Part shown: positions 1 through 64,000 of the stretch, in pieces
How the letters are laid out: each line of letters opens with the position of its first letter
How positions within the stretch are numbered: the first letter of the stretch is position 1
Virus genome (UHGV): UHGV-1375844
Length of the DNA: 64,000 nucleotides
From: a virus
Direction: 5' to 3' (one strand)
Notes under the pieces: model-generated
What the model was told of the DNA's origin: nothing
Database searches by the model: none
Seen by the model: the letters and a program-made list of their open reading frames with translations, nothing else
Program-made: the position numbers and the translations under genes

Positions 1-2225
1 TTGGTCAAAATGCCTATCGCCATGAGATCAATATCACTAAGGTGTTCAATCTCTTTGGCTACAGTGCGCAGGTGCTCGCTGAACCCATCTCCGGCAGCAC
101 ATGGCGCACCGTCACTCATGACCAGCATAATTTTTTTGTCTTCTGTTCGTCCCGAAAAGAGTGAGGCCAGTTGCGCGATACTCTCCCCATCAACGTTGTT
201 GAGTAACGGGAACGTTTCTCCGACGCAACCCATACGAGCGCGGATCTCTGGTGAGTTAGCTTTCTCGTTCCAGTTTTTGATGATAGGCAACATCAGGGCT
301 TCAAAACGCGAAAAACCACGTTTCGACATTGTTCCATGATCAGGGGCGCCGAATGTGGTAAAGCCGGTGATGATATTCGGTACGTTAATACGATCGAGTG
401 CATCAGCGATTGTGTAGGCACTGGCGAGTGCCAGATGAATCTTTCTGCCGCCCATTGAACCTGACAAATCGATTACCTGCTGCACACAGGCGTTAACTGC
501 CTTGTGATCTTCTTTCCGTCGAAATACGCGATCATCCTTCATTGCCAGACGATAAAGACTTGAGCCATGAACACGCCCTCGACGTTGGCCAGGGACAAAC
601 TGCACACGATTACGACTGGCGATCGCCCGTTCCAAATCTTTGGCCAGGGTTGAAGACACTCCGGCTGAAAGGTGTTCTTCAACCTGCAATTCAAACAGTT
701 TTCGTCCCTCTGGAACCATACGATAGCGATCAACAGGAGAGTGCATAGGGATTGCGCCAAAAACCTTTTTGGCCCGCTTGATATGCTCTTCCGCCTCGTC
801 AATTGGGCCGATGAAATCGTAAGAGCGGTCATACGGACGGTAATCAGAAAGAGAGCCGCTCATCAGCTCTTTGCTGATGGTTTCCGACAGCGCATCCTCA
901 GTCATTTCATCGGTACCGTCTTCTATTTCATCAAGCGCCTTCAGTGCATCTTCCAGCGTCATTCCGTCTGTTTCTGCAACGAAGCCTGTGTCACCATCAG
1001 GCGTCTCTTCTGTACCCTCGTCCTTTTCGCTCCCGTAGCTCTCTTCATCTTCTTCGCCGGGCACCCCATCGCCATCGCCAGCTCCACCATGTTCGGCAGT
1101 GTCATCTTCTCCTGACCCATAACCATCGGAATCATCGGCGTCATCTTGAATGCCGTCACCAGGGGCCGGAGACCCATCGCCCTCTGAGCCAGAACCTTCT
1201 TCATTTGCAGAATCCGGTGGTGTGGTGCTGCCGTCTTCGTCGGTATCTGGGTGTTCTCCGTGTTCTTCTTTACCTGTTTCTGAAGAATCATTACTTGTAT
1301 CACTTATGTCTTTATCGTCAGTAGGTAAGTCCTTATCTAATAAATCAGGCGAATCAGAATCACCAGAATCGCGATCTTTGGCTTCTTCTTCTTTGTCTCC
1401 GCCTTCTTCTTTCCGCCCTGGTGTGGCTTCTTCACGGCTGGGTTTTTCTGGCGCTTCAGGTTTATCTCCAGACTCATCATCGCGCTTGGAGGGCTTCTTT
1501 GCAGAAGATTTCATTTCAGGAAGTTTACCTTCTGGTTTTTCCTTCATGTCTTTCATGATCTGCGCAATAGCCGCGGCAACTTTGACGCAGTCTTCAGTAC
1601 TCGACATGTTGCGAACGGCAGCGTCGATACCGTGTTCTTTAAGCAGGGCGACGGGTTTTGAGATGTAATGCCAGTTATCTTCCATAAACTCGACGAAAGG
1701 GCTTTGGCCATCCCAGGCTCTGACTACAGGGCACAGGAAAAACTTCAGAAACAGATCTCGCTGATCCCCGCGACAGATAGATACTGCCTCGACTACTTTC
1801 GTCTTAAAGTATTTGTCGATAATGAGGTTTTGGGTTGCCAGAAGGTTACGACGAGTCCCATTAAAAACCTGCCCCATCCTGCGTTCGATAAAGACATCTT
1901 CCAGGGCATTCCAGAGACCTGTAGATGGCGCTTTTCCTTTCTCGCGCATCTTCATGGCGACCTTCGGATCAGTAAAAAGGATATGGGCTACCTCATGGTC
2001 TAGAAAGCCGCGTACCGCGTTCATCAGCGTAGGTGTTGCATCATCAGGTATGGATGGTATGTTGACCAACACCGGCTCTCCACGCTTGTTGTAGCGTACA
2101 AATGCTTCATTACCACGCTCCGCTACAGGGATGCTTTTTCCGGAAAGCATGGCGACTACTCGTTTAACGCAATCGCGAAAGTCCTGTACCTCTTTCAGTA
2201 CAGCTTTAGAAGATGCTTTAGACAT
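1..2225 (-). CDS. VWA-domain protein, CobT-like; C-terminal end lies beyond the window start
   Basis: Uninterrupted minus-strand frame from ATG at 2225 (MSKASSKAVLKEVQDF...) to the window edge, absent from the ORF track because it has no in-window stop; MIDAS-like DLSGSMGG motif; ~150-aa D/E/G/S-rich acidic linker; AAGGA 8 nt upstream of the ATG. Confidence 0.6.
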   Translation of the reverse strand, partial: MSKASSKAVLKEVQDFRDCVKRVVAMLSGKSIPVAERGNEAFVRYNKRGEPVLVNIPSIPDDATPTLMNAVRGFLDHEVAHILFTDPKVAMKMREKGKAPSTGLWNALEDVFIERRMGQVFNGTRRNLLATQNLIIDKYFKTKVVEAVSICRGDQRDLFLKFFLCPVVRAWDGQSPFVEFMEDNWHYISKPVALLKEHGIDAAVRNMSSTEDCVKVAAAIAQIMKDMKEKPEGKLPEMKSSAKKPSKRDDESGDKPEAPEKPSREEATPGRKEEGGDKEEEAKDRDSGDSDSPDLLDKDLPTDDKDISDTSNDSSETGKEEHGEHPDTDEDGSTTPPDSANEEGSGSEGDGSPAPGDGIQDDADDSDGYGSGEDDTAEHGGAGDGDGVPGEEDEESYGSEKDEGTEETPDGDTGFVAETDGMTLEDALKALDEIEDGTDEMTEDALSETISKELMSGSLSDYRPYDRSYDFIGPIDEAEEHIKRAKKVFGAIPMHSPVDRYRMVPEGRKLFELQVEEHLSAGVSSTLAKDLERAIASRNRVQFVPGQRRGRVHGSSLYRLAMKDDRVFRRKEDHKAVNACVQQVIDLSGSMGGRKIHLALASAYTIADALDRINVPNIITGFTTFGAPDHGTMSKRGFSRFEALMLPIIKNWNEKANSPEIRARMGCVGETFPLLNNVDGESIAQLASLFSGRTEDKKIMLVMSDGAPCAAGDGFSEHLRTVAKEIEHLSDIDLMAIGILT

Positions 2226-2243
2226 TAGAATTTCCTTGTTTTT

Positions 2244-2264
2244 AAAACAATTTGTTTTCTGATG
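2244..2264 (-). promoter_or_regulatory. Conserved promoter-proximal near-palindrome (AAACAATTTGTTTTCT family), copy 1, upstream of the VWA gene
   Basis: Plus-strand aaaacaatttgttttctgatg lies between a GATACA -10-like hexamer and the RBS of the gene starting at 2225; same motif at 8 other gene starts. Confidence 0.45.
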
Positions 2265-2339
2265 TGTGAAATGTATCACTGTACGAACAGGCCGCTAAAC
2301 TGTTCGTACAGGTCAACTTAGGGGATCAGGGAAGGACGT

Positions 2340-2561
2340 TTAGTTCGTTCTGACTGCTAAGGAGCCGCAGCCGGTATTGATGAGTGTGAAGCGCTTATCA
2401 CAAAGTTCGAAGGTAAAGGCGGTGGCGTCACCCATATCGAGGGAAATCTGTTTTGCTGGAAGGTCGGCTAGGATTGCCGCCACCTTTTCCTCGTGCAAAG
2501 AGAAAATATGGCCAACTTCAAGTTTGTTCAAATTACAGGCTATTTTTTCCATTTCATTCAT
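2340..2561 (-). CDS. Hypothetical small protein (73 aa)
   Basis: ORF track; divergent from the HTH gene across an AT-rich intergenic region (2562-2814); followed by a 10-bp-stem hairpin at 2281-2313. Confidence 0.35.
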   Translation of the reverse strand: MNEMEKIACNLNKLEVGHIFSLHEEKVAAILADLPAKQISLDMGDATAFTFELCDKRFTLINTGCGSLAVRTN

Positions 2562-2814
2562 CCAACTACAACGGTTTCTAAACGTTTCTGAATACTACTA
2601 CCTATTGTATCAATAAGGAATATTTTCATATCAGATGTTTCTGCTTGCGTGACAATGAAAATGCAAATCATTATTCGCTTAAGTCTTGCCCTGTCTGGGA
2701 TTTAAGAGCATAATGTGCCGCCAACAAATGATAGATAAGTCTTTACAACCCTGACCTTTGATGTAATATCAGTAAGCACTTACCAGAGACAAATAAAACA
2801 CGCAGGGTTTAATC

Positions 2815-3195
2815 ATGGCTACCAATGAAACAAAACAAGGTCGCTACGCCGCCTATATCGACTCTCTCATCACCATTTCTCCAAAAAGTCAGGCCACTAT
2901 TGCTAAGGAAATTGGGTACAAAAACCCCAATAATCTATCGCTTATCAAAAGTGGCAAAATTCCTCTGCCGGTGGACAAGGTTCGCCCGTTGGCCAACTCT
3001 TTGGATGCTGATCCAGTACGTCTCATGCTCATGGTTCTCGAAGAGCGTCACCCTGAGCTTCTTGAGTTCTTCCGTGATGAAGGCACAGCTCCGCTTTCCC
3101 AAGACGAAAAACAGGTATTGGATGCTTTTCGTAAGCGTTTCGATGGTCAACAAGGTGCTTCAGAACAGGTCGTCGAGGCCATCAAGTCAATGTGA
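2815..3195 (+). CDS. Putative HTH transcriptional regulator (candidate lysogeny-switch protein)
   Basis: N-terminal segment SQATIAKEIGYKNPNNLSLIKSGK resembles an XRE-type helix-turn-helix; divergent promoter region with 2340..2561; convergent with and adjacent to the integrase; variant of the intergenic palindrome (agtaagcacttac, 2771-2783) upstream. Confidence 0.5.
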   Translation: MATNETKQGRYAAYIDSLITISPKSQATIAKEIGYKNPNNLSLIKSGKIPLPVDKVRPLANSLDADPVRLMLMVLEERHPELLEFFRDEGTAPLSQDEKQVLDAFRKRFDGQQGASEQVVEAIKSM

Positions 3196-4293
3196 GAAAT
3201 TTATACGAATAAGCTCTGTCGCTAGACGATCTCCCTTGAAATTATGGTCTATCTCGTCTAAATCTGGTTGTTCTACGATGGATGCGATGTACGCCGAAAA
3301 TTTACATAAGGCGTCTCGCATTTCATCCATATAGTCGTGACGGTCGTAAACCCGATCTATACCTTCAAGGCTATGGTTCATGATTTTACGAGAGACTTCC
3401 TGATTAATACCCAGGGCAGGGAAATAGCTACGCGCAGTTCTTCGCAGATCGCGTGGGGTGAAAACCTCAACCTCCATCAACTCCGGACGTTCCAAAATCC
3501 TCCGGAGCGCCTGTGATATGGCTACTTTAGACATTGGCATGTCCTTATCGCGTTTCTTGTTTGAGGGCACCAGCCACTGGCTGTCTTTCCCATATTTAAA
3601 CAGTTCCTCGACGCACTTCCTCATCAGCGGGCTTAACGGTAGAGCATGTTGCCTGGCCGATTTATTACGTGTGCCTTGATTCCATACATCACGTTGAAGG
3701 TTGAACTCACTCTTCTTGGCCCGGAGCACTTCATCGGGTCGCCTGGCAGCCACGAGACATAATCTGGCCGCCCACTTTGTCCCTTCGCATACGTTGAAAT
3801 AATCCCAGACGTTCCAAAAAACCCAAACTTCGGCGTCCGTTAGCTTCCGTTCCCGGGGCGTAGGTTTGGCGCCACCAGCGACTTTGTTGAGCGACATATC
3901 GTTCAACGGCGACGTTTCGATGACCCCCTGGAAGGCGCACCAGCCCAAAAACTGCTTCATCAGGGAAAACACACGCCTGCCCATGACGATCTTCCCTTCC
4001 AGAATGAGCGGGTTCACCAGCTGGTTGACGAGAACCCTACTAATGTCACTTACTTTTACATCAGAGATAAAAGGTAAAACATGTATCAAAACACAATGGA
4101 CGGCGATCTCCGGTCGGCGTCTTGTTATGAGTAAAGATAAGCGAGTGAATAACAAGAAGGCATCTGAAAACTTCATGTCGCCACTTACCAGAGAGGCTGC
4201 CATCGCATTCATTTGCGAAGCCCGTTCCAGAAACTCAATCGCTTCTCGTGAGGTGTTTTCGGCTGCGCGTGCTCGATCAAACGAATTTTTCAT
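3187..4293 (-). CDS. int: Tyrosine recombinase / phage integrase (P4-like)
   Basis: C-terminal FTPRDLRRTARSY ... NHSLEGIDRVYDRHDY matches the box II / catalytic Tyr region of tyrosine integrases, but with Arg where the first box II His is usual; 368 aa. Confidence 0.75.
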   Translation of the reverse strand: MKNSFDRARAAENTSREAIEFLERASQMNAMAASLVSGDMKFSDAFLLFTRLSLLITRRRPEIAVHCVLIHVLPFISDVKVSDISRVLVNQLVNPLILEGKIVMGRRVFSLMKQFLGWCAFQGVIETSPLNDMSLNKVAGGAKPTPRERKLTDAEVWVFWNVWDYFNVCEGTKWAARLCLVAARRPDEVLRAKKSEFNLQRDVWNQGTRNKSARQHALPLSPLMRKCVEELFKYGKDSQWLVPSNKKRDKDMPMSKVAISQALRRILERPELMEVEVFTPRDLRRTARSYFPALGINQEVSRKIMNHSLEGIDRVYDRHDYMDEMRDALCKFSAYIASIVEQPDLDEIDHNFKGDRLATELIRINFSH

Positions 4294-4559
4294 AGTCCAA
4301 TCACTTAGTTAGCCGTAACACTGTATGTATAAACAGTATATTAGGCATTGTTTCTTATGGGATCAAGCCTAACGTTACAGTGATTTTACCAATGATTCCA
4401 TACTTAATAGGTATGGAATCATTAGAGGGCATTTTTTTGAATTTTTACCAGTATTTGGGGGGAGAGATTATGGAAACAGTGACCAGTTGCAGAAACGATT
4501 AAAAAAGAGTGGCTAAGCGCGGTAAGCCCAAACCGAATGAAGAGTTACCGCGCGAAATT

Positions 4560-5183
4560 TTAAAAATCTTCCGCTTGTTCGTACCAGTCGCGTTCGGTAT
4601 CCGATTCTATGCGAGTAATTTCAAAATCCTCATCAATAAAATTCCACTTTTCATCACGCCATGACAAACGAACTTTGGCCTCTACATCAAACTCTGTACC
4701 GGAATAAACATGGTCAGGCAGCTGATCGCCCAAATAGTTGAATGCCACCTGCATGTCAAGAATACCCTTTGTTTCATCGTAAGCAGTATCGAGTACCGTT
4801 AGATCATCAATGACGAAACCTTCGGCGTTCGTGGTTGCGATATCTGCTGCTAACTCGTCATCCACGGCCATTTCAAGAGAGAGAAAGGGGCCATTATGAT
4901 AGATAGCTTCTTCGAAATTATTGTCACCAAAAGCGGCCATTAACAAACGAGACTCAAGCGGCGTTTCTTTGGAAACCTTAGTAAGCTCATGATAATTAGA
5001 GAAGTTCGAGTTTTTGGCGATGATCTCTAATGCCTGAGAATGCGTGAGAGAAACATCTGAGCGAGCCAGTTTTTTGGCTTTGGTTTTGATGAGTTCAAGA
5101 CAAGAATATTGTGACATGGCCGTTCTCCAAATTTCTGACGCTTTTGGAAACCGATAGCCTGCTAACCGGACTCCGCGCGTCAC
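4560..5183 (-). CDS. Hypothetical acidic protein (likely start at internal Met, MSQYSCLELIKTK)
   Basis: ORF track; no recognisable motif. Confidence 0.45.
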   Translation of the reverse strand: MTRGVRLAGYRFPKASEIWRTAMSQYSCLELIKTKAKKLARSDVSLTHSQALEIIAKNSNFSNYHELTKVSKETPLESRLLMAAFGDNNFEEAIYHNGPFLSLEMAVDDELAADIATTNAEGFVIDDLTVLDTAYDETKGILDMQVAFNYLGDQLPDHVYSGTEFDVEAKVRLSWRDEKWNFIDEDFEITRIESDTERDWYEQAEDF

Positions 5184-5385
5184 AAATGTGGGCGAGCCAA
5201 GTATTTTAAGGGTAAATCATGATGGGCTATTGCTTCGCGAGACAGGCGCCAGGTGACCATCACCACCTGGCGTCATAATGGCAAATTCATCTAATTAAGT
5301 CAAACTGAGCATCTCTGGTGCGGGTTGATCCAAAAAGATTGCCGTATAAATTACTATTACTGAACGTGGCTAATGTGGGCCTTTT

Positions 5386-5634
5386 TCATAGCGTACTCAC
5401 CAGTGCCGCAAATTCTGTATAACCCCCGATAGGCTCACCATTTACGAACACCTGCGGTATGGTTTCCACCGGCTTGCCAACCAGGTCGCTCAACTTCTCT
5501 TTGTCGATCCCGGCCGCCATGATGTCAATGTATTCGTAATCACCAAAGCCGTGGCCCTGCAGCTGCTTCGCCAGCTCGACCGCACGTTTGCAGTATGAGC
5601 AATTATCGCGTCCGTAGATAACGACCTTCATCAC
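5386..5634 (-). CDS. Glutaredoxin (NrdH/Grx-like)
   Basis: 82 aa; VVIYGRDNCSYCKRA CxxC active site and TIPQVFVNGEPIGGYTEF glutaredoxin signature. Confidence 0.8.
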   Translation of the reverse strand: MMKVVIYGRDNCSYCKRAVELAKQLQGHGFGDYEYIDIMAAGIDKEKLSDLVGKPVETIPQVFVNGEPIGGYTEFAALVSTL

Positions 5635-5996
5635 TTCACCTCGTGCAGCTGCTGCTTGAGAAGATAGCCTTCCAGGGGCCAGATTTTGGCAATCGCGTTC
5701 TGGCGTGCAATTTTACGTCCGATCTCCGGATCAAAGTTCTCCGGGCTGGCGCACGCAGACTCGCCAGTTACCGTGTAGCCGTTCTCCAGCACAAGAACGC
5801 AGAAGGTCAGCAGTTCGAGTGATTGCGGGGCCGGCTCAGGCTCTTCCTGCTTCAGCCACAACGGTGAGCTGCGATATCCGTCCGCGCCGGTAAAGTAAAA
5901 CTCGCCTGAGATAACGGCTTCGATGCGTTCCGGGGTAACACGCGCGGCCGTTTTGCCTTTGGCCACGATCTCTTTCTCGATATCCATATCGGTCAT
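5631..5996 (-). CDS. Gp49-like phage protein (PF13876-like)
   Basis: 121 aa; segment VTGESACASPENFDPEIGRKIARQNAIAKIWPLEGY resembles the N4 gp49 / Sf6 gp66 family as I recall it; 4-nt overlap with the glutaredoxin gene. Confidence 0.45.
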   Translation of the reverse strand: MTDMDIEKEIVAKGKTAARVTPERIEAVISGEFYFTGADGYRSSPLWLKQEEPEPAPQSLELLTFCVLVLENGYTVTGESACASPENFDPEIGRKIARQNAIAKIWPLEGYLLKQQLHEVK

Positions 5997-6011
5997 TTTG
6001 GTTTCCTTACG

Positions 6012-6242
6012 TTAAAAACGAGCAATCCGGGTACGAAGAATCAGCTCATAGGCTTTCATCGCGTCCAGCTGCTTAATGAGCATGTTGCGGTCGACATCAG
6101 GGAGACGACTAAAAATCTCGGTGGCTGTGAAGCACTCCAGCTTGAAAATACGGCGCGACAGATCTTCCTGTTCCTCTATCACGCGCTGCTGGTGAGGCAG
6201 ATATTCTTTGGTCACGCTTATCTCCTTATTGGTAGGCTTCAA
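6012..6242 (-). CDS. Hypothetical small protein (76 aa)
   Basis: ORF track; overlaps the end of the PhoH gene by 17 nt. Confidence 0.4.
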   Translation of the reverse strand: MKPTNKEISVTKEYLPHQQRVIEEQEDLSRRIFKLECFTATEIFSRLPDVDRNMLIKQLDAMKAYELILRTRIARF

Positions 6243-6999
6243 GCGCTATTTTGCATAACTCAGACCGTACACAGTCCTCGCTCTCAAACTCAATCCGACC
6301 AACATATTCAGACGGCTTAAAGCGCTCCATAGCGTCTTCCAGCCCGGATTTGACGCTGCCAGGAAGATCGCATTGGGTGATGTCCCCGTTAACGATAACC
6401 GTGACGTTTTCTCCCATACGGGTCAGGAACATTTTCATTTGTGACGCTGTCACGTTTTGAGCTTCATCCAGAATCACCACAGCGTTTTCGAAAGTGCGCC
6501 CACGCATGTAAGCGAAGGGGGCAATCTCCACTTTGGCCACCTCTGGCTTTAAGTAGTATTCGAGAAACGAGCCACCCAGACGCTTCTGTAGCACGTCATA
6601 GACTGGCCGGAAGAACGGAGCGAACTTCTCGCTCATGTCGCCCGGAAGAAAGCCCAGATCTTCGTCTGCTTGCAATACCGGCCGAGTCACGATGATCTTG
6701 TCTACTTCCTTATTAAGTAGACGCTGCGCTGCAACGGCCGCGGCCAGGTACGTTTTACCGCAGCCAGCTTCGCCAGTGGCGAACGTTAGCGTTTTGGTAT
6801 CGAGGGAGATGAGATAGTGGGCCTGGGCCTCGTTTCGCGCTTCGAGAGGAGAGTTGTCGCGCTTCGGTTTCGGAGGCAGAGCAGGGGCGGCAGCCAGTTC
6901 GTCAACAATGATTGTGTCAATTTCATAGCCACGAATACGTGATTTTGACTTCAGCGCCTGGCGAGCTGCGCGACGCGCCTGTTTACGTTTGTTTCCCAT
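6226..6999 (-). CDS. phoH: PhoH-like ATPase
   Basis: Walker A GEAGCGKTYLAAAVAA and downstream PhoH-like motifs; start re-placed at the internal ATG at 6999 (MGNKRKQARR) which has AGGA 6 nt upstream. Confidence 0.85.
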   Translation of the reverse strand: MGNKRKQARRAARQALKSKSRIRGYEIDTIIVDELAAAPALPPKPKRDNSPLEARNEAQAHYLISLDTKTLTFATGEAGCGKTYLAAAVAAQRLLNKEVDKIIVTRPVLQADEDLGFLPGDMSEKFAPFFRPVYDVLQKRLGGSFLEYYLKPEVAKVEIAPFAYMRGRTFENAVVILDEAQNVTASQMKMFLTRMGENVTVIVNGDITQCDLPGSVKSGLEDAMERFKPSEYVGRIEFESEDCVRSELCKIALEAYQ

Positions 7000-7046
7000 G
7001 TTGAGTCCTTTCAAGTGAGTCACCGGCCTGACTATAGCTAAATATG

Positions 7047-7066
7047 ATAAGTAAGTCATTACTTAT
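7047..7066. repeat. Intergenic palindrome family (ATAAGTAAG-n-CTTACTTAT), copy
   Basis: ataagtaagtcattacttat between the PhoH start and the plus-strand moron. Confidence 0.6.
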
Positions 7067-7205
7067 TTATCGTGGCTTTGTGCTAGGTTAAAACAGCTTT
7101 GGGGAGCTGGTGCGCTTAAGGCCTTCCAGAAAACTCAAACTAGCTGAAATAGTAGGGTCAATTAGGTATCATTCCTTTTCAAATTTAACCAAAGACTCTT
7201 ATAAA

Positions 7206-8438
7206 ATGCCTGCTTTGTTAATTCTCATAATTGGGACATTGATGATTATTTTCTGGGATGTGATTAAGGAAAACGTAGAGGTTATAGGTACGCTTGCCAC
7301 TTCACTTGCCTTTTTTGCTACTGCCTGGGCTGCTTACGAGGCAAGGCATAGTGCAAAGGCGGCAATGAAGGCGACCCAGCTGACGGCTGATTCACTTCTT
7401 GAAATGAAAAAAGCCTCTTTTAAGGAGTGGTACGGCATTTTACTTGAACAGCATAATAAATTACTTGAGGATGTTAATAAGACCTTATTGGATGACAATG
7501 AACTTAATACCAGGTTGAATATTAATGTCATAAGAGGTATTTATTATCACGTAACCAAAAATCCTGCTTACATTAAGTATATTAATCACATAATTTTAAT
7601 CCTGAATTATGTAGATAAAGACTTTTATCTGCCGTCCTCGGCGGAAAATGAAAAGAGATCTTATATAGAACAGTTGCGCAACAGCATTAGCCCAAAAGTA
7701 AGCCTGCTGATTGCTATTTTTGGCCTTAATATCGACAATAATAAAACTTATGATGCAAAGAAACTTTACAACCTTCTAAGCAAATATAACTTTTTTGAAA
7801 ATGAGCTATTTTTTGAAGTTGCAATATCAAAAGTTCATTACTTAGACACTTATGTCGCCGAGATATTTGACAAAGAATACCGAAAAGACGTTGAATTTTA
7901 TGTTGATGAAACGGTTTGTGGTCGTGCGCTCTCTTTTATCAATACGACATGCCGACACCATAGGATTACTTTCGCAGTTCAGTGGTCTTACAACAACCCC
8001 TGCCAAAAGCATTTGCTGAAAAGATTCAATGACCTACCTATGCACATGAGAAACGTCATTGGGCTGAACATGGAAAAAGCAGCCGAGAAAGTGGCTACGT
8101 TTAATTCTGAGTTGCCTGGTTTTGTCGGCTGGGAAATTAAGATTGCTAATAATAAGGTGAGAGTAATTAAGGATGAAAAAGAACTGAAAAGGCTAATAAA
8201 GCTTTACTATAAATACCCCTTTGACCCTCGACAAACTGGTATCGTGTTAACCAATGGTTTCACCAATAGATTCGCCGATGAGATTAGGAATAGTATGTCT
8301 AGCTATGCTTTACATAAAGCCTATCTAGAACTCAGCTCTAATCCGAACAAAGATCAGGTAATTGATGAGATTGTGTCAGAGGTTGAAAAAATGGTCGATA
8401 AATTTAAAACAGAACTTAATTCTTTCTGCTTTAACTGA
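7206..8438 (+). CDS. Hypothetical membrane-anchored protein, AT-rich moron
   Basis: Only plus-strand gene in a minus-strand block; markedly AT-rich, K/N/I/Y-rich; N-terminal hydrophobic helix (PALLILIIGTLMIIFW); own terminator; ORF track begins at GTG 7110, first ATG at 7206, no clear SD. Confidence 0.55.
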   Translation: MPALLILIIGTLMIIFWDVIKENVEVIGTLATSLAFFATAWAAYEARHSAKAAMKATQLTADSLLEMKKASFKEWYGILLEQHNKLLEDVNKTLLDDNELNTRLNINVIRGIYYHVTKNPAYIKYINHIILILNYVDKDFYLPSSAENEKRSYIEQLRNSISPKVSLLIAIFGLNIDNNKTYDAKKLYNLLSKYNFFENELFFEVAISKVHYLDTYVAEIFDKEYRKDVEFYVDETVCGRALSFINTTCRHHRITFAVQWSYNNPCQKHLLKRFNDLPMHMRNVIGLNMEKAAEKVATFNSELPGFVGWEIKIANNKVRVIKDEKELKRLIKLYYKYPFDPRQTGIVLTNGFTNRFADEIRNSMSSYALHKAYLELSSNPNKDQVIDEIVSEVEKMVDKFKTELNSFCFN

Positions 8439-8446
8439 CTAAAAGA

Positions 8447-8474
8447 AAAGGGGCCGAAGCCCCTTTGGATTTTG
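8447..8474. terminator. Bidirectional rho-independent terminator
   Basis: ggggc-cgaa-gcccc hairpin flanked by an A-run (8441-8449) and a T-rich run (8464-8473); sits between convergent genes 7206..8438 (+) and 8639..9250 (-). Confidence 0.7.
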
Positions 8475-8638
8475 CGCTGAAAAAAGTCTAACTACGATGC
8501 TAAGAAGCACTATGGTTAAGAACGTCTGCCGTGTCTATCACAGCGTTGAACGGTCTGGGTGACGTTAGCGGAGTCATTTAGTGAATGGAATCCCAAACCG
8601 TTCAGCGATGTGCTGGCCTCCGCAGAGGCCAGTCGGTA

Positions 8639-9250
8639 TTACGATTTGCCGGCGTTAACTACCACGCCCTGGCGACGAGAGTCAGCTTCGGCAATCTTCA
8701 GTCGAGTTTCGCGTTCGGCCTTCAGCTCGCCCTGCAATTGGGCCACCTGCGACTCAAGGAACTCGATACGAGAGTCTTTCGCGGCGCTGGATGCGTTCAG
8801 TTCCGCCATTTCCACACGATGATCAGACTTCAGCTGGTTGACTTCCGCAGTAAATTTGCTGGCAGCTGCGCTATAGCCAGCTTCGCGAGCTGTGTTAACC
8901 GCCTCTTCGTTGTTGTCCAGCGCGTTTTCAAGATCGCGCTTAAGCTGAGTCAGCTCGACGTTGGAAATGCTGGCCAGACCGCGCTTCTTCATCAGATCCG
9001 CAAGTACGCCATCTTCGTTTTCGATTACCTTCAGACGCAGTTCCGCAGCCTTTTCTCGCTCTTTACTTGCGAACTGGCTATCCAGACCAGCCAGCTCAGC
9101 CTGGCGATATTCAATTTCTTCGGCCAACGTAACGCTGGTTTGTGAAAGGGTGTTCAGCTCGGTCGCAACCTTCGCCATATCACCGGCAGCTTTAACCATT
9201 GCTTTGGTGGAACGCTCAGTTAGGGAGATGACTTTCTTAACTTCGGACAT
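8639..9250 (-). CDS. Hypothetical coiled-coil protein
   Basis: 203 aa, heptad-rich (AELAGLDSQFASKEREKAAELRLK..., VAQLQGELKAERETRLK); immediately downstream of the tRNA cluster. Confidence 0.5.
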   Translation of the reverse strand: MSEVKKVISLTERSTKAMVKAAGDMAKVATELNTLSQTSVTLAEEIEYRQAELAGLDSQFASKEREKAAELRLKVIENEDGVLADLMKKRGLASISNVELTQLKRDLENALDNNEEAVNTAREAGYSAAASKFTAEVNQLKSDHRVEMAELNASSAAKDSRIEFLESQVAQLQGELKAERETRLKIAEADSRRQGVVVNAGKS

Positions 9251-9275
9251 GTGTTTTCCTTCGTCGCTTTTATAT

Positions 9276-9362
9276 TGGCGGAAGGTAATGGAATCGAACC
9301 ATCACCGCGCTCGCAGTGGGACGGTTTTCAAGACCGCTTGAGCACCATGCTCCCTACCTTCC
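9276..9362 (-). tRNA. tRNA-Ser: tRNA-Ser (anticodon UGA), class II with long variable arm
   Basis: Reverse complement gives GGAAGGT...GGTCTTGAAAACCG...GGTTCGATTCC...ACCTTCCGCCA; 7-bp acceptor stem, encoded CCA, anticodon loop CTTGAAA. Confidence 0.7.
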
Positions 9363-9604
9363 GTTATTTAGTGTGGTGGCCGGCGCTGATCTCCGGCATA
9401 ACAACCCGACTTAAATTCGCGACTTTAAATCGGTTCCTCCGTTTGTCCACTTTAGCCCGGAGTTAGCAACCTCAGTCACTCACCGATATGCCTATCGGTG
9501 GCGCGCATCAGCCTGCGCATTCACCACAACGGTGAGAGCACTCTTGGCGAACCTGTAGATTGGGCTATGATCCCGTTACAAGCGAATGCTCTTACCTGTT
9601 GTGT

Positions 9605-9737
9605 TGGTGCCGGTTAACGGACTCGAACCGTTGACCTCTGGCCTAACATCGGATCGTTGTCATTGACCAGCCATGCTGTCTACCGAAGTAGAAACGATGC
9701 TTTGGCTCTCGCGCTCTACCAACTGAGCTAAACCGGC
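9605..9737 (-). tRNA. tRNA-like element with a ~58-nt internal insertion (disrupted or intron-bearing tRNA)
   Basis: Reverse complement starts GCCGGTTTAGCTCAGTTGGTAGAGC (acceptor + D arm) and ends AACGGTTCGAGTCCGTTAACCGGCACCA (T arm + acceptor + CCA), but 79 nt separate the D arm from the T arm; the insert contains a UUCG-tetraloop hairpin (tctac-ttcg-gtaga). Confidence 0.35.
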
Positions 9738-9739
9738 AT

Positions 9740-9814
9740 TGGCGATGATGGGTGGATTCGAACCACCGACCAGTTGATTAACAGTCAACCGCTCTACCAC
9801 TGAGCTACACCATC
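9740..9814 (-). tRNA. tRNA-Asn: tRNA-Asn (anticodon GUU)
   Basis: Reverse complement GATGGTGTAGCTCAGTGGTAGAGCGGTTGACTGTTAATCAACTGGTCGGTGGTTCGAATCCACCCATCATCGCCA folds as a canonical cloverleaf; anticodon loop CTGTTAA. Confidence 0.8.
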
Positions 9815-9829
9815 AATTTCGCAGCGGTA

Positions 9830-10530
9830 CTGGCTTCAAAGATGAAGTTTTCCCGCAACTTGCACTTTGCGTTAGTGCCAGACGAGGCTTGCGGCTCGCT
9901 CAAATAGAGCGAAGATCTTAAACACTGCTCGGTGCTTCAGAGAGCGCCGGGGAGTCAGATCTTATTGGATGTATGGAATCATCCGTGTTGTGGCAGCTAC
10001 ATGCTAAAACCAGAGGGTATTACTATTGCCACAACGTTGAGGCCACTAAACCAGTAATGTTTGCCCAACATCTTTGTCAGTCGCTACAGCCTCTGTGGAT
10101 TCACCTGTATGATTGAAAGAAACAGTGGCCTCAACGTTGTGTGCTGGCTAACCAGGCCAGCCGGGTTACGTCGCCGATCTTCTTTAACCCAAGACAAAAC
10201 GACATAAGTAATGGAAATGACGTAACAGGATGAACGGTCGATAACTGAAACCGGGATAGGTGAATGGAATGAGGAAACCAACCGCCCATCCTGTTACTTC
10301 ATCGGAGAGGGCATGGGTGGTGCCGTATCATGCCCTCTCCTGCGTTCTGCAATCACACTCGCTCAGTGTGTCCCATTTCGGTGACGAGGCTGGAAACTGA
10401 CCTCGCTGGTGTTTGGCTTATTATGCTACTGCCAGATACTGATTGTCGTTTGCAGTTATCTTTAAACGTTCAAACAGTCGCGTACTAACGAAAACAAAGC
10501 AATCTTATACATATCATAAAAATAAGTAAA
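9830..10530. other. ORF-poor, highly structured non-coding region (candidate ncRNA or origin)
   Basis: Perfect 17-bp inverted repeat acaacgttgaggccact (10031-10047) / agtggcctcaacgttgt (10124-10140); perfect 12-bp-stem hairpin ggagagggcatg (10304-10315) / catgccctctcc (10329-10340); 11-bp inverted repeat gtaacaggatg / catcctgttac; no convincing ORF. Confidence 0.4.
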
Positions 10531-10537
10531 TACTTAT
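10521..10537. repeat. Intergenic palindrome family, copy
   Basis: aataagtaaatacttat. Confidence 0.5.
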
Positions 10538-10839
10538 CTATCGGTTATGCGTTCAGTTGATAACTTTTTGATCAGAGTCCCCTTCGAAGAGGGGGTTCGT
10601 GAGACAGTGGCGGTAAATCGCTTACCGTGGATAGTAATACTCTCGTGCTCCTTCAGTTCCCCATAGCGGATTTCCAATAGGGCGCCAAGACGCCATAGTC
10701 CATCATCGATACGCTTTTTACTGGCAAACTTTATCAGCAACCATTTCACAATAAATTGGCCTGCAGCGAATGCGCACGCAACGCCAGCTGCCGTAAAGTA
10801 GGCGACCAGCCACCAGTCGAGTGAGGTCAGTTCCGTCAT
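10534..10839 (-). CDS. Hypothetical membrane protein (101 aa)
   Basis: N-terminal hydrophobic helix (WWLVAYFTAAGVACAFAAGQFIV); start overlaps the stop of the upstream small ORF (ATGA). Confidence 0.5.
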   Translation of the reverse strand: MTELTSLDWWLVAYFTAAGVACAFAAGQFIVKWLLIKFASKKRIDDGLWRLGALLEIRYGELKEHESITIHGKRFTATVSRTPSSKGTLIKKLSTERITDR

Positions 10840-10988
10840 TTTGGCGCCCCTGTTTCATGAACTACACGATATACACGCTTGCCTATGCGCATAGATTTTG
10901 TTTTAAGCTGCTGCTTAACCAGATGTCGATGTGCGATGAAGCCGAGGCTCGCGCCAACAATCAAAGCTAATGTGATGTATGGAATCAT
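10836..10988 (-). CDS. Small membrane protein (50 aa), not in ORF track
   Basis: Own translation: MIPYITLALIVGASLGFIAHRHLVKQQLKTKSMRIGKRVYRVVHETGAPK; start/stop overlaps (ATGA) with both neighbours indicate translational coupling. Confidence 0.4.
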   Translation of the reverse strand: MIPYITLALIVGASLGFIAHRHLVKQQLKTKSMRIGKRVYRVVHETGAPK

Positions 10989-11194
10989 GAGTAAGCACCT
11001 GTTTCCGTCAGTTGTTTCAGTAATTCTCGGCCTTTTTTGGTCAACTGATAGTTCTCTGTTTTGCCCTCTGGCTCGACGTTGGCGACAAGGTTCATCCTCT
11101 CAAGTTTGGCACGCGTTTTTGGCTGCCAGTGTGCGTAGAAACACGACCATTTGCTGATTTCTCGAAGGGTGTCTCGTTCCCGCTTACTAAGCAT
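10985..11194 (-). CDS. Hypothetical small protein (start at internal Met, MLSKRERDTL)
   Basis: ORF track 10985..11233; C-terminal segment resembles a winged-helix DNA-binding protein. Confidence 0.4.
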   Translation of the reverse strand: MLSKRERDTLREISKWSCFYAHWQPKTRAKLERMNLVANVEPEGKTENYQLTKKGRELLKQLTETGAYS

Positions 11195-11352
11195 GATCAT
11201 CATTAACCCCCTGCAACTTATCAGTAATATCAATGATGCGATAAATGCGCCCTCTTCTCTGCATGATGCCCTCTTTCACGTAATCATTGAGACAACTACT
11301 CATCACCATGCTGCCGATAACAATCCCCAACCCCAAAAAAGCAATCATCCAG
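11187..11352 (-). CDS. Small membrane protein (~55 aa), not in ORF track
   Basis: Own translation: MMLGWMIAFLGLGIVIGSMVMSSCLNDYVKEGIMQRRGRIYRIIDITDKLQGVNDDHA; AGGAG RBS upstream; directly downstream of the ligase. Confidence 0.35.
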
Positions 11353-11359
11353 CCAAGCA

Positions 11360-12682
11360 TCATTCCTTGTCTCCTATGCGATCTTCCGTATCACGTAAGC
11401 AGCGCGGCCACTTCAATCGAGGGTGACGCAAACTACCGTCTGGCGTTTTCTCGTGACAGTGAACCTCTACAATGCGCCCGCGATACTTCTCCTGATTGTT
11501 CCAAATTTCATCCAGGTAACGGTGCTTTATGCCACTGGCTCGAACGACAACTCCATTCTCCAGCCGGATAACGATTTTCCCCAATGTATGTGCAAAACCA
11601 GAGTCCGGATCGCCTGGCTCGAAGTCGATAATTTCCCCGTCTTCAGAGTCTTCGTCTTTTAGCTTCCACCAGCTGCGGGAGCGCTTAAACTCATAAACAG
11701 AATCCGGATCTTTGCCCATCTCCCCTTCTTCATTGTCATCGAGGCGTTTCATAAAGCGCTCAATGAAGTCTTCATGGCTATGGATTATGTAGAACGGGTG
11801 CAAATGGATGTCCGGTGCATAGTCTTCACCGCGGGTGTTTCTGAACCATGCCACCAGCGAGGACAGGCGTTCTTTCAGCTTCATGCCCGTCTTCGCATAT
11901 TCTTTTGACTTAGCCAGAGAGCGCCATTCCGGCAAGAAGAAGTCAAAAATGTGATAGACCGCGCCGATCGCTTTTACGTTTTTCTTCCGCAGCGCGGAAA
12001 CAGACTGATTGAACGAACCTGCAGTTCCCTCTCCATCAAAGAAAATGTGTTTGTGGCCAGTGAGTCTCCCCAGCTCTAACATGGCCGGCTTTAAGTGATC
12101 GAGCGAAGTGATCGGGTTGCCTGTACGTGAAAGGAAATTAACCTCTTCCTCATCGACAATGACCTCACAAATGACGCGCAGCCCATCCAGCTTGAGGCTG
12201 CCGATCATTGGCCATTTTGCCTTCGGATTTGGCTTGAACGGATATTTGTCGCCTTTCTCCTTATATGCTGTTGCCAGCTGCACCTCGAACTTGGGAATTG
12301 GGGTTTCAAATACCTTGTTGCATAAACTTATGCCAACGCCGGCTTTCGGATCTTTGAGCAGAAAGCGGCGAAAAACATCCTGCCCATCAGCGCACATCGA
12401 GGCCACAATAGACTCAACGGCAGTGATGGCCGCATTACCGGTTAGTTCGCGTGCTGCGAGTTTCTCCAGTAACTCAACTGCCTTTTCATCGCTTGGAACC
12501 GACTGTTCCAGCGGCATGGCCACTTTATATTTCTTTACCCCGAATCGAATAAACGGGTTGAGCATCAGCGAAACCATGCTCTGTTCGAAAGCATCCATGC
12601 TGGCCAATGCCTCTTTTTTGGCATTGGTTCCCATCGTTTTAATGGCATCCAGCTTATGCTTCAAGGCGATCAATTTTTCCAT
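11360..12682 (-). CDS. ATP-dependent DNA ligase
   Basis: 440 aa; adenylation motif I K-x-D-G (SLKLDGLRVICEV). Confidence 0.8.
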   Translation of the reverse strand: MEKLIALKHKLDAIKTMGTNAKKEALASMDAFEQSMVSLMLNPFIRFGVKKYKVAMPLEQSVPSDEKAVELLEKLAARELTGNAAITAVESIVASMCADGQDVFRRFLLKDPKAGVGISLCNKVFETPIPKFEVQLATAYKEKGDKYPFKPNPKAKWPMIGSLKLDGLRVICEVIVDEEEVNFLSRTGNPITSLDHLKPAMLELGRLTGHKHIFFDGEGTAGSFNQSVSALRKKNVKAIGAVYHIFDFFLPEWRSLAKSKEYAKTGMKLKERLSSLVAWFRNTRGEDYAPDIHLHPFYIIHSHEDFIERFMKRLDDNEEGEMGKDPDSVYEFKRSRSWWKLKDEDSEDGEIIDFEPGDPDSGFAHTLGKIVIRLENGVVVRASGIKHRYLDEIWNNQEKYRGRIVEVHCHEKTPDGSLRHPRLKWPRCLRDTEDRIGDKE

Positions 12683-12716
12683 AGCTATTCAACCTCCATC
12701 GGTCGCTCGGGAGTTC

Positions 12717-13184
12717 TCATGTGTTTTCTTTTGTTGCTTCTTCAACAAGTGCCGCGTACACGTCAGTGACGGGCGCCAGTGATTCTTTAGATGTGGTATC
12801 TGGGTTCGCTTTCTTAGTACGCTTGACCAGACTGTTTATGTTTGTGGAATTGCGTTTGCGGTGGTTGGTTGTGGCGTTCCTGTTGCGCTCTTCAACTTCC
12901 TTAATGAGAGCTGCCATATCGACGAAGTAGATGGGTTCCCCTTTGCGGATCTCCTCAACCATCATCTTTACCGCTTTGCATTTGCCAGCGGCAATAGCCG
13001 TGGCGCAGGATGTAAAGGACGTTGCCGGCAAACGCTTCTCTTTGTAAGCGAGTATGGTGTGCTGGCAGACGGTGTAGCTGCAATGCGCATCATCACCGCC
13101 TATCTTCACTTCGGGACAGCGAAGCGAATAGCCGTTGTTTCCGGAGATGGACGGGATTTTAGAAAAATCTGTTCTTGTGGACAT
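12717..13184 (-). CDS. Hypothetical Cys-rich protein (possible zinc-binding)
   Basis: ORF track 12717..13232, start moved to ATG 13184 (MSTRTDFSK); CPEVKIGGDDAHCSYTVCQH ... SCATAIAAGKCK. Confidence 0.45.
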   Translation of the reverse strand: MSTRTDFSKIPSISGNNGYSLRCPEVKIGGDDAHCSYTVCQHTILAYKEKRLPATSFTSCATAIAAGKCKAVKMMVEEIRKGEPIYFVDMAALIKEVEERNRNATTNHRKRNSTNINSLVKRTKKANPDTTSKESLAPVTDVYAALVEEATKENT

Positions 13185-13202
13185 ATAACAAACCGTAGTC
13201 TT

Positions 13203-13220
13203 GTACTTACTTAATAAGTG
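13203..13220. repeat. Intergenic palindrome family, variant copy
   Basis: gtacttacttaataagtg. Confidence 0.35.
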
Positions 13221-13265
13221 GATTCTAAACAAGCCCCATCAGGGGGCTAAGTGTTTAAGTAAGGC

Positions 13266-14060
13266 TTACCAGGTCGCCCAGCCGGTCATCTTGCCTTGTG
13301 CGGCCTCGAATCTAAACGGCTCAAGTAGTTCATTGGCGTGGTGGACGGCATATGATTTGGCCTCCTGCTTAACCATTGGGAGATCATTAGCCAGACGGAC
13401 AACCTGCCCCGCAAAGCTCGCGAGGACGCCATCGCAAGCCTGTCCTGCATCGACAATGATGCGCACCAGGTCAAGGTCGCTATGACACATATCGCAGATG
13501 GTGCCGTATTCAACCTCACGAACACGCTCCACAGCCTTCTTGGTGTCAGCATTTACAACTAAATCCAGCAGACCAGGCGGGGTCTTCAGCTCAGAAGAAC
13601 GTTCCATTACTTCAGGCAATTCGATGATGCTTAAGAATGCGGCGCAGGCTGTGTCCTCTTCCGTTTCCGCTCTGTTTTTGATCGCTCTTAGGGTGATGTC
13701 TACGACACTAAGAAGATCTTCACCATGCAGGCATTGGGCGTAATTTGTGAAGACGATACGGCCGTCGTACCAGGCACCGGTACGTATCTCCATCGCTCCA
13801 TTCTCAGCCTTCTTCATGAAAGCCACCAACGCGGCACGCTTCGGTTTAATGCCCGGTAATTCAGGGGACTCTCCAAAGCGAACCCACACCCGCATGTAAG
13901 AAGAACCTTCAGCAAGCGATACGGTCTTTAGCACCTGTGCAATATGCTTCAACGCCGCATCGATGGCTTCACCAACAATTTTCTGGCGTTCGTCAGCGTC
14001 GATTTCCACGCCCGATTTATCAATCATCTCTGTCACGGATTTTTGAATGTCTTCTTTCAT
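13266..14060 (-). CDS. Hypothetical protein (264 aa)
   Basis: ORF track; between ligase and primase in the replication module; no motif recognised. Confidence 0.5.
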   Translation of the reverse strand: MKEDIQKSVTEMIDKSGVEIDADERQKIVGEAIDAALKHIAQVLKTVSLAEGSSYMRVWVRFGESPELPGIKPKRAALVAFMKKAENGAMEIRTGAWYDGRIVFTNYAQCLHGEDLLSVVDITLRAIKNRAETEEDTACAAFLSIIELPEVMERSSELKTPPGLLDLVVNADTKKAVERVREVEYGTICDMCHSDLDLVRIIVDAGQACDGVLASFAGQVVRLANDLPMVKQEAKSYAVHHANELLEPFRFEAAQGKMTGWATW

Positions 14061-14101
14061 CGGTATTCCTCACTCAACAATGCGCTTATTCTTACAGAAA
14101 T

Positions 14102-14121
14102 ATAAGTAAGCATCTACTTAT
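14102..14121. repeat. Intergenic palindrome family, copy
   Basis: ataagtaagcatctacttat between primase and the 264-aa gene. Confidence 0.6.
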
Positions 14122-14138
14122 CATAAAGGCTATAAAAC

Positions 14139-15254
14139 CTACACGAGAGCTTTGATGCCAAGCACCTTGCTTTGCAGTTCAAGCTGTCTTGTGTAGGGTT
14201 TCGCACGATAATAGGCTTTGAGGATTTGCTCTGGCGTCGCGTCGCCCGGGTCAAGTCCTTCCTCTCCTAAGCAGGCGACTTTAACGTTGATGCCCAGACT
14301 GGCGAGTCGTCTGGCCGCCGACATCGTGTTGCGGATCGCTTGCTTCTCGCTATCCCACATCATAATGACGTTTCGCAGACCACGGGCCTTCAGTGTCAGG
14401 AACGCGCCCAGCTGGTCTTCTGCATCTTCCGTTGTATTTCCGGATAAGTGCATCCCGAACGTACCTATTGGCTCGACGTACTCTCGCAACGTCTCTTCTT
14501 CGAATATGGCGCGCTTAACCCCCATGACATCAAACGCACCTTCACACACGACGACCGTCTGCTTTCCGACCGCGTTATGGCCGTTGTAGAGAAACTTTCC
14601 GGAGGCTGGCAGCTGCATGGGGAAAAGGTAGCGACGTTCTGCTGTGCCGGTGACATCACGCCCCTGGAATGTCTTCATGACACCATCCAGATCGTAAACC
14701 GGTATGAGAATGCGCATGTCAAACACCTGCCCCTTCACCTGGTCGGTGTAGGGATCGACATACGCGTGCTTGCCTTCCACGCAATAACGAAGGTCAAAGT
14801 ATCTGGCCATTTCCGGCGTTATGAGACGCTTAACGAGATAATCAGGAAGTCGCCCATCGATAGGCAGTTCATAGTGGCGCGGAAGAGCAACTGGCCCCTC
14901 AAGCTCAACACCACTGGATAACACCACTTCTTCTTTCTTCGGCGCCCACCCCTGCGAGATTAAGGCATTCTGAACGTATGCCTCGAAATCCCGGCGTGAT
15001 TTGCCACTGTAGTGCTTGAGAAAAACCAGCTTGTTAAACTGAATCTCTTCGGGGTGATCGCCCGCAAAACATTTACCTACGCCATGAGAGAGGTTGAAAT
15101 ACACTTTCCAGTTTGAGCTGCCGCATACCGGACACTCTTTGATGTTAATTTCTCGTCCGCGCGTACTCACTCCGCCGCGACGATAGATAACGCCTTCAGT
15201 ATCGAGCCATTGTTCAAAATCCAGCTCGGTCAGTAACTCTTTCAGGTCGCTCAC
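14139..15254 (-). CDS. DNA primase (zinc-ribbon + TOPRIM-like)
   Basis: CPVCGSSNWKVYF...GVGKCFAGDHP zinc ribbon; VVVCEGAFDVMG TOPRIM-like acidic motif; immediately downstream of the helicase. Confidence 0.75.
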   Translation of the reverse strand: MSDLKELLTELDFEQWLDTEGVIYRRGGVSTRGREINIKECPVCGSSNWKVYFNLSHGVGKCFAGDHPEEIQFNKLVFLKHYSGKSRRDFEAYVQNALISQGWAPKKEEVVLSSGVELEGPVALPRHYELPIDGRLPDYLVKRLITPEMARYFDLRYCVEGKHAYVDPYTDQVKGQVFDMRILIPVYDLDGVMKTFQGRDVTGTAERRYLFPMQLPASGKFLYNGHNAVGKQTVVVCEGAFDVMGVKRAIFEEETLREYVEPIGTFGMHLSGNTTEDAEDQLGAFLTLKARGLRNVIMMWDSEKQAIRNTMSAARRLASLGINVKVACLGEEGLDPGDATPEQILKAYYRAKPYTRQLELQSKVLGIKALV

Positions 15255-15404
15255 GTTTAAACCTACTTTTTTCAGGCAATATTTTGATTACTCTCGGTTT
15301 TTAGTTACCATAGAGGCTCATGTGTTTTTCTTTTGTGGTTTTGGCAAAAGAAAACTTAAATCTCTGATGGATTAAGGCGTGGAGAGACTTTCCACGCCTG
15401 TTTT

Positions 15405-16745
15405 TTATAAAACATCCATGATTCTTTCGATAAACCGCATTTGTTCCAGGTTCTGTTTGACACGGATGCTCACCCCGCCCTTCTGGTTACGTGAACCAGC
15501 AAAGTAGAGTCTTGCCTCGCCTTTTGCTTCTTCCTCTTCCGTTTTGTTGATAGTGATGACCAGGTCAGCGATACGCACCTTCTCGATGTTGTCTGCTGCG
15601 TGCATCATGGTCGCCACTTCCGATGCCCCACCTTCCCTGTTTGTTTGGGATGCGGTGATGCCGGCAACGTTGTGCTTGTCGTACAGCGCACGAAGATCGG
15701 TGTAAATGCTTCGTATGTTTGCCCGGTCATCACGGAGGTCGTAGCTCGGCCGCATCAGATCGGCATAATCGACAACCACCATATCCGGGATCATGCCATT
15801 TGCCTTCATGCCACCCAGCATACGGTCAAGATCTGCAGGCGATACGCTTCCGGATGGCCGCTCAACAATCCACAAGCTCCCAACCCCTTTCGTCGCCCCC
15901 AGCTCCGCCAGTTTGCGGTGGACGTCGTCGCGGCGCTCCACCAGCTTGGACATTTCCGTCTCGGACAGACGGGCGTCGAAACGGTCTGACAGAATAGAGG
16001 TGTGTACTTCCAGCGACAGATACAGGACGTTGTAACCGGCAAGCGTGGCGTTGACAGAGAACTCACCCATCGCCGTCGATTTACCAGACTTCGCGAAGCC
16101 CATGAACAGCACCATTTCACGCTTGGCCCAGCCTTTCTGGTAAAGCAGTTTATCGAGCAGGGGGAGACCCGTTGTGATGCTGTTTGGCACGTAATCGTCA
16201 GATGCCTCGTACTCACGCGTCTTGTAACGCTCTGCTGACTCAGAGAAGTAATCGTAGATGCCGGTCGCTTCGTTAGAGCCGATTTGCTGGACTTTGGCCA
16301 TGATTGCCATCGCGCCCTGGAAATCGCCCTTCTCCTTCATCTCAGCCGCTTTGATTAGCGCGTCGTCGAACGCCACGCTTTTGGCGAACGTCGCGACCTG
16401 GTCGACCATGTACGCCGTGTCTGACAGCTTCTCAGCGAGAATCCGCTTAAACGCCTCAACAACATCGGGGAACAGCTCTTCGCGGATCGTCTTATCGCGT
16501 TTGGCGCGTTTGAGCATGTCGAGGATGGCCGACGACGAAGGTGCGCTTTTGTACATTCTGTAATAGCCAGACACCATATTCACCAGCAGGGCATTGGCCG
16601 CGTTGGAGAACTGGTTAGGTGCAACCAAATCGCCTGCACGAGTCAGAAACTCATGGTCGCGACAGAAATAGGCTGCGAGCCGGTTCTGGAAGTCGTCATC
16701 GAACTCTTCTGACAACCCTCGTCCTGTGTGGCAAAGTTCGGTCAT
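15405..16745 (-). CDS. Replicative DNA helicase, DnaB-like
   Basis: 446 aa; Walker A GFAKSGKSTAMGEF; RecA-like C-terminal domain; adjacent primase. Confidence 0.8.
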   Translation of the reverse strand: MTELCHTGRGLSEEFDDDFQNRLAAYFCRDHEFLTRAGDLVAPNQFSNAANALLVNMVSGYYRMYKSAPSSSAILDMLKRAKRDKTIREELFPDVVEAFKRILAEKLSDTAYMVDQVATFAKSVAFDDALIKAAEMKEKGDFQGAMAIMAKVQQIGSNEATGIYDYFSESAERYKTREYEASDDYVPNSITTGLPLLDKLLYQKGWAKREMVLFMGFAKSGKSTAMGEFSVNATLAGYNVLYLSLEVHTSILSDRFDARLSETEMSKLVERRDDVHRKLAELGATKGVGSLWIVERPSGSVSPADLDRMLGGMKANGMIPDMVVVDYADLMRPSYDLRDDRANIRSIYTDLRALYDKHNVAGITASQTNREGGASEVATMMHAADNIEKVRIADLVITINKTEEEEAKGEARLYFAGSRNQKGGVSIRVKQNLEQMRFIERIMDVL

Positions 16746-16763
16746 GTGCTTTCCTTTAGTTCT

Positions 16764-16784
16764 TAAACAAATTGTTTTCTAATG
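16764..16784 (-). promoter_or_regulatory. Conserved promoter-proximal near-palindrome, copy 2, upstream of the helicase
   Basis: taaacaaattgttttctaatg, 19 nt upstream of the helicase start. Confidence 0.45.
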
Positions 16785-16805
16785 CTAAAAAAGCCAGATA
16801 GGGGA

Positions 16806-17531
16806 TCAACAGAAACGCCGCGCTTCTTCCAGCTCTTCCGGAAAGTGGGCGTAGATAACTCGCTCAGGCACAACTTCCATGAGCCAGATGGCAGAAAAAA
16901 TTATGCGTATGCGCTTATCCCGGGTGATGCCACGTAAACGCTCCAGAACCCACTCAAAATAGCTTTCCTGAATCGGGTCGTGCTGCATGTCTCCCATATG
17001 CTTAAAACTCACCAGAGAGTCATCCAGACGGGTTACAGCGCGTTTAGCTAACTTCTCTTCGAATATCTCGATTAGCTCTGGCTGCCAGAGATGTTGTGGG
17101 CGAGGTAATTTGTCCCACAACCGGCGTGCAGCTGCGGAGAGAACGGTGGAGATGAAGTAGTCATAAGAGCAGCAATAACGATCTGCGAACTGCCTGGCTT
17201 TCCAGAGAGAAGTCTTATTGGCTGTGGATAGCTCCTGATATGGCAAACGCTTCAGGCCAGTTGTAAACGGTGCTGTCTCGAAGTGTTCACGTCCATGCGA
17301 CAGCATGATGTAGGAGTACTGCCGCTTGTATGCTTCGGTGAACAGACATGTCGCCATTAGCGGGTGCATATCGCGGTAGTCGAACCACTTGGAGTCATAC
17401 AACTCGGCCTCATCCTTACAGCGCGAAAGACCGATGTTTTCGGCCACCCACTTGTCCATGACAGCGGTGTCCCACTCCTTCATGAAGGCGTACTGGTCGT
17501 TGTCGATAGTGTTGAAGAAAATCTGGCTCAT
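16806..17531 (-). CDS. Hypothetical protein (241 aa)
   Basis: ORF track; no motif recognised. Confidence 0.5.
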   Translation of the reverse strand: MSQIFFNTIDNDQYAFMKEWDTAVMDKWVAENIGLSRCKDEAELYDSKWFDYRDMHPLMATCLFTEAYKRQYSYIMLSHGREHFETAPFTTGLKRLPYQELSTANKTSLWKARQFADRYCCSYDYFISTVLSAAARRLWDKLPRPQHLWQPELIEIFEEKLAKRAVTRLDDSLVSFKHMGDMQHDPIQESYFEWVLERLRGITRDKRIRIIFSAIWLMEVVPERVIYAHFPEELEEARRFC

Positions 17532-17544
17532 GTGATCCGCTATG

Positions 17545-17563
17545 GTAGGTAGTTACTTACTTA
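17545..17563. repeat. Intergenic palindrome family, copy
   Basis: taggtagttacttacttat. Confidence 0.5.
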
Positions 17564-17649
17564 TCAAAGTGAGCGAATCATAACGACTGGAGACAGCTTT
17601 TGGAAGTGGCAACTGAAGGGAATGTGTCTGGGAAGCTCGTTGTGAAAAG

Positions 17650-17706
17650 ACCTGCTTCCGTATAAATAATAATAAGTAACTTAGTATTTATATACAGAAG
17701 CAGGTT
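17650..17706. repeat. Long palindrome A (CCTGCTTCCGTATA - AT-rich centre - TATACGGAAGCAGG family)
   Basis: acctgcttccgtata ... tatacagaagcaggt, 14 of 15 arm positions paired, ~27-nt AT-rich centre; second copy at 51708-51765. Confidence 0.6.
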
Positions 17707-17720
17707 ATAAAATCCTTTAT

Positions 17721-18131
17721 CTATTTTTCGATAACTCTTTGTTCAACTTCTTGCATCTGCTTTTCAGTGAGACTAGAAATGTGTTGATTCAGCAACAGAT
17801 TGCGGTAGAAACTTTTTTGAGCCTCCGATAAATCCTGTCGCTTATCAATGTTTCTCAAAGCATTGCCGTAACTCTCGCTGATCGCATCACCATTGAATGC
17901 CTCAATAATGGTTTTCACATTCATAGCCAAGACGCCAAAGATAAAACAACCAGTGTTGTATACCCAGTCTACAACAAACCCTTTGGCGTACAAGAAAGGG
18001 GTTAAAATGTGAAGAATAACCCAAAGCAAAGCGCCAATTATTATTCCAAAAGCAGTTCTAAGCGGATAGCCCAAAAACAGAATATCTATTGCCCGATTTA
18101 AATTCCGACTAAAGAAATCATGATCTGGCAT
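17721..18131 (-). CDS. Hypothetical membrane protein (136 aa), AT-rich
   Basis: Two predicted TM helices; last gene of the ParA operon; start overlaps upstream gene. Confidence 0.5.
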   Translation of the reverse strand: MPDHDFFSRNLNRAIDILFLGYPLRTAFGIIIGALLWVILHILTPFLYAKGFVVDWVYNTGCFIFGVLAMNVKTIIEAFNGDAISESYGNALRNIDKRQDLSEAQKSFYRNLLLNQHISSLTEKQMQEVEQRVIEK

Positions 18132-18762
18132 CTAAAACCCCCTTTCCCAATTCTTCCCCTGGAATTTCTTCCGAGGCAGGGGTATTAAATATTTTACGCC
18201 TTCTGCCGCTTCCACCATCATCGATCTTGTCGATATTATTTTCGATGAACTTTAAAAGCTGTATAGCCTCTGTACTATTGTTGCCGTAAAACCCTTTGGA
18301 AATACGATATGTCAGAACGCGCTCTTTCAGCTCAAGTAAAACAAAGACAACAATCCCGATAATAGTTACAATGGGGCTAAAGCCCCAAAAGTAACCCATT
18401 GAAGCACCAAGAAAAATCATCAGCACCGATAAAAACTTAACCTTAAGGAAGGTTTTTTTCTCATATAAAAGATAAAGCTCGGAAATAGTTTTCCTTTTCA
18501 AAAACTCTTGCTCTTTCTTTAAATTGTCCTCATGTTTTGCTTTTATCTCTTGTAATTTTATTCTGTACTCTTCTGATTTTATATAACTCAATGTATTACG
18601 ATACAAGAAACTACATACCATACCTATCATTGAGCCAATAACAGAAATGACACCTTGGTTTGAAATTCCCAACAACCCCATAACCTTTCCAAAGATCACG
18701 GCGGCTATAATGGCTAACATTAGACCTACGAACCATCCGAAATGTCTATTCAGGAATTTCAT
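18118..18762 (-). CDS. Hypothetical multi-pass membrane protein (214 aa), AT-rich
   Basis: Several hydrophobic helices; K/E-rich coiled segment; composition clearly more AT-rich than flanking genes. Confidence 0.5.
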   Translation of the reverse strand: MKFLNRHFGWFVGLMLAIIAAVIFGKVMGLLGISNQGVISVIGSMIGMVCSFLYRNTLSYIKSEEYRIKLQEIKAKHEDNLKKEQEFLKRKTISELYLLYEKKTFLKVKFLSVLMIFLGASMGYFWGFSPIVTIIGIVVFVLLELKERVLTYRISKGFYGNNSTEAIQLLKFIENNIDKIDDGGSGRRRKIFNTPASEEIPGEELGKGVLDARS

Positions 18763-18766
18763 TATA

Positions 18767-19126
18767 TTAGCCTTTCTTCATCAGCTCGCGCTTGATCTCG
18801 TCTGTGCGCATCGTGACGTCAGCAGCGGTGATCGCCTCGTTCAGTTTCACAATGTCCTCGATTTCCTGCGGCGACTTCTCTGCCAGATGGTAAATGGCTG
18901 CACGAATCACGTCAGAACGGGTGAACTTCTCAAAGCGAGGGATGAATTTCATCATCTCCAGCAGATCGAAGTATTCGTCCTCCAGCGACATGGTACGGCT
19001 CTTTATTTTCTCTTTCCCACGAGTCGGGCGGCCCTGTGGTCTGACTGGCTGGCGCAACGGCGTGCTGTTTTTGGCCGGAGCATCCGGTTCTTTGCGCTTG
19101 GCAAGGTCTCCCATCTTCATGGACAT
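18767..19126 (-). CDS. Small basic protein, candidate ParA partner (centromere-binding, ParG/ParB-like role)
   Basis: 119 aa, basic N-terminus; start/stop junction with parA. Confidence 0.4.
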   Translation of the reverse strand: MSMKMGDLAKRKEPDAPAKNSTPLRQPVRPQGRPTRGKEKIKSRTMSLEDEYFDLLEMMKFIPRFEKFTRSDVIRAAIYHLAEKSPQEIEDIVKLNEAITAADVTMRTDEIKRELMKKG

Positions 19127-19791
19127 TACTCTTCCTCCAGACTCAAGATATAATCAACAAACTGTTCAAACTCGGCTTCTGCCTTCTTGTCGCGTTCGGC
19201 GCCAGTCATTTCAAAGATAGAGCGACCAGCCTCTTCTGCATCATCGTAAACGTTACGGTTGTACAAATTGACCGGTGCAGCTTCGATACCAAACGTCTCA
19301 ACGATTTCTTTGGCGGCCAGAATACGCGACACCTGGGAAGGTAGTGACGGGCACTGGTTGATAACGGCACGTATTTTCACCTTCTCGTTCACATTGCGTA
19401 CATTGTCGATAATCGGGTCGATGTCGCGCAGCGATTTCAGGTCACGACGTTTAGGGCGCAGCGGTATGACGATAACATCAGCCATCAGCATAGCTTGTCG
19501 CTGGATTTCGGAGTCGAAGCCCCCTGCGTCTACAACCACGTAATCGAAGCGCCCCTGAAGCGATTTGAGATGCTTAACGACGTCTTCCTGAACGTAAGCG
19601 AAAGGAATGAGATCGAGATCTTCATTCTGTCGACGGTCTTCGCACCAGCTGGTAGTGGTGCGCTGGATGTCGATGTCGGTAACTTGGATTTTCTTTTTCT
19701 TTTTGACTTTCAGGCAAACCGCTATTTGCTGGGCAACGGTCGATTTACCCGGGCCACCCTTCGTGCCGCCAACCACAATGATCCTAGTCAT
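19126..19791 (-). CDS. parA: ParA/MinD-family partition ATPase
   Basis: Deviant Walker A GGTKGGPGKST at the N-terminus; 221 aa; unusual KKKKKI insertion encoded by an A-rich tract (19681-19700). Confidence 0.75.
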   Translation of the reverse strand: MTRIIVVGGTKGGPGKSTVAQQIAVCLKVKKKKKIQVTDIDIQRTTTSWCEDRRQNEDLDLIPFAYVQEDVVKHLKSLQGRFDYVVVDAGGFDSEIQRQAMLMADVIVIPLRPKRRDLKSLRDIDPIIDNVRNVNEKVKIRAVINQCPSLPSQVSRILAAKEIVETFGIEAAPVNLYNRNVYDDAEEAGRSIFEMTGAERDKKAEAEFEQFVDYILSLEEE

Positions 19792-19825
19792 TGAATAGTT
19801 CCCTTTGCGTGAATTATTGTCGTAT

Positions 19826-19845
19826 GAAACAACTTGTTTTCTTAT
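19826..19845 (-). promoter_or_regulatory. Conserved promoter-proximal near-palindrome, copy 3, upstream of parA
   Basis: gaaacaacttgttttcttat, 35 nt upstream of the parA start. Confidence 0.4.
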
Positions 19846-19986
19846 ATGCGATATAGCCTAAATGCCTACGGCTGCGGTGTAAAGGTGAAATGGTAGGTAT
19901 TATCGAGATAGAGAGGGTCTTGAGATTAAGAATGAGAAGAGGTAAACAACTTTTGGCGAGAAGGCGGCACATAGCCGCCAGACTGT

Positions 19987-20736
19987 TTATTTAGTGTATA
20001 GGCCGACAGGTGCTCTTGAGCAACGAGAGATGATTAGAACAATGAACTTCTGTACATTGACCTGAACTTTGTTAGGCAGCCATGAACTGAGTTCGGGATC
20101 GAGCAGTAACCCACGATTCCAAGGTAAAAAACCCGTGTTCTTGCCCATGCCGTATTCACCCAGCACGTCCTCGAACGTTTCTGTTTTGGCATTGTATATA
20201 CGCACATCGCCGGTACGCATGAGAGGGCCAGCCCAGATCTTAGCGCCAGGAATGGTTTGTTTATCGTCGCAGACTAAATGCTCGTACCAATGAAGAAGGA
20301 AAAGATAGGTACGGTGACACAATCCTCGCTGACGAAGCGCTCTGACGGTTTCGACCCCTGCTACCTGGTAACAGTCAATCTCGTTGCCGTCTTCAATAAA
20401 ACTATATCCACGCAGAGCTATCCTGCCGGCGATCGTGTTTTTGCTTTCGTCCAGCAGTCCGGACTGGAGCGCCTCTTTGATGATCTCTTCTTCAGGGGCA
20501 TCTTCATCAGCTCGATCTAAGATAAATTCACTCAGGTCGCCCTGGTCGTGCGCGCCGACTCGCTCCATAGAGACATACAGGCAAATGTCATCTTCTGGCT
20601 CGATGATTTCAATTTCTGAGATTTTATAGAGGGAGGCTTCGTTGATGAGAAAGCCAAAACGAGCAACACGAGTCTCCCCTTGATGAGGAAACTCGCTTAG
20701 ATCTTTTGAATATGCGGTATCTAGTGTAGGAGCCAT
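19987..20736 (-). CDS. Hypothetical protein (249 aa)
   Basis: ORF track; acidic; no motif recognised. Confidence 0.45.
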   Translation of the reverse strand: MAPTLDTAYSKDLSEFPHQGETRVARFGFLINEASLYKISEIEIIEPEDDICLYVSMERVGAHDQGDLSEFILDRADEDAPEEEIIKEALQSGLLDESKNTIAGRIALRGYSFIEDGNEIDCYQVAGVETVRALRQRGLCHRTYLFLLHWYEHLVCDDKQTIPGAKIWAGPLMRTGDVRIYNAKTETFEDVLGEYGMGKNTGFLPWNRGLLLDPELSSWLPNKVQVNVQKFIVLIISRCSRAPVGLYTK

Positions 20737-21104
20737 CTTGTAGCAGAGTCATCAGCCTTAACCGTACTGACAATGCTACCATGATTACGTAAGAAGCGGC
20801 GAATAGAATGTTCAATAACCTCCGAAAAAGCCTCGATAAAACGAGACAGCTCAGGGTACTGTTTGGCTGGCTTCACTACAAAACGAACACGACCATTCAG
20901 GTAAATTGCTTCAGCCAACGGTTTCACGCTTGCACCGGCGCGCTCGACATCGTCTTTAAAGGTAACGATGAAGCGTGAGTCTTCAGGTTCAATAGCGTCG
21001 TTATTGAGCTTACGTACTTCGAGCTTGTGCTGATGCAGCACATGAGTCTCGATAATACTCGTGCAATCGCGAATAGTTTGTATAGAACGTTTCTCGTTCA
21101 GCAT
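20721..21104 (-). CDS. Hypothetical protein (127 aa)
   Basis: ORF track. Confidence 0.45.
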   Translation of the reverse strand: MLNEKRSIQTIRDCTSIIETHVLHQHKLEVRKLNNDAIEPEDSRFIVTFKDDVERAGASVKPLAEAIYLNGRVRFVVKPAKQYPELSRFIEAFSEVIEHSIRRFLRNHGSIVSTVKADDSATRWLLH

Positions 21105-21346
21105 GTGTCCACCTTAGCCGTTAACACAAGTGTCATTGCGGCACCCCTTCCGGGGTTAAAGGCTACGAGTATGCGTAGCTTGTATGTGTCCCACTTACGT
21201 GGATGCCTAATAAATCTACATCAAATTGCTAAATGGTTCAACATGAGGTTGCGTGAACAGGCGTGTATACGGGTGAAGATGCCATCTTTAGGATAAAAGG
21301 TAAATTGGAGGCGCCACATAATTTCTGGCGCCCATAAATCACCAAC

Positions 21347-21574
21347 TCAGCTCCGGTGCTCCCACTTACACAACCTTTCACCTATCGTATTGTGGATAAG
21401 CAGCTGTCGCTCTGTTTCCTCGGTCATAAAATCCTCTCTACTCACATAGATAGGATTTGCGGCATCGCAGAATTGTACGCCCAAGGTCTGGGGTTTAATC
21501 ACGCATCCACTTATCGCGAAGCTCGCGATGAATGGCAGAAGCATCCTTAGCCCTGACTTCATTAATCGTTTCAT
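21347..21574 (-). CDS. Rz1-like o-spanin lipoprotein
   Basis: Signal peptide + lipobox (LLPFIASFAISGC); 75 aa; 80 nt of its 5' end overlap the 3' end of the Rz-like gene in another frame. Confidence 0.5.
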   Translation of the reverse strand: MKRLMKSGLRMLLPFIASFAISGCVIKPQTLGVQFCDAANPIYVSREDFMTEETERQLLIHNTIGERLCKWEHRS

Positions 21575-21746
21575 TTTTCACATCCACTGTGTTCTGAAGC
21601 CGTTTCCTGTCGTCTTGCCGCGCCTTTTCTTCCATTGCTTGCCGCGCCGCACGACCACCCATCGTATAGGCGCCTGCAAGCACTAAAAGAACGGCAGCCG
21701 CGGTAATCAGAGCAATCTTTAGCTTCGAAAATAGGCTGCCGAACAT
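21495..21746 (-). CDS. Rz-like i-spanin
   Basis: Internal ATG at 21746 with AAAGGA RBS (MFGSLFSKLKIALITAAAVLLVLAGA...); N-terminal TM helix then charged coiled-coil; the longer ORF-track frame (to 21944) overlaps the upstream gene and is taken as spurious. Confidence 0.5.
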   Translation of the reverse strand: MFGSLFSKLKIALITAAAVLLVLAGAYTMGGRAARQAMEEKARQDDRKRLQNTVDVKNETINEVRAKDASAIHRELRDKWMRD

Positions 21747-21747
21747 A

Positions 21748-22440
21748 TCAGACGATTCCTTTCTGATGCTTTCTGACCTGCGACCAGGCAATGAAGCCGG
21801 CCACGACGATAGTTGCGATCCCGAAGACGATGCGGATCGTGTCACCGCTGGTAATGTGGCCCTGTGCCTTGTCCATTGCCACCGATACCTGTGGCATGAC
21901 ATCGGCCAGCTGCGCCAGGCCAATACCTGCCGTAACGGTCGCACCGGCAGTCTCTTTGGTAACGGGAACAGCTTTTACAGTCTTTACCGGTTTGACAATG
22001 CCGGCACGTCGCAGACCTTCTTCGATAAGCTCGGATGCATACCAGGTATTTGGTGTTTTCAGCGGACCTCGACCATTTTCGTGTCTGATGATCGCCTCTA
22101 CCAGCGGTCTTAGGGTCTCGTAGTCATGTAAATCGATCACCATGTCCGGCGTGACACCAACAGCTTTGGCCACCTCATTCACGTAAGCCACAGTGTTGTT
22201 CTCATGTGGAGGCGCCCAGCGCTCAATAACTTCGCGGATCGTGTCGATGCTTGAGCCGTCTTTGGCTCGACGTTTGTCATGGTAGGTGATGAGCGTAACT
22301 GCCAATGCGCGAATCCCCCATACGGGATCTTTGAAAGTGCAGAAGCGCGGTTCTGAAGGGTTGTCGACTAAGCCCTGCCACGGCGAACCTTTATCAAGAT
22401 TGCCAGGGTTGTTGTTGCGAATACCTCTTGGAGTTTTCAT
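21748..22440 (-). CDS. Putative endolysin / peptidoglycan hydrolase-like protein with C-terminal TM helix
   Basis: Position between holin candidate and Rz/Rz1; N-terminal RGIRNNNPGNL motif that I associate with phage lysozyme-like proteins (recall only); C-terminal hydrophobic helix IVFGIATIVVAGFIAW. Confidence 0.4.
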   Translation of the reverse strand: MKTPRGIRNNNPGNLDKGSPWQGLVDNPSEPRFCTFKDPVWGIRALAVTLITYHDKRRAKDGSSIDTIREVIERWAPPHENNTVAYVNEVAKAVGVTPDMVIDLHDYETLRPLVEAIIRHENGRGPLKTPNTWYASELIEEGLRRAGIVKPVKTVKAVPVTKETAGATVTAGIGLAQLADVMPQVSVAMDKAQGHITSGDTIRIVFGIATIVVAGFIAWSQVRKHQKGIV

Positions 22441-22451
22441 CCTTGATCTCC

Positions 22452-22787
22452 TTATTGCAGTCCATTTTTAACGCCGTAAGCGGCCAGCCCCAACAGCAGT
22501 ACGGTAATCAGGAACGACGTAATCTTTGAGACAATGCCGCCAAAAAACCCGCTGGAGATGGAGTCGAGCCGATTAAGAAGTTTGTCCAGATTTGAATGCT
22601 GGATGCTGTGTTGTGCCGGGGTCATATCGCCAAAGTAGGTCTTGAGCTGATCGTTAACTTCCTGACCAATCTCCTCGCGCAGTTCTTTGCCCAATTTGCC
22701 GACTACCTCGCGGGCAACAATCGCGGCAATGCGCTCTACCTGCTCTGGCGTTACGCCTGCCATCTCGTTCGACATTATTTCCTCCAT
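22452..22787 (-). CDS. Putative holin (position-based), C-terminally anchored membrane protein
   Basis: 111 aa; single C-terminal TM (ITSFLITVLLLGLAAYGV); first gene of the lysis cassette. Confidence 0.35.
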   Translation of the reverse strand: MEEIMSNEMAGVTPEQVERIAAIVAREVVGKLGKELREEIGQEVNDQLKTYFGDMTPAQHSIQHSNLDKLLNRLDSISSGFFGGIVSKITSFLITVLLLGLAAYGVKNGLQ

Positions 22788-22838
22788 GAAAAGTCAAATC
22801 GGGATGGCAGGGTTATAACACATTAGCAAACAATTTTG

Positions 22839-22857
22839 TAGGTAAGCACTTACTTAT
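22839..22857. repeat. Intergenic palindrome family, copy
   Basis: taggtaagcacttacttat. Confidence 0.6.
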
Positions 22858-22865
22858 TAATGCAT

Positions 22866-23690
22866 TTAAACACGGGTGCCATGAATTGTGCCAACCGTCA
22901 CCCACGTTGGGGCATTACCATTAACAGCAGCGCCACCAGCCCCACCTGCATACGGGGTGATATTCTTCCCCCCTCCAGACTGCGAAGCAGCTGCACCAGC
23001 GGAACCCAAGTCACCACCTTTCCCGCCAACAGATGTTCCAAGGCTTGTGGAGGTATTCCCTGCACCTGGAGCCGTAAGCGAAGCATTGCTGCCGTTGCCA
23101 CCGCCGCCGCTGGGGTAGGTTTTTGTACCACCGACGCCAAATGGTCGCCCGCCGCCGCCGCCTGAATAAGTTGGTTTATTATTACCAGCCCCAACAGCGC
23201 CGCCGCCTCCACCACCGCCTCCAATAATGCCGTTATTTTGGATGCGCAGTTTGCTTCCGATGGCATTGGTGATCGCAGGACCGCCCGGCTTACCTTTGTT
23301 GGCATCGCCGTTTCCTCCACCGCCGCCATTTCCCCCACGGCCAAGCACCATTTGTCCCGAGTTAATCACAAGCAAGATATAAGCGCAGCTGGCAAGCTCG
23401 CTTGTAAAATTGAGACAGGGCGCACTGGCAGAACTCGACACAATGGTACCGGTGATGTTGACTCTGATGGCGTTGTCCTTCACGCCTAAAGACTTAATCT
23501 GATTGACTAGAGTAGACCAGGAATAGTTGTTGTTCGCTGAAACATTGATGACCTGCTCTCTGGACTTGCCTACCAGGGTTTTCATCCAGAAAGGGGCGCC
23601 AACCCGTACAGATCTGCCGGCAGCTGACATCCATCGTTGCCCAGTCTCACTTACTGCGGAGGAGCCAACCCATCCGGAGTTGATGGTCAT
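22866..23690 (-). CDS. Tail fibre / receptor-binding protein 2, glycine-rich C-terminal domain
   Basis: Start re-placed at ATG 23690 (MTINSGWVGSSAVSETGQRWMSAAG...); N-terminal ~40 aa paralogous to 25124..25681; long poly-Gly runs (GGGGGGGG). Confidence 0.6.
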   Translation of the reverse strand: MTINSGWVGSSAVSETGQRWMSAAGRSVRVGAPFWMKTLVGKSREQVINVSANNNYSWSTLVNQIKSLGVKDNAIRVNITGTIVSSSASAPCLNFTSELASCAYILLVINSGQMVLGRGGNGGGGGNGDANKGKPGGPAITNAIGSKLRIQNNGIIGGGGGGGGAVGAGNNKPTYSGGGGGRPFGVGGTKTYPSGGGGNGSNASLTAPGAGNTSTSLGTSVGGKGGDLGSAGAAASQSGGGKNITPYAGGAGGAAVNGNAPTWVTVGTIHGTRV

Positions 23691-23694
23691 TTTC

Positions 23695-23840
23695 TCATCT
23701 CCTTGAGTTCCATAACCTCTTTTTCGACGCTTTAACAGCTTCGACCATAATCCCAATGATACCGTTACATTTCAGACGAAGGCGTTCTTCTCCTGAATGG
23801 TCGTTTTTATCGGCTGTAACCAGCTCTGGTTGCAACTTTT
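23695..23840 (-). pseudogene. Remnant of a tail-fibre C-terminal intramolecular-chaperone domain
   Basis: Start-less frame KLQPELVTADKNDHSGEERLRLKCNGIIGIMVEAVKASKKRLWNSRR aligns with the C-terminus of the L-shaped fibre (KVQPELVTVDKNDQSGEERLRLNYNGVIGLLVEAVKELRDEI); DNA homology to 25681-25840. Confidence 0.6.
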
Positions 23841-23941
23841 ACATCTCGGGCGGTCAAGCTACCCGCCATCTTGCCCGACATCATTTCCTTAATGAAAGTC
23901 AGTTCAGATGGCAGGTAATACTATACTTTTTTTACCGGTCT

Positions 23942-23961
23942 ATAGGTAAGCACTTACCTAT
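23942..23961. repeat. Intergenic palindrome family, copy
   Basis: ataggtaagcacttacctat. Confidence 0.6.
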
Positions 23962-23975
23962 ATAACAAGCTAATT

Positions 23976-24221
23976 TTAGGATTTTGGGCAGTTGATGGAG
24001 GTGAACGCCCCTTGCCCCACCCAACGCCAGTTAAAAATACTCCCGGCCCGATAAAGCGTATACTTACCTTCTTTCTTGATCGCATAAATTGGCACACTCG
24101 TTGACGAACCGCCAACCATTGCCTTCCCATAGCAAACAGGCTCTGGTAATTTTTGACAGGCGCTCAATGTAAGTGTTACGCCTAGTAATAAAACTAATTT
24201 CTTCATTTTATATTCCATCAT
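23976..24221 (-). CDS. Small lipoprotein (candidate Cor/Llp-like superinfection-exclusion protein)
   Basis: Signal peptide with lipobox (MKKLVLLLGVTLTLSAC); ~60-aa mature part; sits inside the receptor-binding gene cluster. Confidence 0.5.
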   Translation of the reverse strand: MMEYKMKKLVLLLGVTLTLSACQKLPEPVCYGKAMVGGSSTSVPIYAIKKEGKYTLYRAGSIFNWRWVGQGAFTSINCPKS

Positions 24222-24826
24222 CCGTAGAGATTTCTGTTTAAGACTGGAACTCGGTTGTTGATAGCAAGGCTCGCCCCTCCATTAATTTCATTAACAAGGA
24301 TAGAACTCACGGTATTTCCGTAGCATGTGTAGCCGTAAACCAGCGTCTTAGCGCCACCCGGCATTGGAATAGCAAAGGCGTTAGCGTAAGTTGGCACAAC
24401 CGCTACCGGATAATTGAATACGTGCTTATCATTACTGTTCCAGCTATTATTATCAAGAAATGTGAAAGACAGTGGGATATTTGCCGTGTTATAGATCTCA
24501 ACCCCTGAAGAATTGAAAAAACTCATTCCCCATTTTTCTTTTCTGGTTATGCCCGTAGCGAAAACATACACAGTTACGTTTGAATCACTCCCACGTCCAC
24601 CGAAGCTGTAAATAACCTGGTTATTGCGAACTATACGATTCGCAAGCAGTGAAACAGCTTTTGTATACGCCACGAAGACCATAGGGGACCGATCAGGAGA
24701 TAGTCCCGTATTGAACTCGCTCCCCCCTTTCAGTGAGACAACATGTTTGCTCTGGAAAACCAGAGGCGTAAGGCTTGGAGACATCCAGACCTTTCCATCA
24801 GATCGAACGATTTTGCTTCCGTACAT
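24218..24826 (-). CDS. Hypothetical protein (202 aa), tail-fibre locus
   Basis: ORF track; start overlaps the upstream stop (TAATG). Confidence 0.45.
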   Translation of the reverse strand: MYGSKIVRSDGKVWMSPSLTPLVFQSKHVVSLKGGSEFNTGLSPDRSPMVFVAYTKAVSLLANRIVRNNQVIYSFGGRGSDSNVTVYVFATGITRKEKWGMSFFNSSGVEIYNTANIPLSFTFLDNNSWNSNDKHVFNYPVAVVPTYANAFAIPMPGGAKTLVYGYTCYGNTVSSILVNEINGGASLAINNRVPVLNRNLYG

Positions 24827-25080
24827 TATTTCTGAAACACCATTAGGTAGATGGTTCCGTATGCATTTGTCCAGTTAATCTGGTTTCCTGAAATGGTTAC
24901 ACTGCCAATGTTGCCATTCAGTGTTTCCATAATGTAGTAATCAAGAGACATCCCCGACTCGACAGCATACCTTCTGCTGCCGCTACCGGTTGGCTGAAAA
25001 TAATCCAGATAATAAATTGGCGCTAAGGCGTCGACCATTTCCTGTCTGCTCGGCGACCAAATTTTTGCTCCATAACTCAT
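24826..25080 (-). CDS. Hypothetical protein (84 aa), tail-fibre locus
   Basis: ORF track. Confidence 0.4.
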   Translation of the reverse strand: MSYGAKIWSPSRQEMVDALAPIYYLDYFQPTGSGSRRYAVESGMSLDYYIMETLNGNIGSVTISGNQINWTNAYGTIYLMVFQK

Positions 25081-25123
25081 ATATCATCCTTGATTATGTA
25101 AGGCGCTTGTGGGCGCCTTCTAA

Positions 25124-25681
25124 TTAAATTTTAGTTACGGCAATCGTTTTGCCATTTTGATTGTAAAGCCAGCCTCCTGCTGTACTCGCTCTATAATGCC
25201 TGGTGTTATATGCAAAGTGGCTCGGAGTGAAGGTAAAATTAGTTCCACCAAAAGAAAGCGTGAAATTTTGGTTCGGCCCATTAGTTAAACCTATATACAT
25301 GGTTGTCGCATTTTGAACCTGGGAAACATGCGTAATAGCACACCCCAATAATGTTCCACTAACAGAGCCTGTTGCGTTAATCGAGAGCGGTTGTTGCGCA
25401 CCGCTTACGACTGTTGCAGCAATGGCTCCTGTTTGAACGGAGTTATTTGAAAAACCACCATACGAGGATGTCCCTTGAATGAATTGACCGTTCGAAATCT
25501 GCGCTCTGAAAGCGTATGTGTTCCGGCCAACCACCACCGTGAAGTCCTGCATCGCTTTTCCAACCAGAGAACTCATCCAAAACGGAGTGCCAACCTTAAC
25601 TTTGGAGCCAGCGGCAGACATCCACCGCTGGCCAGTAGTTGATACGGCTGACGACCCGACCCATCCTGAGCCAATCGCCAT
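25124..25681 (-). CDS. Tail fibre / receptor-binding protein 1
   Basis: N-terminus MAIGSGWVGSSAVSTTGQRWMSAAG... paralogous to 22866..23690; start overlaps the stop of the L-shaped fibre (TAATG). Confidence 0.6.
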   Translation of the reverse strand: MAIGSGWVGSSAVSTTGQRWMSAAGSKVKVGTPFWMSSLVGKAMQDFTVVVGRNTYAFRAQISNGQFIQGTSSYGGFSNNSVQTGAIAATVVSGAQQPLSINATGSVSGTLLGCAITHVSQVQNATTMYIGLTNGPNQNFTLSFGGTNFTFTPSHFAYNTRHYRASTAGGWLYNQNGKTIAVTKI

Positions 25682-28600
25682 TATCTGTTCTCCTTGATTT
25701 CACGGATTTCGTCACGCAGCTCTTTCACCGCTTCGACCAGCAGTCCAATGACGCCGTTATAGTTCAGACGCAGACGCTCTTCCCCGGATTGGTCATTTTT
25801 ATCAACCGTTACCAGTTCTGGCTGTACCTTCTGAACATCCTGAGCGATCAGGCCACCAGACTGCTCGTATCGATCATGTACCTGAATCTCATACAGAACC
25901 CCTTCAATCTGCCCCAGCTTGTCGAGTGCGCTCTCGATTTTGCGGATATTCCGCTTACTTCTACGGTCAGAACGGATATATACGTCGTTGAAGCTACCAT
26001 TACCGCCACATACCCAAGTGCCATCGTTTTGCAGATATGCCTGGGCATCCGTACCGTTGGCCGTCCGTGAGTTGTTGATCATGTAAAAACCAAACTGGCT
26101 GTTACCCAGACCGCCGACGAAAAACTTACGATCGGCATGATCTTGTCTCAACAACGCTTGGGCCGAGCTGGTTGACACGGCATTCCGTCCAAAAATAACG
26201 TTCTGATCACGCATGTTAATCCACGAGCCAGAGCCGCTATTGATGGCGAAGCGACCTGCGTAGACCCACGCACTTGAAGTAATGTCTCCTGACACAGAAA
26301 GGGGCTTATTGCTTTGCAACGTCCCGTTGACGAATCGGAACACATGAGCGCTATTGGCGTAGACATCCAGTACGCCATCCCCATTTTGCTTAAACCCGGT
26401 ATCGTTATCTCCCAGAACAATAGAGTTCCCACCTAATCCATTCGTTACGCCTAAACCGAGGCTGCCGGCAATAGTTGCGCCACCAGCGATATCAAGGCCG
26501 TTAGCCATCGACGCACGACCAGAAGTGTTGTTAATGGTCAGCGGTCGAAGGCCGTTCCATCCACCAAACTTGTCGCCTGATGCCGTTAAAAGGAAATAGG
26601 TGCTGCTGCCATCGTTTCGGATGAAGAAGCCAAAGTTACCGTAAGCAGCTCGCAGAGCATTGGCGCTTAATGAGGTGATCTCATTTCTTGCACGAACACC
26701 ATATCCAGTGTTGATAATGAGTTCCTCTTGCGCGTCAGTATTCCCTGTCGCCCAACGGATAGTTCCACCCTGAACCGTCTCGTGCCAGATTGTGTCGCTA
26801 CTTCCCCCGCGGTATTTGCGGAGATATTTCTTACCCCCTGTCGTGCCTCCACATAAAGCGGTGGCCATGTACGTGCCCTGGGCGCCGCCATCCTGATTAA
26901 TGGTTCCGGTAACTGCTCCACCGCCTGTAGGGAGTGCCCCAACCTCAGCGGCGCTCGGTTTGTTAGCCGTGGTGTAGATCTGCGCCCAACCAGACCAATT
27001 GGCGTCAGTGGTATCACGACGAGAGCGGATGTAAGCTGGGGCATGGCCACCGCTGGTGCCACTCCAGCCGAGTAACAACTCGCCTTCGCCTGCAGCAGAC
27101 CCTCCTTTAAAATGAAGAACGTTGCCGTAAGTTGTTGGATAGCCGTTGTTGTAGGCTTCATACATCTGGATACCCGGCATGGCCCCCTGCGTACTTCCGG
27201 CCAGCGCGGTAACGCGACCGCGAGATACCAGAGTAGGGATGCTGATATTCGCGGTACCATCAAAAGCGACATTGTTGATCGATCTTGCCGTCTGCAATTT
27301 GCTCGCTGAGACCGCATTAGCACCTGAAGCAAGAGCGCCAATATCGGCAGGCGTTGGCTTATTACGGGTGTTATATAAGCGACGCCAGCCTGGTCCATAG
27401 CCGTCACCATTATTTACGTAAATAAACTCGGCGTTAGTTACCCCACCATGACCTGTCGTCGTTGGTGTGGTAATGCGGATCGTGTAGTTACCTGAGTTTC
27501 CATTGCTGAAAACTTCAATAACTGAACCAGAGAGATCAATCCTGCCGCATCCAGTGTCGTCAATGTAGTTATTGCTGGCGTAAGACCATGAGCAACGCGC
27601 GATCCAACATTTATACCCAAAAGCACCTTGTTCATTAAGCCAGGTAACAAACTGAGCTGTGGTAAAGGCCGCACCACTGCCACTATTCAGCCAACCACTA
27701 ACTGCTGCCGCAGCATTGATGTTTGCCGGGCTAATGTTAATGTCAGAAGAACCGTCGAAGTTTACACCTGCGATTTTACGTGCGGTTTGTAGCTTAGTTG
27801 CAGTCGCTGCGTTGCCTGTCGTGCTTTGATTTCCCTGGGTGTTAACACCAGGCAAGTTGATATCGGCGGAACCGTCAAAATTCACCCCACCAATTTTTCG
27901 GGGCGTCCTGAGCTTGCTGGCCGTACCCGCATTCCCTGATGTTGACTGGTTCCCCTCGGCATTCACACCCGGAAGATTGATGTCCTGGCTGCCATCGAAC
28001 AGCACCCCACCAATACGACGTCCCGTCTGGAGTACCGTCGCAGTACTCGCATTGCCCACCAGTGAGCCTGTAATAGCACCATTGATGTCTGAAAGTACTC
28101 GATGATATACCGTTCCCTCTACGGCGCCTTCAGGCAACGAGTCAACCGATTCGATCACTTCCAGCGATTCAACCGCGGCGCCGGAGAATTGCAGGTTCAC
28201 AATTAACTTTTGAGCGCCCGCGCCCACGCGAAGGTAGATGTCGTAATTTTCTTCGTCGGTATTAACGGTGGCCACGCTATTTACAGCGGAGTCCTGCGTT
28301 AAATAGGCAACAGCATTGAGACCTTTGGGATCGCCCCCCGCTGTGCGAAGAACAATGTCAGCCATCGCAGCCTGGCCTGGGCTATCGGTATCATAGCCAG
28401 CGCCACCGATCACTTCGATGTAGACAGTGCTGGTCGCTTGCGGCATACGCGCACGCGAGACTTTTACCCACTTGGGCGTATCAGAGGTCAAGTCCAGTTC
28501 GGCGGACGTACCTTTCCATTTCACGCTGGCGATACTGGACTGCGCATTCTGCGCATATTCGTATGCCTTGTCCTCAGACGCTTTCGCTTTCGTCTGGGAT

Positions 28601-29880
28601 GCTTTGGCCTCAGCTGCCGAAGTCGAGGCCTCGGACGCTTTTGCTGTCGCGAGTGTGGCCGACTCAGCGGCTTCTGTTGCCTTTGCTTCAATACCTGCCA
28701 GCGCGTCAGTTGCGGTGGTCGCAGATGCGGCTGCGCTTGCCTCAGACTTCTTCGCTTCGCCAGCACTTGATGCAGCTGCATCTTTGCTGGCCTCTGCCGC
28801 ATCAGCATATTCGCCAGCTGTAGTGGCGCTCCCCGCCGCCGCGTCAGCGCTTAAACCGGCAGCCACTTTACTCGCGGCGGCGGCTGTTTCCGAGGCGGCA
28901 GCGTTGGTTTCAGACACTTTAGCCGCGGCAGCGCTGGCGGCCGACCCGTCGGCGCTCTGCGCCGCGTTTGTTTCAGATGTTTTGGCTGCGTTCTGAGATG
29001 CAAGTGCGGCAGCTGCACTACCCGCTGCTGCGTTTTCCGATGCGGCGGCATTGCTCTCAGAAACTTCAGCAGCCGCAGCGGAATTAGATGCTGCGGTCGC
29101 AGAATCCGCAGCAGAGACAGCGCTGCCAGCAGCGTTAGTTTCTGAGGCTTTCGCGGCATTTTTGGACGCTGCGGCACTCGAAGCAGATGCCCCTGCTTCG
29201 GCGGCTTTCTCCGTTGCGGTGGCAGCTGAAGCTACAGCAGTCTCTTTATAGCTTTCTGCATTCGTTTCGGAGGTCTTTGCACCCTTAGCGGCTTCGCTGG
29301 CAACGCTTTCGGATGCAGCAGCTGCGGCAGCACTTTTACTGGCCTCAGTCGCCTTTGTTCCGGCAGTGCTTGCGCTATTGGCAGCTGCTGCTGCGCTGGC
29401 GGCTGCCTGTTTAGCTTTGTCACCCGCGGCATCGATTGCATCCGTATTGTCTCTGTACCATTGCTGGTTGGCATTGTGCTCATTGACGATTTGGGTGAGC
29501 GATTTGACTGTCACCTCAGTGCCGTCCTCGCGTTCGAGTGTCACTTCATCAATGGCAGTTAACCAGCTTCGCATTGTCTTCGAGTCGGCTGACATTCGAG
29601 TCATCAATGCCGTGAAGCGAGCACTGAACTGTGTCAGATCGCCTTCATAGGTAGTGATGATGCGGCATGGGACATCATTCTGGGTCTCACCCGAGTACTG
29701 CTCCATAAGTGTCAGGCGGGTGTCATTTAGCACACGCTTAATTTCGTACAGCTTGTTATCGGGGCCGATGACAATCATGCCCGGCAACACGCCATTGGCA
29801 GTGACGTTCCAAAACGTGCCAGTGCCCTCAAGCGTGTCACTTCCCTGTGTAAATGTGATAGTACCTTCCCTGTACCACAT
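25681..29880 (-). CDS. L-shaped tail fibre-like protein with C-terminal intramolecular chaperone (peptidase S74-like)
   Basis: 1399 aa; ~290-aa Ala/Ser-rich low-complexity repeat region; C-terminus ...IRSDRRSKRNIRKIESALDKLGQIEGVLYEI... resembles the self-cleaving chaperone domain of T5 pb1 and endosialidases. Confidence 0.75.
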   Translation of the reverse strand: MWYREGTITFTQGSDTLEGTGTFWNVTANGVLPGMIVIGPDNKLYEIKRVLNDTRLTLMEQYSGETQNDVPCRIITTYEGDLTQFSARFTALMTRMSADSKTMRSWLTAIDEVTLEREDGTEVTVKSLTQIVNEHNANQQWYRDNTDAIDAAGDKAKQAAASAAAAANSASTAGTKATEASKSAAAAAASESVASEAAKGAKTSETNAESYKETAVASAATATEKAAEAGASASSAAASKNAAKASETNAAGSAVSAADSATAASNSAAAAEVSESNAAASENAAAGSAAAALASQNAAKTSETNAAQSADGSAASAAAAKVSETNAAASETAAAASKVAAGLSADAAAGSATTAGEYADAAEASKDAAASSAGEAKKSEASAAASATTATDALAGIEAKATEAAESATLATAKASEASTSAAEAKASQTKAKASEDKAYEYAQNAQSSIASVKWKGTSAELDLTSDTPKWVKVSRARMPQATSTVYIEVIGGAGYDTDSPGQAAMADIVLRTAGGDPKGLNAVAYLTQDSAVNSVATVNTDEENYDIYLRVGAGAQKLIVNLQFSGAAVESLEVIESVDSLPEGAVEGTVYHRVLSDINGAITGSLVGNASTATVLQTGRRIGGVLFDGSQDINLPGVNAEGNQSTSGNAGTASKLRTPRKIGGVNFDGSADINLPGVNTQGNQSTTGNAATATKLQTARKIAGVNFDGSSDINISPANINAAAAVSGWLNSGSGAAFTTAQFVTWLNEQGAFGYKCWIARCSWSYASNNYIDDTGCGRIDLSGSVIEVFSNGNSGNYTIRITTPTTTGHGGVTNAEFIYVNNGDGYGPGWRRLYNTRNKPTPADIGALASGANAVSASKLQTARSINNVAFDGTANISIPTLVSRGRVTALAGSTQGAMPGIQMYEAYNNGYPTTYGNVLHFKGGSAAGEGELLLGWSGTSGGHAPAYIRSRRDTTDANWSGWAQIYTTANKPSAAEVGALPTGGGAVTGTINQDGGAQGTYMATALCGGTTGGKKYLRKYRGGSSDTIWHETVQGGTIRWATGNTDAQEELIINTGYGVRARNEITSLSANALRAAYGNFGFFIRNDGSSTYFLLTASGDKFGGWNGLRPLTINNTSGRASMANGLDIAGGATIAGSLGLGVTNGLGGNSIVLGDNDTGFKQNGDGVLDVYANSAHVFRFVNGTLQSNKPLSVSGDITSSAWVYAGRFAINSGSGSWINMRDQNVIFGRNAVSTSSAQALLRQDHADRKFFVGGLGNSQFGFYMINNSRTANGTDAQAYLQNDGTWVCGGNGSFNDVYIRSDRRSKRNIRKIESALDKLGQIEGVLYEIQVHDRYEQSGGLIAQDVQKVQPELVTVDKNDQSGEERLRLNYNGVIGLLVEAVKELRDEIREIKENR
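28560..29430. repeat. Low-complexity Ala-rich repeat-coding DNA within the L-shaped fibre gene
   Basis: Reiterated A-S-E-T-N-A-A-like units; produces spurious long ORFs on the opposite strand. Confidence 0.6.
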
Positions 29881-29917
29881 ATTCGCTCCTTGAAAGGACG
29901 GGCATCCTTGCCCGTCA

Positions 29918-29937
29918 TTAAGTAAGTACCTACTTAT
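29918..29937. repeat. Intergenic palindrome family, copy
   Basis: ttaagtaagtacctacttat; adjacent 7-bp-stem hairpin gacgggc-atcctt-gcccgtc (29896-29916). Confidence 0.6.
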
Positions 29938-29967
29938 TTTTACCGATATAAAGAAATATTTCTACTA

Positions 29968-32900
29968 TCAAAGCAAGCCAATGCGCACCCGGAGAACATT
30001 GTTGTCATCATAAACATCAATGCGCTGACCATTAATGACCAAACGACCGTTGCCACCGCTGTTGCCGTTAATCTCCAGAACTCCGTTTTTGCCAAACCGC
30101 CACCCAGAGCGCCCGGAAACAAAATTCGTAGACTGGAGATCGCCCACTTTGGCATTGGTAATCGTGCCATCCTTGATATAGGCGCCATTCATGTAAGCAA
30201 TGCTGTTTTCAACCACGAACGGCGTTGTAACCTTCCCGTTCACTGAGTTCACCAATCCAAAACGGTCGGCTTGAACAAGGAATTGAGACAGGCCAGTGCT
30301 GTCGATCCCCAGCGCGATGCCGGCAACATACTTCTGCCCGCCGCTGGTGGATGTCTCCATCTTAAGTGTCCAAGCTGTAGAGACCTTTTTATTGGTATCT
30401 GCAATAGCTGTCGCCTGTTGCCTAATCGTTGCAGAGTTACCGTCAACAGAGGCTTTTAGCGTGTCGATACGTGACCCCAACGCCCCATCAGCATTAGCCC
30501 TGGCGTTCGCCTCGGACGTAATCGCTGCATTAATGTCCTTGCCAGTCTGGGCTTTCAGGCTTGTGATCTGCCCGGCCAGCGCCGAATCGGCATCAGTACG
30601 AGCTTTAGTCTCAGTAGCAACCGCTGCTTTGATGTCCTGTGCAGTCTGGGCCTTTAACGTGCTGATCTGGGTTGCCAGTGCGCTATCCGCGTCAGTACGC
30701 GCTTTCGTTTCACTGGCAACTGCCGCCTTAATATCCTCCCCCGTCTGAGCCTTGAGGCTGGTAATTTGTTTGGATAATGCCTCATCCCCTGAAGCTCGTG
30801 CGGTCTGCTCTTCCGTAAGAGCCGCACTAATGTCACCTTCTACCTTCGCCTGCAGTGACGTAATCTGCCTGGAAAGCGATTCATCCGCAGTCGCTCGGGC
30901 CTCCTGCTCAGAAACAATGGCCGCAGAAATATCATCATTGATCTGGGCTTCCAGCTTGGTGATTTGTGTTGCGATCGCCTTATCAGCTTCAACACGAGCT
31001 GTCGTCTCTTCGGTAATAGATGCCCGGATGTCCTCACCAATCTCTGCGCGGATCTCTTCCACTTTGGAGGCCATCGCAGACATATCGTCAGCAAAGGTCT
31101 TTTGAGTGGTGGCGATCTTCGCATTATTGACCATCTGCTTATGCTGGTCTTCGTCCTGTCGCAGTGCGAGGTCGATGTTGGTTTTGGCCAATGCCTCGAT
31201 ATTAGTCGTCACTTCCGCGCTGGCACGTTCGACTTCGGCAACGGTCTTTTTCATCTCTTCGACAGCGGCTACGCTATCATCGACAGAAGACTTAATCGCC
31301 TCGATCTGTTTGGCGTTCGCCTTGTCACCCTCTACTCTGGCCTCTCGCTCTTCAGCAATTAAGGCAGATGAATTGTCCAGGGCCGCTTGAGCCGCTTCAA
31401 CCGCGCCGGCCACTGCTTTGCCCTGTTCAGACACAGTCTCCTGCAATTCAACCAGGGCGGCGTTTGAGTCTTCGACTTGACTCAGCGCCTCGTTAACCTT
31501 ATCGAGCGTGCCAGACACCTCTGTTTTCAGGTCATTCTGGGCCTGCTCAAGTCTGTCGCTGGTCTCTGACAGCTTCCCGTCCAGATCGGAAACAGACTGG
31601 TCGAGTTCTTTGAGGCTTTCCTCCATCTGCTTATTGATAGCGTCAACGGCTTCTTGAGAGGCTTTGGTGTCAATTTCCTCCAACAGTTCCTGCCCCAGCT
31701 CAGAAGACGTGATCTTACCTGTCAGGAAAGAAAGCACGTCTTTCGTCATAGCCTCTGTACCCAGATTAGAGTTAGGCGGACTTAACATGCCTCGTTTATT
31801 GGCTGCACGTACCCAATAGAACCAGGTCTCGCTATCCCCTAAACCCGCATGGGTAAAGGTCGTGCTGGCCGACTCAGCGATCAGCTTGGCTGTGTCCAGA
31901 TTGTTAGTCTGGGATGCATATACGTTGATATGGTCGAGGTCGATTGAGTCTGGGTTTACCCAATTCAAAATCACATTTCGGTAGTCGCCAACGGCCGTCA
32001 AAGCAGTCGGGGCGTCAGGCGGAGTCATCGTTCCCTGCACTTTGTATACGGTGCTGATAATCTCCGTCTTCTTACCGCTAAACGACACTGCGTACAGCTG
32101 GATGTCGTACTGCCCGTTTTCAGCAATATTGATGATCTCATATTGCTCTTCCGTTACGCGTGCCGACTGCCAGTTAGAAACGTTGTTAGCATCAGAACGT
32201 CGCCAGCTGATCCAGTATTCAGCAGATTTACCTTCCCACGTAGCAATGAGCTTGATTGAAAGGTTGCCCGGGCTGGAAATATACGTCCCTTCCGTAACCT
32301 GCAAATTTGTCGGCTTCGAGAAAGTCGGGTCAAGAACAGTATTGTTTTCCGGAATCAACGTCGCCCCGTTGTCGATGGCTTCGTATTTCGATGGGTTGTT
32401 CTGGACAACCGTAACATCGAAAGATCCCTGGGCATCACCTTGCGCAACGTTAATAACACGCACACGCATTGGCTCCAGATCTGGCTCGGTGATAGTCCAG
32501 ACGCCGTTCAACACAGGCATATCGCCTGACGACAGCGATTTTGAGAAGGTAACTTTGGTAAGGTTCTCACCGGTCTCAAGAATGTCTCTCTCGACGATTT
32601 TACCTTCCTGATTCATGACACGGATGTAGCTGCCGCCTTTCTTCAGCGTTACCGGCGCATCGAGCGTGATGCTGTTCTTGTTGAACGCCATAATGCGCCC
32701 GGAATTGCGTTTGCCGGCGCGATATTTGTTCTGAATCAGAACAGTCTCGCCAGGCATTAAGAAAGAGGCATCCAGACCTGCAGTAAAGGTGATTACGTCA
32801 GATTCCATGCGAGCGGTATACAGGAGCCACAGCCCGACTCGATGCGCCTGGCCACGACTGGTGCAGCCAAACGCCACGACTTCAGTTTTGCGCTCGCCAT

Positions 32901-34251
32901 AGCGACGCATCGCCTCCTGGTCTTCAACGTATTCGATGTTCTGCTTATAGCCATCTTCCTTGTTGTTGTAGGTTACAAGTGCAACGGAAGGACGGTCTTT
33001 GCGAGCAGATCCTTTGTAGCTGAATAAACCATCTTTGACGTTGGCATTAGTGAACATCATTACCGGATCAGATGGGCTATCCTGCATGACATTAACCATA
33101 CCACCAGCCCAGAAAACCATACCGCGGAACGCTCCAGCGATGTCCTGAATCAGTCGGTAAGCGTCCTGTCGGCTCGTGATCTGAGTGTTGATAGCGAAGC
33201 GTTTTTCTTTACCGCCGAAACCATCGTCGATCTCTTCATCGCAATAGCGGCCAATTTGGTAGAGCTGCCCCAGGTCGATCATGGATTCGGAAACGAACTG
33301 CCCGAGGCCGTAACGTGCGTTTGTCAGTACGTCGAAAAGAATCCACGCCGGGTTCGAAGATGACAACAGCTTAAAGGTGCCATCCCAGATGCCTTCATAG
33401 GTGTTAGTTTTTTCGTTGTAGTTTGACGGCACACGAATTTTTAAACCGCGAACCAGATACGAACGAGAAGGCATAGAACTACCAAACTGCTCGGAGTTAA
33501 CCTTAAGCCCCACCAGAGCGGAGTTCGGGTAGTTCATTGGCGTATCAACGATCTCACCGATCGAGTCAACCCAGGTGTCGTTATACAGATACTGAGTTTT
33601 ACTGTCGTCAGTAAGCCGGATGACGCGAACCTTATATGCCCGGCCAGGTTTCGGCAGCTTCAGCTCATAGCTGCGGTAGTAAACGCCTGTTTTCTTCGCT
33701 GTCAGCGCGATCTCAACGTTTTTCTCTCCTTCGGCAACCACGTCAGAGAATGTTCCGTCGCCGTTGGCGATCTGAAACTTGTACTGGACGGTCGTACCAT
33801 TGGTATCCCCGGATTTTTTATCCACGCTACGCAATGAAGGAAACTTGAGGATGACGCGAACGCGATCGGCTTCGTCGTTGTCGATGGAGACCGTAACGTC
33901 ATGCGTTTTTTTCAACTGAATGTTGATGGACTTCGGCGTCTCGACGAAATCAAAACCGGCCATAGGCGTCTGGTCTTGCGAGCCATCGCGAAAATCCCAT
34001 GTAATGCCGCTGTAGTTTGCAGAGCCGTCTTCGTTGAGGATCGGCAGATCGTCGATAAAAATCGACTTCGCGCCATCTACCAAGCCACCAATAACACCTT
34101 CCCCGAGCAGATCGAGGATGGATGCCATAGCACGCGAGTTAACGGTATCATCCGCTTCAACCGGTGTGCGGCTTGAGCCACTGCTTTTCTTACCGCCTGC
34201 ACCTGCGATCAGGAGAGGAAGTCTTTTCTTCTTGAACTGTTCCATGTTCAA
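29968..34251 (-). CDS. Central tail fibre / host-specificity protein, lambda J-like
   Basis: 1427 aa; follows the I-like gene in lambda order; C-terminal tandem ~32-aa coiled repeats. Confidence 0.75.
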   Translation of the reverse strand: MNMEQFKKKRLPLLIAGAGGKKSSGSSRTPVEADDTVNSRAMASILDLLGEGVIGGLVDGAKSIFIDDLPILNEDGSANYSGITWDFRDGSQDQTPMAGFDFVETPKSINIQLKKTHDVTVSIDNDEADRVRVILKFPSLRSVDKKSGDTNGTTVQYKFQIANGDGTFSDVVAEGEKNVEIALTAKKTGVYYRSYELKLPKPGRAYKVRVIRLTDDSKTQYLYNDTWVDSIGEIVDTPMNYPNSALVGLKVNSEQFGSSMPSRSYLVRGLKIRVPSNYNEKTNTYEGIWDGTFKLLSSSNPAWILFDVLTNARYGLGQFVSESMIDLGQLYQIGRYCDEEIDDGFGGKEKRFAINTQITSRQDAYRLIQDIAGAFRGMVFWAGGMVNVMQDSPSDPVMMFTNANVKDGLFSYKGSARKDRPSVALVTYNNKEDGYKQNIEYVEDQEAMRRYGERKTEVVAFGCTSRGQAHRVGLWLLYTARMESDVITFTAGLDASFLMPGETVLIQNKYRAGKRNSGRIMAFNKNSITLDAPVTLKKGGSYIRVMNQEGKIVERDILETGENLTKVTFSKSLSSGDMPVLNGVWTITEPDLEPMRVRVINVAQGDAQGSFDVTVVQNNPSKYEAIDNGATLIPENNTVLDPTFSKPTNLQVTEGTYISSPGNLSIKLIATWEGKSAEYWISWRRSDANNVSNWQSARVTEEQYEIINIAENGQYDIQLYAVSFSGKKTEIISTVYKVQGTMTPPDAPTALTAVGDYRNVILNWVNPDSIDLDHINVYASQTNNLDTAKLIAESASTTFTHAGLGDSETWFYWVRAANKRGMLSPPNSNLGTEAMTKDVLSFLTGKITSSELGQELLEEIDTKASQEAVDAINKQMEESLKELDQSVSDLDGKLSETSDRLEQAQNDLKTEVSGTLDKVNEALSQVEDSNAALVELQETVSEQGKAVAGAVEAAQAALDNSSALIAEEREARVEGDKANAKQIEAIKSSVDDSVAAVEEMKKTVAEVERASAEVTTNIEALAKTNIDLALRQDEDQHKQMVNNAKIATTQKTFADDMSAMASKVEEIRAEIGEDIRASITEETTARVEADKAIATQITKLEAQINDDISAAIVSEQEARATADESLSRQITSLQAKVEGDISAALTEEQTARASGDEALSKQITSLKAQTGEDIKAAVASETKARTDADSALATQISTLKAQTAQDIKAAVATETKARTDADSALAGQITSLKAQTGKDINAAITSEANARANADGALGSRIDTLKASVDGNSATIRQQATAIADTNKKVSTAWTLKMETSTSGGQKYVAGIALGIDSTGLSQFLVQADRFGLVNSVNGKVTTPFVVENSIAYMNGAYIKDGTITNAKVGDLQSTNFVSGRSGWRFGKNGVLEINGNSGGNGRLVINGQRIDVYDDNNVLRVRIGLL
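30260..31000. repeat. Tandem ~96-bp coding repeats in the J-like gene
   Basis: Protein units of type ITSLKAQTGEDIKAAVASETKARTDADSALATQ repeated at least 4 times. Confidence 0.6.
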
Positions 34252-34261
34252 AAATCCCTTA

Positions 34262-34852
34262 TTACATAAGCTGGTCGATAGTGATTGAAGAACTCACAAC
34301 CTGCGAACCAACCAAAATTTCTTCTCCGTAGATGAGCTGCACCGGATTGCCCTGATTGGTGGTGTTTTGCGGCCCATCGAAATAAAACGAGTTGGAATTG
34401 TCTGCCTGCCGAACGCTATCGTTCGTAGCCTGTGGGGAGATCAGCTGCGCCACCCCCCCCATCATCAGAGACAATCCCAACGGTGCTAGGGCGGGAACCC
34501 AGATTGAGGCAACTAGCAGGACTGCGCCGACAACGGTCTGAAACCACCCAAATGCAGAGCCGCCGCTACCGCGAGGAACTGGCGTGATGCGGATCTTCGC
34601 GATGTTTTCAGACTGCCCCATCATCTGGTACTCACCTTCGTCGACAGACCATTTGTGGCCTTGTTTGTTGGTGATCTGGATGTGGTAACTGTCATATCGT
34701 TTAATGTTGCGCTTCATCCAGGCTTTAAATCCCGGTCGGTTTGCGTCGATTAAATCCAGCGCCTGCTTGGTATTACGCACCTTCAAATGCCAGTGGCGGC
34801 CAAAGTGTTTGGCCATCGGGCCGCCAAGTTGAACATGAACTAACTCAGACAC
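34262..34852 (-). CDS. Tail assembly protein, lambda I-like
   Basis: C-terminal GGSAFGWFQTVVGAVLLVASIWVPALAPLGLSLMMGG hydrophobic segment; lambda gene order. Confidence 0.65.
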   Translation of the reverse strand: MSELVHVQLGGPMAKHFGRHWHLKVRNTKQALDLIDANRPGFKAWMKRNIKRYDSYHIQITNKQGHKWSVDEGEYQMMGQSENIAKIRITPVPRGSGGSAFGWFQTVVGAVLLVASIWVPALAPLGLSLMMGGVAQLISPQATNDSVRQADNSNSFYFDGPQNTTNQGNPVQLIYGEEILVGSQVVSSSITIDQLM

Positions 34853-35637
34853 GTCTCATCTCCCTTGAGTAAGTCTCTATGACGCAGGTGATGCGTCGTA
34901 TGTTTCTGGTACATTCCTCCGTAATAAGCCCGGCAGCTAAGACGGTCGATTTGGTGATGGAGAATCATTCCCTCTCCGATATAGACCGCGCAGTGATCAG
35001 GCATCTTCCCGTACTGGATGAAGAAGATGTCTCCTGGCTGTGGTTCCGTCCCTGGTGCCAGGCGCACTAACCCTTCTTTGCGATAGTTCTGATCAAGAAT
35101 GTCGTTGTCGCCCGTGTACCACGATGGAATGTGCAAATGAGCATTGGGGTTAAGGTCGACGCCGAACTCGCGCTTAAGGTAGTCGCGGCACAACATCCAG
35201 CAATCGAAAACGCCAAACACATACGGCCGGCCTACATAGGGCATTTCGAAGCCATCCGGGGTGATCACGTTCATCTCGCTAAAGTGGAAAGAAGCATCCC
35301 CCTCAACATTCTTGCGAACAGCCAGAATCATCCACGGTACCTCCGTGGCTTCGCAGCCTGCACGATCGGCATCTGACGCTTCCGCAGACTCATCAGTATG
35401 TGAATGCCAGATAGCAATCACCTCGCCTGCATCTTCTGCGGCCATGATGTCGTCGACGTGCATAACGAAAGTGTTTTGCGGGTTTTCCGACACGTTCCGA
35501 GCTTCCATAAAGCGATATTTATCGCCATGAGTACGCACCAGAAAGCCACACGCTTCGTTAGGGTAGCGATTGATGGCGCAGAGATAGATTTGCTGCATAA
35601 CGTCCGAACCAAGTTCAGGGAGCGCTTTATTACCCAT
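34840..35637 (-). CDS. Tail tip protein, lambda K-like (MPN/JAB + NlpC/P60-like)
   Basis: AIWHSHTDESAEASDAD JAB-type metal site; Cys-containing FDCWMLCRDY segment; lambda gene order. Confidence 0.7.
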   Translation of the reverse strand: MGNKALPELGSDVMQQIYLCAINRYPNEACGFLVRTHGDKYRFMEARNVSENPQNTFVMHVDDIMAAEDAGEVIAIWHSHTDESAEASDADRAGCEATEVPWMILAVRKNVEGDASFHFSEMNVITPDGFEMPYVGRPYVFGVFDCWMLCRDYLKREFGVDLNPNAHLHIPSWYTGDNDILDQNYRKEGLVRLAPGTEPQPGDIFFIQYGKMPDHCAVYIGEGMILHHQIDRLSCRAYYGGMYQKHTTHHLRHRDLLKGDETCLS

Positions 35638-36361
35638 AACGCGTTGCTCCTATAAACCCGCCAAAATGGATAACGCCATTGGCGAAGAAATTTCGACGAG
35701 CGTTGCATGAGTCGTAGCGTTTCGTGCAGTAATCCGCGCCTGACATCGTGGTTTGCTGGTTGTTCTTGTCGAAGTACGGACCGGTGTAGCCGCATTCGGG
35801 GCCACGGTACTTCCACGGACAGGTATTTTTGATAATCTGGCGATACGGCAGCTGCACGCCCATTAGATCGAACACACTGGACAACTCGAACTCGACAACC
35901 TCATGTGTTTCGAGAGTTTTTTGTTCGATAAACCACATTTCATCCGGGAAATGCTGGTTTGGATCGGCGGTGGGATTGCCGTCTTTGAAGTTGGCCGCAT
36001 CGAGGAAACGGGCCAGCGTCATCTTGCGAATTACACGACACCCAACCAGATCATCATTGGCCTGGACTTCAGCCGAGACGGTTCCTGCAAAGTTGGAAAC
36101 CTGAATTTTTGGACGCGGCAAAGTACCCTGACCAGTCTTATCAAAGCCTGATGCTTTGATTGGCCACGGTTCATAGGTCACCCCCTGCCAAACGACTGGC
36201 TCCATCAGTTCGTTCGTGCCGGCGTGAAAATACAGCTTGCCCCCAGAAGTGGTGTTCGACATATCCAGCTCGAACAGCTCAATGAGCGCGGAGGGTGACA
36301 AGCTTTGAATATCAGCTTTAATACCCATTGTTTCATCCTTGAAATTAACAGGCGCCAACAT
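35630..36361 (-). CDS. Minor tail protein, lambda L-like
   Basis: C-terminal Cys cluster (CPWKYRGPECGYTG...CTKRYDSCNARRNFFANGVIHFGGF); lambda gene order. Confidence 0.7.
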   Translation of the reverse strand: MLAPVNFKDETMGIKADIQSLSPSALIELFELDMSNTTSGGKLYFHAGTNELMEPVVWQGVTYEPWPIKASGFDKTGQGTLPRPKIQVSNFAGTVSAEVQANDDLVGCRVIRKMTLARFLDAANFKDGNPTADPNQHFPDEMWFIEQKTLETHEVVEFELSSVFDLMGVQLPYRQIIKNTCPWKYRGPECGYTGPYFDKNNQQTTMSGADYCTKRYDSCNARRNFFANGVIHFGGFIGATRYG

Positions 36362-36387
36362 CCTGTCAGCGCCTACAAATAATAGTA

Positions 36388-36403
36388 AATAAGCACTTAC
36401 TTA
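36388..36403. repeat. Intergenic palindrome family, copy
   Basis: aaataagcacttacttat between the M-like and L-like genes. Confidence 0.55.
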
Positions 36404-36417
36404 TCCAGTAGGATAAA

Positions 36418-36753
36418 TCAACCCTCAAACACTTGTCTGAACGTAGCTGTGAGTAAGAGATGCCCCTGATAGCGTTTCACCGTGTGGCTGTCGCACACCA
36501 CAATGATTTTCTTGCCTCTCGGGTTCGTCCAATAAAATGACTCGACCGCGGCCCGCTCTGTCAGGAAATCGTCAATGGCGTTAATCACATCATGTGTTCT
36601 TGTGAAGGTTAGAGACCACTCTTCTTTAATGCGATTAAGCCCTTTGCTCTGGCGCTGCTCATAATCGTCGCCAAAATTTAAAACTGTCACATTCGGTTTG
36701 ACGGTTTTTTCAGACTCGTAATCCGGGTACCAAGTGAAGGTTTTTCTTTCCAT
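36418..36753 (-). CDS. Minor tail protein, lambda M-like
   Basis: Start at internal ATG 36753 (MERKTFTWYPDY...); several segments align by eye with lambda gpM (KTF.W, FGDGY.QR, GLN, F.WT.P). Confidence 0.65.
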   Translation of the reverse strand: MERKTFTWYPDYESEKTVKPNVTVLNFGDDYEQRQSKGLNRIKEEWSLTFTRTHDVINAIDDFLTERAAVESFYWTNPRGKKIIVVCDSHTVKRYQGHLLLTATFRQVFEG

Positions 36754-36793
36754 TTCACGTCCTTGTGATGCTGCCCGCCAGGGCAGCAATTGG

Positions 36794-39700
36794 TTAGTTA
36801 CGTTTCGAGTTCGGGTTAAGTGATCCGCCAGGTCTCTTTTCCTGAGCGATGGTTTCGAGTGCGATCGCTTTCATTCGCTGTGCGGCATTGTTCCATGCAC
36901 TCTCTGTGTTAGCGCTCTCTGTTGTGCTTCCATCGCTGTTGACGTTGATCGCAATGGAAACCGGGGACACAACGCTTCCACCACCTTTAAACCCATCGGT
37001 GTTAAGCGTAACCGGAATGGTTCGTCCATCAGGCAGAGGTACGTATGCTTCGTTCATATCCCCTTCGCCAAACAGCGCAAGCTGCGGTGAATTGGCAATC
37101 CCGCCGTTCCGATATGCGCGAAGCGGAACAACGCCGTCCTTGCCGAAAATGCCACCGTTAGCGAACTTAGGAATATCAGGAATACCACTCGTTCCATCCG
37201 CGGCTGAACCGGTCAGGTTGTTAAAACCTGATGTTGAGCTGGATGAGCCAGAAGATGTGCTGTCAAACCCACCTCCTGCCCAGGCAGACGCCAGCCCAGA
37301 GGCGATGGTCATACCAAAGCCCAACCACTTGTTACCTGAACCCGATGCATTCGCGCCCAGCATGGCAAATGCGGCAGAAAGAGCGCCGGTTACAGAACTG
37401 AGGTTTTGCATAGAGAAGATGGAAGTCTTCACCGCTTTGGTTTCGGCATCTTTGGCCTCAGTACTGGTGAACAATCCATTTACCCAGCTGCCGATCGCGT
37501 TCGTTGCCGAGCCGATCGCATTTGCTGTCTCCTGGGTCGTCTGCCCCAGACCGGACACAGAGCTGGAGGTCTCCTTCGTTGCTTCACCTACAGATTTGTC
37601 ACCATTGACAGCGTTCATACGGACGCCCTGGTTCGCGACGGCTGAAGATACGCCTGTCAGCAGGTTTCCGCTTTGAGAGCTGCCGGGCGCCGTCGTCCCC
37701 ATGCCCAGCATGTTCATAAGCGGCAGAGTGATCTGCGTCTTAATAACCATGTTGGTGATGTCACGGAGAATGGATTCGGCCAGGCTGGAGAAATCCATTT
37801 TCCCCTTCATGACAAAGTCGGTGAGCGTGTCTGTCAGGCTACTGAAGAGATTGCTCCAGCTGCTTTCCAGCTGCTCGGCCAGGTTCTCATATTCAAGCGC
37901 CAGCTTTTGTGTAGCAGTCCCGGTCTCTTTAATGAGCGCGGTATTACCAGCGGCAACAAGCTGGTTGATCTGCTTCGTATACAGGGCCACGATTTTCGGG
38001 TCGGAAGCCTGTTCGCGCAGATCCATCAGAGCTTTCAGATTACGATTGTAGGTGTCGTTGAAATCAGCCACCTTCTCTTCACGAGACTTCGTATACCCTG
38101 CGCTAATGATGGAGTCGGACTCCGGCGCCCAGGTAGAGATCATCTGCTCGACGTTGCGGCGATTGAACATCTCACGATAGTCGTCGCTCGCATTCGCCAG
38201 ATCAGCCAGGCGAGATTTTGCCTTGTCGATCATCTCCTGAGTGATGAACTCGTTCGGAACAGCGTTAGCAAGGTCAGTCAGTGATTTTGTGGTATTTCGA
38301 AGAGACTGATCAAACGACACGGTCGCTTTAGAGCTTTCACCCATTTGCCCCATCAGCTGATCGGCTTTATCCAATGCTTTCTGGTAGCCGGCCGCCAGTT
38401 TACGCTGCGCACTCTCTTCTTTCTTCGCTGCACGCTGGGCAGCGTTTGCTGTACGCTGGCCCGCTTTTTCTGCTGCTGCTGCGTCCTGCTCACGCGCTTT
38501 GGTAAGAGCGGCAATAGCTGCGGTTCGCTCCTCATCGCTCATTTTCTCCAGAGAACTGGCACTTGAGGCTTTTTGCAGGTTCAGCTGAGTCTTGAGCTGC
38601 TTAGGCCCAATAATCGGCTTACCCTCAAAGTCCATCATCGGTGTGCCGTCTGGCAAGGTTCGCTGGTACGTTCCAGAATCCATCTGGTTGCGCATAAACT
38701 GAGCCACAGCTTTCTGAGCAGCTTTATCGGTCGTCCCCAGGCCCAGAACCGTCCCCTGGTTGGAAAGGACGCCCTTACCAGTTTTGGCCGCATTATCACG
38801 CTCAAACTCTGCCTGAGTCAGTTCCTGAGCAACCGCCTCCAGATGCTCCTGATAGCCGCGAATACTCCCTTGCAGCTTCTGTACCTGCTCGGTATTACCC
38901 TCCTTTTTGGCTTTCTCCAGCAGGTCGCTAAAATGTGCAATCTGCTTTTCGGTAGCAGTCTTACGTGATGACAAAGAGTCGACCAGCTTTTGTGCTGGTT
39001 CCAGATAGGACTTGTTTACCGTTTCGCGAAGCGGTTTGAGCAGGTTGTTCTTCTCTTCGTCAGAGAGAGATTTGTCGTCATTGATTTTCTGGATCTGTTC
39101 CAGTGCATCCTGACGCGCCTTCACGAATGTCGCGGAAAATACCTGGTTATCCGCACGGATTTTTTCAATCTGGGATTCGGCAGCCTCTTTTGCCAGACGC
39201 TTCGCTACAGCGCCATCCCCAAGCGCGATCGTGCCGGTGAGCGTTTTGTACTCTTCCTGATTCTTTTTCAGGCGAGCCTCAATATCAGCCTTCGACTCAG
39301 TAACGGTCACAGCACCGACAGTGCGAGAGACATAGTTCAGCCCTTGCCCTGTTTTCAGGGCTTGCTGGTCTGCCTGAATTTCTTTTTCAAGTTTGCCTGC
39401 ACGTTCTGCCATCTGCGCACGTTTGGCCGCCGTCATCGCTTCCGGGATCTTGCGAATCTCGTCCACAACTTTTGACGTTTCGCTGCGGAGCATGGTCATA
39501 TACGTGATCAGCCCGGCAACAGCTACGGTAGCAACGGTAAAAGCTGCACCAATGGGGTTGGCTGCGATGAACGCAGTCAGTCCGGCGAAAGCTCCCTGCA
39601 GACCCGTAATCGCACCACGAATGGCAAAAATGAGTGATGGGATCGGGGCCAGGCCCAACCGAGCTGCGCGGTTGAATCGGGTAATGGCCGTCGCGCCAAG

Positions 39701-41395
39701 ATTGAACGGCGCCTGGAGAACAGTCGACATCGTCGCGAACGTATTCACCATCTGTCCGGCTGTGCCGATCACGCCCATGATGCCGGCTCGCATCAGTTTG
39801 AAAGCCACCATCGCGGCCACAACCTTACCGAGATTGATGATCAGTTCCTGATTCTTCGCCAACCACTGAGCCAGCTCTCTCAGGGCGTCAATAGCAGTGG
39901 AAAGACCAGCTCCCAGAGAATTAGCAAAGGAAATGCCTTCTGCGCTGTTCATGATGGAAGCCAGCTCTTTCATCCCCTTGGAAAGAGAATCCAGATAGCC
40001 CGCCTGACCGATGCGATCAGCAAACAACGTGAAGGAGGTTTGCAGCTGCGCCAGCGCACCGGTGTAGGTTTGCATCATGTCTTTGGCCGCGTTTTCGTTT
40101 TCAGCACGCAGCCCAACAAACATCAGCGATAGCGCCTGTTTCGCTTCCACTGTACCGGTGGAAACTGCTTTGGTCAGTTCCCCCATAGTGATACCGGCAG
40201 CGTCTGCCATCGCTTTCATCGCGTTAGGAACGGCTTCACCCAATTGCTGACGCAGTTCTTCCATCGACACGACGCCCTTACCGGACATCTGCTGGACAGC
40301 TACGGCTGCACGTTTAAGTAGTTCACTGTCCCCGCCAAAACGTGCGACCGAGTCCACCAGCGCTTTCAAAGAGCCGTCAGTAGGATCAAGACCAGCCGAA
40401 CGGAATTTGACGAAGGAGTCGGTCAGCGCCTGCATAGCGAACGGGGCATTTTGTGCCATATTGACGATGTACTGCATATCGTCAGCGGCCGCCTGGCCAG
40501 GGTTGGCCTTGTCCTTATTCAGACCGCGCAGCATGACGCGCATACGCTCCATCTCGGCAGCGGCTTCAATAATCGGCTTCTGCCAACCGAAAAGAATGTC
40601 GGTTACTGTTCGGGCCGCATCACCGATCTCACCCAACAGAAAAATGTTACCGCGCAGCCCGGAGAACATGCCTCCTTCATAGCTTCTGCCGCCATGACCG
40701 GAAGACCAGCCGCGGCGACCATTTCCGCCATAACCAGAGCCATTCCCATCGCCCGTCGCCCGGACACGTACCGGTTTGCTAATGAGCTGCTGGCGACTGA
40801 TAACCGCATCCATCTGATCGCGGACCTTTTTAAGCCCTTCGGCAGCCTGGTTGGTCGTGACGCCCCAATTACTTAATCGCTTAGTTGTGGTGTTAAGGCG
40901 TGTATTCATGCCGCTGACGGATGCAGAGGCTTCCTTTACCTCCGTACCAAAGCGGCCAGCGCTTTTGCTCGCAAACGTTGCCCAATCTGAAAACTCATTG
41001 AGTTCAGACTGAACCTTTCGCAGCGAGGAAGTCAGTTTGTTGACGGATGAGATTGTGTGGTCGACTCTTTCAACCAGGGTTTTTAAGCCTGAGTTGAGAC
41101 TGGTGATGTTGCTACGCGTTTTACGAGAAGCATCAGAAACAAGCTCGAAGCCGGCAGCTACGTCCTGTAGTTTGTCTGCCGTGGCATCGAGCTTAGATTC
41201 AAGAACGCCGATGATGCGGGAGACCGAACCCAGCGAGCGTTCCAGACTATTAATTTTTTGAGCTGGCTTAGTGGCCTGCTCTCCGAATCTGGTAAGTAGC
41301 TTACCCGCCCGGTCAATTGACGCTGTAAACTGTTTGTCTTCCAGCGACAGGATAAACTCTACGTTTTGTGACATTCCCTTGTCATCCTCTGCCAA
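36794..41395 (-). CDS. Tail tape measure protein
   Basis: 1533 aa, largely helical, directly downstream of the G/GT chaperone genes. Confidence 0.85.
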   Translation of the reverse strand: MAEDDKGMSQNVEFILSLEDKQFTASIDRAGKLLTRFGEQATKPAQKINSLERSLGSVSRIIGVLESKLDATADKLQDVAAGFELVSDASRKTRSNITSLNSGLKTLVERVDHTISSVNKLTSSLRKVQSELNEFSDWATFASKSAGRFGTEVKEASASVSGMNTRLNTTTKRLSNWGVTTNQAAEGLKKVRDQMDAVISRQQLISKPVRVRATGDGNGSGYGGNGRRGWSSGHGGRSYEGGMFSGLRGNIFLLGEIGDAARTVTDILFGWQKPIIEAAAEMERMRVMLRGLNKDKANPGQAAADDMQYIVNMAQNAPFAMQALTDSFVKFRSAGLDPTDGSLKALVDSVARFGGDSELLKRAAVAVQQMSGKGVVSMEELRQQLGEAVPNAMKAMADAAGITMGELTKAVSTGTVEAKQALSLMFVGLRAENENAAKDMMQTYTGALAQLQTSFTLFADRIGQAGYLDSLSKGMKELASIMNSAEGISFANSLGAGLSTAIDALRELAQWLAKNQELIINLGKVVAAMVAFKLMRAGIMGVIGTAGQMVNTFATMSTVLQAPFNLGATAITRFNRAARLGLAPIPSLIFAIRGAITGLQGAFAGLTAFIAANPIGAAFTVATVAVAGLITYMTMLRSETSKVVDEIRKIPEAMTAAKRAQMAERAGKLEKEIQADQQALKTGQGLNYVSRTVGAVTVTESKADIEARLKKNQEEYKTLTGTIALGDGAVAKRLAKEAAESQIEKIRADNQVFSATFVKARQDALEQIQKINDDKSLSDEEKNNLLKPLRETVNKSYLEPAQKLVDSLSSRKTATEKQIAHFSDLLEKAKKEGNTEQVQKLQGSIRGYQEHLEAVAQELTQAEFERDNAAKTGKGVLSNQGTVLGLGTTDKAAQKAVAQFMRNQMDSGTYQRTLPDGTPMMDFEGKPIIGPKQLKTQLNLQKASSASSLEKMSDEERTAAIAALTKAREQDAAAAEKAGQRTANAAQRAAKKEESAQRKLAAGYQKALDKADQLMGQMGESSKATVSFDQSLRNTTKSLTDLANAVPNEFITQEMIDKAKSRLADLANASDDYREMFNRRNVEQMISTWAPESDSIISAGYTKSREEKVADFNDTYNRNLKALMDLREQASDPKIVALYTKQINQLVAAGNTALIKETGTATQKLALEYENLAEQLESSWSNLFSSLTDTLTDFVMKGKMDFSSLAESILRDITNMVIKTQITLPLMNMLGMGTTAPGSSQSGNLLTGVSSAVANQGVRMNAVNGDKSVGEATKETSSSVSGLGQTTQETANAIGSATNAIGSWVNGLFTSTEAKDAETKAVKTSIFSMQNLSSVTGALSAAFAMLGANASGSGNKWLGFGMTIASGLASAWAGGGFDSTSSGSSSSTSGFNNLTGSAADGTSGIPDIPKFANGGIFGKDGVVPLRAYRNGGIANSPQLALFGEGDMNEAYVPLPDGRTIPVTLNTDGFKGGGSVVSPVSIAINVNSDGSTTESANTESAWNNAAQRMKAIALETIAQEKRPGGSLNPNSKRN

Positions 41396-41744
41396 AAATT
41401 TGCATCAGTTGCTCTTTGGCGTCAGGGTCTGCCTTATCCTTACGTGGATCGTAGACTTTATCGGTAACGACTGGTCTTCCAATCCTGAGTTGCAAACCCT
41501 CCATGAACGCCTTCACGCCCTCGCCATCTGCCTGGGCAGCGCGAGCGACTTGTAGGTTGCGGACATCCTCTTCCGCACGTAGACGGTCGATGTTGCGACT
41601 GAGCATCCAGAACATCGTGAGAGGGACGCCCAGCAGCTCTATTGGCGACACGGCGTAGTGAGCAACTACACGACTGAAATAGAACCCGAGATCTATCGAG
41701 ACGGTCTTTATCCCGGATTCATCGCGGGAAACTACTTTGCCCCT
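41382..41744 (-). other. Candidate -1 frameshift extension of the tail assembly chaperone (GT fusion segment)
   Basis: Frame -1 relative to G is open from 41744 to the stop at 41382 and overlaps the G stop; proposed slip on A-AAG with TAG in the A site (caAAGTAG, 41732-41739). Confidence 0.4.
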
Positions 41745-42049
41745 TCACCAGCCGCTTTTTCGTTCTCTTCATCAATCACTTCCATAGCGAAGGTGAAGAT
41801 CTGCTGAAGCTGCGGAACAGTTAGTTTTTCCAGCACTGCATCAGGTACGGATGGGATGACCTTGCGCACAAGATCGGCATAGGCAGTAACCTGCTCTACC
41901 GGGGACATGTTCTGAAGGTCTTTCCCTTCCATTTGTTTGATGGAAACGAACAGGCCAACAGTCATTTCAACGATGGGGTATTCCTGACCGCCGAATTTGA
42001 TGCTTTTCTTCGGAGGCAGAATGGAGTCGAGATCGAGTAATTTGGTCAT
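41732..42049 (-). CDS. Tail assembly chaperone, lambda G-like
   Basis: 105 aa acidic protein between the major tail and tape measure genes. Confidence 0.6.
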   Translation of the reverse strand: MTKLLDLDSILPPKKSIKFGGQEYPIVEMTVGLFVSIKQMEGKDLQNMSPVEQVTAYADLVRKVIPSVPDAVLEKLTVPQLQQIFTFAMEVIDEENEKAAGEGAK

Positions 42050-42109
42050 TGGTTAAAATCCTTTTTGAAGAGAGGCTCTTCCTGAGCCTCTGCTTAATTA
42101 ACACCACGA

Positions 42110-42856
42110 TTAACTGGCAGCAGTCACCGTTACAGATTTGGTGGCCTTCTTGCCGCCGCTATTAGCAGTAAACGAAATGTTGACTGCGCCTTCTGCAACA
42201 CCGCGAACCAGTCCGGACTGGTCTACGGTTGCTTTTTGTGGATCTTCTGATGCCCAGACACCGGTTTTGTCTGCAACATCATCTGGTTGAACTTGCGCCG
42301 AAAGTTGAACCGTAGCCCCTACTTTGCAGGTCGGTGAACCCGGAGAGATGGTTACGGTTTTAACCGGCTTTGGGCCGCTCATTTTCCCCAGAACGCCGTT
42401 GTCATCCGGATATGCGGTGAACTGAACGGAGAAAACGCGAACATCATCAGACTGGTAGGTCATGGTGAAGTTGCCTGCGGTTGCGGCTTTCGGGATTGTC
42501 AGAACGTAGTCGGTCGTATCCTGCGGGGTCAGAATCAACTCTTTAGCAACGTCGATCAGGTTGACGCCCTGGGCAGAGGTAATGGTCACAGAATTGTCTT
42601 CTTCGCTCATGGTTGAACCAGGCATAAGATCGACCATGTTCTGCAACACGGACTCGGCCAGCGGCGCAGTGATGGTAATGTTACGACCCTGTACCAATTC
42701 TGAGATGGTGGTCTGCCCCAACTGGTCGACGGTCACTTTGAGGGTCTCTGTCGCAACTTCGACCTGAACGCCGCCTTTGGTGTAACCCAGATCCACGCCA
42801 CCAAACGACACTTTACAAGCGCCAAGTTTGATGTTTTTTACATGGGTATTGGACAT
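42110..42856 (-). CDS. Major tail protein with C-terminal Ig-like (Big_2-like) domain
   Basis: Start re-placed at ATG 42856 (MSNTHVKNIKL) with AAGGAG RBS; C-terminal TVTISPGSPTCKVGATVQLSAQV Ig-like segment. Confidence 0.7.
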   Translation of the reverse strand: MSNTHVKNIKLGACKVSFGGVDLGYTKGGVQVEVATETLKVTVDQLGQTTISELVQGRNITITAPLAESVLQNMVDLMPGSTMSEEDNSVTITSAQGVNLIDVAKELILTPQDTTDYVLTIPKAATAGNFTMTYQSDDVRVFSVQFTAYPDDNGVLGKMSGPKPVKTVTISPGSPTCKVGATVQLSAQVQPDDVADKTGVWASEDPQKATVDQSGLVRGVAEGAVNISFTANSGGKKATKSVTVTAAS

Positions 42857-42905
42857 TGTTGGAAAACTCCTTTTTCCGTTAATCGGCACCGTCATCGTGC
42901 CAATG

Positions 42906-42925
42906 ATAAGTATATACTTACTTAT
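42906..42925. repeat. Intergenic palindrome family, copy
   Basis: ataagtatatacttacttat. Confidence 0.6.
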
Positions 42926-42929
42926 TTTA

Positions 42930-43286
42930 TTAATTCAACAAATAGCCAGCAAATTCAACGGGGATGCCGGCTTCAATTAGCGCCCCATCGTTTTTGGGAT
43001 AGGTTATTGGCATCGTCATTGGGCGCACCAACCGAAAATGAACGCCTTCCGACTCAGTTTCCTCTACGGGCAGCATGGCCATAATTTTATTGGCCTTTTC
43101 CATAGTCTTTGTGATCGTCGCGTTTCTCACAATGATGGTAAAAGACTCATAGAAGAAACCCTGTAACTCGTGGTCAATACCAATGCCGCTGTTGGGGTTG
43201 ATCAGCAGAACGCCTGACTTCACATTGGCCGGCATAAAATGACAAAAAATGTCTGTTCCTACTTTCCCGATCTTCGCCTTTTGCAT
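42930..43286 (-). CDS. Putative tail terminator (lambda U position)
   Basis: Position only; start set at internal ATG 43286 to avoid a 65-nt overlap with the upstream gene. Confidence 0.35.
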   Translation of the reverse strand: MQKAKIGKVGTDIFCHFMPANVKSGVLLINPNSGIGIDHELQGFFYESFTIIVRNATITKTMEKANKIMAMLPVEETESEGVHFRLVRPMTMPITYPKNDGALIEAGIPVEFAGYLLN

Positions 43287-43314
43287 CAGGCTCGCAAATG
43301 CTTCAATAAACACA

Positions 43315-43788
43315 TTAACCTCTCGTAAAACCGGCTTTCCTTGCCGCGTCTGCAATTGTCTGCGAGAAACGCTTCTCACTAATCAACGCTGCCCTTTCGA
43401 GGAAGAAAGGCCCAACACGAGGCTGCACGCCAGCTACGGGCGGGTTGGTAACACTTTTCATGCGGGAAAGGTACCCGAGACGATATTTACCCAGCTCCAT
43501 ATATTCTGCGTAGTCGCCCACTTCCACGCCCGGGTGCCCCTCACGCGACTTTGCCCCTGAAACAGACAGCTCGATCCGCAACCCTGAATATCCCTCTTTA
43601 ACAACGCGAGCAAATATGGCGCTTTCCAACGAACCGGTCTCGATCGGTGCCATAGCACGCGCCAGACGCTCGACAAGCCTGGCCAGTTTCTCCATATCGC
43701 GGATCAAATAGCGTTTGAAGGCTTTTTGACTGTTGTTAAGTCGCTCACCAGCGCGTTTAAACTGGTGTGCGTCATAGCTTAAACCCAT
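43315..43788 (-). CDS. Putative tail completion / head-tail joining protein (lambda Z position)
   Basis: Position only. Confidence 0.35.
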   Translation of the reverse strand: MGLSYDAHQFKRAGERLNNSQKAFKRYLIRDMEKLARLVERLARAMAPIETGSLESAIFARVVKEGYSGLRIELSVSGAKSREGHPGVEVGDYAEYMELGKYRLGYLSRMKSVTNPPVAGVQPRVGPFFLERAALISEKRFSQTIADAARKAGFTRG

Positions 43789-44237
43789 ACGTTTGCCCCC
43801 ACTTCAAAATGCCCTGGGCGCTCACGGAGTCCCCAGCGGCGATGCACGCTTGATACTTTCAACTTTTGCCCTTCAAGTATCAGTACATCATCCAGCTGAA
43901 CAGTGGCTTCAAGAGGTAGTACCAAGACCGCATCGAACAATTCCAGATTCGCTTTGCCGCGGCTGCCTGAGCTATCGGCACGCACTGATGACTTCTCGTT
44001 GCTCTGCTCAAACTTAACAATACCGGCGCTCGTCTTTCTGACGAACTGCAACTGTGCCTCGCCGTAGACGTTTTTTGCACCGAAACGGTAGATTGCTAAT
44101 TCAGCTTGCCATGAAATATTCATCCACTCTCCCTCGTGATGATCGCCACACTCAAAACCAGGCGAAGGCGCGATTCCTCGTCTTAAGCCTTTCGACCAGA
44201 AGTAGATCATGCGGCGAGCGTTACGCACGGCGTACAA
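43779..44237 (-). CDS. Putative head-tail connector protein (lambda FII position); likely start at internal Met MNISWQAE
   Basis: Position only. Confidence 0.35.
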   Translation of the reverse strand: MYAVRNARRMIYFWSKGLRRGIAPSPGFECGDHHEGEWMNISWQAELAIYRFGAKNVYGEAQLQFVRKTSAGIVKFEQSNEKSSVRADSSGSRGKANLELFDAVLVLPLEATVQLDDVLILEGQKLKVSSVHRRWGLRERPGHFEVGANVWV

Positions 44238-45054
44238 TCATTCGATTGTTAATGTAACTGGTCAGCAGCCGCCAGGTACTGCGTGCCACTCGTACATTTG
44301 CCGCTTTACCGGTTCGATACATATTGGTGGTTTCACCAATAGACTCAGACAAGATGCCGTCCTCGCGGGCTGCCGCCACGTCATTACCGTTAGCGATCTC
44401 GCAGGCTTCATTTACCACGGCCAGCATCAGTGCCTCTTTGAAGTAGTCCGGTAACTCATCAAATTTTTCCTGTGTCATTCGCTCCCAATCGACAATATCG
44501 TGACGGTATACACCGTCAGCGCCCCACGGAATGTCATAGACGTTCAGCATATTCTGGGGTCGATCGTAACGGTCAAAGTCGATGCGCAGAATCTTGCGAA
44601 TGGAGAACGGGAGCGTTTTGACTCGCCTGGTGGCCTCGATGAGCCGTTTGCGCATTAGTCCTTCGCCATCGGCCAGCAAAGTGTCGCCATTCAGCATATC
44701 AATGGCTTGCATCTGAGCATCAGCCACTGTTGCGAATGACTGATCGGGAATAGCCAGCTCGAAACTGTTCAGGAGAACGTACATCTGTCGCTCTTCATGC
44801 GTCAGCCCTGCAGCAGTAGCTTTGACGATGACATAGCGCAAATCTCGCTCTTTATCGATCAGCTGGTTGTGCTCGGCCGACACGACAACCGGAATGGACA
44901 TCTGGCCTTCACTAATTTCGATTGGCTCGCCATCAACGAGGGTAGTCCCAGAGCTGTCTTTGACGGTGAAAGTGGCCGACTGAATATCGAGCACATTAAA
45001 CGCAAACGACAGTGAAACAGGTTCACCACTACGGTACGTGTCGATCTGAGCCAT
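44221..45054 (-). CDS. Hypothetical structural protein (277 aa)
   Basis: ORF track; within the head-tail joining block. Confidence 0.4.
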   Translation of the reverse strand: MAQIDTYRSGEPVSLSFAFNVLDIQSATFTVKDSSGTTLVDGEPIEISEGQMSIPVVVSAEHNQLIDKERDLRYVIVKATAAGLTHEERQMYVLLNSFELAIPDQSFATVADAQMQAIDMLNGDTLLADGEGLMRKRLIEATRRVKTLPFSIRKILRIDFDRYDRPQNMLNVYDIPWGADGVYRHDIVDWERMTQEKFDELPDYFKEALMLAVVNEACEIANGNDVAAAREDGILSESIGETTNMYRTGKAANVRVARSTWRLLTSYINNRMIVRRA

Positions 45055-45485
45055 TATTCACCGCCTTGCGCTTTAAGAATGCCTTCGATCATTTCGACAA
45101 TGCCTTTGGCTTTCACACCAATGGAGTTCCCAATCTGGCGAAGACCGGCGATACCTTCGCAGTCTGCAATGGACTCCAGCTCTTCCCGGGTAAACCGTTG
45201 CATTGGCTTGGCAACCTCTTCAGAGCCGCGTTTCAACGGGACAATATCAGGGGCAGTCTGCTCGACAATCTGATCGGCCACCAATTCATTACGGCGACTG
45301 TATGCGGCAGAGGGGGAAACGTTCGTCCCTTCTACGGTAGAGGCGCGCATAGACGCACAAATTCGTTGCTGATCTACGAATGGCAGTTCAGACACCGATA
45401 CGCCCTCCACGAACTGAACGCCGCATAAAATGCCCGTATAGCCTACGAATTGGGGTTCTAATAAACGAATTTTTGCTGGTTTCAT
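45054..45485 (-). CDS. Hypothetical structural protein (143 aa)
   Basis: ORF track. Confidence 0.4.
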   Translation of the reverse strand: MKPAKIRLLEPQFVGYTGILCGVQFVEGVSVSELPFVDQQRICASMRASTVEGTNVSPSAAYSRRNELVADQIVEQTAPDIVPLKRGSEEVAKPMQRFTREELESIADCEGIAGLRQIGNSIGVKAKGIVEMIEGILKAQGGE

Positions 45486-45524
45486 AATTTCTCACTTATG
45501 GGCGGCCTGGCCGCCCATGTGTTG

Positions 45525-46187
45525 TTACGCGTCTGGAGATTCGGTCACTTGCAAAGATGCAGTGGCCTTATGGCTTCCGTCTTCTGAGACGATTTCAATG
45601 GTTGCAACACCAGCTGCGACACCCGTTGCCAAGCCTGACTGATCGATGGTTGCGAACTCTGGATTCTTCGAAGCCCAGGTCACTTTTTTATTCGATGCAT
45701 TGGCTGGCAGGACATTAGCGGCCAGTCTTACGGTCGCGCCTTTCTCCACTGTGGCGGAATCCGGTTTAATGGATACCGACTCAACGGAAACAGGTTTCAC
45801 GGTTAACTCAACTGTCGCTGATAGATTCGTTTCCGAATCCGTCGCGGTGATCTGCACTTTCCCTGCCGCTACGCCTGTCACCAAGCCAGCGGTATTAACG
45901 GTAGCAATCGCGTTGTCGGCGCTTTTCCATGTAAATGAACCCGCACCTTCGCTCATAGTGATAGCTGCACGTAGCTGTACAGTTTTCCCTACCAAAACAG
46001 AGGGCGAAGCCGGTGTGATTGACACGGTCTGACTGAATGGAACGGCCTGGAGACAAGCGGCAAGATGGCCCTGCTGACGCTCACTTAAAGGCTCGTTGGA
46101 AATGGAGTTAGTGAATCCGGCTCGGCACATATGGCCAGTAAAATCCGAAAACGCCTCTTCCATAATTTTCATCTTTTGCTCTGGCAT
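45525..46187 (-). CDS. Ig-like (Big_2-like) domain protein, candidate capsid decoration protein
   Basis: Two tandem Ig-like segments (VSITPASPSVLVGKTVQLRA...; VSIKPDSATVEKGATVRLAA...); immediately downstream of the major capsid gene. Confidence 0.6.
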   Translation of the reverse strand: MPEQKMKIMEEAFSDFTGHMCRAGFTNSISNEPLSERQQGHLAACLQAVPFSQTVSITPASPSVLVGKTVQLRAAITMSEGAGSFTWKSADNAIATVNTAGLVTGVAAGKVQITATDSETNLSATVELTVKPVSVESVSIKPDSATVEKGATVRLAANVLPANASNKKVTWASKNPEFATIDQSGLATGVAAGVATIEIVSEDGSHKATASLQVTESPDA

Positions 46188-46204
46188 TCTTCTGCTCCTA
46201 CAAA

Positions 46205-46229
46205 AAGGGTGGGCGTATAGCCCACCCTT
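46205..46229 (-). terminator. Rho-independent terminator / attenuator after the major capsid gene
   Basis: aagggtgggc-tata-gcccaccctt hairpin followed by TTTTTG on the minus strand. Confidence 0.6.
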
Positions 46230-46233
46230 AACA

Positions 46234-46253
46234 GTAGATAACTACTTACCTAC
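46234..46253. repeat. Intergenic palindrome family, copy
   Basis: gtagataactacttacctac. Confidence 0.5.
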
Positions 46254-46261
46254 TACACTGA

Positions 46262-47143
46262 TCAAATTTTGACGTTTTTCAGTGCCGCGATAGCTTTATC
46301 GTGCTTATTCGCCAGCGAGCAGTACCATTTAACACGGGTACGAACTGCGTCTTTGTTCTGAACAGTGCCGATATTTTCCACAACGATACCGGCATTCTCG
46401 CCACCGTACAGGCCAGTCACACCGTTTTCTTCAGACAGATGCAGACAGTAAATGTCAGCCGCATCATTCTCTTCAGTTTTAGGAATGAAGTCGTTGATGA
46501 TGAACGGAATACCGTTGTGGCACAGCATCGGGCGACCGAAGTTTTCCAGCATAATTTCGGACGGACCGACATTTACGGTACGCAGCAGTGCTCGGTATGC
46601 ACGCAGGTGCTCAGAACGCATCATGATGCAGTCAGCGCCCAGATCCTTCACTGCGTCGACCAGCTCATCGAACATAGAGAAGGTCATGGAAGCCTTCGCA
46701 ATGTCAATTTTCTGATCGTCGTGCATCAGCTTAGGAATGCCGTCGAACGCTTTGGTGTTCTCGGTAGAGTTACCAAGAATCAGGTTACGACGGAAAGCAC
46801 GCGCCAGGCCTTTTACCTTCTGACGAACCTGAATTGCGAGCTGGCTGTTGGTGTCAGACATAGTGGTCGCCAGGAATTTGTCGACGTCTACGTCGCCTGC
46901 CAGAATACGCAGCTTCGCCACATGCTCGGTGAAGGTTGCCGCGCCTTCGGAGATGGTGTCGTTCACATCAATGAAGGTCGCTTCGCTCAGGGTAGCTTCA
47001 CGGTTGTAAAGGTACGCTTTGGAGTCGATCTTCATGAACGGCAGAATGGCGAACAGATCATCGCGGTCAATAATAGTTTCGATCACGCCCTGTTCGAGTT
47101 CGTTGTTAGACAGCTTTTCAGCTTCTTCACGCAGTAATGGCAT
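46262..47143 (-). CDS. Major capsid protein (lambda E-like by position and local similarity)
   Basis: 293 aa between scaffold and decoration genes; GLYGGENAGIVVENIGTVQNKD resembles lambda gpE GMYGDVAIVVYSGQYVENGVKK; followed by an attenuator. Confidence 0.65.
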   Translation of the reverse strand: MPLLREEAEKLSNNELEQGVIETIIDRDDLFAILPFMKIDSKAYLYNREATLSEATFIDVNDTISEGAATFTEHVAKLRILAGDVDVDKFLATTMSDTNSQLAIQVRQKVKGLARAFRRNLILGNSTENTKAFDGIPKLMHDDQKIDIAKASMTFSMFDELVDAVKDLGADCIMMRSEHLRAYRALLRTVNVGPSEIMLENFGRPMLCHNGIPFIINDFIPKTEENDAADIYCLHLSEENGVTGLYGGENAGIVVENIGTVQNKDAVRTRVKWYCSLANKHDKAIAALKNVKI

Positions 47144-47168
47144 CTTTCATTTCCCTATGATTAAGATG

Positions 47169-48065
47169 TTACTTGAGTCCGATTTTCCCCAGACCGGAAG
47201 TCAACTTATCCATTGTCGACCTGTTCTTCGGCTGGTTAACTTTATGGGTCGGTTTGCTGTTTGAACCGGCACCCTGCTTGGCTTCGCTGCGCATCAATGC
47301 GTCAGCCTCCGGATCAGCACGCAGAATGCGCTCAATCGCGGATTCGAACGGTAACGGCTTACCTTCGCCGTCAACCAGAACTGCACGTTCCTTCTGACCG
47401 GCCGGCTTGTCATAGCCAACAACGCTACCGTCTTCACCCACTTCAAAATGAGAGCCGTAGATAACGCGTGCTTTTGCCGGTGTCATCAGAACCTTTTCAC
47501 GCAGGAAGGTAGAGCCGCTGAATGACGCGCCGACAGTCATTTCGACCAGCTGGGCTTTTAAGGCGGCGTTTTCACTCTCCAAAGCGGAGAATCGTTCGTC
47601 ACGCTGTGCCAGCTCATGCTGATGCGCTTCGATCATCTGCTTTTTGACAGCGTCGAACTCGCCTCGGCGTTCCAGTTCAGCTTGCTCCGCCTCACGGCGT
47701 GCATTTTCTGCGGCTTGTTCAGCTTCCAGAAGCTGACGAGCACGCGCCGGGTCAATGTCACCGTACTGAGCAAGCTGATCGGATAAAGAGCGCTCTTTTT
47801 CCTTGCGCTTCATATTCTCTTTCAGCAGGTCAGCGCCAGCTTTCTTAGACTTACGCAGTTCGGCCAGCAACTCTTCAGGAGTCAAACCAGCTAAATCGTC
47901 GTCTTCACCCTTCGGCTGCTCTTTTTGCTCACCCTGTTTGCCTGGGTCTTGAGTACCCTGCTCGTTATCACCAGCAGGAGCACCAGCACCTGCGCCGCCA
48001 CGCTCATGCGATTCGGCTACATCCATCAGGCCACGACGGGCCATAAGCATTTGCCACAGATTCAT
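47169..48065 (-). CDS. Scaffolding protein (possibly with protease function)
   Basis: 298 aa; highly charged coiled-coil core (EQAAENARREAEQAELERRG...); between portal and capsid. Confidence 0.6.
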   Translation of the reverse strand: MNLWQMLMARRGLMDVAESHERGGAGAGAPAGDNEQGTQDPGKQGEQKEQPKGEDDDLAGLTPEELLAELRKSKKAGADLLKENMKRKEKERSLSDQLAQYGDIDPARARQLLEAEQAAENARREAEQAELERRGEFDAVKKQMIEAHQHELAQRDERFSALESENAALKAQLVEMTVGASFSGSTFLREKVLMTPAKARVIYGSHFEVGEDGSVVGYDKPAGQKERAVLVDGEGKPLPFESAIERILRADPEADALMRSEAKQGAGSNSKPTHKVNQPKNRSTMDKLTSGLGKIGLK

Positions 48066-48086
48066 AGAAATTCCTTTTGTTACTTA

Positions 48087-49661
48087 TCACTCGGTCTCTT
48101 GAGTAGATGAGTCCCCATTCCCTCGGGGTTGATCTTGCCCGCTCTCTTGGGCTGCATCTCGATCATAAGTAAGTACTGACTTATTTTCAAGGGTGTTTAG
48201 ATCATTTTTTAGAGGAAATTTCAAGAGGTCTTTATCAAATTCCTTTTTCATCGCTTCGGAAATGTTAGGGAAGACTTTCTCGATAAGCATTTCCATCTGG
48301 TGCCGACGAACAGAATCTGGCGCCTGCAGCAATGCGAGTTTCTCAGCAACAGCAAATTCGTCAGTCAGCCCGCGAATATCGAAACTCTCCGGGTAAGCAA
48401 TTAAAGAGTGGTCTTCGTCCAGTTCGACACCCATCCACTTCGCGGCCAGCATCATCATTTGGCGCTCGGCTCTTTCGAGACGTTCAGCCTTTGTCACCAG
48501 CAGACTGTTAACTCTCTGGAAGTCGTACATTTTGGCTGCGCCTGATGAGTTATCGATACCCTGCGCGTTATCCTGCTTGGTTCGCTCTCCTGCAACACCA
48601 ACGGAGTGGTAGATCTCATTAATCACGGTCTTAATCGTGGTAATGATCATCTGCGCTTGTTTTGGGTCAGGCGAAAGGTAAAACGGCTGGTTCCCGCCCT
48701 CGGAATCGTAGGTGAAAACACGCTTCGTCCCCATCTCCAGCACCTTGTCGTGATTTTCATCGCCCGGCAGTAGAGACTGAACAGGGATAGCAAGCTGGCT
48801 AAATGTCTGATCCTGAATGATGGCGTCCAGGTTCGAGAGATAGTTAGCGACGGCCCGATCGAGATAGGCAATATCATCAATGAGTGACGGGCTGAAATAA
48901 GGTGATTCACTTTCCCCGATGCAATCTACCGGGAATACCGGTACCGCGCCCAACTTGTGCTCACCGTAGTCCTCCAGCACGACTTTTGCCTGCCTGCGAC
49001 CTGCGCCACCGGAACTCTTTTTCACCTCTTCACGGAAGAGATACCATTCATTTTGTGTCCATAGACGATAACGCTGGTATTCCTGACCAGTTGAGGTGAA
49101 AGGGTCCGTATCGTCACGCGCAATTTCTACGATCAGCGCCCACAGCATATTGCCATCTTCGTCCCAGGCCACATCAAGCAGCTGCTGCGGCGAAATCCAG
49201 TAGGCATAGGCTCGCGCCCCCTTCTGTTTCTCGTCAGCAACGGACTCAACGTCACCGTTCATTGTGCTATCGACCACAACCCAGATGCGGCCGTAAATAG
49301 ACGACTGAAGATCGATTGCCGCCATGAACGCATCAATGGAAGCATTCTGCCGTGTGGCTCGTTTCCAGAAATTGCGGATCTGCTCGGGCGCCTCTTCGAT
49401 ATTGCGATGAATATCCTCTTTGAAGAGATATTTGTTGATCAGGTTTACCACTTCGCGAGTGTGGTTAAAGCGATACGCTCGCTCAAGGCGCTCCTTGAAC
49501 TCCTGATCACCCTCTTTGAAGTAACGAAAGATATTTTCGCTGAACCAGGCTCGCCCGCCAGCGTAAGTGCTGGCGAGAAAATCCCAATGTTCTTTTTTCT
49601 TCTCATATTCGGGGTGGCGCCGGGCCACCAGATCTTTGATTTGCTTATCAGTCAATTCCAT
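48087..49661 (-). CDS. Portal protein
   Basis: 524 aa directly downstream of the large terminase; AGGAG RBS; a palindrome copy (48165-48184) lies inside its 3' end. Confidence 0.7.
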   Translation of the reverse strand: MELTDKQIKDLVARRHPEYEKKKEHWDFLASTYAGGRAWFSENIFRYFKEGDQEFKERLERAYRFNHTREVVNLINKYLFKEDIHRNIEEAPEQIRNFWKRATRQNASIDAFMAAIDLQSSIYGRIWVVVDSTMNGDVESVADEKQKGARAYAYWISPQQLLDVAWDEDGNMLWALIVEIARDDTDPFTSTGQEYQRYRLWTQNEWYLFREEVKKSSGGAGRRQAKVVLEDYGEHKLGAVPVFPVDCIGESESPYFSPSLIDDIAYLDRAVANYLSNLDAIIQDQTFSQLAIPVQSLLPGDENHDKVLEMGTKRVFTYDSEGGNQPFYLSPDPKQAQMIITTIKTVINEIYHSVGVAGERTKQDNAQGIDNSSGAAKMYDFQRVNSLLVTKAERLERAERQMMMLAAKWMGVELDEDHSLIAYPESFDIRGLTDEFAVAEKLALLQAPDSVRRHQMEMLIEKVFPNISEAMKKEFDKDLLKFPLKNDLNTLENKSVLTYDRDAAQESGQDQPRGNGDSSTQETE

Positions 49662-49677
49662 TTGCTTTACTCTCCTG

Positions 49678-49697
49678 ATAGGTAAGCACTTACTTAT
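49678..49697. repeat. Intergenic palindrome family, copy
   Basis: ataggtaagcacttacttat between terL and portal. Confidence 0.6.
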
Positions 49698-50956
49698 CTT
49701 GATCCGCCAAGAATAACACGATTTTTAACCGGATACCTACGATGAACTGGATAACCTAATGCATCCGCGCTGTGCTCAATGCCACCACTCTTATCCATAT
49801 CCCGTGAGCCAGGTTTATAAATTACTTTTTCAAGCGAATCGATAAGGTGTTTGCATTTCGGGTCGATATAAAGCCGCGTTTCGCCAGATGCGCTTAACAG
49901 CATACGGTTTACGGCATTCACACGATCCGCTATTGGCGGGTGCTTCTTCGGAAAATCAACCCGTAGAAAACCCTTTTCCTTAAAAATGTCTACGTCTGAC
50001 TCACCACGAGCGTGCTGACGATACGCGCCGGCAGGGTCGGGGAAAATGGTCACATGTGATTTCCATCGCCAGTAACGGCGCTCCAGCTCATCACACACTT
50101 CTGCCGTGTTGGATGAGAAAAGCACCAACTCGTCAACCGCCCACAACTCGCCATTTGGCTGTGGCTGGAGAATGACAGAAGACATCGGATCGATGTTGAA
50201 GTCCTGACCAACCCAGATCGGCAGCTTTGGATTGAACTGCAACGGCTTCACATGCACGCTTCGGTCGAAAGGATAGTAAACACGACCGGACATGTTTTCG
50301 AAGCTGGCCAGGTACTCCTGAGCGAACGACTTAGGGTCCATATCATTCTTCGCGGCTTCGATTTCAGCGGTCGGAACAAACGGAGAGTCAGCAGTAACAA
50401 ACTGCCAGCTCTTCCACTGGCCTTTACGCTGTAGCTCTTTGTTCTGGCCGATCGTCCACAGCTTATGGAACTCAGAGAAGCCTTTCGGCGTACCGATGAT
50501 CAGCGCCCCGCCCCGGGTGGATGACAACGTCGGTCGAAGAACCTTATACCAGGTGTCCGGCTTCATATCCTGAAACTCGTCGAGTACCACGAAGTGAAGC
50601 GCAACACCACGGAGCGTATCGGGCTTATCGGCGCCTTTGAGCGCGATCTCAGAGCCGTTCTTCAGCACGATTGTCATCGTGGTATCGTTTTTCTTACGAA
50701 TCCATTTCCGGGGTAAAACTTCCTGCAGGTCATCCCACAAAATCTGGCGTGCCATCTGATAAGTCGGCGCGACATACCAGACACGTTGTTTTTTCTCTTT
50801 GGCCGCGGCTCGGATAATGGTGGAAATCGACAACCGGGATTTACCCCAGCGTCGACCCGCACATACCACCTTGAATCGATGTGGCGACTGGAAGACTTTC
50901 ATCTGTCCAGAATGCAGCTGTACGAGACTCAGAGACGACGGGATGCTCATAATCAA
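49694..50956 (-). CDS. terL: Terminase large subunit
   Basis: Walker A VVCAGRRWGKS, Walker B-like VVLDEFQDM; 420 aa; overlaps terS by 4 nt. Confidence 0.8.
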   Translation of the reverse strand: MIMSIPSSLSLVQLHSGQMKVFQSPHRFKVVCAGRRWGKSRLSISTIIRAAAKEKKQRVWYVAPTYQMARQILWDDLQEVLPRKWIRKKNDTTMTIVLKNGSEIALKGADKPDTLRGVALHFVVLDEFQDMKPDTWYKVLRPTLSSTRGGALIIGTPKGFSEFHKLWTIGQNKELQRKGQWKSWQFVTADSPFVPTAEIEAAKNDMDPKSFAQEYLASFENMSGRVYYPFDRSVHVKPLQFNPKLPIWVGQDFNIDPMSSVILQPQPNGELWAVDELVLFSSNTAEVCDELERRYWRWKSHVTIFPDPAGAYRQHARGESDVDIFKEKGFLRVDFPKKHPPIADRVNAVNRMLLSASGETRLYIDPKCKHLIDSLEKVIYKPGSRDMDKSGGIEHSADALGYPVHRRYPVKNRVILGGSR

Positions 50957-51594
50957 ACACTCCCATCACTTTCATCGTCCGACGCGTCAGAATCGATTTC
51001 AGCTTCGCTCAGCGCTTCCTCTTCCAGCGACTCAAGCAGTTCATCATCGATCAACTCAGGCTCATCGTCTTCCTTACGCAGCTGCGCAACCTGTGAAGGT
51101 GTAAGTTCGCCAAACACCAGGTTCGGAATTTCATCTTCCTCATTTTCGGCGCGATCCATGCCGAGCGCTTTCGAAGAGATTTCGAAGCACTTGGCCAGTG
51201 TGCCGCTGGCTCGCTGGAGACTTTTAAGGTCATCTTCTATAGCTGCGAGAGGTCTGCCATCCTTTTTGGCAGTGGCAACTTCGTGCATGACCATGCGCCC
51301 GAGTGCAAACGCCCAATCGTCGTAGCGAGTACGCCGCTCTTCAATTTTGTCTGCTCTCGCTTTGGCACGAAGCTCCGCATCGGATTTGAGCGATTCGCGA
51401 ACCATCTTTCCAACAGAGTCAGCGCCCTTCTCTAATCCACGCTTTTTGAAATGTCTGGAGAGCGTTTCACGACGAATGCCGTACTCTTCCTCCAGTTTTG
51501 AGAGCGTATACTCGCCTGAAGTCCACTTCGCTTCGGCTTCTGCCCACTCAGCTGGCGTCAGGCGAGTTTTGGTCTCGTCTTTTTCTACCGTCAT
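50953..51594 (-). CDS. terS: Terminase small subunit
   Basis: 213 aa; N-terminal HTH-like segment, acidic C-terminus; immediately upstream of terL. Confidence 0.6.
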   Translation of the reverse strand: MTVEKDETKTRLTPAEWAEAEAKWTSGEYTLSKLEEEYGIRRETLSRHFKKRGLEKGADSVGKMVRESLKSDAELRAKARADKIEERRTRYDDWAFALGRMVMHEVATAKKDGRPLAAIEDDLKSLQRASGTLAKCFEISSKALGMDRAENEEDEIPNLVFGELTPSQVAQLRKEDDEPELIDDELLESLEEEALSEAEIDSDASDDESDGSV

Positions 51595-51634
51595 AGATCC
51601 CTCTAAAACACGCAGAGCGCATCCTTGCGCCCTC

Positions 51635-51682
51635 TAAACAATTTGTTTAAATCTCTGTCTAACCAATTTGTTTTCTGGGTGG
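51635..51682 (-). promoter_or_regulatory. Conserved promoter-proximal near-palindrome, copies 4 and 5 (tandem), upstream of terS
   Basis: taaacaatttgtttaaatc (51635-51653) and accaatttgttttctgggtgg (51662-51682). Confidence 0.45.
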
Positions 51683-51707
51683 TTTATCAAAACTTGAGAG
51701 TTGCAGA

Positions 51708-51765
51708 ACCTGCTTCCGTATATAATTAATAAGTGACTTAATATTTATTTATACGGAAGCAGGCT
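51708..51765. repeat. Long palindrome B (same family as 17650-17706)
   Basis: cctgcttccgtatata - AT-rich centre - tatacggaagcagg, perfect arms. Confidence 0.65.
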
Positions 51766-51788
51766 CCACATCTGACTCCCAGACCTGC

Positions 51789-52055
51789 TTACATCACCAG
51801 TAACTTGGCCCTTGCTCGACCCAATGCAGTCAGCCCCAGCGTGCGGCGGTGATAGCCTGAATCCCCGCGCTGCCGACACATTCCCTTCTCCACCAGCCCC
51901 TTTTTCACCAGTGCGCGGATAGAGAACTGCATACTCTGCTTGGTCGTTTTGTACGGCAGGACTTCAAGCAGCTCGTCCAGATCAAGCAGATTCCCTCGCT
52001 CGTGCCCTAAATTGATGGTTTTAATGATGTCTTTCTGTTTGTCGGTCAAAGTCAT
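51789..52055 (-). CDS. Putative winged-helix DNA-binding protein (88 aa)
   Basis: Basic C-terminal half; last gene of the ParB-ATPase-GNAT operon. Confidence 0.4.
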   Translation of the reverse strand: MTLTDKQKDIIKTINLGHERGNLLDLDELLEVLPYKTTKQSMQFSIRALVKKGLVEKGMCRQRGDSGYHRRTLGLTALGRARAKLLVM

Positions 52056-52064
52056 GGCAAATCC

Positions 52065-52964
52065 TTATGCCGGTAAAGCAATTTCAAGTGGTTTATCCAA
52101 AGGCTGTTTGTCGAACGCCAGCAGCGGCAGAGTTTCTGGCAACGAGCGACCAAAATCCGGGTTGCGGTACACCCCATATAACGGTGAGGTGAAGCTCAGG
52201 TTATGAATATCTTTGAGTAGCTTCACGATGCTGGCTTCATCCACCAGGCTGTCGGCAATATCCTGAATGGTAGTGCCTCGGTTACGCCCGGCTTTGGCCA
52301 GTGAACTGTTCTTGTGGTAGTCGGCAACCAGATCACGCAGCGCACGACGACGGCGAGATTCGCTCATGGCGAACAGCTCTTTGACGATCGCTTCGTTGTC
52401 GCCAGGGTCGGAACGAAAATGACGCTGGAAGACGCGCAGCGCACTCTCATAGCTCTTCGGACGCTCCGGACGGATGAACTGGAACCCTGCTTTCATGGCG
52501 AACGGGTTGTATTTGCTCATCGATGACTGGATCTCGATGATTGGCCGGTCATGCATCCTGCTAACCAGGTTAATCATTCGATAGGAGACGCCGACACCGC
52601 GATACTGCGTATCCACTACAGAACGGCTGATCACTGCAAAGTTATTGTTCACGTACCGGCCCCAATACTGGTTGGCCACAGTGGTATTGGTCGTTGGCTT
52701 CAGCTTAGGAAACATGCGATGGCGAGGTGCCAGTAGAAGTTTCGGATAGGCCATGACCACGACGCCCACCAGCCGGCCGTCCAGCTCGCAGCGATAATAC
52801 GTGGGCGCGAACGGTTTACCGTCCGTCTTGTAGTGCAGCGACTTCAGCGCGTGCCAGTCTTCAACAGTGCCTTTGGATACGGTCATTCGTTCCAGAAAGT
52901 CCAGATGCCGCGGGAACTCTTCCGGACGGTAGCGTTTGATGATGATGTCTGCCATGTCGATCAC
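52065..52964 (-). CDS. GNAT-fold acyltransferase-like protein (299 aa)
   Basis: VVDTQYRGVGVSYRMINLV matches GNAT motif A (R-x-x-G-x-G/S); SKYNPFAMKAGFQF matches motif B. Confidence 0.5.
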   Translation of the reverse strand: MIDMADIIIKRYRPEEFPRHLDFLERMTVSKGTVEDWHALKSLHYKTDGKPFAPTYYRCELDGRLVGVVVMAYPKLLLAPRHRMFPKLKPTTNTTVANQYWGRYVNNNFAVISRSVVDTQYRGVGVSYRMINLVSRMHDRPIIEIQSSMSKYNPFAMKAGFQFIRPERPKSYESALRVFQRHFRSDPGDNEAIVKELFAMSESRRRRALRDLVADYHKNSSLAKAGRNRGTTIQDIADSLVDEASIVKLLKDIHNLSFTSPLYGVYRNPDFGRSLPETLPLLAFDKQPLDKPLEIALPA

Positions 52965-53215
52965 CTGCGCTCGATATTGGCATTAATGAAATCCAGGCGA
53001 AGAGATTCCATCGCTCCCACCATGACATACGGGCGCCCGCCGTTATGCCAGCAATCAAGAACACTGCCGTCATTGTTGATCATCAGCAGCGCCAGGCTCT
53101 GGCTTTTGCCTTCTCTGGCGTACTGAAGTGCTTCTTCCAGCAGGCGGATGACTTCAACGTTATTGTTGTCAGCCTCTTTCGATGGCTTCAGCTCTACGAT
53201 CTTCAAATCAGGCAT
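52961..53215 (-). CDS. Hypothetical protein (84 aa)
   Basis: ORF track; start/stop overlaps with both neighbours. Confidence 0.4.
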   Translation of the reverse strand: MPDLKIVELKPSKEADNNNVEVIRLLEEALQYAREGKSQSLALLMINNDGSVLDCWHNGGRPYVMVGAMESLRLDFINANIERR

Positions 53216-53846
53216 ATTCCACCTTCACGCGTTCTTTGTAGTGCTTGGTGATCTGCATATCCGGCCGCAGGGCGTTCTTCAGATCTTCGTGTGTCGTCGC
53301 CACCATTACCGTCGCGCCAACCTTACGAGCGGCACGCTGGAGGTTCGACGCAACAACCTGAGCGGTTACACGGTCGAGTACGGCACCAAATTCGTCGGCC
53401 GCCCACACTTTCGCGCCGGACTCGATTAGCTTGGCGATTTTGAGACGGTATTTCTGGCCGTCAGACATTTCGGATGGCTTGCGCACAAAGAGATAGGCGT
53501 CATTCAATCCGGCCATAGACAACAGCCCCAGCGCTTCGCTGGTGGTTTTGCCCAGCTGGTCGATGACGTTAACCTCATTGTCGAAAGCAAAATCATCGAT
53601 TGAGGCCACAGAAAGACCTTCATCCTTCATCTGGCGTTGCAGCTCGCGCAGCACAACGGATTTGCCTGAACCGGATTGTCCGGTGATGTACACAACATCA
53701 CCCTGCTTCACTTCCAGCTCCAGATTGTCGTAAAGCGTCCACTCTTTTTCGTCCAGACCAAGACCGAACGATTCGGCAATTTCCAGCGTTCGCGTGGTTT
53801 TGTTCACGCGGGTCTGGAACGACACGTTGATGGTGTACTTACTCAT
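53208..53846 (-). CDS. ABC-type ATPase (stand-alone nucleotide-binding domain, 212 aa)
   Basis: Walker A GQSGSGKS, signature-like MSDGQKYR, Walker B VWAADEFGA, H-loop-like VATTHEDL. Confidence 0.65.
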   Translation of the reverse strand: MSKYTINVSFQTRVNKTTRTLEIAESFGLGLDEKEWTLYDNLELEVKQGDVVYITGQSGSGKSVVLRELQRQMKDEGLSVASIDDFAFDNEVNVIDQLGKTTSEALGLLSMAGLNDAYLFVRKPSEMSDGQKYRLKIAKLIESGAKVWAADEFGAVLDRVTAQVVASNLQRAARKVGATVMVATTHEDLKNALRPDMQITKHYKERVKVEYA

Positions 53847-54511
53847 GCAGCCAGCTCCCCGGAGGACACTTTCTCCGCATACGCCACGAAAGCGTTCACC
53901 CCGCGCTCTCCCGTGATTTCTTCCATGTGGGCGAGCAAATCCCCAACCACAATGGCAGAGCCAGCAGGAAGCGTTTTAAAGCCCAATACGTCGATGACAC
54001 GGACTTCTTCAGCGGCCACTTCGCGACTGATCTCGGTGTGCTCTTCTTTCTGGCGTTCCGTCTCTTCGCCCAGATCGAGCACCAGAGAGCCGGTTTCCAT
54101 CTCTTCGGTCATGCTGCCGACAAGCACATTCAGTTCACGCTCTTCAAAACCGAAGACCTCGACGTCGCCCAGCACCAGGGATTCCAGTTCCTGCTGCAAT
54201 TTGATGGCGTCGTAATCGATACTGGCAAGGCGGTTGTCTTCCAGACGCTTCGCCTTCACCTCTTCTTCATTCAGATCGTCGCGAACAATGACCGGCACAC
54301 GCTCCAGACCAGCCAGAAGCGCCGCCTCGCGACGACCATGACCAGTAATGATGACGCCGTTCTTGTCGATCGTGATCGGCTGGTCAAAACCGCGCTTTTT
54401 GATGGCGGCAGCCAGATCGCGGATCTGCTGTTCATCATGTTTTTTGGCGTTCATCTCATACGGGATGAGTTCAGCCGGGTTTCGATAGACGATTTCAAAG
54501 TTCTTGGTCAT
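53843..54511 (-). CDS. ParB/Srx-like N-terminal domain protein 2
   Basis: Start at ATG 54511 overlapping the upstream stop (TAATG); GVIITGHGRREAALLAG resembles the ParB arginine-patch motif; acidic C-terminus. Confidence 0.6.
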   Translation of the reverse strand: MTKNFEIVYRNPAELIPYEMNAKKHDEQQIRDLAAAIKKRGFDQPITIDKNGVIITGHGRREAALLAGLERVPVIVRDDLNEEEVKAKRLEDNRLASIDYDAIKLQQELESLVLGDVEVFGFEERELNVLVGSMTEEMETGSLVLDLGEETERQKEEHTEISREVAAEEVRVIDVLGFKTLPAGSAIVVGDLLAHMEEITGERGVNAFVAYAEKVSSGELAA

Positions 54512-55209
54512 TACATACGCTCCTTGTAGTAGTCGACCAGCCACACCAGGGCTTCCCCGGCGTTCTCCATTTCGTTACCGGTGTTGATCCCCTGCTCTTT
54601 GATGATGGTTTTGATGGTGTCGGCGACGCGATCTGACGCATCAAACGTCACTTTGAAGCGCATCGTCTGGTGTTCTGCGCCAACACGCTCCGTTTTCTCG
54701 CGGCGATCGTCGTCAGCTGGCTCATCATCGCCGCGGGAAAGCGCTTCCAGCGCTTCGAGATCAATGGCAGAGGCTTTGGCAAGGGTGGCCGCCATTTCAT
54801 CGTCATAGGGGGCAATATCGGAAAGCCGGTAGTCGATTTCAGACTGGATTTCTTCGATCAGTCGCTGCAAAGCGATCTGATCGTCTTCGCCGTAACGTTC
54901 GTTATCGACAAGTGACATCTGCTTGGCCACCAGGTCGTTGATTTTGCCAACCGAGATGACAGGAACAGTCGAAATTCCCTGCTCTATCGCAGCCCGCCAG
55001 CGATGTTCGCCGCCGAGGATCTGGAAAGTGCCACCGTCCAGCTCACGGGCCAAAATTGGCTTAAAAAAGCCCAGCTTCTCGATAGAACCTTTCAGTTTTT
55101 CGAAGTTTTGCGCCCCCACCGAGTTGGTGTTCCAGGGATTCGGACACAGTTTCGCAACTTCAACCTGCAAAATCGTAATTTTCACATCCATTTTCTTGAT
55201 ACAATCCAT
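54511..55209 (-). CDS. ParB/Srx-like N-terminal domain protein 1
   Basis: FQILGGEHRWRAAIEQG ParB-box-like motif; acidic C-terminus; palindrome copy immediately upstream of the ATG in place of a classical SD. Confidence 0.6.
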   Translation of the reverse strand: MDCIKKMDVKITILQVEVAKLCPNPWNTNSVGAQNFEKLKGSIEKLGFFKPILARELDGGTFQILGGEHRWRAAIEQGISTVPVISVGKINDLVAKQMSLVDNERYGEDDQIALQRLIEEIQSEIDYRLSDIAPYDDEMAATLAKASAIDLEALEALSRGDDEPADDDRREKTERVGAEHQTMRFKVTFDASDRVADTIKTIIKEQGINTGNEMENAGEALVWLVDYYKERM

Positions 55210-55212
55210 TGT

Positions 55213-55229
55213 ATAAGTACTTACTTATT
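55213..55229. repeat. Intergenic palindrome family, copy, in the divergent region between the ParB operon and the helicase
   Basis: tataagtacttacttat. Confidence 0.6.
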
Positions 55230-55273
55230 ATAATAGCCAATTAACACACAAAAGGCACGAAGGAAAGAGGTTT

Positions 55274-56833
55274 ATGACAGTTCGTATTGTATCGAATGCC
55301 GTCAATGCACTTATTTCGGGTGCAGATGACAATGTAAAAAGGCTCGTTCAGGAAATGTTGAGCTACGAAGTAGAGGCTGGTGACTGGAAAGGCACCAGCA
55401 CGATGTTCAACTGGAGCAAAAATGCGTTCCCGGCCGGCTTCGCCAAGCCAGTGGCAGCCAACCTTCTCAAAGCGGGCATCAAATGCGTCCACGTTCGTAA
55501 GGATAAAGCGACGCCGCTTGGCAAGCCTAATCCAGTCGTTAATCCGTTTCCGTACAACCCAGACTATGCCTATCAAGATCAGACTGTCGAAACGCTCGTT
55601 CGCGAGGGGATGATGATCGCGCAAATTGCGACAGGGGGCGGGAAGTCTAACGTAGCGTGTAAAGCAGCAGCACGTATTGGGCGAATGACGTTGTTTTTAA
55701 CCACGCGTTCTGTTTTGATGTTCCAGATGGCTGAAAATTTCCAAAAATCTATCGATTATCGAGCTGAAAACGGAGAACCGTGGCTTAAAGGCCAGAAGGT
55801 GGGCGTAATAGGATCTGGTCAGTGTCAGGTTTCACGCCATATCAACGTCGCAACGGTGCAAACCCTGGCCAGCTTCCTTGAAGAACCGCCACGCGATGCT
55901 TCACCGGAAAAGAGGAATCACCACCTTAGACGTCAGGGGCTTGTTAAGCGGTTCCTTTCCAGCGTTTCCCTCCTGATTCTGGAAGAAGCCCACGAATCAT
56001 CAGGCTCCAATTTCTACGATATAGCGCGGTTATGCATTAATGCTGATTATCGACTGGCTCTGACAGCTACACCGTTCATGAAGGATTCGACGGAAGCGAA
56101 CATGCGTCTCATGGCAGTGGCCGGGCGAATTGAGATCAAAGTCACCGAAAAATACTTGATCGACCGAGGTATTTTAGCAAAGCCCTACTTTCTTTATCAT
56201 AAGATCTCGTACACTCCGGATGAGGTACGAATCCGGGCCGAACTAGCTTCAAAACATCTCAATTTCAGGGTCGGAATGAGCACTGCGTATCAGAAAGCCT
56301 ATCAATTAGGTATTGTCTACAATCTGGCTCGCAACGAAGCCATTGTGCGTGAGGCGCTCATGTACAAAAGCCACGGCCTGAACTGTATGACACTGGTGCG
56401 TCTGAAAAGGCATGGACAGATCCTGATGGAAATGATGAGAGAGAGCGGCCTTAACGTCGACTTTATCTATGGGGAGTCAAATCAGTCTACCCGGCAAGCC
56501 AAACTGAGCAGCTTAGCGGCAGGCAAGATAGACGTTTTGATTGGCTCAACCATACTGGATGTAGGCGTCGACGTTCCTAGCGTCGGGGCGGTAATTCTGG
56601 GTGGTGGAGGAAAGGCCGAAGTTGAAATGCGTCAGCGCGTAGGACGTGGCCTTCGAGCCAAAAAAAATCAGGCGAATGTGTGTTTTGTTACCGACTTCAT
56701 CGATGTGAGCAACAAATATCTCATGTCGCACTCATATGAACGGAAAAACATCATCGACACTACGCCTGGGTTTGCCGAGGGCGTATTGCCAGTGGGTAGC
56801 ACCTTCGATTTTACTGTTTTAAATAGAGAGTAA
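55274..56833 (+). CDS. Superfamily 2 helicase (DEAH-like)
   Basis: Motif I ATGGGKSN, motif II LILEEAHES, motif VI QRVGRGLR; AAGGAAAGAGG RBS; 519 aa. Confidence 0.75.
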   Translation: MTVRIVSNAVNALISGADDNVKRLVQEMLSYEVEAGDWKGTSTMFNWSKNAFPAGFAKPVAANLLKAGIKCVHVRKDKATPLGKPNPVVNPFPYNPDYAYQDQTVETLVREGMMIAQIATGGGKSNVACKAAARIGRMTLFLTTRSVLMFQMAENFQKSIDYRAENGEPWLKGQKVGVIGSGQCQVSRHINVATVQTLASFLEEPPRDASPEKRNHHLRRQGLVKRFLSSVSLLILEEAHESSGSNFYDIARLCINADYRLALTATPFMKDSTEANMRLMAVAGRIEIKVTEKYLIDRGILAKPYFLYHKISYTPDEVRIRAELASKHLNFRVGMSTAYQKAYQLGIVYNLARNEAIVREALMYKSHGLNCMTLVRLKRHGQILMEMMRESGLNVDFIYGESNQSTRQAKLSSLAAGKIDVLIGSTILDVGVDVPSVGAVILGGGGKAEVEMRQRVGRGLRAKKNQANVCFVTDFIDVSNKYLMSHSYERKNIIDTTPGFAEGVLPVGSTFDFTVLNRE

Positions 56834-56835
56834 TA

Positions 56836-57114
56836 ATGAGCGATAAACGCGCTATACATTGCCAGGTGCAACTGACCGAGAAGGCCAACGACAAGCTGGA
56901 AAACTTTCAAAATCGTCTTCGTGAACGCAACATTAAGTTGTCAAAGGCAGACATCATCAATCTGGTGCTGGCCAACATGACAGTTGCCGATTTTGATAAG
57001 GCAGCGACATCTCTGGAGGCGTCAGCGAAAGCTCGTGAAAAAGTCATGAAAATTTACGAGAACTCGGGGATGACCAAAGAAGATTTGGCCGATATTCTAA
57101 AACGTCTCGACTGA
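56836..57114 (+). CDS. Hypothetical small protein (92 aa)
   Basis: ORF track; followed by terminator hairpin atggcgcc-ttta-ggcgccat + GTTTT (57121-57145). Confidence 0.45.
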   Translation: MSDKRAIHCQVQLTEKANDKLENFQNRLRERNIKLSKADIINLVLANMTVADFDKAATSLEASAKAREKVMKIYENSGMTKEDLADILKRLD

Positions 57115-57120
57115 ATCAAG

Positions 57121-57145
57121 ATGGCGCCTTTAGGCGCCATGTTTT
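57121..57145 (+). terminator. Rho-independent terminator
   Basis: Perfect 8-bp stem, 4-nt loop, T-rich tail. Confidence 0.6.
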
Positions 57146-57176
57146 AATGAACTGATAAGGACTTTGTTCAGGTACG

Positions 57177-57599
57177 ATGAAATACGTAATAATTCCACTA
57201 ATCACCACCTCTGCTTTACTTCTTTCCGCATGTCAGTCCCGTCCTGTTTCTGTTTCTGATGCAAAACCCGCGCCGCAGGCCAGAGTATTCAAATATCAGA
57301 CTCCAGAAGCCTCCACCCTGGTGGTCTTACGTGATAAAGGCATGGTCGGCTCTGGATGTGACGCTTCCATCTTCATCAATGGGGAAACCGTCGCAAAACT
57401 GGAGACAGGTGAAAAAGCCACTTTCCATCTTGCAGCTGGAGAATGGATCGTCGGAGCCTCGCTTGAAGGTTCCGGACTGTGCGCACTTAACCCGGCACGA
57501 CAGGAGCGTGAAACAATTACCAAAGCCGGTGACACGAAAGTGTTCAGGGTGTTTACCAGCAATGCTGGTGACATAGATATTCTTCCAACGACGCTGTAA
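57177..57599 (+). CDS. Lipoprotein (140 aa)
   Basis: Signal peptide and lipobox (IIPLITTSALLLSAC). Confidence 0.55.
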   Translation: MKYVIIPLITTSALLLSACQSRPVSVSDAKPAPQARVFKYQTPEASTLVVLRDKGMVGSGCDASIFINGETVAKLETGEKATFHLAAGEWIVGASLEGSGLCALNPARQERETITKAGDTKVFRVFTSNAGDIDILPTTL

Positions 57600-57603
57600 T
57601 GAC

Positions 57604-58131
57604 ATGACGAACATAACTGACATCACCTACGGTATACCTGCAGAAGTCTGGCCGCGGGATTATTCTAACGTCGAGAAGGCACTCATGTTCTGGCGTAAAT
57701 CCCTCATTCCTGTAAGGGTCACGATGGAGGATGGTCAGGTGTTCTGCATGTATGTGCAGGGTCTCATGTCATCCCGCAATAAGGTTGATCTTTGCTCTGC
57801 CCCGTTCGACAAAGAAAATCGTATAAGGCTCCCACTTGAGCGGATCAGCACGATTGAGTCGGGTGTGACAGAAAGTATTGGACACGACTTCAAGGGGCGA
57901 ATCACGATTAACCCCGAATATGTTGATAATCGGCCATCTCGCCGGGACTTCTTCAAAATCTGTCGGCAGGCTCATGCGTCTCAGAAGTCTATAAGGGTGT
58001 ACATGGCGGATGGCCGTGAAATTGAAGGTGTGTCATTAGGCGTTGACGCTTGCCAGGTCACGATCGGCATTGGTGAAGGTCGCAAGATGGTGGTCTTGTT
58101 CGATTGGGTCGAAAGGATTATACCGTTTTAA
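57604..58131 (+). CDS. Hypothetical protein (175 aa)
   Basis: ORF track; 4 nt after the lipoprotein gene. Confidence 0.45.
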   Translation: MTNITDITYGIPAEVWPRDYSNVEKALMFWRKSLIPVRVTMEDGQVFCMYVQGLMSSRNKVDLCSAPFDKENRIRLPLERISTIESGVTESIGHDFKGRITINPEYVDNRPSRRDFFKICRQAHASQKSIRVYMADGREIEGVSLGVDACQVTIGIGEGRKMVVLFDWVERIIPF

Positions 58132-58452
58132 ATCTATAAGGGTAATAACCGGCTAAGTCCGGTTATTATTTTATGGGTCACTTCTTCACTATATATTCCT
58201 TACAGCCAATTCCCGCCAATAATATATAAGGGCAATCTCACAATTGCGTTATTTATTTAGGGAACACCTTCAAGAAAAACGGATTTATTTCTAAGACTTT
58301 GATTTTTATTGAATAAAATTTTTTCCTGCTACCTTACAAAAAATACTTGCTTTTAAAATTCATATAGCGATAATTACACACATCGAAAGCGAACACGCTA
58401 ACGATAAATAAAAAACAAATTAATTTTCAATATTACATAAGGATTAAATATT

Positions 58453-59100
58453 ATGTCTAACGTTATCTCTAAAAAAGCTATCATCGACGCTGCTGTAGTT
58501 ATCACTGAAGAGCTTCAGATCAAAGCAAATGAAGCAAGCCAGACACGCGAACAACGCGCTAAAAATGGAACTGCTACCAAAGCAGATAAAGCTAACGAGC
58601 TTGCAGCCACTACTAAACTTGCATACTTCACTAACAACGTATTAAACGCGCTTAAAGATGAAAAATTAGCTGGTGTCTTTTACTACGCGATTAAAGCCAG
58701 CAAGCAAGATCCAGAAGTATTTTTCCGTGAAGCGATGACTAATAGCTACTCTCTCGAAAAGCTGGTTTATCTGGTGAAGTCTATTAAGTCTGGCAAATGT
58801 GTTTATTCAGTCGCTGATATGTCAGGATCTCGCGTATTCGCATTAATCGAAATGATTAATGATGAAATGGAAACTTTTACTAATGGCGCTGTATTCGATT
58901 TAATGAATGAAGCTAAAAAAGCATGTGAGATTAAATTAGACGCTGGCTACACTCAAGCCAATCAGCTTATCAATTTGTGTGAACGTCTGGGACTGGTCGA
59001 GAAGATCAAAGGAATGGGCGCTGCTAAAAACGGATCTCAGCAATATCGCTTTATCAAGAATGATTTTTATAACTATCTGGCTGAAGCGTTCAAAGCGTAA
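58453..59100 (+). CDS. Hypothetical protein (215 aa), AT-rich moron-like gene
   Basis: Preceded by a ~300-bp very AT-rich promoter-like region (58140-58450); followed by a strong terminator. Confidence 0.5.
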   Translation: MSNVISKKAIIDAAVVITEELQIKANEASQTREQRAKNGTATKADKANELAATTKLAYFTNNVLNALKDEKLAGVFYYAIKASKQDPEVFFREAMTNSYSLEKLVYLVKSIKSGKCVYSVADMSGSRVFALIEMINDEMETFTNGAVFDLMNEAKKACEIKLDAGYTQANQLINLCERLGLVEKIKGMGAAKNGSQQYRFIKNDFYNYLAEAFKA

Positions 59101-59112
59101 TTAGATGGATAT

Positions 59113-59138
59113 AGCGCCCACTATGGGCGCTAGTTTTA
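59113..59138 (+). terminator. Rho-independent terminator (agcgccca-ctat-gggcgct + T-run)
   Basis: Hairpin followed by agtttt. Confidence 0.6.
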
Positions 59139-59150
59139 AGGATAAAAATC

Positions 59151-59354
59151 ATGACAAGCTATGACCAGATCCTCGCGGAGTATCGCGCAAAATATCGCGC
59201 TTATAAACTTGAATTAATCGACGATCTAAAAGCGCAACGCGATAAACTAAATTTTACTTTTGCTGATTTGCTTAACAGTAAAAGAGACTGTAAACGCAAG
59301 CGTGAATATTTGCGCTTGTCTGAAATGATCGGAAAACTGCAAAACAGCATTTAA
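59151..59354 (+). CDS. Hypothetical small basic protein (67 aa)
   Basis: ORF track; AGGA RBS; flanked by two near-identical terminator hairpins. Confidence 0.45.
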   Translation: MTSYDQILAEYRAKYRAYKLELIDDLKAQRDKLNFTFADLLNSKRDCKRKREYLRLSEMIGKLQNSI

Positions 59355-59356
59355 AC

Positions 59357-59430
59357 AAAAGCGCCCACTATGGGCGCTTTTTTCGTTTCAGGATCTCCAC
59401 CATAACGCGCCAACAATGGCGCGTTTTCTT
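59357..59430 (+). terminator. Tandem rho-independent terminators
   Basis: aaagcgccca-ctat-gggcgcttttttcg (59357-59382) and aacgcgcc-aacaat-ggcgcgttttctttt (59404-59430). Confidence 0.65.
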
Positions 59431-59859
59431 TTGTCTGGCGTTCACTCATTCACAACAAAAATAAGCTCCATAAAAACGCCACTGCGACGCGTTTTAACGT
59501 GTGGCAATACGTACCCATAGCTAAAACAAAAAAGCGCTCAGAATGCGAGGTGTGGCGTTTTAGTGTATGGCTTATTTTATGCTGTCGTGGGCGTGATCGT
59601 CTGGCGTTATCTGGCGACGTGATCCGCGCCATCCTTCGGGACGTGTCGGCAATAATGGCGTGATCCGTGGGCGCTCGCGTATAGTCTCCACGTTGGCGCA
59701 ACGTGTACGCGCTTACAGTCTCGTTTATTCAGTGATTCATAATCACATAGCGAAAGCTATCCGGATGGCTCAGGGGCTGAAAAGCCCACCAGCACCACCC
59801 CAGCGCCTCTGTGCATTTTCTGGTGTGATTCTGAGCGTCTCCCGCTCGGTTTCTACATA

Positions 59860-59990
59860 GAGGCAAACCCAGCCGTTTCCCGAAAATTCCCTGGCCGTTT
59901 CCCTACGGCTGCCCGAATCGCTCTCTGGCCGTTCCTGAAGTTTTCCCCTGCGGCAGCGGGCGTCCAAAAAGAAAGGGCCGTTTCCAGCCC
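59860..59990. repeat. Iteron-like array 1 (GCCGTTTCC motif, 4 copies)
   Basis: cagccgtttccc, ggccgtttccct, ggccgttcctg (variant), gggccgtttccag at irregular 25-40-bp spacing. Confidence 0.55.
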
Positions 59991-59998
59991 CTCCCCTC

Positions 59999-60481
59999 TC
60001 ACACGCCAGGCAGGATATGAATGCGGTTGCTGACATACATCTCTTTCACGAAGTCCCCGCATGTGACTTTCCATTCACTGACACCGGCTTCATAAACCAC
60101 GTTTTTGCATTTAAGTGCATTGTCAGCGATACGCACACCCTGCGCTGTTGCTTCCTGGTCGGTGAAGTCGAACCCGGATTCAGTTTTGACCCACACGGCA
60201 ATTTGTGTTGCCAGCTCGATGAGTTTTGACTGGCAGAAGCGACCGCGTCGTACCGGGAAGATAAATACCCCGAACCCCGCGGTGGTAACGTAGGCTTTTT
60301 CGAATACGCGTTTATGTCGACGGTTACAGATAATGTTGCTGGCGATCTGCTGCTTCTCTTTCCCTGACAACTCAATGGTCTCATTGCCACGCCAGGCGCC
60401 CAGCACGCTTTTTTCAATGTCAGAGTAAGTCACGGAGATCGTGCCATGCTCGGGAGTGTTCACAGTAGCGATATAGTTCAT
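59999..60481 (-). CDS. Hypothetical early protein (160 aa)
   Basis: ORF track; own promoter-proximal motif upstream. Confidence 0.5.
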   Translation of the reverse strand: MNYIATVNTPEHGTISVTYSDIEKSVLGAWRGNETIELSGKEKQQIASNIICNRRHKRVFEKAYVTTAGFGVFIFPVRRGRFCQSKLIELATQIAVWVKTESGFDFTDQEATAQGVRIADNALKCKNVVYEAGVSEWKVTCGDFVKEMYVSNRIHILPGV

Positions 60482-60493
60482 CGAGATAATCCT

Positions 60494-60517
60494 TTAAACA
60501 ATTTGTTTTCTTGATGG
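60494..60517 (-). promoter_or_regulatory. Conserved promoter-proximal near-palindrome, copy 6
   Basis: ttaaacaatttgttttcttgatgg; on the minus strand follows GATAAT (-10-like) with a TTGGAC -35-like box 16 nt upstream. Confidence 0.5.
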
Positions 60518-60704
60518 TTTAATTATCGCTACGCGTATCAGGCGTCCAAGCGCTCTATTCCGGCATCTGTTTGCCTGAAGGGAGTCAGAGGGTCGTTCGG
60601 TAGCCTGGCGGTAAGAGGTGGGTGTTTTGCCTGATGTGATGAGGTTGGTATATCTGGCGGGCAAGCGGTGCTATCTTGGCCGCAGGTAACTCAGGAGACT
60701 CAAG

Positions 60705-60893
60705 ATGTTAGATAAACTGGATAATCTGCAATTAAGCGAAGAAGAGGCAACGGCTCTGGCCCAGCTCGTCAAACGACTCACCTGGACTGATATGCGAGGC
60801 TGTGCCGTTGACGATGATGAGGCGTATACCATCAGTGATGCGGTCGCCAAATTGCAGAAGAGTCTCGCTGAAGCAGGCTTCGCTCCGCGATAG
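60705..60893 (+). CDS. Hypothetical small protein (62 aa)
   Basis: ORF track; AGGAG RBS. Confidence 0.35.
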   Translation: MLDKLDNLQLSEEEATALAQLVKRLTWTDMRGCAVDDDEAYTISDAVAKLQKSLAEAGFAPR

Positions 60894-60920
60894 GCCACCA
60901 GCAAGGGTGGCCCCGTTCTC

Positions 60921-61202
60921 TTAGTGGAGCAGACCGACGTCGATGGTGTCGCCGGAGTCTGTGATGCGGATCATCAGCATGGCGAAGGCATTTAACGGAT
61001 AGCCTGCGTGCCACTCCGGGAAACGATCGTCTCGCATGAAATCGGCAATGTCATACACGCTGTCCTGAAAACGGAAGAAGCGGGTGGCGCTCTGCTCGTC
61101 GTATTCAACATGATCCATCTCCTGCTGTTCTGCCGGCGACAGGTCCAGCCAGGACTCCAGGTAAACATTTTCAGCTTTAGGGGTAATTGTAAAATCGGTC
61201 AT
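60921..61202 (-). CDS. Hypothetical early acidic protein (93 aa)
   Basis: ORF track; own promoter-proximal motif. Confidence 0.45.
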   Translation of the reverse strand: MTDFTITPKAENVYLESWLDLSPAEQQEMDHVEYDEQSATRFFRFQDSVYDIADFMRDDRFPEWHAGYPLNAFAMLMIRITDSGDTIDVGLLH

Positions 61203-61220
61203 GTGCTTAATCCTCAGTGC

Positions 61221-61244
61221 GTAAACAATTTGTTTTCTTGTTGG
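61221..61244 (-). promoter_or_regulatory. Conserved promoter-proximal near-palindrome, copy 7
   Basis: gtaaacaatttgttttcttgttgg followed by taattatcgc (GATAAT on the minus strand). Confidence 0.5.
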
Positions 61245-61329
61245 TGTAATTATCGCAGTGTGAATAAGGCAGAAAACATTTTGTTATCGGGGGCAAGTAA
61301 GTGGCGCGGGATTCGCGCCACTGGCGGGA

Positions 61330-61722
61330 TTAGGCGAACACGCTTTCAGGGATGTAATCATCAATGAGTGCGCCGGAGTTAATGCGCAAACCGTACTGAC
61401 CCATCCAGGTGCTGTTAGGGTTAAGATCTGAGGTGAACAGCGCGTTCACTTTCGTCATAAGCGATTCGAACATCGTACTATCGACGGTGCGGAAGTAGGC
61501 TTCCAGTTTGAGCAGTAGCGGATCTGATGCGTCGCTAATGTTCTGGTAGCCAATGGCGTATGTGCTCTTATCAGTACCCTTACGCACTAAGGTGCTGGTA
61601 TGTACCTCAGTTCCGGTGGTGTTATCACGCACAACAACGGTCAGTTTGGCAGTGGCTTCGCCGGAGGTGGTCTCAGATGCATAATGCAGATCGAGTACCA
61701 GATTTTCACGTAAAACAGTCAT
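61330..61722 (-). CDS. Hypothetical early protein (130 aa)
   Basis: ORF track. Confidence 0.45.
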   Translation of the reverse strand: MTVLRENLVLDLHYASETTSGEATAKLTVVVRDNTTGTEVHTSTLVRKGTDKSTYAIGYQNISDASDPLLLKLEAYFRTVDSTMFESLMTKVNALFTSDLNPNSTWMGQYGLRINSGALIDDYIPESVFA

Positions 61723-61762
61723 TATCTTCTCCCTGTGTTAGACCCCTTTTATATTATTGTCA

Positions 61763-61778
61763 TAAGTAACTACTTACA
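61763..61778. repeat. Intergenic palindrome family, copy
   Basis: ataagtaactacttac. Confidence 0.45.
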
Positions 61779-61852
61779 ATACAGAGTAGCCAAAAAAGCC
61801 CCGAAGGATGGACGGGGCTGTCGTAAATTCGACTAAACGCTTTTGCACATGG

Positions 61853-62164
61853 TCAGGCTGTGGCTTGAAGAGAGACGCGCTGTATTTCCTGCTGGGCTGC
61901 TTTATTGGCTTCAAGTAATGCCAGCTCAAGCTCCCCTTCTGGCCATATCATTTGTTTGGACACCCATCCTGTTTTCCCCTGGCGTCTGACACTCATCACA
62001 TAGCGCGAGCGGGCGCCATTTTCGAACGTGACAAGTGTCTCCTTGAAGAGCCTGATGGATGTACCGTTTGCGATAACATCAAGGAGAGTCAGTTGCTTCA
62101 GTATTGTTGGCTTGGCCTTTTTTGGCTGCCCAACACTCAGTCTGGAAATCATCCCGATATTCAT
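61853..62164 (-). CDS. Hypothetical early protein (start at internal Met, MNIGMISRLSVGQ)
   Basis: ORF-track frame extends through the promoter motif; ATG at 62164 lies just downstream of motif copy 8. Confidence 0.45.
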   Translation of the reverse strand: MNIGMISRLSVGQPKKAKPTILKQLTLLDVIANGTSIRLFKETLVTFENGARSRYVMSVRRQGKTGWVSKQMIWPEGELELALLEANKAAQQEIQRVSLQATA

Positions 62165-62175
62165 ACACAACTCCG

Positions 62176-62199
62176 TAAACAATTTGTTTTCTTGATGGC
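62176..62199 (-). promoter_or_regulatory. Conserved promoter-proximal near-palindrome, copy 8
   Basis: gtaaacaatttgttttcttgatgg; TATTAT -10-like hexamer on the minus strand. Confidence 0.5.
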
Positions 62200-62304
62200 G
62201 TAAATAATACCAGTGTGAAAACGGTGACAAAGCGTGTCGTTACGGCGCTGCGCTGCCCCGGAGGTGGCAAACAACAAAAAGCCACCGTGCTGGTGGCCTC
62301 ACTC

Positions 62305-62523
62305 TTAATCTTCTTCGTCCGGGAACTCGCTGTGTACCGCGTCCACCAGCTGCCGCTTTTCATCTTCACTCAGCAGGTGCCAGATATCCTTCCCTTTGGG
62401 CGATTCCCCTTCTGCCGGGACGAACGACCATAGCTTGCGGTGCAGTTCCGGCCCTACAGCATCCAGACATTCGGCCAGCGAATCCACACTCCACACCTCA
62501 ACCAGCACAGGCATCTTAATCAT
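62305..62523 (-). CDS. Hypothetical early acidic protein (start at internal Met, MIKMPVLVEVW)
   Basis: ORF track 62305..62601; internal ATG 62523 has a GAGGG RBS. Confidence 0.4.
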   Translation of the reverse strand: MIKMPVLVEVWSVDSLAECLDAVGPELHRKLWSFVPAEGESPKGKDIWHLLSEDEKRQLVDAVHSEFPDEED

Positions 62524-62533
62524 CTCTTCGCCC

Positions 62534-62752
62534 TCACTTCGTTTCTGACGTTGTGCAGTTCCACGCGACGGACATTGGGCTGTCCTCGATATGGAAATCA
62601 AACGTCCCTTCTCTGTACCCTTCAGAGATAAGCGTCGCTACGCGAGTAGTGACATCCTGGGAACGGATAACGTCATCGAGGGAGATCTGGAGTTCGTCAG
62701 TGCATGTCTCTTCTCCGCAAAGGGTGATGCTGATATTAAGATGCTTGTACAT
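62534..62752 (-). CDS. Hypothetical early protein (72 aa)
   Basis: ORF track; promoter-proximal motif upstream. Confidence 0.45.
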   Translation of the reverse strand: MYKHLNISITLCGEETCTDELQISLDDVIRSQDVTTRVATLISEGYREGTFDFHIEDSPMSVAWNCTTSETK

Positions 62753-62767
62753 GTGTTTCTCCTTTGT

Positions 62768-62790
62768 CTAAACACGTTGTTTTCTTATTG
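62768..62790 (-). promoter_or_regulatory. Conserved promoter-proximal near-palindrome, copy 9 (variant AAACACGTTGTTTTCT)
   Basis: ctaaacacgttgttttcttattgg followed by ttattatcgc. Confidence 0.45.
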
Positions 62791-62897
62791 GTGTTATTAT
62801 CGCAATAAGAAAACGGGGAAAAAGCATTCATTAAAGGCTGATGTGTTTGTGTCGATTTATTGCTATGTATGTATCTGGCTAACTCAGAGGGAATGTG

Positions 62898-63140
62898 ATG
62901 AGCACTAACAACTACACAGACGGCTACTTCAGCATCGATGTCGAGAGAGGCGAACTGCTACATGGCGGCGCCTCTGTTGGACGCATTATTCTGGTCAACG
63001 GCCAGATTTACACAGAGCTGGACGATAGCAGTGCAGACACACCTGTCGTCTCCGGTCCCTTCGGGACAAGAGAGGAGGCGTTAGATGATTTGTGGGACAA
63101 CAGGGATGATGCAAATCAGGGCAGCGAGATTTTCGAATAA
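62898..63140 (+). CDS. Hypothetical acidic protein (80 aa)
   Basis: ORF track starts at GTG 62895; ATG at 62898 with GAGGGA RBS. Confidence 0.4.
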   Translation: MSTNNYTDGYFSIDVERGELLHGGASVGRIILVNGQIYTELDDSSADTPVVSGPFGTREEALDDLWDNRDDANQGSEIFE

Positions 63141-63289
63141 ACGTCCTCGGCAATTTCGCCACCAAAACCCTTAACCCTTTACACTAGCTCTGGCTTCCCG
63201 ACATGAGCGTGCGAAGCTAGTCTGGTCTCAACACTCAATTGCGGGACTCACAAGTTCCCGCAATATTCAGGTTAACGAGAAGCAAGACA

Positions 63290-63450
63290 CACTCCCGCAG
63301 CGCTCCCTCGCTCTTTACCGGGATGCATCCGTTTCCTGACCTGAAGCCAGCCTTTTCCCGGTTCGCATGACGGGATTCTCCCCGTTTCCCTGAAAAACCC
63401 AGCCGTTTCCCTGCGGCGATGCTCCCGTTTTCCAGTAGGGATGCAGCCTT
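63290..63450. repeat. Iteron-like array 2 (CCGTTTCC motif, 5-6 copies)
   Basis: atccgtttcctg, agccttttcccgg, ccccgtttccctg, agccgtttccctg, cccgttttccag, agccttttctctg. Confidence 0.55.
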
Positions 63451-63499
63451 TTCTCTGGATGGCCCGCAGGTTGACCGTAGGGGTGGGGAGGGACGTTAC

Positions 63500-64000
63500 G
63501 GGAGATAAAATCATGGCTTGAATAAATACGGGAAAAGTAGCGATCCCCCTCTTCCCCTTCCCACTTATACCTCCAGTTAAATCTCTGCGTTCCTCTCTCC
63601 TTTAATCGAATCTGTCTTCCCTCCGATAAGGCTCAATACGATGACTACCTCTGTACGTGAAATGGGTGGTTCGTACTCTCTGCCGGCATATGTCTTTTTG
63701 CGCTTCTTGAGGCTGTTCTTCTATGCGTTTTCTTCTGGGTTGTTTTCGTCTCTTTGGGTGTTCTTCTTCTCTGGGTATTGAGTAATGGCAGGTGTGCTTT
63801 CCTCTTCGTTTACTTGCTGAGAAGGAAGTGTGGGGAATGGCAGTAGGGCGCTTTAGTTGTTCTCTGCATATCAAGTAATAGCGTTCCCTGCTTTTCAGGA
63901 CTTTGCGCTCTCTTCAGGGGTAATGGTGGGTAAGTAAGATTGCAACGGCTCCTGTTCTGGTCTGGGTTTGCCCGGGGTTGCATTCTGAGCGCTGTTCTCT
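63500..64000. other. ORF-free pyrimidine-rich (T/C-skewed) region at the window end
   Basis: Strong T+C excess on the plus strand; no RBS-supported ORF; follows iteron array 2. Confidence 0.4.

Follow-up and report, generated by a model that had tools for sequence, protein, structure and literature searches.

We favor, with some reserve, a model in which the CobT-like open reading frame (ORF) at the start of the DNA analysed here (the window, 64,000 nucleotides of the UHGV virus genome UHGV-1375844) specifies the adaptor of a CobS/CobT-like machine of phage type that is built from two gene products, has a client other than CobN and acts early or during replication. This machine would most likely act by ATP-driven remodelling and is possibly proteolytic. 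The gene is an ordinary, previously annotated family member that has been catalogued among the core genes of SSU5/pHCM2-type phage-plasmids, and neither it nor its architecture is new. The same gene is represented in the gp049/gp050 pair of SSU5 and in the 'porphyrin biosynthesis protein' pair of pHCM2 and pMT1, is listed by NCBI as 'cobaltochelatase CobT-related protein', and belongs with its partner to PHROG 1576 and 249. Compared to the SSU5/pHCM2 proteins, the two folded domains are ~88-90% identical and the genes are likewise ordered CobT-like, CobS-like, dnaE, and only the length and sequence of the linker differ among these relatives of 720-790 residues.

The ORF is on the minus strand, begins with an ATG at window positions 2223-2225 and is open as far as window base 3, giving 741 codons (Table 1). 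In a 99.8%-identical plasmid, the full-length protein has 774 residues and is identical to the window product at all 741 residues seen. The product is also 100% identical to P0023, an NCBI entry named 'porphyrin biosynthesis protein', and the same protein is present in more than 1000 plasmids of ~110 kb as well as in phage SSU5.

Table 1. Features of the CobT-like gene and its upstream region in window coordinates
Feature	Residues	Window position	Strand	Remarks
CobT-like CDS	1-741 of 774	1..2225	-	741/774 codons; final 33 codons and stop beyond window start
N-terminal domain	1-230	1536..2225	-	predicted M48C-like zincin fold; Pfam PF06213 CobT
HEVAH, zincin HExxH motif	H77-E78-V-A-H81	1983..1997	-	on helix 65-84
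Candidate 'glutamate helix'	100-120	1866..1928	-	with N106, E109, D110, E114
Disordered linker	231-422	960..1535	-	pLDDT <50 over residues 233-415 (AlphaFold)
Acidic helical segment	423-460	846..959	-	joins linker to C-domain; net charge -10
C-terminal domain	461-741 in window (461-774 full)	3..845	-	N-terminal extension and VWA core; Pfam CobT_C
Shaft-like segment	~539-578	492..611	-	aligns with CobT 'shaft' Q373-R413 (9uka_G)
MIDAS motif	D586-L-S588-G-S590	456..470	-	D586, S588, S590 invariant; align with D422, S424, S426 of solved CobT
Further MIDAS residues	N677 (195-197), D705 (111-113)	111..197	-	align with N518, D546 of solved CobT
Shine-Dalgarno AAGGA		2233..2237	-	7 nt ahead of ATG; direct sequence reading
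Perfect inverted repeat GTACGAACAG-N9-CTGTTCGTAC		2281..2309	.	56 nt upstream of ATG

The initial annotation described a CobT-like VWA protein with a MIDAS-type DxSxS motif, and this description holds. Both Pfam families of CobT are matched above their gathering thresholds, CobT (PF06213) with 113 bits (E 2e-32; threshold 26.1) and the CobT_C VWA family (PF11775) with 288 bits for the part encoded in the window and 348 bits for the full-length protein (E 3.5e-104; threshold 21). PHROG 1576 (phrog_1576) is matched from end to end (E-value 0, 1065 bits; residues 7-773 against profile positions 1-728 of 729), and the VWA domain of solved CobT is matched at E 2e-16. In the full-length AlphaFold model, strands alternate with helices over residues 541-773, where pLDDT mostly exceeds 90, i.e. 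this region is predicted to adopt a VWA fold. The closest solved folds of the C-domain model in Foldseek are the NorD VWA domain of NorQD complexes (E 3e-8) and the MIDAS domain of MDN1 (midasin; E 2e-7), with integrin I and anthrax-receptor VWA domains also matched. Together with the DLSGS motif, N677 and D705, which are at least 90% conserved, complete a MIDAS site of five residues. Judging from its alignment, the segment that precedes this motif and contains the conserved residues G546, G550, L557 and F568 would be the equivalent of the CobT shaft, which in the solved CobSTN complex enters the CobS ring (10.64898/2026.07.21.739949).

The N-terminal domain is confidently predicted to have an M48-like zincin fold. 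In the AlphaFold model, the helix carrying the HExxH motif comes after strands spanning residues 34-56, matching the three-stranded sheet plus helix of gluzincin/M48 proteins. HExxH is kept in 123 of the 125 full-length family representatives (30-45% identity), is invariant in alignment A3, and is present in the homologues of SSU5, pHCM2 and Rhizobium, Roseobacter, Vibrio and Gordonia phages. By contrast, none of 120 canonical CobT N-domains has it; the aligned site there reads D-[SA]-x-[AS]-L-[RK], for instance D-S-M-A-L-R where the phage-plasmid protein keeps HExxH. The helix at residues 100-120 is visible in the model, its E109 and E114 are invariant and its N106 and D110 at least 90% conserved, and it would be a candidate source of the third metal ligand (Glu). 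Searches by sequence or structure gave no significant peptidase-family match for this domain, Foldseek against the PDB returned nothing significant, and PHROG 459 'peptidase' matched weakly across the HExxH region. When a profile of the domain was searched against PDB sequences, canonical CobT was not recovered and a borderline match to AcrIIA26 was the only hit, while profile-profile comparison demonstrated homology to canonical CobT_N; signals for ArdC and AcrIIA26 were at noise level. Because the zincin motif is kept in highly diverged relatives, we consider zinc binding by the N-domain probable, and cleavage or processing of a client possible. In one subclade, comprising Pseudomonas phage Nican01, P0230 and P0276, HExxH is lost and the gene is retained. 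Therefore, at least some of the function does not require catalysis.

The initial annotation also expected an AAA+ partner just past the window start and upstream of the gene. The first part is supported by three near records, while the second is reversed, as the partner is transcriptionally downstream. In the 99.8%-identical plasmid, pHCM2 and SSU5, the gene for a 411-residue AAA_5 protein follows 96-97 nt after the CobT-like gene; among solved structures, CobS is its closest relative (E 9e-25), and CbbQ and NorQ are matched too. Thus, the AAA+ partner at the flank and the predicted VWA fold, on which the initial annotation had made its reading depend, were both found. An adjoining AAA_5 gene (PHROG 249) recurs in pSA20094620.2, pHCM2, SSU5, Rhizobium, Pseudomonas and Vibrio phages and three metagenomic relatives. 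In the near-identical records, dnaE follows the CobS-like gene, and in three distant metagenomic/prophage relatives the order is CobT-like, AAA_5, none to two small ORFs and DnaE, with gp32 also present in two of the three. In ICP2, the pair adjoins primase and helicase genes and the dnaE synteny is absent, as it is in Roseobacter phage CRP-810 and in Gordonia phages. In the plasmid, genes for a ligase, dnaE, a helicase, an exonuclease and a recombinase surround the pair. Conserved proximity to ligase, dnaE, gp32 and primase genes suggests that the pair acts early or in the replication phase, and not in capsid or tail assembly. The dnaE synteny may simply be inherited from the common ancestor of a large phage group and not reflect functional coupling. 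We considered DnaE as the client, with metal loading of its PHP domain, and set this aside as speculation, given that the synteny is perhaps inherited and does not extend to ICP2, CRP-810 and the Gordonia phages.

The initial annotation was right about the function of such pairs in phages, which it called unresolved; the literature offers two hypothetical proposals (PMC8651126, PMC7824862). According to one of them, made by Iyer et al. 2021 for a MoxR AAA+/vWA-metallopeptidase pair of T4-like jumbo phages, such a pair would act as chaperone and co-chaperone of virion assembly: structural proteins would be folded or assembled by the MoxR-like ATPase together with the VWA protein, and would be processed by the fused metallopeptidase (PMC7824862). 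By description, the jumbo-phage pair shares its domain architecture, two-gene layout and tailed-phage context with the pair analysed here; moreover, tail assembly of an archaeal virus needs a MoxR-vWA pair (PMC7824862), and the conserved HExxH is compatible with a processing protease. However, the neighbourhood here is one of replication and not of morphogenesis, the block from terminase to tail fibre is tens of kilobases away, and the position in a replication module recurs in distant relatives and in ICP2. Position is circumstantial evidence; weighing both sides, we consider a role in virion assembly unlikely.

The two domains are connected by an acidic low-complexity region. The initial annotation was right that this region is real and proposed a disorder prediction, which the AlphaFold model bears out. 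Its extent, given as ~150 residues encoded around positions 900-1400, is larger and covers residues 231-460 (window 846-1535), over which the net charge is -59. In the disordered part, the initial 65 residues have mixed K/E charge, and the following 127 are strongly acidic and rich in D, E, G, S and T (46 D+E versus 4 K+R); the adjoining segment forms helices at residues 424-432 and 442-456 in the full-length model. The linker was also called exceptionally long, which does not hold within its own family: among 125 full-length representatives, linkers range from 36 to 297 residues with a median of 169, the present one is at the 66th percentile, and its net charge equals the median. It is, nevertheless, about twice as long as in canonical CobT, with a low-hydrophobicity run of 199 residues (225-423) compared to 101 in a canonical CobT measured likewise; in a Rhizobium phage homologue, the linker has 285 residues. 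Among close relatives, every indel falls within the linker, where identity is 56-62% as opposed to 86-90% in the flanking domains. Tandem Repeats Finder reported no repeat array in the DNA encoding the linker and, as its only match, a trivial hexamer run of 15 nt; the length polymorphism is therefore not explained by such an array. An acidic linker is characteristic of the family and no oddity. We read it as a tether because of its disorder, its many indels and the conservation of its composition without that of its sequence.

This bears on the idea that the pair serves counter-defence or host takeover, either as a machine for degrading or remodelling a host factor of defence or replication, or with the acidic linker as a nucleic-acid mimic and decoy. 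An acidic linker is also common to housekeeping CobT, where it is simply a disordered tether, and we therefore rejected DNA mimicry as the leading idea. PADLOC, the models of which describe defence and not anti-defence systems, gave no match, and the ArdC and AcrIIA26 signals mentioned above do not rise above noise. Overall, we find counter-defence improbable.

The second published proposal is that viral cobST clusters encode a genuine auxiliary cobaltochelatase (PMC8651126), in which viral CobS and CobT hijack host CobN, or CobN-like ChlH, and raise cobalamin levels, e.g. for B12-dependent ribonucleotide reduction. In support of this proposal, the two sequences share homology with CobT and CobS, and all MIDAS residues and the shaft-aligned segment are conserved. 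However, the two proteins do not count as orthologues of CobT and CobS. Against the NCBIfam equivalog cut-offs of 759.05 bits for CobT (TIGR01651) and 558.55 bits for CobS (TIGR01650), the CobT-like protein scored 68.7 bits with only residues 383-739 matching and the partner from the 99.8%-identical plasmid 82 bits, while a genuine Shinella pair used as a control scored 1141.7 and 651.5 bits, respectively. A CobT in the strict sense works with CobN on hydrogenobyrinic acid a,c-diamide in hosts with the aerobic B12 pathway. Elements of Klebsiella, Yersinia, Acinetobacter and V. cholerae commonly carry the gene as well. The 70 kb of the plasmid that were inspected contain no gene annotated as CobN, and the hosts of the element are not known to have CobN. 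CobNST belongs to the aerobic route to B12, whereas Salmonella uses an anaerobic, CobNST-independent route and E. coli requires the whole pathway to be supplied, including heterologous cobN, cobS and cobT (PMC6249242). From the anaerobic route of Salmonella and the missing pathway of E. coli, we infer a client other than CobN and a task other than cobalt insertion. Because the equivalog thresholds are missed and the Salmonella pathway is independent of CobNST, the label 'porphyrin biosynthesis' is doubtful. An auxiliary cobaltochelatase, which would also give no role to the conserved HExxH missing from real CobT, is highly improbable.

In our preferred model of a CobS/CobT-like machine with a client other than CobN, the two genes would encode a MoxR-class AAA+ ATPase and a VWA-MIDAS protein, forming a pair that is a core feature of SSU5/pHCM2-type phage-plasmids. 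The adaptor has three parts: a predicted M48-like zincin N-domain with intact HExxH and conserved glutamates downstream, an acidic disordered tether of ~190-230 residues, and a C-domain in which a shaft-like extension precedes the VWA core. The mechanistic template is the cryo-EM preprint on CobSTN (10.64898/2026.07.21.739949). By analogy to that complex, the extension of the C-domain would insert into the hexameric AAA+ ring and the N-domain would dock onto the small subdomain of the ATPase, the two domains binding independently, with the linker as a merely flexible, fast-evolving tether between them. The client would then be clamped by the N- and C-domains beside the MIDAS site, and ATP hydrolysis would remodel it. 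The aerobic CobT of CobSTN (TIGR01651; PDB 9UKA, 21VT, 21VU) shares the M48C-like N-domain, the acidic disordered linker and the shaft plus VWA domain with a five-residue MIDAS, and likewise has an adjacent CobS-type AAA+ partner. By contrast, the gene order is reversed, with cobT before cobS here and cobS before cobT in Shinella, and the CobS-like partner has ~100 extra N-terminal residues relative to CobS. The logic of an ATPase ring with a VWA adaptor on a client is also shared with the NorQ/NorD, CbbQ/CbbO and BchI/BchD pairs of a MoxR-class ATPase and a VWA-MIDAS adaptor. However, NorD, CbbO and BchD have no N-domain resembling a zincin and act on known metalloenzymes.

Going further, we tentatively raise the possibility, which we do not expect to be the likelier outcome, that phage-type CobS/CobT pairs are ATP-driven zincin adaptor-proteases, loosely FtsH-like in logic, that clamp a specific host or phage protein and process it in early infection or plasmid replication, and that CobT is a catalytically dead descendant or sister. 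Virome surveys routinely count viral cobS and cobT as cobalamin 'auxiliary metabolic genes', and if this idea were true, that annotation, widespread for phages and also applied to marine ones, would be mistaken. Here, the pair belongs to the core gene set of enterobacterial phage-plasmids, and the metabolic reading is doubtful because Salmonella does not use CobNST, E. coli needs the pathway supplied, and a protease-type metal site that true CobT lacks is conserved. SSU5 in Salmonella, or relatives of SSU5 in E. coli, would be a tractable system in which to search for the client.

Identity of the window with the molecule NZ_CP030187.1 was considered and rejected, as the ungapped comparison breaks down from approximately window position 4466. 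Scans for promoters and terminators across window positions 1-3000 gave matches at chance level only. Upstream of the CobT-like gene, the perfect inverted repeat occurs once in the window, with a chance expectation of 0 matches, and may be an operator or hairpin of the operon to which this gene belongs; it is conserved exactly, and at an identical offset, in pSA20094620.2, pHCM2 and SSU5.

The CobT-like gene is known and exactly catalogued, and the initial annotation, while right in substance, describes an ordinary gene. An AAGGA ribosome-binding site lies 7 nt ahead of its ATG. In the Salmonella enterica plasmid pSA20094620.2 (NZ_CP030187.1), which is 99.8% identical to window 1-2600, the full product has 774 aa and is identical across all 741 residues visible in the window. 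NCBI already has exactly this 774-aa sequence, on 63 contigs, under the name "porphyrin biosynthesis protein"; for close relatives the name is "cobaltochelatase CobT-related protein". Two points are worth keeping, i.e. that the porphyrin/cobalamin label is doubtful and that a protease-like metal site appears to be kept in a phage-type adaptor.

Coordinates of the CobT-like gene, its partner gene and the upstream elements
Feature	Location	Strand	Remarks
CobT-like ORF	window 1-2225	minus	ATG 2223-2225; open for 741 codons, then cut by window edge
MIDAS motif DLSGS	window 456-470	minus	aa 586-590
Perfect 10-bp inverted repeat	window 2281-2309		GTACGAACAG-N9-CTGTTCGTAC; 56 nt upstream of cobT-like ATG
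73-aa ORF	window 2340-2561	minus	directly upstream of cobT-like gene; PHROG 2627, function not assigned
CobS-like partner	L001 7569-8804	minus	just beyond window start

Because the window also carries integrase and PhoH genes, and the pSA20094620.2 record encodes ligase and a DnaB-like helicase and has an entire block of siphovirus morphogenesis genes, the source is an SSU5/pHCM2-type phage-plasmid. The CobT-like gene is common to phage SSU5 and pHCM2 and was found by tblastn in 1033 PLSDB plasmids of Klebsiella, Escherichia, Acinetobacter, Enterobacter, Yersinia and Salmonella; among the matches listed, the carriers are mostly non-mobilizable and ~110 kb. In an ungapped comparison, the window and pSA20094620.2 have only five mismatches up to ~4466, after which register is lost, and the window is therefore a relative of this plasmid and not that molecule. 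The source is therefore a different SSU5-type element, whose variable region begins just past the integrase. In a stretch that has lost register with this closest plasmid, a 442-aa ORF (7110-8438, plus strand) gave a sub-threshold putAbiC match (PF16872, 18.2 bits vs a cut-off of 22) and may be an accessory defence gene.

The assignment as a VWA protein with a MIDAS-type DxSxS motif holds. Pfam CobT (PF06213) matches aa 11-290 and CobT_C (PF11775) aa 567-774 of the full-length protein (E 3.5e-104), and a full-length AlphaFold model from an alignment of 107 sequences has a confident alpha/beta VWA core. The best Foldseek match of this core is the NorD VWA in NorQD complexes (E 3e-8), after which come the MIDAS domain of midasin and classical VWA and integrin I domains. 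In solved CobT, the MIDAS ligands are D422, S424, S426, N518 and D546; beyond the DxSxS motif, which is present in 125/125 full-length relatives, N677 and D705 of the CobT-like protein align with the remaining ligands.

The AAA+ partner predicted beyond the window start is indeed there: in pSA20094620.2, pHCM2 and SSU5, a 411-aa AAA_5 protein (PHROG 249) is encoded 96-97 nt past the CobT-like gene, i.e. downstream in the direction of transcription, and is followed by dnaE. Among solved structures, CobS is its closest relative (E 9e-25), with midasin, CbbQ and NorQ ranking below. Compared with canonical CobS, it has ~100 extra N-terminal residues; in this extension, a cluster of Cys and His residues (C18-x2-C21, H26/H27, H31, C37) resembles a zinc ribbon or finger. 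The order CobT-like, CobS-like, 0-2 small ORFs and DnaE is shared by SSU5-type elements, phages of Rhizobium and Pseudomonas and three distant metagenomic/prophage relatives, with gp32 after DnaE in two of the latter, and in ICP2 the pair, also in cobT-like to cobS-like order, adjoins primase and helicase. By contrast, canonical Shinella (L008:1358-4352) and Roseobacter phage CRP-810 have cobS before cobT. The recurrent order with DnaE and the arrangement in ICP2 favour an early or replication-phase role over one in virion assembly; this argument is weakened because the modules share ancestry and because CRP-810 and Gordonia phages lack the link.

The protein does not qualify as a true cobaltochelatase subunit: it scores 68.7 bits against TIGR01651 (cut-off 759) and its partner 82 bits against TIGR01650 (cut-off 558.55), compared with 1141.7 and 651.5 bits for Shinella CobT and CobS. 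It has been proposed that viral CobST hijacks host CobN (PMC8651126). CobNST is a part of aerobic B12 synthesis, Salmonella uses the anaerobic pathway, and in E. coli the whole pathway including cobN must be supplied heterologously (PMC6249242). Because both scores are below the cut-offs, the Salmonella pathway is anaerobic and the 70 kb of plasmid inspected have no CobN annotation, this idea fits an SSU5-type element poorly. For these phage-plasmids, the porphyrin/cobalamin label is probably wrong.

For the N-terminal domain (aa 1-230), an exhaustive search gave 1010 cluster representatives. Among the 125 full-length proteins in the best 150 of these (30-45% identity to the query), 123 have HE[VI][AG]H at the position of H77-E78-x-x-H81. 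In the alignments, G73, D76, E78, E109, E114, G123 and R169 are invariant and H77, H81, N106 and D110 at least 90% conserved. The AlphaFold model (pLDDT 93.9) has a helix, a three-stranded sheet, the HExxH helix, a conserved-glutamate helix and more helices, a predicted order that is that of small gluzincins. In a profile-profile comparison, the phage-type and canonical N-domains match over 133 columns (E 3.5e-5) with phage GFLDHEVAH aligned to canonical RGLGDSMALR; HExxH occurs in 0/120 canonical representatives, which do keep the two glutamates. The motif is also found in Rhizobium, Roseobacter, Vibrio (ICP2) and Gordonia phage homologues and is gone from Pseudomonas phage Nican01 and two other representatives. 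The phage-type adaptor appears to keep a protease-like metal site, one no longer present in genuine CobT. The cyanophage homologue often carries a "peptidase" annotation, and a metallopeptidase domain fused to a vWA co-chaperone and paired with a MoxR ATPase has already been noted in T4-like jumbo phages (PMC7824862). The N-domain profile also gave one borderline PDB match, to the anti-CRISPR AcrIIA26 (9zq6_B, E 0.0013; window 1866-1950, aa ~93-120), spanning the conserved LNxVEDxFIE...G..N helix, which could reflect chance or a shared motif.

The acidic linker is real and predicted to be disordered (AlphaFold pLDDT <50 for aa 233-415). It is larger than the ~150 aa (~900-1400) first proposed, with a net charge of -59 over aa 231-460 (window 846-1535) and 46 D+E vs 4 K+R in a core of 127 residues. 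It is not exceptionally long: by one measure for all proteins, it has 199 aa, compared with 101 aa in canonical Shinella CobT, 285 aa in the Rhizobium phage homologue and a median of 169 aa (range 36-297) in the 125 full-length representatives; its length is thus at the 66th percentile and its net charge at the median. Among close relatives, all indels are inside the linker, and identity is 56-62% there vs 86-90% in the flanking domains; no tandem repeat was found in the linker DNA. The linker behaves as a fast-evolving disordered tether of conserved composition, a trait of the family.

In canonical CobT, the "shaft" before the VWA core enters the CobS ring on nucleotide binding, CobT_N binds to the small subdomain of CobS and the linker is disordered and ~90 aa long (10.64898/2026.07.21.739949). 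Because the CobT-like protein has counterparts of all these parts, with a conserved segment (aa ~539-578) aligning with the shaft, we infer by analogy that it would clamp and remodel as in the canonical system, acting on a different client. In this arrangement, the kept zincin site would face the place of this client, which suggests that the client may undergo metal-dependent processing; fold-level support for this idea is modest, and HExxH is lost in one subclade.

Upstream, the inverted repeat occurs once in the window, where chance predicts 0 copies, and pSA20094620.2, pHCM2 and SSU5 have it unchanged at an identical offset, even though in SSU5 a tRNA-Asn takes the place of the 73-aa gene; it could serve as an operator or form an RNA hairpin. 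The 73-aa ORF may be in the same operon as the cobT-like gene, and a distant relative of the module (L014/L015) also has a 73-aa ORF in this position. There, positions 1-6900 encode a type I restriction HsdR, a D12-class methyltransferase, Tad2-like and Acb2/Tad1-hairpin genes and a Phd/ParE pair. These genes come immediately before the same block of integrase, 73-aa ORF and CobT-like gene.

What the first reader, a model, noticed from the sequence alone, without database searches (positions are those of the whole stretch)
2244..62790. Conserved near-palindromic element AAACAATTTGTTTTCT immediately downstream of -10-like hexamers at nine gene starts
Copies lie upstream of the VWA gene (2244), the DnaB-like helicase (16764), parA (19826), terS (51635 and 51662, tandem) and four early genes (60494, 61221, 62176, 62768). 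On the coding strand the four early-gene copies share an extended block, GATAAT or TATTAT, then ~12 nt, then AAAACAAATTGTTTAC, then the RBS. This places the palindrome around the transcription start or early 5' UTR. The arrangement looks like a phage-specific promoter class with an embedded operator, defining a regulon that spans early, replication, partition and packaging genes.
Basis: seen in the sequence. Interest (0 to 1): 0.6.

Follow-up and report, generated by a model that had tools for sequence, protein, structure and literature searches.

The report
Shared operator-like palindrome at phage-plasmid promoters
A 13-base palindrome (AAACAAnTTGTTT) sits at fixed positions around the promoters of about twenty genes in SSU5-type phage-plasmids, and it is most likely the docking site of one still-unidentified DNA-binding regulator that controls early, replication, partition and packaging genes together.

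Summary
All nine copies are at the stated coordinates, giving 17 strand-matches against 1.0 expected. All are oriented with the downstream gene, 12–41 nt before its start codon.

The window is an SSU5-type phage-plasmid. SSU5 and Cyrano carry about 20 copies each, and distant Klebsiella relatives keep the core unchanged. The motif is specific to this group. A Moellerella relative lacks it entirely.

The copies sit in a conserved cassette: terminator, CTGCCTTTT box, extended −10 (TGnGATAAT), A-rich leader, RBS. The palindrome takes two exact positions, centred near +14 (this window) or near −38 (most relatives). Some promoters have both, 51 bp apart. At dnaB, parA, the VWA gene and terS the offsets differ but probably stay within the polymerase footprint.

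It is not an RNA hairpin. The FljA-family protein encoded nearby is a tandem Hfq-like fold, and its known target, the fliC leader, does not resemble the motif.

The best reading is a DNA operator for a dimeric repressor. An 88-aa winged-helix protein next to terS is the best candidate, but the evidence for it is weak. This is an ordinary kind of element, apparently undescribed, in a clinically relevant plasmid family.

The parts
2244..2260 (-). Palindrome unit AGAAAACAAATTGTTTT upstream of the VWA/CobT-like gene. A TG-extended -10-like TACATT lies at 2270-2275, one nucleotide closer than in the early cassette.
   Evidence: orthologous copies in SSU5 (42722) and Cyrano (43101)
16764..16780 (-). 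Palindrome unit upstream of the DnaB-like helicase gene. The -10-like TAGCAT starts only 16 nt before the palindrome centre, so the site would overlap the start point.
   Evidence: orthologues SSU5 34378 and Cyrano 32073
19826..19842 (-). Palindrome unit upstream of parA, 35 nt before the ATG.
   Evidence: orthologues SSU5 30442 and Cyrano 29252. Cyrano ParA is about 5x above background in lysogens.
51660..51676 (-). Distal of two direct copies, 25 bp apart, upstream of terS.
   Evidence: the tandem pair is conserved in SSU5 (49/74) and Cyrano (50/75)
51635..51651 (-). Proximal copy upstream of terS.
51614..51633 (-). Terminator-like hairpin plus GCGTGTTTTA lying between the terS palindromes and the terS ATG (51594).
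   Evidence: (z = -3.0)
60495..60511 (-). D-type copy (centre about +14) upstream of the early 160-aa gene.
60522..60527 (-). -10 hexamer GATAAT of that promoter, 25 nt before the palindrome centre.
61222..61238 (-). D-type copy upstream of the early 93-aa gene. Its extended -10, TGcGATAAT, has the hexamer at 61249-61254.
61271..61287 (+). Degenerate inverted copy at the upstream (U) position of the same promoter, 51 bp centre to centre from the D copy.
   Evidence: the same arrangement is seen in SSU5 93655/93706
62176..62192 (-). D-type copy upstream of the early ~103-aa gene. Its extended -10, TGgTATTAT, has the hexamer at 62204-62209.
62769..62785 (-). D-type copy upstream of the early 72-aa gene. 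Its extended -10, TGcGATAAT, has the hexamer at 62796-62801.
51789..52055 (-). p88, an 88-aa winged-helix protein. It is the best candidate for the palindrome reader, but this is unproven.
   Evidence: counter-evidence
57604..58131 (+). FljA-family protein with a tandem Hfq/Sm-like fold.

Best explanation
The element is a cis-regulatory palindrome with core AAACAAnTTGTTT and 17-nt unit AGAAAACAAnTTGTTTA. It is built into a conserved promoter cassette of SSU5-type phage-plasmids: upstream terminator, CTGCCTTTT box, extended -10 TGnGATAAT, A-rich leader, RBS. It most likely acts as double-stranded DNA, as the operator of one dimeric sequence-specific protein. Bound copies lie where RNA polymerase would be expected to sit (inferred from -10 positions): centred near +14 in this window, near -38 in many relatives, at both positions 51 bp apart in some promoters, and overlapping the start point at dnaB. 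A bound protein would therefore block initiation or promoter escape. This would hold about twenty early, replication, nucleotide-metabolism, partition and packaging promoters under common negative control, either in the plasmid-prophage state or as a shut-off during development. What is shown: the sites, their geometry, their conservation, and the lack of RNA structure. What is inferred: that a protein binds, and that the effect is repression. The best candidate is the family-specific 88-aa winged-helix protein p88 (51789-52055). A conserved host protein is the main alternative.
For: - Enrichment: 17 matches against 1.0 expected. All strong copies are intergenic and oriented with the downstream gene in the window, SSU5 and Cyrano.
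- Both arms are conserved equally. At the Cyrano orthologue of the VWA site the flank has diverged so that it scores best in the opposite orientation, while the core is kept.
- Across 83 sites in six elements, -10-like hexamers pile up at exactly two offsets from the palindrome centre: +26 (23 sites) and -25/-26 (17 sites).
- On the coding strand 21 sites class as upstream (U), 19 as downstream (D) and 1 as both. Only 3 show such a hexamer on the opposite strand.
- U copies lie upstream of the -10, so they are not transcribed from that promoter.
- Non-cassette promoters place the site at other offsets that still fall between roughly +5 and +13. This is how operators behave.
- Consensus from 85 D and 63 U non-redundant contexts.
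- As RNA the palindrome folds at only -0.7 kcal/mol. Six of seven leaders tested are no more stable than shuffles, and the seventh (terS) owes its stability to a separate hairpin. There are no compensatory double changes, against 63 one-sided changes that break pairing.
- Genes behind the motif are at or near background in Cyrano lysogens.
- The motif is specific to the SSU5 group.
Against: - There are no start-site or binding data, so every position relative to +1 is inferred from -10-like hexamers.
- The exact spacing in the cassette class could reflect common descent of a duplicated cassette, not function.
- The invariance of the core, across elements whose proteins are only 30-70% identical, is unusual for an immunity operator. 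Immunity operators normally diversify.
- No candidate reader is convincing. p88 keeps an identical recognition helix in the Moellerella relative, which has no palindromes at all. It is also only weakly expressed in lysogens.
- parA carries a site yet is expressed about 5-fold above background in lysogens.
Confidence: 0.55

Rival explanations
1. RNA-level operator. The downstream copies are transcribed into the 5' UTR. There they would be bound by the element's FljA-family protein, a tandem Hfq-like RNA binder, which blocks ribosome access. This is how FljA acts on fliC mRNA.
For: - Window 57604-58131 is a full-length Flag1_repress/FljA match, E 2.7e-89.
- FljA-type regulators prevent fliC mRNA translation (PMC2652032).
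- It is the only annotated regulator in the control region. It is expressed in Cyrano lysogens and conserved in 834 plasmids.
- D copies end 1-3 nt before the SD in the cassette.
- Full D copies become rarer as the FljA-like protein diverges.
Against: - Copies upstream of the -10 are the commonest class in distant relatives and cannot be 5'-UTR operators.
- Conservation is two-fold symmetric, which an RNA-binding Sm ring does not require.
- The core is unchanged while the FljA-like protein falls to 41, 37 and 27% identity. True FljA, at about 35% identity, recognises a fliC leader whose best match to the motif has 4 mismatches, no better than leaders from species without FljA.
- The parA and terS copies lie 35-41 nt from the start codon.
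Confidence: 0.12
2. Positive promoter element. The upstream copy would substitute for the missing -35/UP region, read either by RNA polymerase directly or by an activator bound near -38. The motif would then define a promoter class, not an operator.
For: - These promoters have no TTGACA-like -35.
- The spacing is exact, with GTTTnC-N17-GATAAT and an A-tract at -44 to -39.
- From memory, T4 early promoters use GTTTAC plus an extended -10, and class II activators bind near -41.
- A further conserved CTGCCTTTT box lies at about -30.
Against: - Copies centred at +14 (all four early promoters in this window) and at about +5 (dnaB) cannot activate or be read as a -35.
- D-only promoters keep the cassette without any upstream palindrome.
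- The Moellerella relative keeps the same promoter skeleton with no palindrome.
- The left arm is as conserved as the right arm.
Confidence: 0.13
3. Passive passenger of a mobile regulatory cassette. The terminator-promoter-leader unit would have spread by duplication and recombination between small early genes, as described for T4 PeSL cassettes (from memory). The palindrome would be conserved by descent or as a recombination target, with no binding function.
For: - The whole block of about 90 nt, not only the palindrome, is shared among many small early genes.
- The early region is highly variable between relatives.
Against: - The palindrome is much better conserved than the rest of the cassette: information content is near maximal across both arms.
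- It also occurs at non-cassette core-gene promoters (dnaB, parA, VWA, nrdB, terS) with unrelated flanks.
- It persists unchanged in elements whose cassettes have otherwise diverged.
Confidence: 0.07
4. Same operator mechanism, but the reader is a conserved host protein of Enterobacteriaceae and Yersinia, not a protein encoded by the element.
For: - The core is invariant across elements whose own proteins are 27-75% identical.
- It is absent from the one relative found in a Morganellaceae host, although that relative keeps homologues of every candidate protein.
- No element-encoded candidate fits cleanly.
Against: - No known enterobacterial regulator consensus that I could recall matches. The KdgR, PurR, NadR, TyrR and parS half-sites differ in sequence or spacing. 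This check is from memory only and was not run.
- The motif is not enriched in unrelated enterobacterial phages.
- The Moellerella element is also the most diverged relative, so host and element history cannot be separated.
Confidence: 0.2

Closest known systems
Phage P1 C1 repressor and its dispersed operators (comparison from memory)
   Same: Both are phage-plasmids in which one short operator sequence is scattered over the genome at many separate promoters, including a DnaB-type helicase gene. A single protein could therefore hold unlinked operons off.
   Different: The P1 operator is an asymmetric 17-mer (ATTGCTCTAATAAATTT), unrelated in sequence. No C1 homologue was looked for or found here. 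This motif is a symmetric 13-mer with two fixed positions around an extended -10.
KorB/OB global regulon of IncP plasmid RK2 (PMC11790492 listed; details from memory)
   Same: Both use a 13-bp palindrome repeated about a dozen times on a plasmid. Class I sites lie just upstream of the -35 at about -39/-40, close to the -38 class here. Both coordinate replication, partition and transfer or packaging genes.
   Different: The sequence differs (TTTAGCSGCTAAA). KorB is a ParB-family CTP clamp. The two ParB_N proteins of this element are silent in lysogens, and nothing links them to the motif.
MarR-family and small winged-helix repressors with palindromic operators overlapping promoters
   Different: p88 has no sequence match to any Pfam or NCBIfam family. 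MarR proteins usually control one local operon, not about 20 dispersed promoters.
FljA-fliC mRNA translational repression in Salmonella
   Same: A full-length FljA-family protein is encoded next to the early region. Many copies of the motif lie in the predicted 5' UTR directly before the SD.
   Different: The fliC leader does not contain the motif. Many copies lie upstream of the promoter. The conservation is two-fold symmetric.
T4 PeSL (promoter-early stem-loop) cassettes (comparison from memory)
   Same: Both are a terminator hairpin followed directly by an early promoter, repeated between many small early genes in a variable region.
   Different: The sequences are unrelated. Here an extra palindrome is embedded, and it also occurs outside the cassette.

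Membership tests
Sigma-70 extended -10 promoter | TGn immediately 5' of a TAnnnT-type -10 hexamer, with a weak or absent -35 | tested here: met
   TGcGATAAT, TGgTATTAT and TGaTACATT at five window sites. The consensus is TG.GAtAAT in 148 contexts. No canonical -35/-10 promoter is detected. Start sites were not mapped.
Repressor operator overlapping a promoter | Two-fold symmetric site located inside the RNA polymerase footprint | tested here: met
   Palindrome centres fall at about -38, +5, +11 to +13 and +14 relative to inferred start points. Both arms are conserved.
Repressor operator overlapping a promoter | A cognate protein binds the site and lowers transcription | not testable with these tools
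   The only evidence is indirect: genes behind the motif are near background in Cyrano lysogen RNA-seq.
FljA-type mRNA operator | An FljA-family protein is encoded by the element | tested here: met
   PF03614 full length, E 2.7e-89; present in 834 plasmids.
FljA-type mRNA operator | The site resembles the known FljA target, the fliC 5' UTR | tested here: not met
   The best match in Salmonella and Citrobacter fliC leaders has 4 of 12 positions mismatched. E. coli and Kluyvera leaders do no worse.
FljA-type mRNA operator | All functional copies lie in the transcribed leader | tested here: not met
   21 of 83 sites, and most sites in L009-L011, lie 26 nt upstream of the -10.
Structured RNA element (hairpin) | Stable fold with compensatory changes | tested here: not met
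   The fold is -0.7 kcal/mol. Leader z-scores run from -0.9 to +1.5, except terS, whose stability comes from a separate hairpin. There are 0 compensatory changes against 63 that break pairing. Rfam finds only two tRNAs in the window.
KorB/ParB-type OB site | 13-bp palindrome TTTAGCSGCTAAA read by a ParB-family HTH protein | tested here: not met
   The sequence differs. ParB_N proteins are present but silent in lysogens. Binding was not tested.
P1 C1 operator | Asymmetric 17-mer ATTGCTCTAATAAATTT and a C1 homologue | not tested
   The sequence plainly differs from the consensus as I recall it. No C1 search was run.
MarR-like winged-helix regulator (p88) | Winged helix-turn-helix fold with flanking dimerisation helices | tested here: met
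MarR-like winged-helix regulator (p88) | The protein's presence and reading residues track the presence of the site | tested here: inconclusive
   The HTH is invariant wherever the palindrome is. The palindrome-free Moellerella element keeps the recognition helix and changes only five wing residues.

The most novel reading that the evidence does not exclude
The leader copies of the motif are RNA operators for the tandem Hfq-like FljA homologue. SSU5-type phage-plasmids, including Y. pestis pMT1 and pHCM2-type Salmonella plasmids, would then run a genome-wide post-transcriptional regulon alongside a DNA-level one. The FljA repressor of Salmonella flagellar phase variation would be a domesticated copy of this phage regulator.
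Probability: 0.1. Interest if true: 0.75.

Novelty: new member of a known kind. Interest (0 to 1): 0.42.

Why it matters
SSU5-type phage-plasmids are common in clinical Klebsiella, E. coli, Salmonella, Enterobacter and Yersinia pestis. About 800 records in the plasmid collection carry the marker proteins. They carry resistance genes (PMC9600943, listed).

I found nothing published on how they control the switch between plasmid maintenance and phage production. A single site shared by about twenty promoters is a direct experimental handle. A pull-down on this 17-mer should identify the master regulator. Mutating it should de-repress defined gene sets. The cassette gives ready-made regulated promoters. 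The mechanism itself is a familiar kind, so the value is practical, not conceptual.

Tried and rejected
1. FljA-like protein as reader of the palindrome.
- It was attractive at first: a full-length Pfam match, a lysogeny-block location, and motif copies in the 5' UTR.
- It was weakened by several results. Upstream copies exist. The real fliC leader shows no resemblance to the motif. The core is unchanged while the protein falls to 27% identity. The fold is Hfq-like with no HTH.

2. RNA hairpin or known RNA family. Rejected.

3. Sigma-28 promoter idea, prompted by CGATAA in the -10 and by the FljA link. The -35 TAAA is not at the required spacing when read from the sequence, so this was dropped.

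4. Covariation tests.
- The motif does not change in L009-L011, so no covariation signal is available there.
- The Moellerella outgroup has no motif, yet it retains homologues of p88, p92 and p215 and a remote FljA homologue.

5. Pfam, PHROG and NCBIfam scans of about 25 small proteins found no DNA-binding family. PDB sequence searches were also empty.

6. Scan of viral contigs for other phage families sharing the motif. Only chance single hits appeared outside the SSU5 group.

7. Literature.
- The 13-mer core does not occur in any held paper.
- There are no SSU5 or pHCM2 operator papers.
- No paper links FljA to phage-plasmids or to an Sm fold.
- Three relevant papers could not be opened.

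8. Matching the motif to known host regulator consensus sequences was done from memory only and gave nothing.


Full report

Yes. AAACAATTTGTTTTCT with up to three mismatches gives 17 strand-matches in the window, against 1.00 expected from dinucleotide-preserving shuffles. The largest shuffle value was 5. The second form gives 18 against 0.70.

The nine copies lie at the stated coordinates. A weight matrix built from them finds no other strong copy in 64 kb. It does find one degenerate copy at 61271-61287.

All nine are on the minus strand, which is the coding strand of nearly all genes here. They lie 12-41 nt upstream of a start codon.

The unit is 17 nt, AGAAAACAAnTTGTTTA, around a 13-bp perfect palindrome, AAACAAnTTGTTT.

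**2. What the window is**

It is an SSU5-type phage-plasmid, 83-85% identical in DNA to Salmonella phage SSU5. It is also related to Klebsiella, E. coli (Cyrano) and other phage-plasmids. The closest record is a Salmonella plasmid, NZ_CP030187.1.

**3. The motif is family-wide**

- The full SSU5 genome has about 20 strong copies. Cyrano has about 17.
- Almost all are intergenic and oriented with the next gene.
- The genes include terS (a tandem pair in every element), parA, dnaB, the VWA/CobT-like gene, nrdB, a DNA methyltransferase and many small early genes.
- Three distant Klebsiella phage-plasmids keep the 13-bp core unchanged, although many of their proteins are only 30-70% identical to the window's (structural proteins up to 90%). 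They have 7-10 perfect copies per 40 kb.
- In a scan of viral contigs, 72 of 120 loci with the exact unit are SSU5-related and carry several copies. The 48 unrelated loci are mostly single hits in low-GC DNA with no consistent context.
- A complete SSU5-related plasmid from Moellerella has no perfect copy and only three one-mismatch copies. SSU5 has 11 and 9. None of the Moellerella hits lies at dnaB, parA or nrdB.

The motif is therefore a derived, group-specific feature.

**4. Anatomy**

The key result came from the distant relatives. There the palindrome mostly lies upstream of the extended -10. The arrangement reads CCTTAAACAAnTTGTTTyCTGCCT, about 12 nt, then TGnGATAAT. The leader keeps only the half-site AGAAAACAA, or nothing.

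Across 83 sites in six elements, -10-like hexamers pile up at exactly two offsets from the palindrome centre:
- +26 (23 sites), which places the centre near -38;
- -25/-26 (17 sites), which places the centre near +14.

On the coding strand, 21 sites class as upstream (U), 19 as downstream (D) and one as both. Only three show such a hexamer on the opposite strand.

Promoters that carry both copies have them 51 bp apart centre to centre. Examples are window 61280/61229, SSU5 88325/88376, Cyrano 93120/93171 and L009 29710/29659. In these pairs the longer arm, AGAAAAC, faces the -10 on both sides.

Consensus from 85 D and 63 U non-redundant contexts, in order:
1. T-run of the upstream terminator;
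2. optional U palindrome;
3. CTGCCTTTT box;
4. about 9 nt;
5. TGnGATAAT;
6. tACaCCAAnA;
7. AGAAAACAA, with or without the second arm;
8. GGA.

A standard -35/-10 scan finds none of these promoters, because they lack a -35.

The remaining 39 sites include the window's dnaB, parA, VWA and terS copies. They sit at other offsets: the hexamer starts 16, 22-23, 24 and 21 nt before the centre. These offsets still fall between the start point and about +13.

All positions relative to +1 are inferred from the hexamers. No start sites are known.

**5. DNA or RNA?**

- As RNA the palindrome folds at only -0.7 kcal/mol.
- Six of seven leaders tested are no more stable than shuffled controls (z from -0.9 to +1.5). 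The seventh, terS (z -3.0), owes its stability to a separate hairpin.
- Among 56 variant copies there is no compensatory double change, against 63 one-sided changes that break pairing.
- Rfam finds only two tRNAs in the window.
- U copies are not transcribed from the promoter they accompany.
- At the Cyrano orthologue of the VWA site the flank has diverged so that the site scores best in the opposite orientation, while the core is kept.

Two-fold symmetry, independence from orientation, and placement on either side of the -10 all point to recognition as duplex DNA by a symmetric dimer.

**6. The FljA lead**

The 175-aa protein at 57604-58131 is a full-length member of the FljA family, the repressor of phase-1 flagellin (E 2.7e-89). 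FljA-type regulators are reported to prevent translation of fliC mRNA (PMC2652032). Since many motif copies lie in the predicted 5' UTR, this was an attractive reader.

In its favour:
- It is the only annotated regulator in the control region.
- It lies in a block transcribed opposite to the phage genes.
- It is expressed in Cyrano lysogens.
- It is conserved in 834 plasmids.

Against it:
- The true fliC leader of Salmonella and Citrobacter (…ccaataacatcaagttgtaattgataaggaaaagatcATG) matches the core with four mismatches at best. Leaders from species without FljA do no worse.
- The core stays identical while the FljA-like protein falls to 41, 37 and 27% identity. True FljA, at about 35% identity, has a different target.
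- The upstream copies cannot be leader operators.

I keep an RNA-level role for the downstream copies as a minority possibility.

**7. Other candidate readers**

Family scans of about 25 small proteins found no DNA-binding domain.

I ranked the window's proteins by conservation in the distant relatives. An 88-aa protein at 51789-52055 (p88) stands out at 73-75% identity.
- Its gene ends just upstream of the double site at terS.
- Its homologues are all from SSU5-type contigs and are unannotated. It occurs in 798 plasmids, always at 61% identity or more.
- Its helix-turn-helix is almost invariant in all six palindrome-bearing elements.
- In Cyrano RNA-seq it runs above its flanking late genes in several lysogen conditions.

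Against p88: the palindrome-free Moellerella element retains it with an identical recognition helix. Only five wing positions that are otherwise invariant have changed, including the loss of two arginines.

The 92-aa protein at 56836-57114 looks ribbon-helix-helix by eye and is strongly expressed in lysogens. However, its putative DNA-facing residues vary among elements that share the same palindrome.

The 215-aa protein at 58453-59100 is silent in lysogens.

A host protein is also possible. That would explain why the site does not change, and why it is absent from the relative in a Morganellaceae host. I could not scan host genomes, and no regulator consensus I recall matches the motif.

**8. 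Most likely mechanism**

A dimeric DNA-binding protein occupies the palindrome inside the region covered by RNA polymerase and represses initiation or escape. Paired sites 51 bp apart, about five helical turns, or 25 bp apart at terS, would give stronger or cooperative repression.

The set of promoters spans early genes, replication (dnaB), nucleotide metabolism (nrdB in SSU5), partition (parA) and the head of the packaging and late genes (terS).

Genes behind the motif are at or near background in Cyrano lysogens: 5.7-25 normalised counts, against a median of 9.8. ParA is higher, at about 50. This is consistent with repression but does not prove it.

Whether the protein maintains the plasmid-prophage state or shuts off early genes during development is open.

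The unusual point is that the site does not diversify, unlike classical immunity operators.

**9. Comparison with known systems and novelty**

It works like the dispersed operator regulons of other plasmid-like elements: P1 C1 operators, and RK2 KorB OB sites, whose class I position near -39 resembles the upstream class here. The sequences are unrelated, and no homologous reader is shown.

The cassette arrangement resembles T4 PeSL units. Those three comparisons rest on my memory of the literature.

The 13-mer core does not occur in any held paper, and no paper describes SSU5 or pHCM2 operators.

I file this as a new member of a known kind: real, conserved and useful, but mechanistically ordinary unless the RNA-level reading proves true.

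Noticed in passing
window 7052, 10523, 29923, 42907, 48170, 55214, 61763 (first base, + strand): A second palindrome family, TAAGTAnnTACTTA. At five of the seven sites a -10-like hexamer follows on the coding strand after 0-4 nt, so the dyad is centred near -21/-22. It lies ahead of late-gene blocks and in the divergent ParB/helicase region. From memory this is the architecture of P1 late (Lpa-dependent) promoters. In the most diverged Klebsiella relative (L011) it changes to TATGTAnnTACATA, unlike the invariant AAACAA palindrome.
   Followed up: partly
window 57604-58131 (+): The FljA-family protein is predicted with confidence to be two tandem Hfq/Sm-like domains. No held paper mentions FljA together with an Sm or Hfq fold. 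The family is far more common in SSU5-type phage-plasmids (834 plasmid records) than as the flagellar phase-variation repressor. This suggests FljA may descend from a phage-plasmid regulator.
   Followed up: partly
window 51614-51633 (-): A terminator-like hairpin followed by GCGTGTTTTA lies between the two terS palindromes and the terS start codon. This suggests attenuation or antitermination control of the packaging and late operon.
   Followed up: no
window about 51722-51776: A 14-bp perfect inverted repeat, cctgcttccgtata(N27)tatacggaagcagg, lies between the p88 gene and the terS promoter. Coordinate 1 of the SSU5 record falls inside its right arm, so it may mark the genome end or packaging site.
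   Followed up: no
coding strand, about -30 to -22 of the cassette promoters, e.g. window 60540-60550: A conserved CTGCCTTTT box sits where a -35 would be, in both upstream- and downstream-type promoters. A remnant (GCCT/GCCCT) is also present in the palindrome-free Moellerella promoters. It could be a binding site for an accessory transcription factor.
   Followed up: no
L237, L239, L240 (Moellerella wisconsensis plasmid NZ_CP093251.1): This is an SSU5-related phage-plasmid in a Morganellaceae host. It keeps the gene order and the promoter skeleton but has none of the AAACAAnTTGTTT sites. Its FljA homologue is very remote and shorter (141 aa, found only by a profile search, E 1e-11). It is a useful natural control for experiments.
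   Followed up: yes
window 9608-9737 (-): One of the two tRNA matches spans 130 nt against a 71-position model. The tRNA gene may carry an insertion, or two adjacent tRNAs may have been merged into one match.
   Followed up: no
SSU5 87621-87644 (L003 37621-37644): A high-scoring copy of the motif sits in a convergent intergenic region directly beside a terminator hairpin, with no gene downstream. It looks like a decayed cassette or an antisense promoter.
   Followed up: no

What the first reader, a model, noticed from the sequence alone, without database searches (positions are those of the whole stretch)
2281..4440. Integrase with atypical box II, divergent switch-like region and an adjacent 12-bp-stem palindrome
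The integrase C-terminus reads TPRDLRRT where P4-type integrases usually have a His before the D-L-R (recall, not verified), raising the possibility of an altered or weakened catalytic site. Upstream of the int start lies a perfect palindrome aatgattccata-(c)ttaataggt-tatggaatcatt (4391-4430) followed by a T-run, a candidate attP arm, operator or terminator. The HTH gene and the 73-aa gene form a divergent pair across an AT-rich region, resembling a cI/cro-type switch. Unusually, the integrase is ~5 kb from the tRNA cluster rather than next to it.
Basis: partly seen in the sequence, partly recalled or inferred. Interest (0 to 1): 0.45.

Follow-up and report, generated by a model that had tools for sequence, protein, structure and literature searches.

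The report
Lox-like recombinase module of a phage-plasmid
The "integrase" belongs to a plasmid-living phage that is never found inserted in a chromosome, and together with the palindrome just upstream of it looks like a self-contained Cre/loxP-style recombination module (probably for keeping plasmid copies as monomers) with an unusual but fixed Arg-for-His change in its active site.

Summary
The sequence observations are real. Int (3187-4293, minus strand) reads TPRDLRRT. Arg281 aligns with lambda Int His308. A perfect 13-7-13 palindrome lies at 4391-4423.

The interpretation changes. The window is an SSU5-like phage-plasmid. Homologous loci sit on plasmids in 252 complete E. coli genomes and never on a chromosome. 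The Arg is fixed in all 106 family clusters. The P4-type relatives have His. The other catalytic residues are conserved, and the P4-type arm-binding domain is absent.

The palindrome arms are invariant in close relatives, while the 7-bp spacer varies. In distant lineages both arms change together. The palindrome stays next to int even on Pantoea, Rahnella and Erwinia plasmids that share no other gene. Homology between relatives breaks at its edges.

Best reading: a Cre/loxP-like recombinase-plus-site module for multimer resolution, perhaps also genome cyclisation, expressed from a promoter carrying a LexA box (4319-4338). No activity was tested.

It is not a canonical terminator, and there is no evidence for an attP role. 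The tRNAs are phage cargo. The cI/cro idea is only half supported.

Unexplained: invariant isolated half-sites at 9968-9982 and 10974-10988.

The parts
3187..4293 (-). int: 368-aa tyrosine recombinase. Its catalytic set is R185, K211, R281 (in place of His-II), R284, H307 and Y316. It has no arm-binding domain.
   Evidence: Pfam PF00589 scores 39.4 bits against a cutoff of 27.1. A profile-to-lambda-Int alignment places r281 on H308, R185 on R212, K211 on K235 and H307 on H333. The AF2 model has pLDDT 86 with an all-helical N-terminus. Foldseek finds lambda Int, Tn1549 Int, Xer, IntI and Cre.
4391..4423 (.). Core recombination site (inferred). It has 13-bp perfect inverted arms (4391-4403 and 4411-4423) flanking a 7-bp asymmetric spacer (4404-4410). 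On the + strand the spacer reads TTAATAG; read towards int it is CTATTAA.
   Evidence: The arms are invariant in 9 relatives found by protein similarity, while the spacer varies. Both arms co-vary with the Int lineage. Homology breakpoints fall at its edges.
4432..4445 (.). Far-side accessory A/T element. On the int-sense strand it reads A(G/A)A(T/A)TT(C/T)AAAAAA and lies 11-23 nt beyond the arm.
   Evidence: It carries about 1 bit per position across 35 otherwise unrelated far flanks, and there is no information beyond -26. A similar G-rich-linker-plus-T-run is present in distant lineages. Its function is unknown.
4319..4338 (-). LexA-box-like operator TACTGTTTATACATACAGTG. It lies between the putative -10 and the int start codon.
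   Evidence: It is the only CTGT-N8-ACAG in the 64-kb window. 97 of 113 related loci keep CTGT-N8-ACAG at the same distance, with 20 different inner sequences. It matches 17 of 20 positions of the consensus TACTGTATATATATACAGTA (the consensus itself is recalled from knowledge). LexA binding was not tested.
4338..4366 (-). Putative int promoter: -35 TTGATC (4366-4361), a 17-nt spacer, and -10 TAATAT (4343-4338).
   Evidence: It was read from the sequence. The block TTGAT...ATGCCTAATATACTG is invariant in 9 relatives. It falls below the scan threshold (8 of 12 matches) and was not called, so it is inferred.
4446..5368 (.). Variable cargo slot between the site and the glutaredoxin gene. Here it holds ORF 4560-5183 (minus strand, 207 aa, phrog_28020, function unknown).
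   Evidence: There are 35 different far-flank types against 16 near-flank types. In many E. coli relatives the slot is 'empty', with the site about 85 bp from the grx stop. Homology resumes at 5369-5406. No second site was found at the other boundary.
2815..3195 (+). 126-aa XRE/HTH-like regulator. It is convergent with int and overlaps it by 9 nt. It is a neighbour, not part of the int-site module.
   Evidence: It matches phrog_8 (transcriptional regulator) at 6.7e-10. RefSeq calls some orthologues 'XRE family'. The Cyrano orthologue CYRAN_45 is a putative repressor expressed in lysogeny. It is absent next to int on the Pantoea, Rahnella and Erwinia loci.
2340..2561 (-). 73-aa protein of unknown function (phrog_2627). 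It is the first gene of the leftward CobT/CobS/PolIII-alpha gene string and is divergent from the HTH gene.
   Evidence: The AF2 model has pLDDT 73 with an alpha-beta-alpha-beta-beta-beta topology, and there is no significant PDB match.
9968..9982 (+). Isolated half-site GATGTATGGAATCAT, identical to one palindrome arm. It is intergenic, next to the tRNA cluster.
   Evidence: The 12-mer matches exactly. The 15-mer is invariant in 17 of 17 orthologous loci whose flanks are about 79% identical.
10974..10988 (+). Isolated half-site GATGTATGGAATCAT. It overlaps the start codon of the 50-aa ORF at 10836-10988 (minus strand).
   Evidence: The 12-mer matches exactly. The 15-mer is invariant in 25 of 25 orthologous loci whose flanks are about 75% identical. 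A third copy lies in the PolIII-alpha gene just outside the window.

Best explanation
The window is part of an SSU5-like phage-plasmid, a temperate siphovirus kept as a low-copy plasmid.

Int and the 33-bp palindrome 98 bp upstream of its start codon form a simple two-part site-specific recombination module of the Cre/loxP type. Two Int monomers bind the two 13-bp arms. Cleavage and strand exchange take place across the 7-bp asymmetric spacer, which gives the site its polarity. Recombination between directly repeated copies converts plasmid multimers back to monomers. Copies in a terminally redundant infecting genome could be recombined the same way, which would cyclise it.

Because only spacer identity between partner sites matters, the arms stay fixed while spacers drift. 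Co-resident relatives with the same spacer can exchange flanking DNA at the site.

In this lineage int is transcribed from a promoter overlapped by a LexA box, so it is probably SOS-inducible.

Shown: the anatomy, the conservation and co-variation of the site with Int, the exclusive plasmid location, and the breakpoints at the site.

Inferred: Int binding, catalysis with Arg281, the resolution role, and LexA control.
For: 1. Plasmid lifestyle.
- The closest relatives (81-87% aa identity) are 108-120-kb SSU5-like phage-plasmids.
- In 5,426 complete E. coli genomes, 254 homologous places are all on plasmids and none is on a chromosome.
- 927 PLSDB plasmids carry a family member.
- No contig longer than 1 Mb carries the exact protein.
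- Cyrano is a 5.5-copy plasmid, and its only annotated site-specific recombinase is this Int.

2. Simple recombinase.
- No PF13356 arm-binding domain occurs in any of about 110 family clusters, although the nearest outgroup has it.
- The N-terminal 55 residues have no counterpart in the outgroup and are predicted helical.
- The CB and catalytic domains match lambda Int, Xer and Cre structures.

3. Active site kept. R185, K211, R284 and Y316 are invariant, H307 is nearly invariant, and R281 is fixed in 106 of 106 clusters.

4. Lox-like site. It has 13-7-13 architecture.
- The arms are invariant and the spacer varies in 9 relatives retrieved by protein similarity.
- 113 sites carry 12 different spacers.

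5. Co-variation with Int.
- The arms are ATGATTCCATAC, GTGATTCCATAC, ATGACTCCAGAC or GTGACTCCAGAC in different Int lineages.
- Both arms always change together, and the site always lies 45-100 bp upstream of int.
- This holds on the Pantoea, Rahnella and Erwinia loci, where no other neighbouring gene is shared.

6. Crossovers map to the site.
- Homology among relatives ends at window position 4423.
- L054 and L112 are 99.8% identical on the far side and 83% on the int side, and the switch lies at the int-side edge of the palindrome.

7. LexA box.
Against: - No experiment or read-level evidence of recombination was available. Binding, cleavage and resolution are all inferred.
- An SOS-repressed promoter is not what one expects for a housekeeping resolvase.
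- Arg cannot replace His as a general base, so the chemistry may differ or be slow.
- The far-side A/T element and the invariant isolated half-sites are not features of Cre/loxP and are unexplained by this model.
- Host XerCD acting at an unrecognised site could be the real resolution system.
- Most of the 113 sites were retrieved with a pattern that fixes the arms. Only the 9 close lineages and the 7 distant lineages retrieved by protein (Chimaeribacter came from the pattern scan) are unbiased for arm conservation.
Confidence: 0.58

Rival explanations
1. Int is mainly a sequence-specific DNA-binding regulator. The palindrome is its autoregulatory operator just upstream of its own promoter. 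The isolated half-sites are further operators, in the manner of the dispersed asymmetric C1 operators of phage P1. Recombination is absent or secondary.
For: - The palindrome ends 24 bp upstream of the putative -35.
- Invariant isolated 15-mers identical to one arm lie at three other places within -3.2 to +6 kb and nowhere else in a 108-kb relative.
- The canonical His of box II is replaced.
Against: - Tyr316, both Arg and Lys are invariant, and His-III is nearly invariant, over 41-99% identity. That is hard to explain without catalysis.
- The 13-7-13 geometry with a free-varying asymmetric spacer is that of a recombination core, not of a typical operator.
- Homology breakpoints lie at the site.
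- The isolated half-sites are absent from lineages with the other arm type, which still keep int plus the palindrome.
Confidence: 0.12
2. Classical temperate-phage integrase. The palindrome is the attP core, and the element can integrate into a host chromosome.
For: - The nearest sequence relatives outside the family are P4-type prophage and island integrases.
- The LexA-controlled promoter would fit an excision function.
Against: - None of 254 E. coli places is chromosomal.
- No contig longer than 1 Mb carries the protein.
- There is no arm-binding domain, and no arm-type repeats were seen.
- All 7 matches to the site pattern in 185,579 species genomes have int right next to them.
- The phage-plasmid literature reports only rare, probably accidental chromosomal copies (PMC12977533).
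Confidence: 0.06
3. Cargo-capture platform analogous to an integron. An SOS-induced Int inserts or exchanges gene modules at the palindrome, creating the variable slot next to it.
For: - The variable slot starts about 25 bp beyond the site, with 35 flank types, and ranges from empty to more than 5 kb.
- The cargo gene CYRAN_43 is a very highly expressed moron.
- LexA control resembles that of IntI (the IntI comparison is from knowledge).
- Exchange occurs at the site between backbones.
Against: - There is no second full or degenerate site at the distal boundary of the cargo.
- The distal boundary is not sharp and falls in or near the grx gene.
- No free cassette-like units carrying the site were found without int.
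- Cointegration at the site followed by homologous resolution explains the shuffling without any capture.
Confidence: 0.07
4. The palindrome is an RNA hairpin acting as a transcription terminator or attenuator between the upstream gene and int.
For: - It folds stably as RNA on both strands: -18.9 and -20.7 kcal/mol, z-scores -4.0 and -5.9.
- A T-run follows on the + strand, and that T-run is conserved.
Against: - The T-run starts 8 nt after the stem, so the site fails the terminator scan.
- No T-run follows the hairpin on the strand that carries the flanking genes.
- The arms are invariant at the DNA level rather than showing compensatory drift in close relatives, and the loop changes freely.
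- The upstream gene orientation differs among relatives.
Confidence: 0.03

Closest known systems
Cre/loxP of phage-plasmid P1
   Same: - The host element is a phage-plasmid.
- The recombinase has no arm-binding domain.
- The site has two 13-bp perfect inverted repeats around a short asymmetric spacer.
- The proposed role is multimer resolution and cyclisation. (Cre biology is from PMC7969092 and from knowledge.)
   Different: - There is no sequence relationship. Foldseek to Cre gives E of about 1e-2 and 11-13% identity, and Cre is not among the 19 PDB sequences reported at E <= 0.01 in the profile search.
- The spacer is 7 bp rather than 8 bp.
- The active site has Arg in place of His-II.
- There is a LexA box in the promoter, a conserved A/T element beside the site, and isolated half-sites elsewhere.
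P4-type (lambda-family) integrases: PF13356 + PF22022 + PF00589
   Same: They are the nearest sequence relatives (26-37% identity). They share the SAM-like core-binding domain and the catalytic domain, and the motifs ...RRxxE......DLRRT..., NH...VYDRHDY.
   Different: - The family here lacks the N-terminal arm-binding domain and has an unrelated helical 55-residue N-terminus.
- It has Arg where 142 of 142 outgroup representatives have His.
- It is plasmid-borne only and is not adjacent to a tRNA target.
Plasmid and transposon tyrosine-recombinase resolution systems (F ResD/rfsF, pSDL2 Rsd/crs, Tn4430 TnpI/IRS). Recalled from knowledge, not tested here.
   Same: A recombinase gene sits next to its own inverted-repeat core site on a plasmid. 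The function is monomerisation.
   Different: No sequence comparison was run. TnpI uses adjacent accessory repeats, whereas the extra half-sites here are kilobases away.
SSV1-type (R...KxxR...Y) and pNOB8-type (R...YxxR...Y) archaeal integrases
   Same: These are active tyrosine recombinases in which the box II His is replaced by another residue (PMC8371274).
   Different: The replacement there is Lys or Tyr rather than Arg. They are archaeal integrative elements and unrelated lineages.
Integron IntI/attI
   Same: A tyrosine recombinase has a LexA-controlled promoter (from knowledge) and a variable gene region starting at the adjacent site.
   Different: There are no attC-like partner sites, no cassette structure, and no second site at the distal boundary. 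IntI is only a distant fold match.

Membership tests
Tyrosine recombinase superfamily (PF00589) | Pfam model above the gathering score | tested here: met
   39.4 bits against a cutoff of 27.1, E = 7e-10, residues 173-320.
Tyrosine recombinase superfamily (PF00589) | Catalytic Arg-I, Lys-beta, Arg-II, His/Trp-III and the Tyr nucleophile | tested here: met
   R185, K211, R284 and Y316 are invariant and H307 is at least 90% conserved in a 31-sequence alignment. They align to lambda R212, K235, R311 and H333.
Tyrosine recombinase superfamily (PF00589) | His-II of the box II HxxR motif | tested here: not met
   It is Arg281. Arg is present in 106 of 106 family clusters that cover the motif. His is present in 142 of 142 outgroup representatives. 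The position aligns to lambda H308. Active KxxR and YxxR families are known.
P4-type integrase | N-terminal arm-type DNA-binding domain (PF13356) | tested here: not met
   There is no Pfam hit. No family cluster carries PF13356, whereas P0112-P0120 do. The N-terminus is predicted helical.
P4-type integrase | Integration into a chromosomal (often tRNA) target, seen as prophage or island junctions | tested here: not met
   None of 254 places is on an E. coli chromosome. No int-less copy of the site was found in representative genomes. The nearby tRNAs are phage genes.
Cre/loxP-type simple recombination module | Site made of two inverted recombinase-binding elements of about 13 bp flanking a 6-8-bp asymmetric spacer | tested here: met
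   13-7-13 at 4391-4423. The arms are conserved and the spacer is variable and non-palindromic.
Cre/loxP-type simple recombination module | The site co-evolves with and travels with the recombinase gene | tested here: met
   There are four arm variants, always symmetric and always upstream of int in 8 lineages, including non-phage plasmids.
Cre/loxP-type simple recombination module | The recombinase catalyses recombination between two sites without accessory proteins | not testable with these tools
   There is only indirect evidence: homology breakpoints at the site.
Cre family (sequence homology to Cre) | Detectable sequence similarity to Cre | tested here: not met
   Cre appears only as a weak fold match (E of about 1e-2, 11-13% identity). 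It is not among the 19 PDB sequences reported at E <= 0.01 in the profile search.
LexA-regulated (SOS) promoter | CTGT-N8-ACAG box overlapping the promoter or transcription start | tested here: met
   The box is at 4319-4338, is unique in the window, is conserved in 97 of 113 loci, and matches 17 of 20 consensus positions. LexA binding itself is not testable here.
Intrinsic terminator | G+C-rich stem immediately followed (0-2 nt) by a T-run | tested here: not met
   The scan does not call it. The T-run starts 8 nt after the stem, and the stem is AT-rich.
cI/Cro-type switch | Two divergent DNA-binding (HTH) regulators sharing operators | tested here: inconclusive
   The 126-aa protein matches phage regulator families. 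An operator-like palindrome at 2772-2783 follows a predicted promoter. The 73-aa protein has no HTH family hit and no fold match.
Integron | attC-type partner sites bounding cassettes | tested here: not met
   No second site with up to 3 mismatches occurs in the window. There is no motif at the distal cargo boundary.

The most novel reading that the evidence does not exclude
Int is more than a resolvase. It would be an SOS-induced recombinase whose lox-like site is the entry and exchange point for the highly expressed cargo genes of SSU5-like phage-plasmids. The same protein would also read a small set of invariant, polar, isolated half-sites around the replication genes. Together these would make a plasmid-organising and regulatory system with no described counterpart, built on an RKRRHY active site.
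Probability: 0.1. Interest if true: 0.7.

Novelty: new variant of a known kind. Interest (0 to 1): 0.45.

Why it matters
SSU5-like phage-plasmids are common. They occur in 252 of 5,426 complete E. coli genomes, and 927 PLSDB plasmids carry a family member, including Y. pestis pMT1-type plasmids. They also carry resistance and virulence cargo.

Their persistent "integrase" has been annotated without a site or a role. Assigning it a 33-bp lox-like site does three things:
- It gives a testable maintenance function.
- It explains a sharp mosaic boundary and cargo hot spot in these genomes.
- It defines a compact recombinase clade with Arg in place of the box II His, which is useful for asking what that residue does in catalysis.

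If the enzyme is active on the minimal site, it is a candidate orthogonal Cre-like tool. At least two natural arm specificities and many natural heterospecific spacers are already available.

Tried and rejected
1. Direct phmmer of Int against PDB found nothing. A family profile was needed.
2. Megablast of the region against phage records found nothing. The relatives are only about 75% identical in DNA.
3. The near-half-site inside int (3676-3687, the codons for D-V-W-N-Q) looked like a fourth site. It varies at synonymous positions among lineages, so it is a coding coincidence.
4. I looked for a second or degenerate site at the distal end of the cargo slot. None was found.
5. I asked whether the isolated half-sites mark homology breakpoints. 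They do not do so consistently.
6. I asked whether the isolated half-sites co-vary in lineages with the other arm type. They are simply absent there.
7. Terminator reading: rejected on geometry.
8. 73-aa protein as Cro. Its shallow 4-sequence alignment gave a pLDDT-73 model with no significant PDB match, so this cannot be confirmed.
9. A literature search for the arm sequences returned only unrelated primers.
10. The exact 7-bp spacer inversion between near-isogenic loci (L003 and L058) was considered as evidence of Int action. Recombination between the two 13-bp arms, a 'minute inversion', explains it without Int.
Full report
**Observation**

The ORF at 3187-4293 (minus strand, 368 aa) is a tyrosine recombinase. 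Pfam PF00589 scores 39.4 bits against a cutoff of 27.1, and PF22022 gives a weak hit. It reads ...EVFTPRDLRRTARS....

The palindrome is real and slightly better than described. The arm AATGATTCCATAC is at 4391-4403, the 7-nt spacer TTAATAG at 4404-4410, and the arm GTATGGAATCATT at 4411-4423. The T-run is 4432-4438.

Only two perfect inverted repeats with arms of at least 12 nt and loops of at most 10 nt exist in the 64-kb window. Resampling predicts 0.06. The full pattern with up to 3 mismatches is unique.

The HTH-like gene (2815-3195, +) and the 73-aa gene (2340-2561, -) are divergent across a 253-bp region of 36% GC, against 50% for the window. The tRNAs lie at 9276-9814.

**What the element is**

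tblastn against phage records gives 81-87% identical proteins in 108-120-kb SSU5-like phage-plasmids: Escherichia phages Cyrano, PhiR41_1 and CMS-2020a, and Klebsiella phages pJN2-26 and vB_Kpn_1825-KPC53. Synteny is the same: ligase, tRNAs, PhoH, glutaredoxin, int, HTH, small ORF, CobT, CobS, PolIII-alpha.

A cluster 99% identical to the window's Int is named from Enterobacter hormaechei and sits on contigs of up to about 108 kb.

Cyrano (pLF82) is a 5.5-copy plasmid inducible by ciprofloxacin (PMC9928086). Its annotation lists ParA, ParB, RepA and RuvC, and only this one site-specific recombinase.

In 5,426 complete E. coli genomes, 252 carry the locus at 254 places. All are on plasmids and none is on a chromosome. 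927 PLSDB plasmids carry a family member. The exact protein is never on a contig longer than 1 Mb.

The tRNAs are therefore phage cargo, not an integration target.

**The active site**

In an alignment of 22 family members (41-99% identity) and 9 P4-type integrases, the family has R-D-L-R-R-T where the P4-type proteins have H-D-L/I-R-R-T. A family profile aligned to lambda Int puts this Arg on His308. It also puts R185 on R212, K211 on K235 and H307 on H333.

Arg is present in all 106 family clusters that cover the motif. Of the next 147 best representatives in a 1.84-billion-protein library, one is a 76-aa fragment of the family itself, 4 gave no box II motif, and all 142 outgroup proteins with a motif have His.

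R185, K211, R284 and Y316 are invariant, and H307 is nearly so. The change is therefore a fixed trait of a compact clade, not decay. Active recombinase families with Lys or Tyr at this position are known (PMC8371274).

The family is isolated. Scores drop from 322 to 156 bits between its most distant member and the nearest P4-type protein. Outgroup matches begin at about query residue 55-70.

No member has the PF13356 arm-binding domain. The AF2 model (pLDDT 86) has an all-helical N-terminus. Fold matches are lambda Int, Tn1549 Int, XerA, XerH and IntI, with Cre more distant.

**The palindrome is Int's site**

In the 9 relatives retrieved by protein similarity, the 12-bp arm cores are invariant while the 7-bp spacer differs. 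DNA farther out on the far side is unalignable.

Pattern scans added about 100 more sites. Oriented by int, 113 sites carry 12 different spacers.

More distant Int lineages, retrieved by protein, have the same architecture 45-100 bp upstream of int, but with arm changes that are always mirrored in both arms:
- GTGATTCCATAC in Klebsiella michiganensis.
- ATGACTCCAGAC in Providencia.
- GTGACTCCAGAC in Xenorhabdus, Pantoea, Rahnella and Erwinia.

The Pantoea, Rahnella and Erwinia loci are not phage-plasmids. Their neighbouring genes are H-NS, chemoreceptor, TonB-receptor and transporter genes. Family members in Pantoea and Rahnella lie on 0.3-0.5-Mb plasmids.

Int is therefore the only gene that travels with the palindrome. 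This ties the site to Int rather than to the HTH protein or to a host factor.

**Recombination at the site**

Homology between the window and 93 E. coli plasmids stops at window position 4423, the outer edge of the palindrome. The same holds for every fetched relative.

Conversely, L054 and L112 are 99.8% identical over 400 bp on the far side and 83% identical on the int side. The switch lies right at the int-side edge, and the two share the same spacer.

Sixteen int-side flank types combine with 35 far-side flank types.

**Extra features**

- **A/T element.** On the far side, 35 unrelated flanks share only a degenerate A(G/A)A(T/A)TT(C/T)AAAAAA element 11-23 nt from the arm.
- **Promoter and LexA box.** Between the site and int lie an invariant putative promoter (TTGATC, 17 nt, TAATAT; inferred) and a LexA box at 4319-4338. 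It is the only CTGT-N8-ACAG in the window. 97 of 113 loci keep it, with 20 different inner sequences. In Cyrano the only other good LexA box precedes an S24-peptidase gene. Lineages with a short leader lack the box.
- **Cargo slot.** Beyond the site lies a cargo slot. It is empty in many E. coli relatives, where the site is about 85 bp from the glutaredoxin stop. It spans about 946 bp here and holds a 207-aa ORF of unknown function. No second site bounds it. In Cyrano the cargo gene is a very highly expressed moron.

**Interpretation**

The best-supported reading is a Cre/loxP-type module on a phage-plasmid. It would resolve multimers and possibly cyclise infecting genomes. Spacer drift makes different lineages heterospecific, and shared spacers allow exchange of flanks.

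The literature already supposes that phage-plasmid recombinases resolve dimers, and lists tyrosine recombinases among the persistent SSU5 genes (PMC7969092). I found no description of this site or of the Arg variant.

The rivals are less likely for the reasons given in their entries. They are an Int-as-regulator model, chromosomal integration, an integron-like capture platform and a terminator. None of the activities was tested, so my confidence in the functional role is moderate (0.58). My confidence that the palindrome is Int's cognate site is higher.

**The switch-like region**

The 126-aa protein matches phage regulator families. Its Cyrano orthologue is treated as the putative repressor. 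A predicted promoter (TTTACA, 16 nt, TAATAT, 2742-2769) is followed by a conserved small palindrome at 2772-2783.

The 73-aa protein has no family beyond a PHROG of unknown function and no fold match.

The divergent layout is compatible with a switch. It is not shown to be one, and it is not part of the int-site module.

**Unexplained**

The 15-mer GATGTATGGAATCAT, which is one arm plus GAT, occurs alone at 9968-9982 and 10974-10988. A third copy lies in the PolIII-alpha gene just outside the window. In a complete 108-kb relative these are the only other copies.

The 15-mers are invariant in 17 of 17 and 25 of 25 orthologous loci whose flanks are 75-79% identical. The three copies lie in different contexts: one intergenic, one across a start codon and one inside the PolIII-alpha coding sequence. 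They are absent from lineages with the other arm type.

Noticed in passing
window 9968-9982 and 10974-10988 (third copy at L122 16156-16170, in the PolIII-alpha gene outside the window): These are isolated, invariant 15-mers GATGTATGGAATCAT, identical to one arm of the int palindrome. They are the only other copies in a whole 108-kb relative. All lie within a few kb of the palindrome, and each is oriented like the nearer arm. Their function is unknown.
   Followed up: partly
window 2279-2311: A perfect 12-bp-stem hairpin (CTGTACGAACAG, 9 nt, CTGTTCGTACAG) lies between the 73-aa gene and the CobT gene. Relatives keep the stem through compensatory changes. In Xenorhabdus and Providencia the same position holds a canonical terminator with a T-run, but here no T-run follows. 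It may be an attenuator or a processing site.
   Followed up: partly
window 2742-2783: A predicted sigma-70 promoter for the HTH gene (TTTACA, 16 nt, TAATAT) is followed directly by a small palindrome, GTAAGCACTTAC. The palindrome is conserved in E. coli and Klebsiella relatives as GGTAAGTGCTTACC and is a candidate operator. The 13-mer CACTTACCAGAGA (2777-2789) recurs exactly at 4182-4194, inside int.
   Followed up: partly
L003 against L058 (site region); also L013 against window-type sites: Between loci with 99-100% identical flanks, only the 7-bp spacer is exactly inverted (ATAGTAG against CTACTAT). A second flip pair is TTAATAG against CTATTAA. Both spacers have the form xTAxTAx. This is probably a minute inversion by recombination between the two arms. 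It reverses the polarity of the site.
   Followed up: partly
window 9608-9737 (minus strand): Rfam's tRNA model matches at 46.7 bits over a stretch of 130 nt that ARAGORN does not call. Cyrano has a tRNA-Thr at the equivalent place. This may be a tRNA gene with an insertion, or a decayed one.
   Followed up: no
window 6231-6424 (+), antisense to the PhoH gene: There is a full-length match to the Rfam family Ysr251 (a Yersinia antisense sRNA) at 71 bits, below the gathering score of 100. This is consistent with the relationship of this element to Y. pestis pMT1.
   Followed up: no
window 9815-10533: About 720 bp downstream of the tRNA cluster has no convincing ORF and contains one of the isolated half-sites. 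It may be a regulatory or origin-type region.
   Followed up: no
Cyrano OV696614.1 89277-89298 (L132): The only other strong LexA box in that phage-plasmid (ATACTGTATGTGTATACAGTAT) lies just upstream of a 'LexA-like peptidase S24' gene. The element's SOS-controlled set may therefore be int plus this gene.
   Followed up: no
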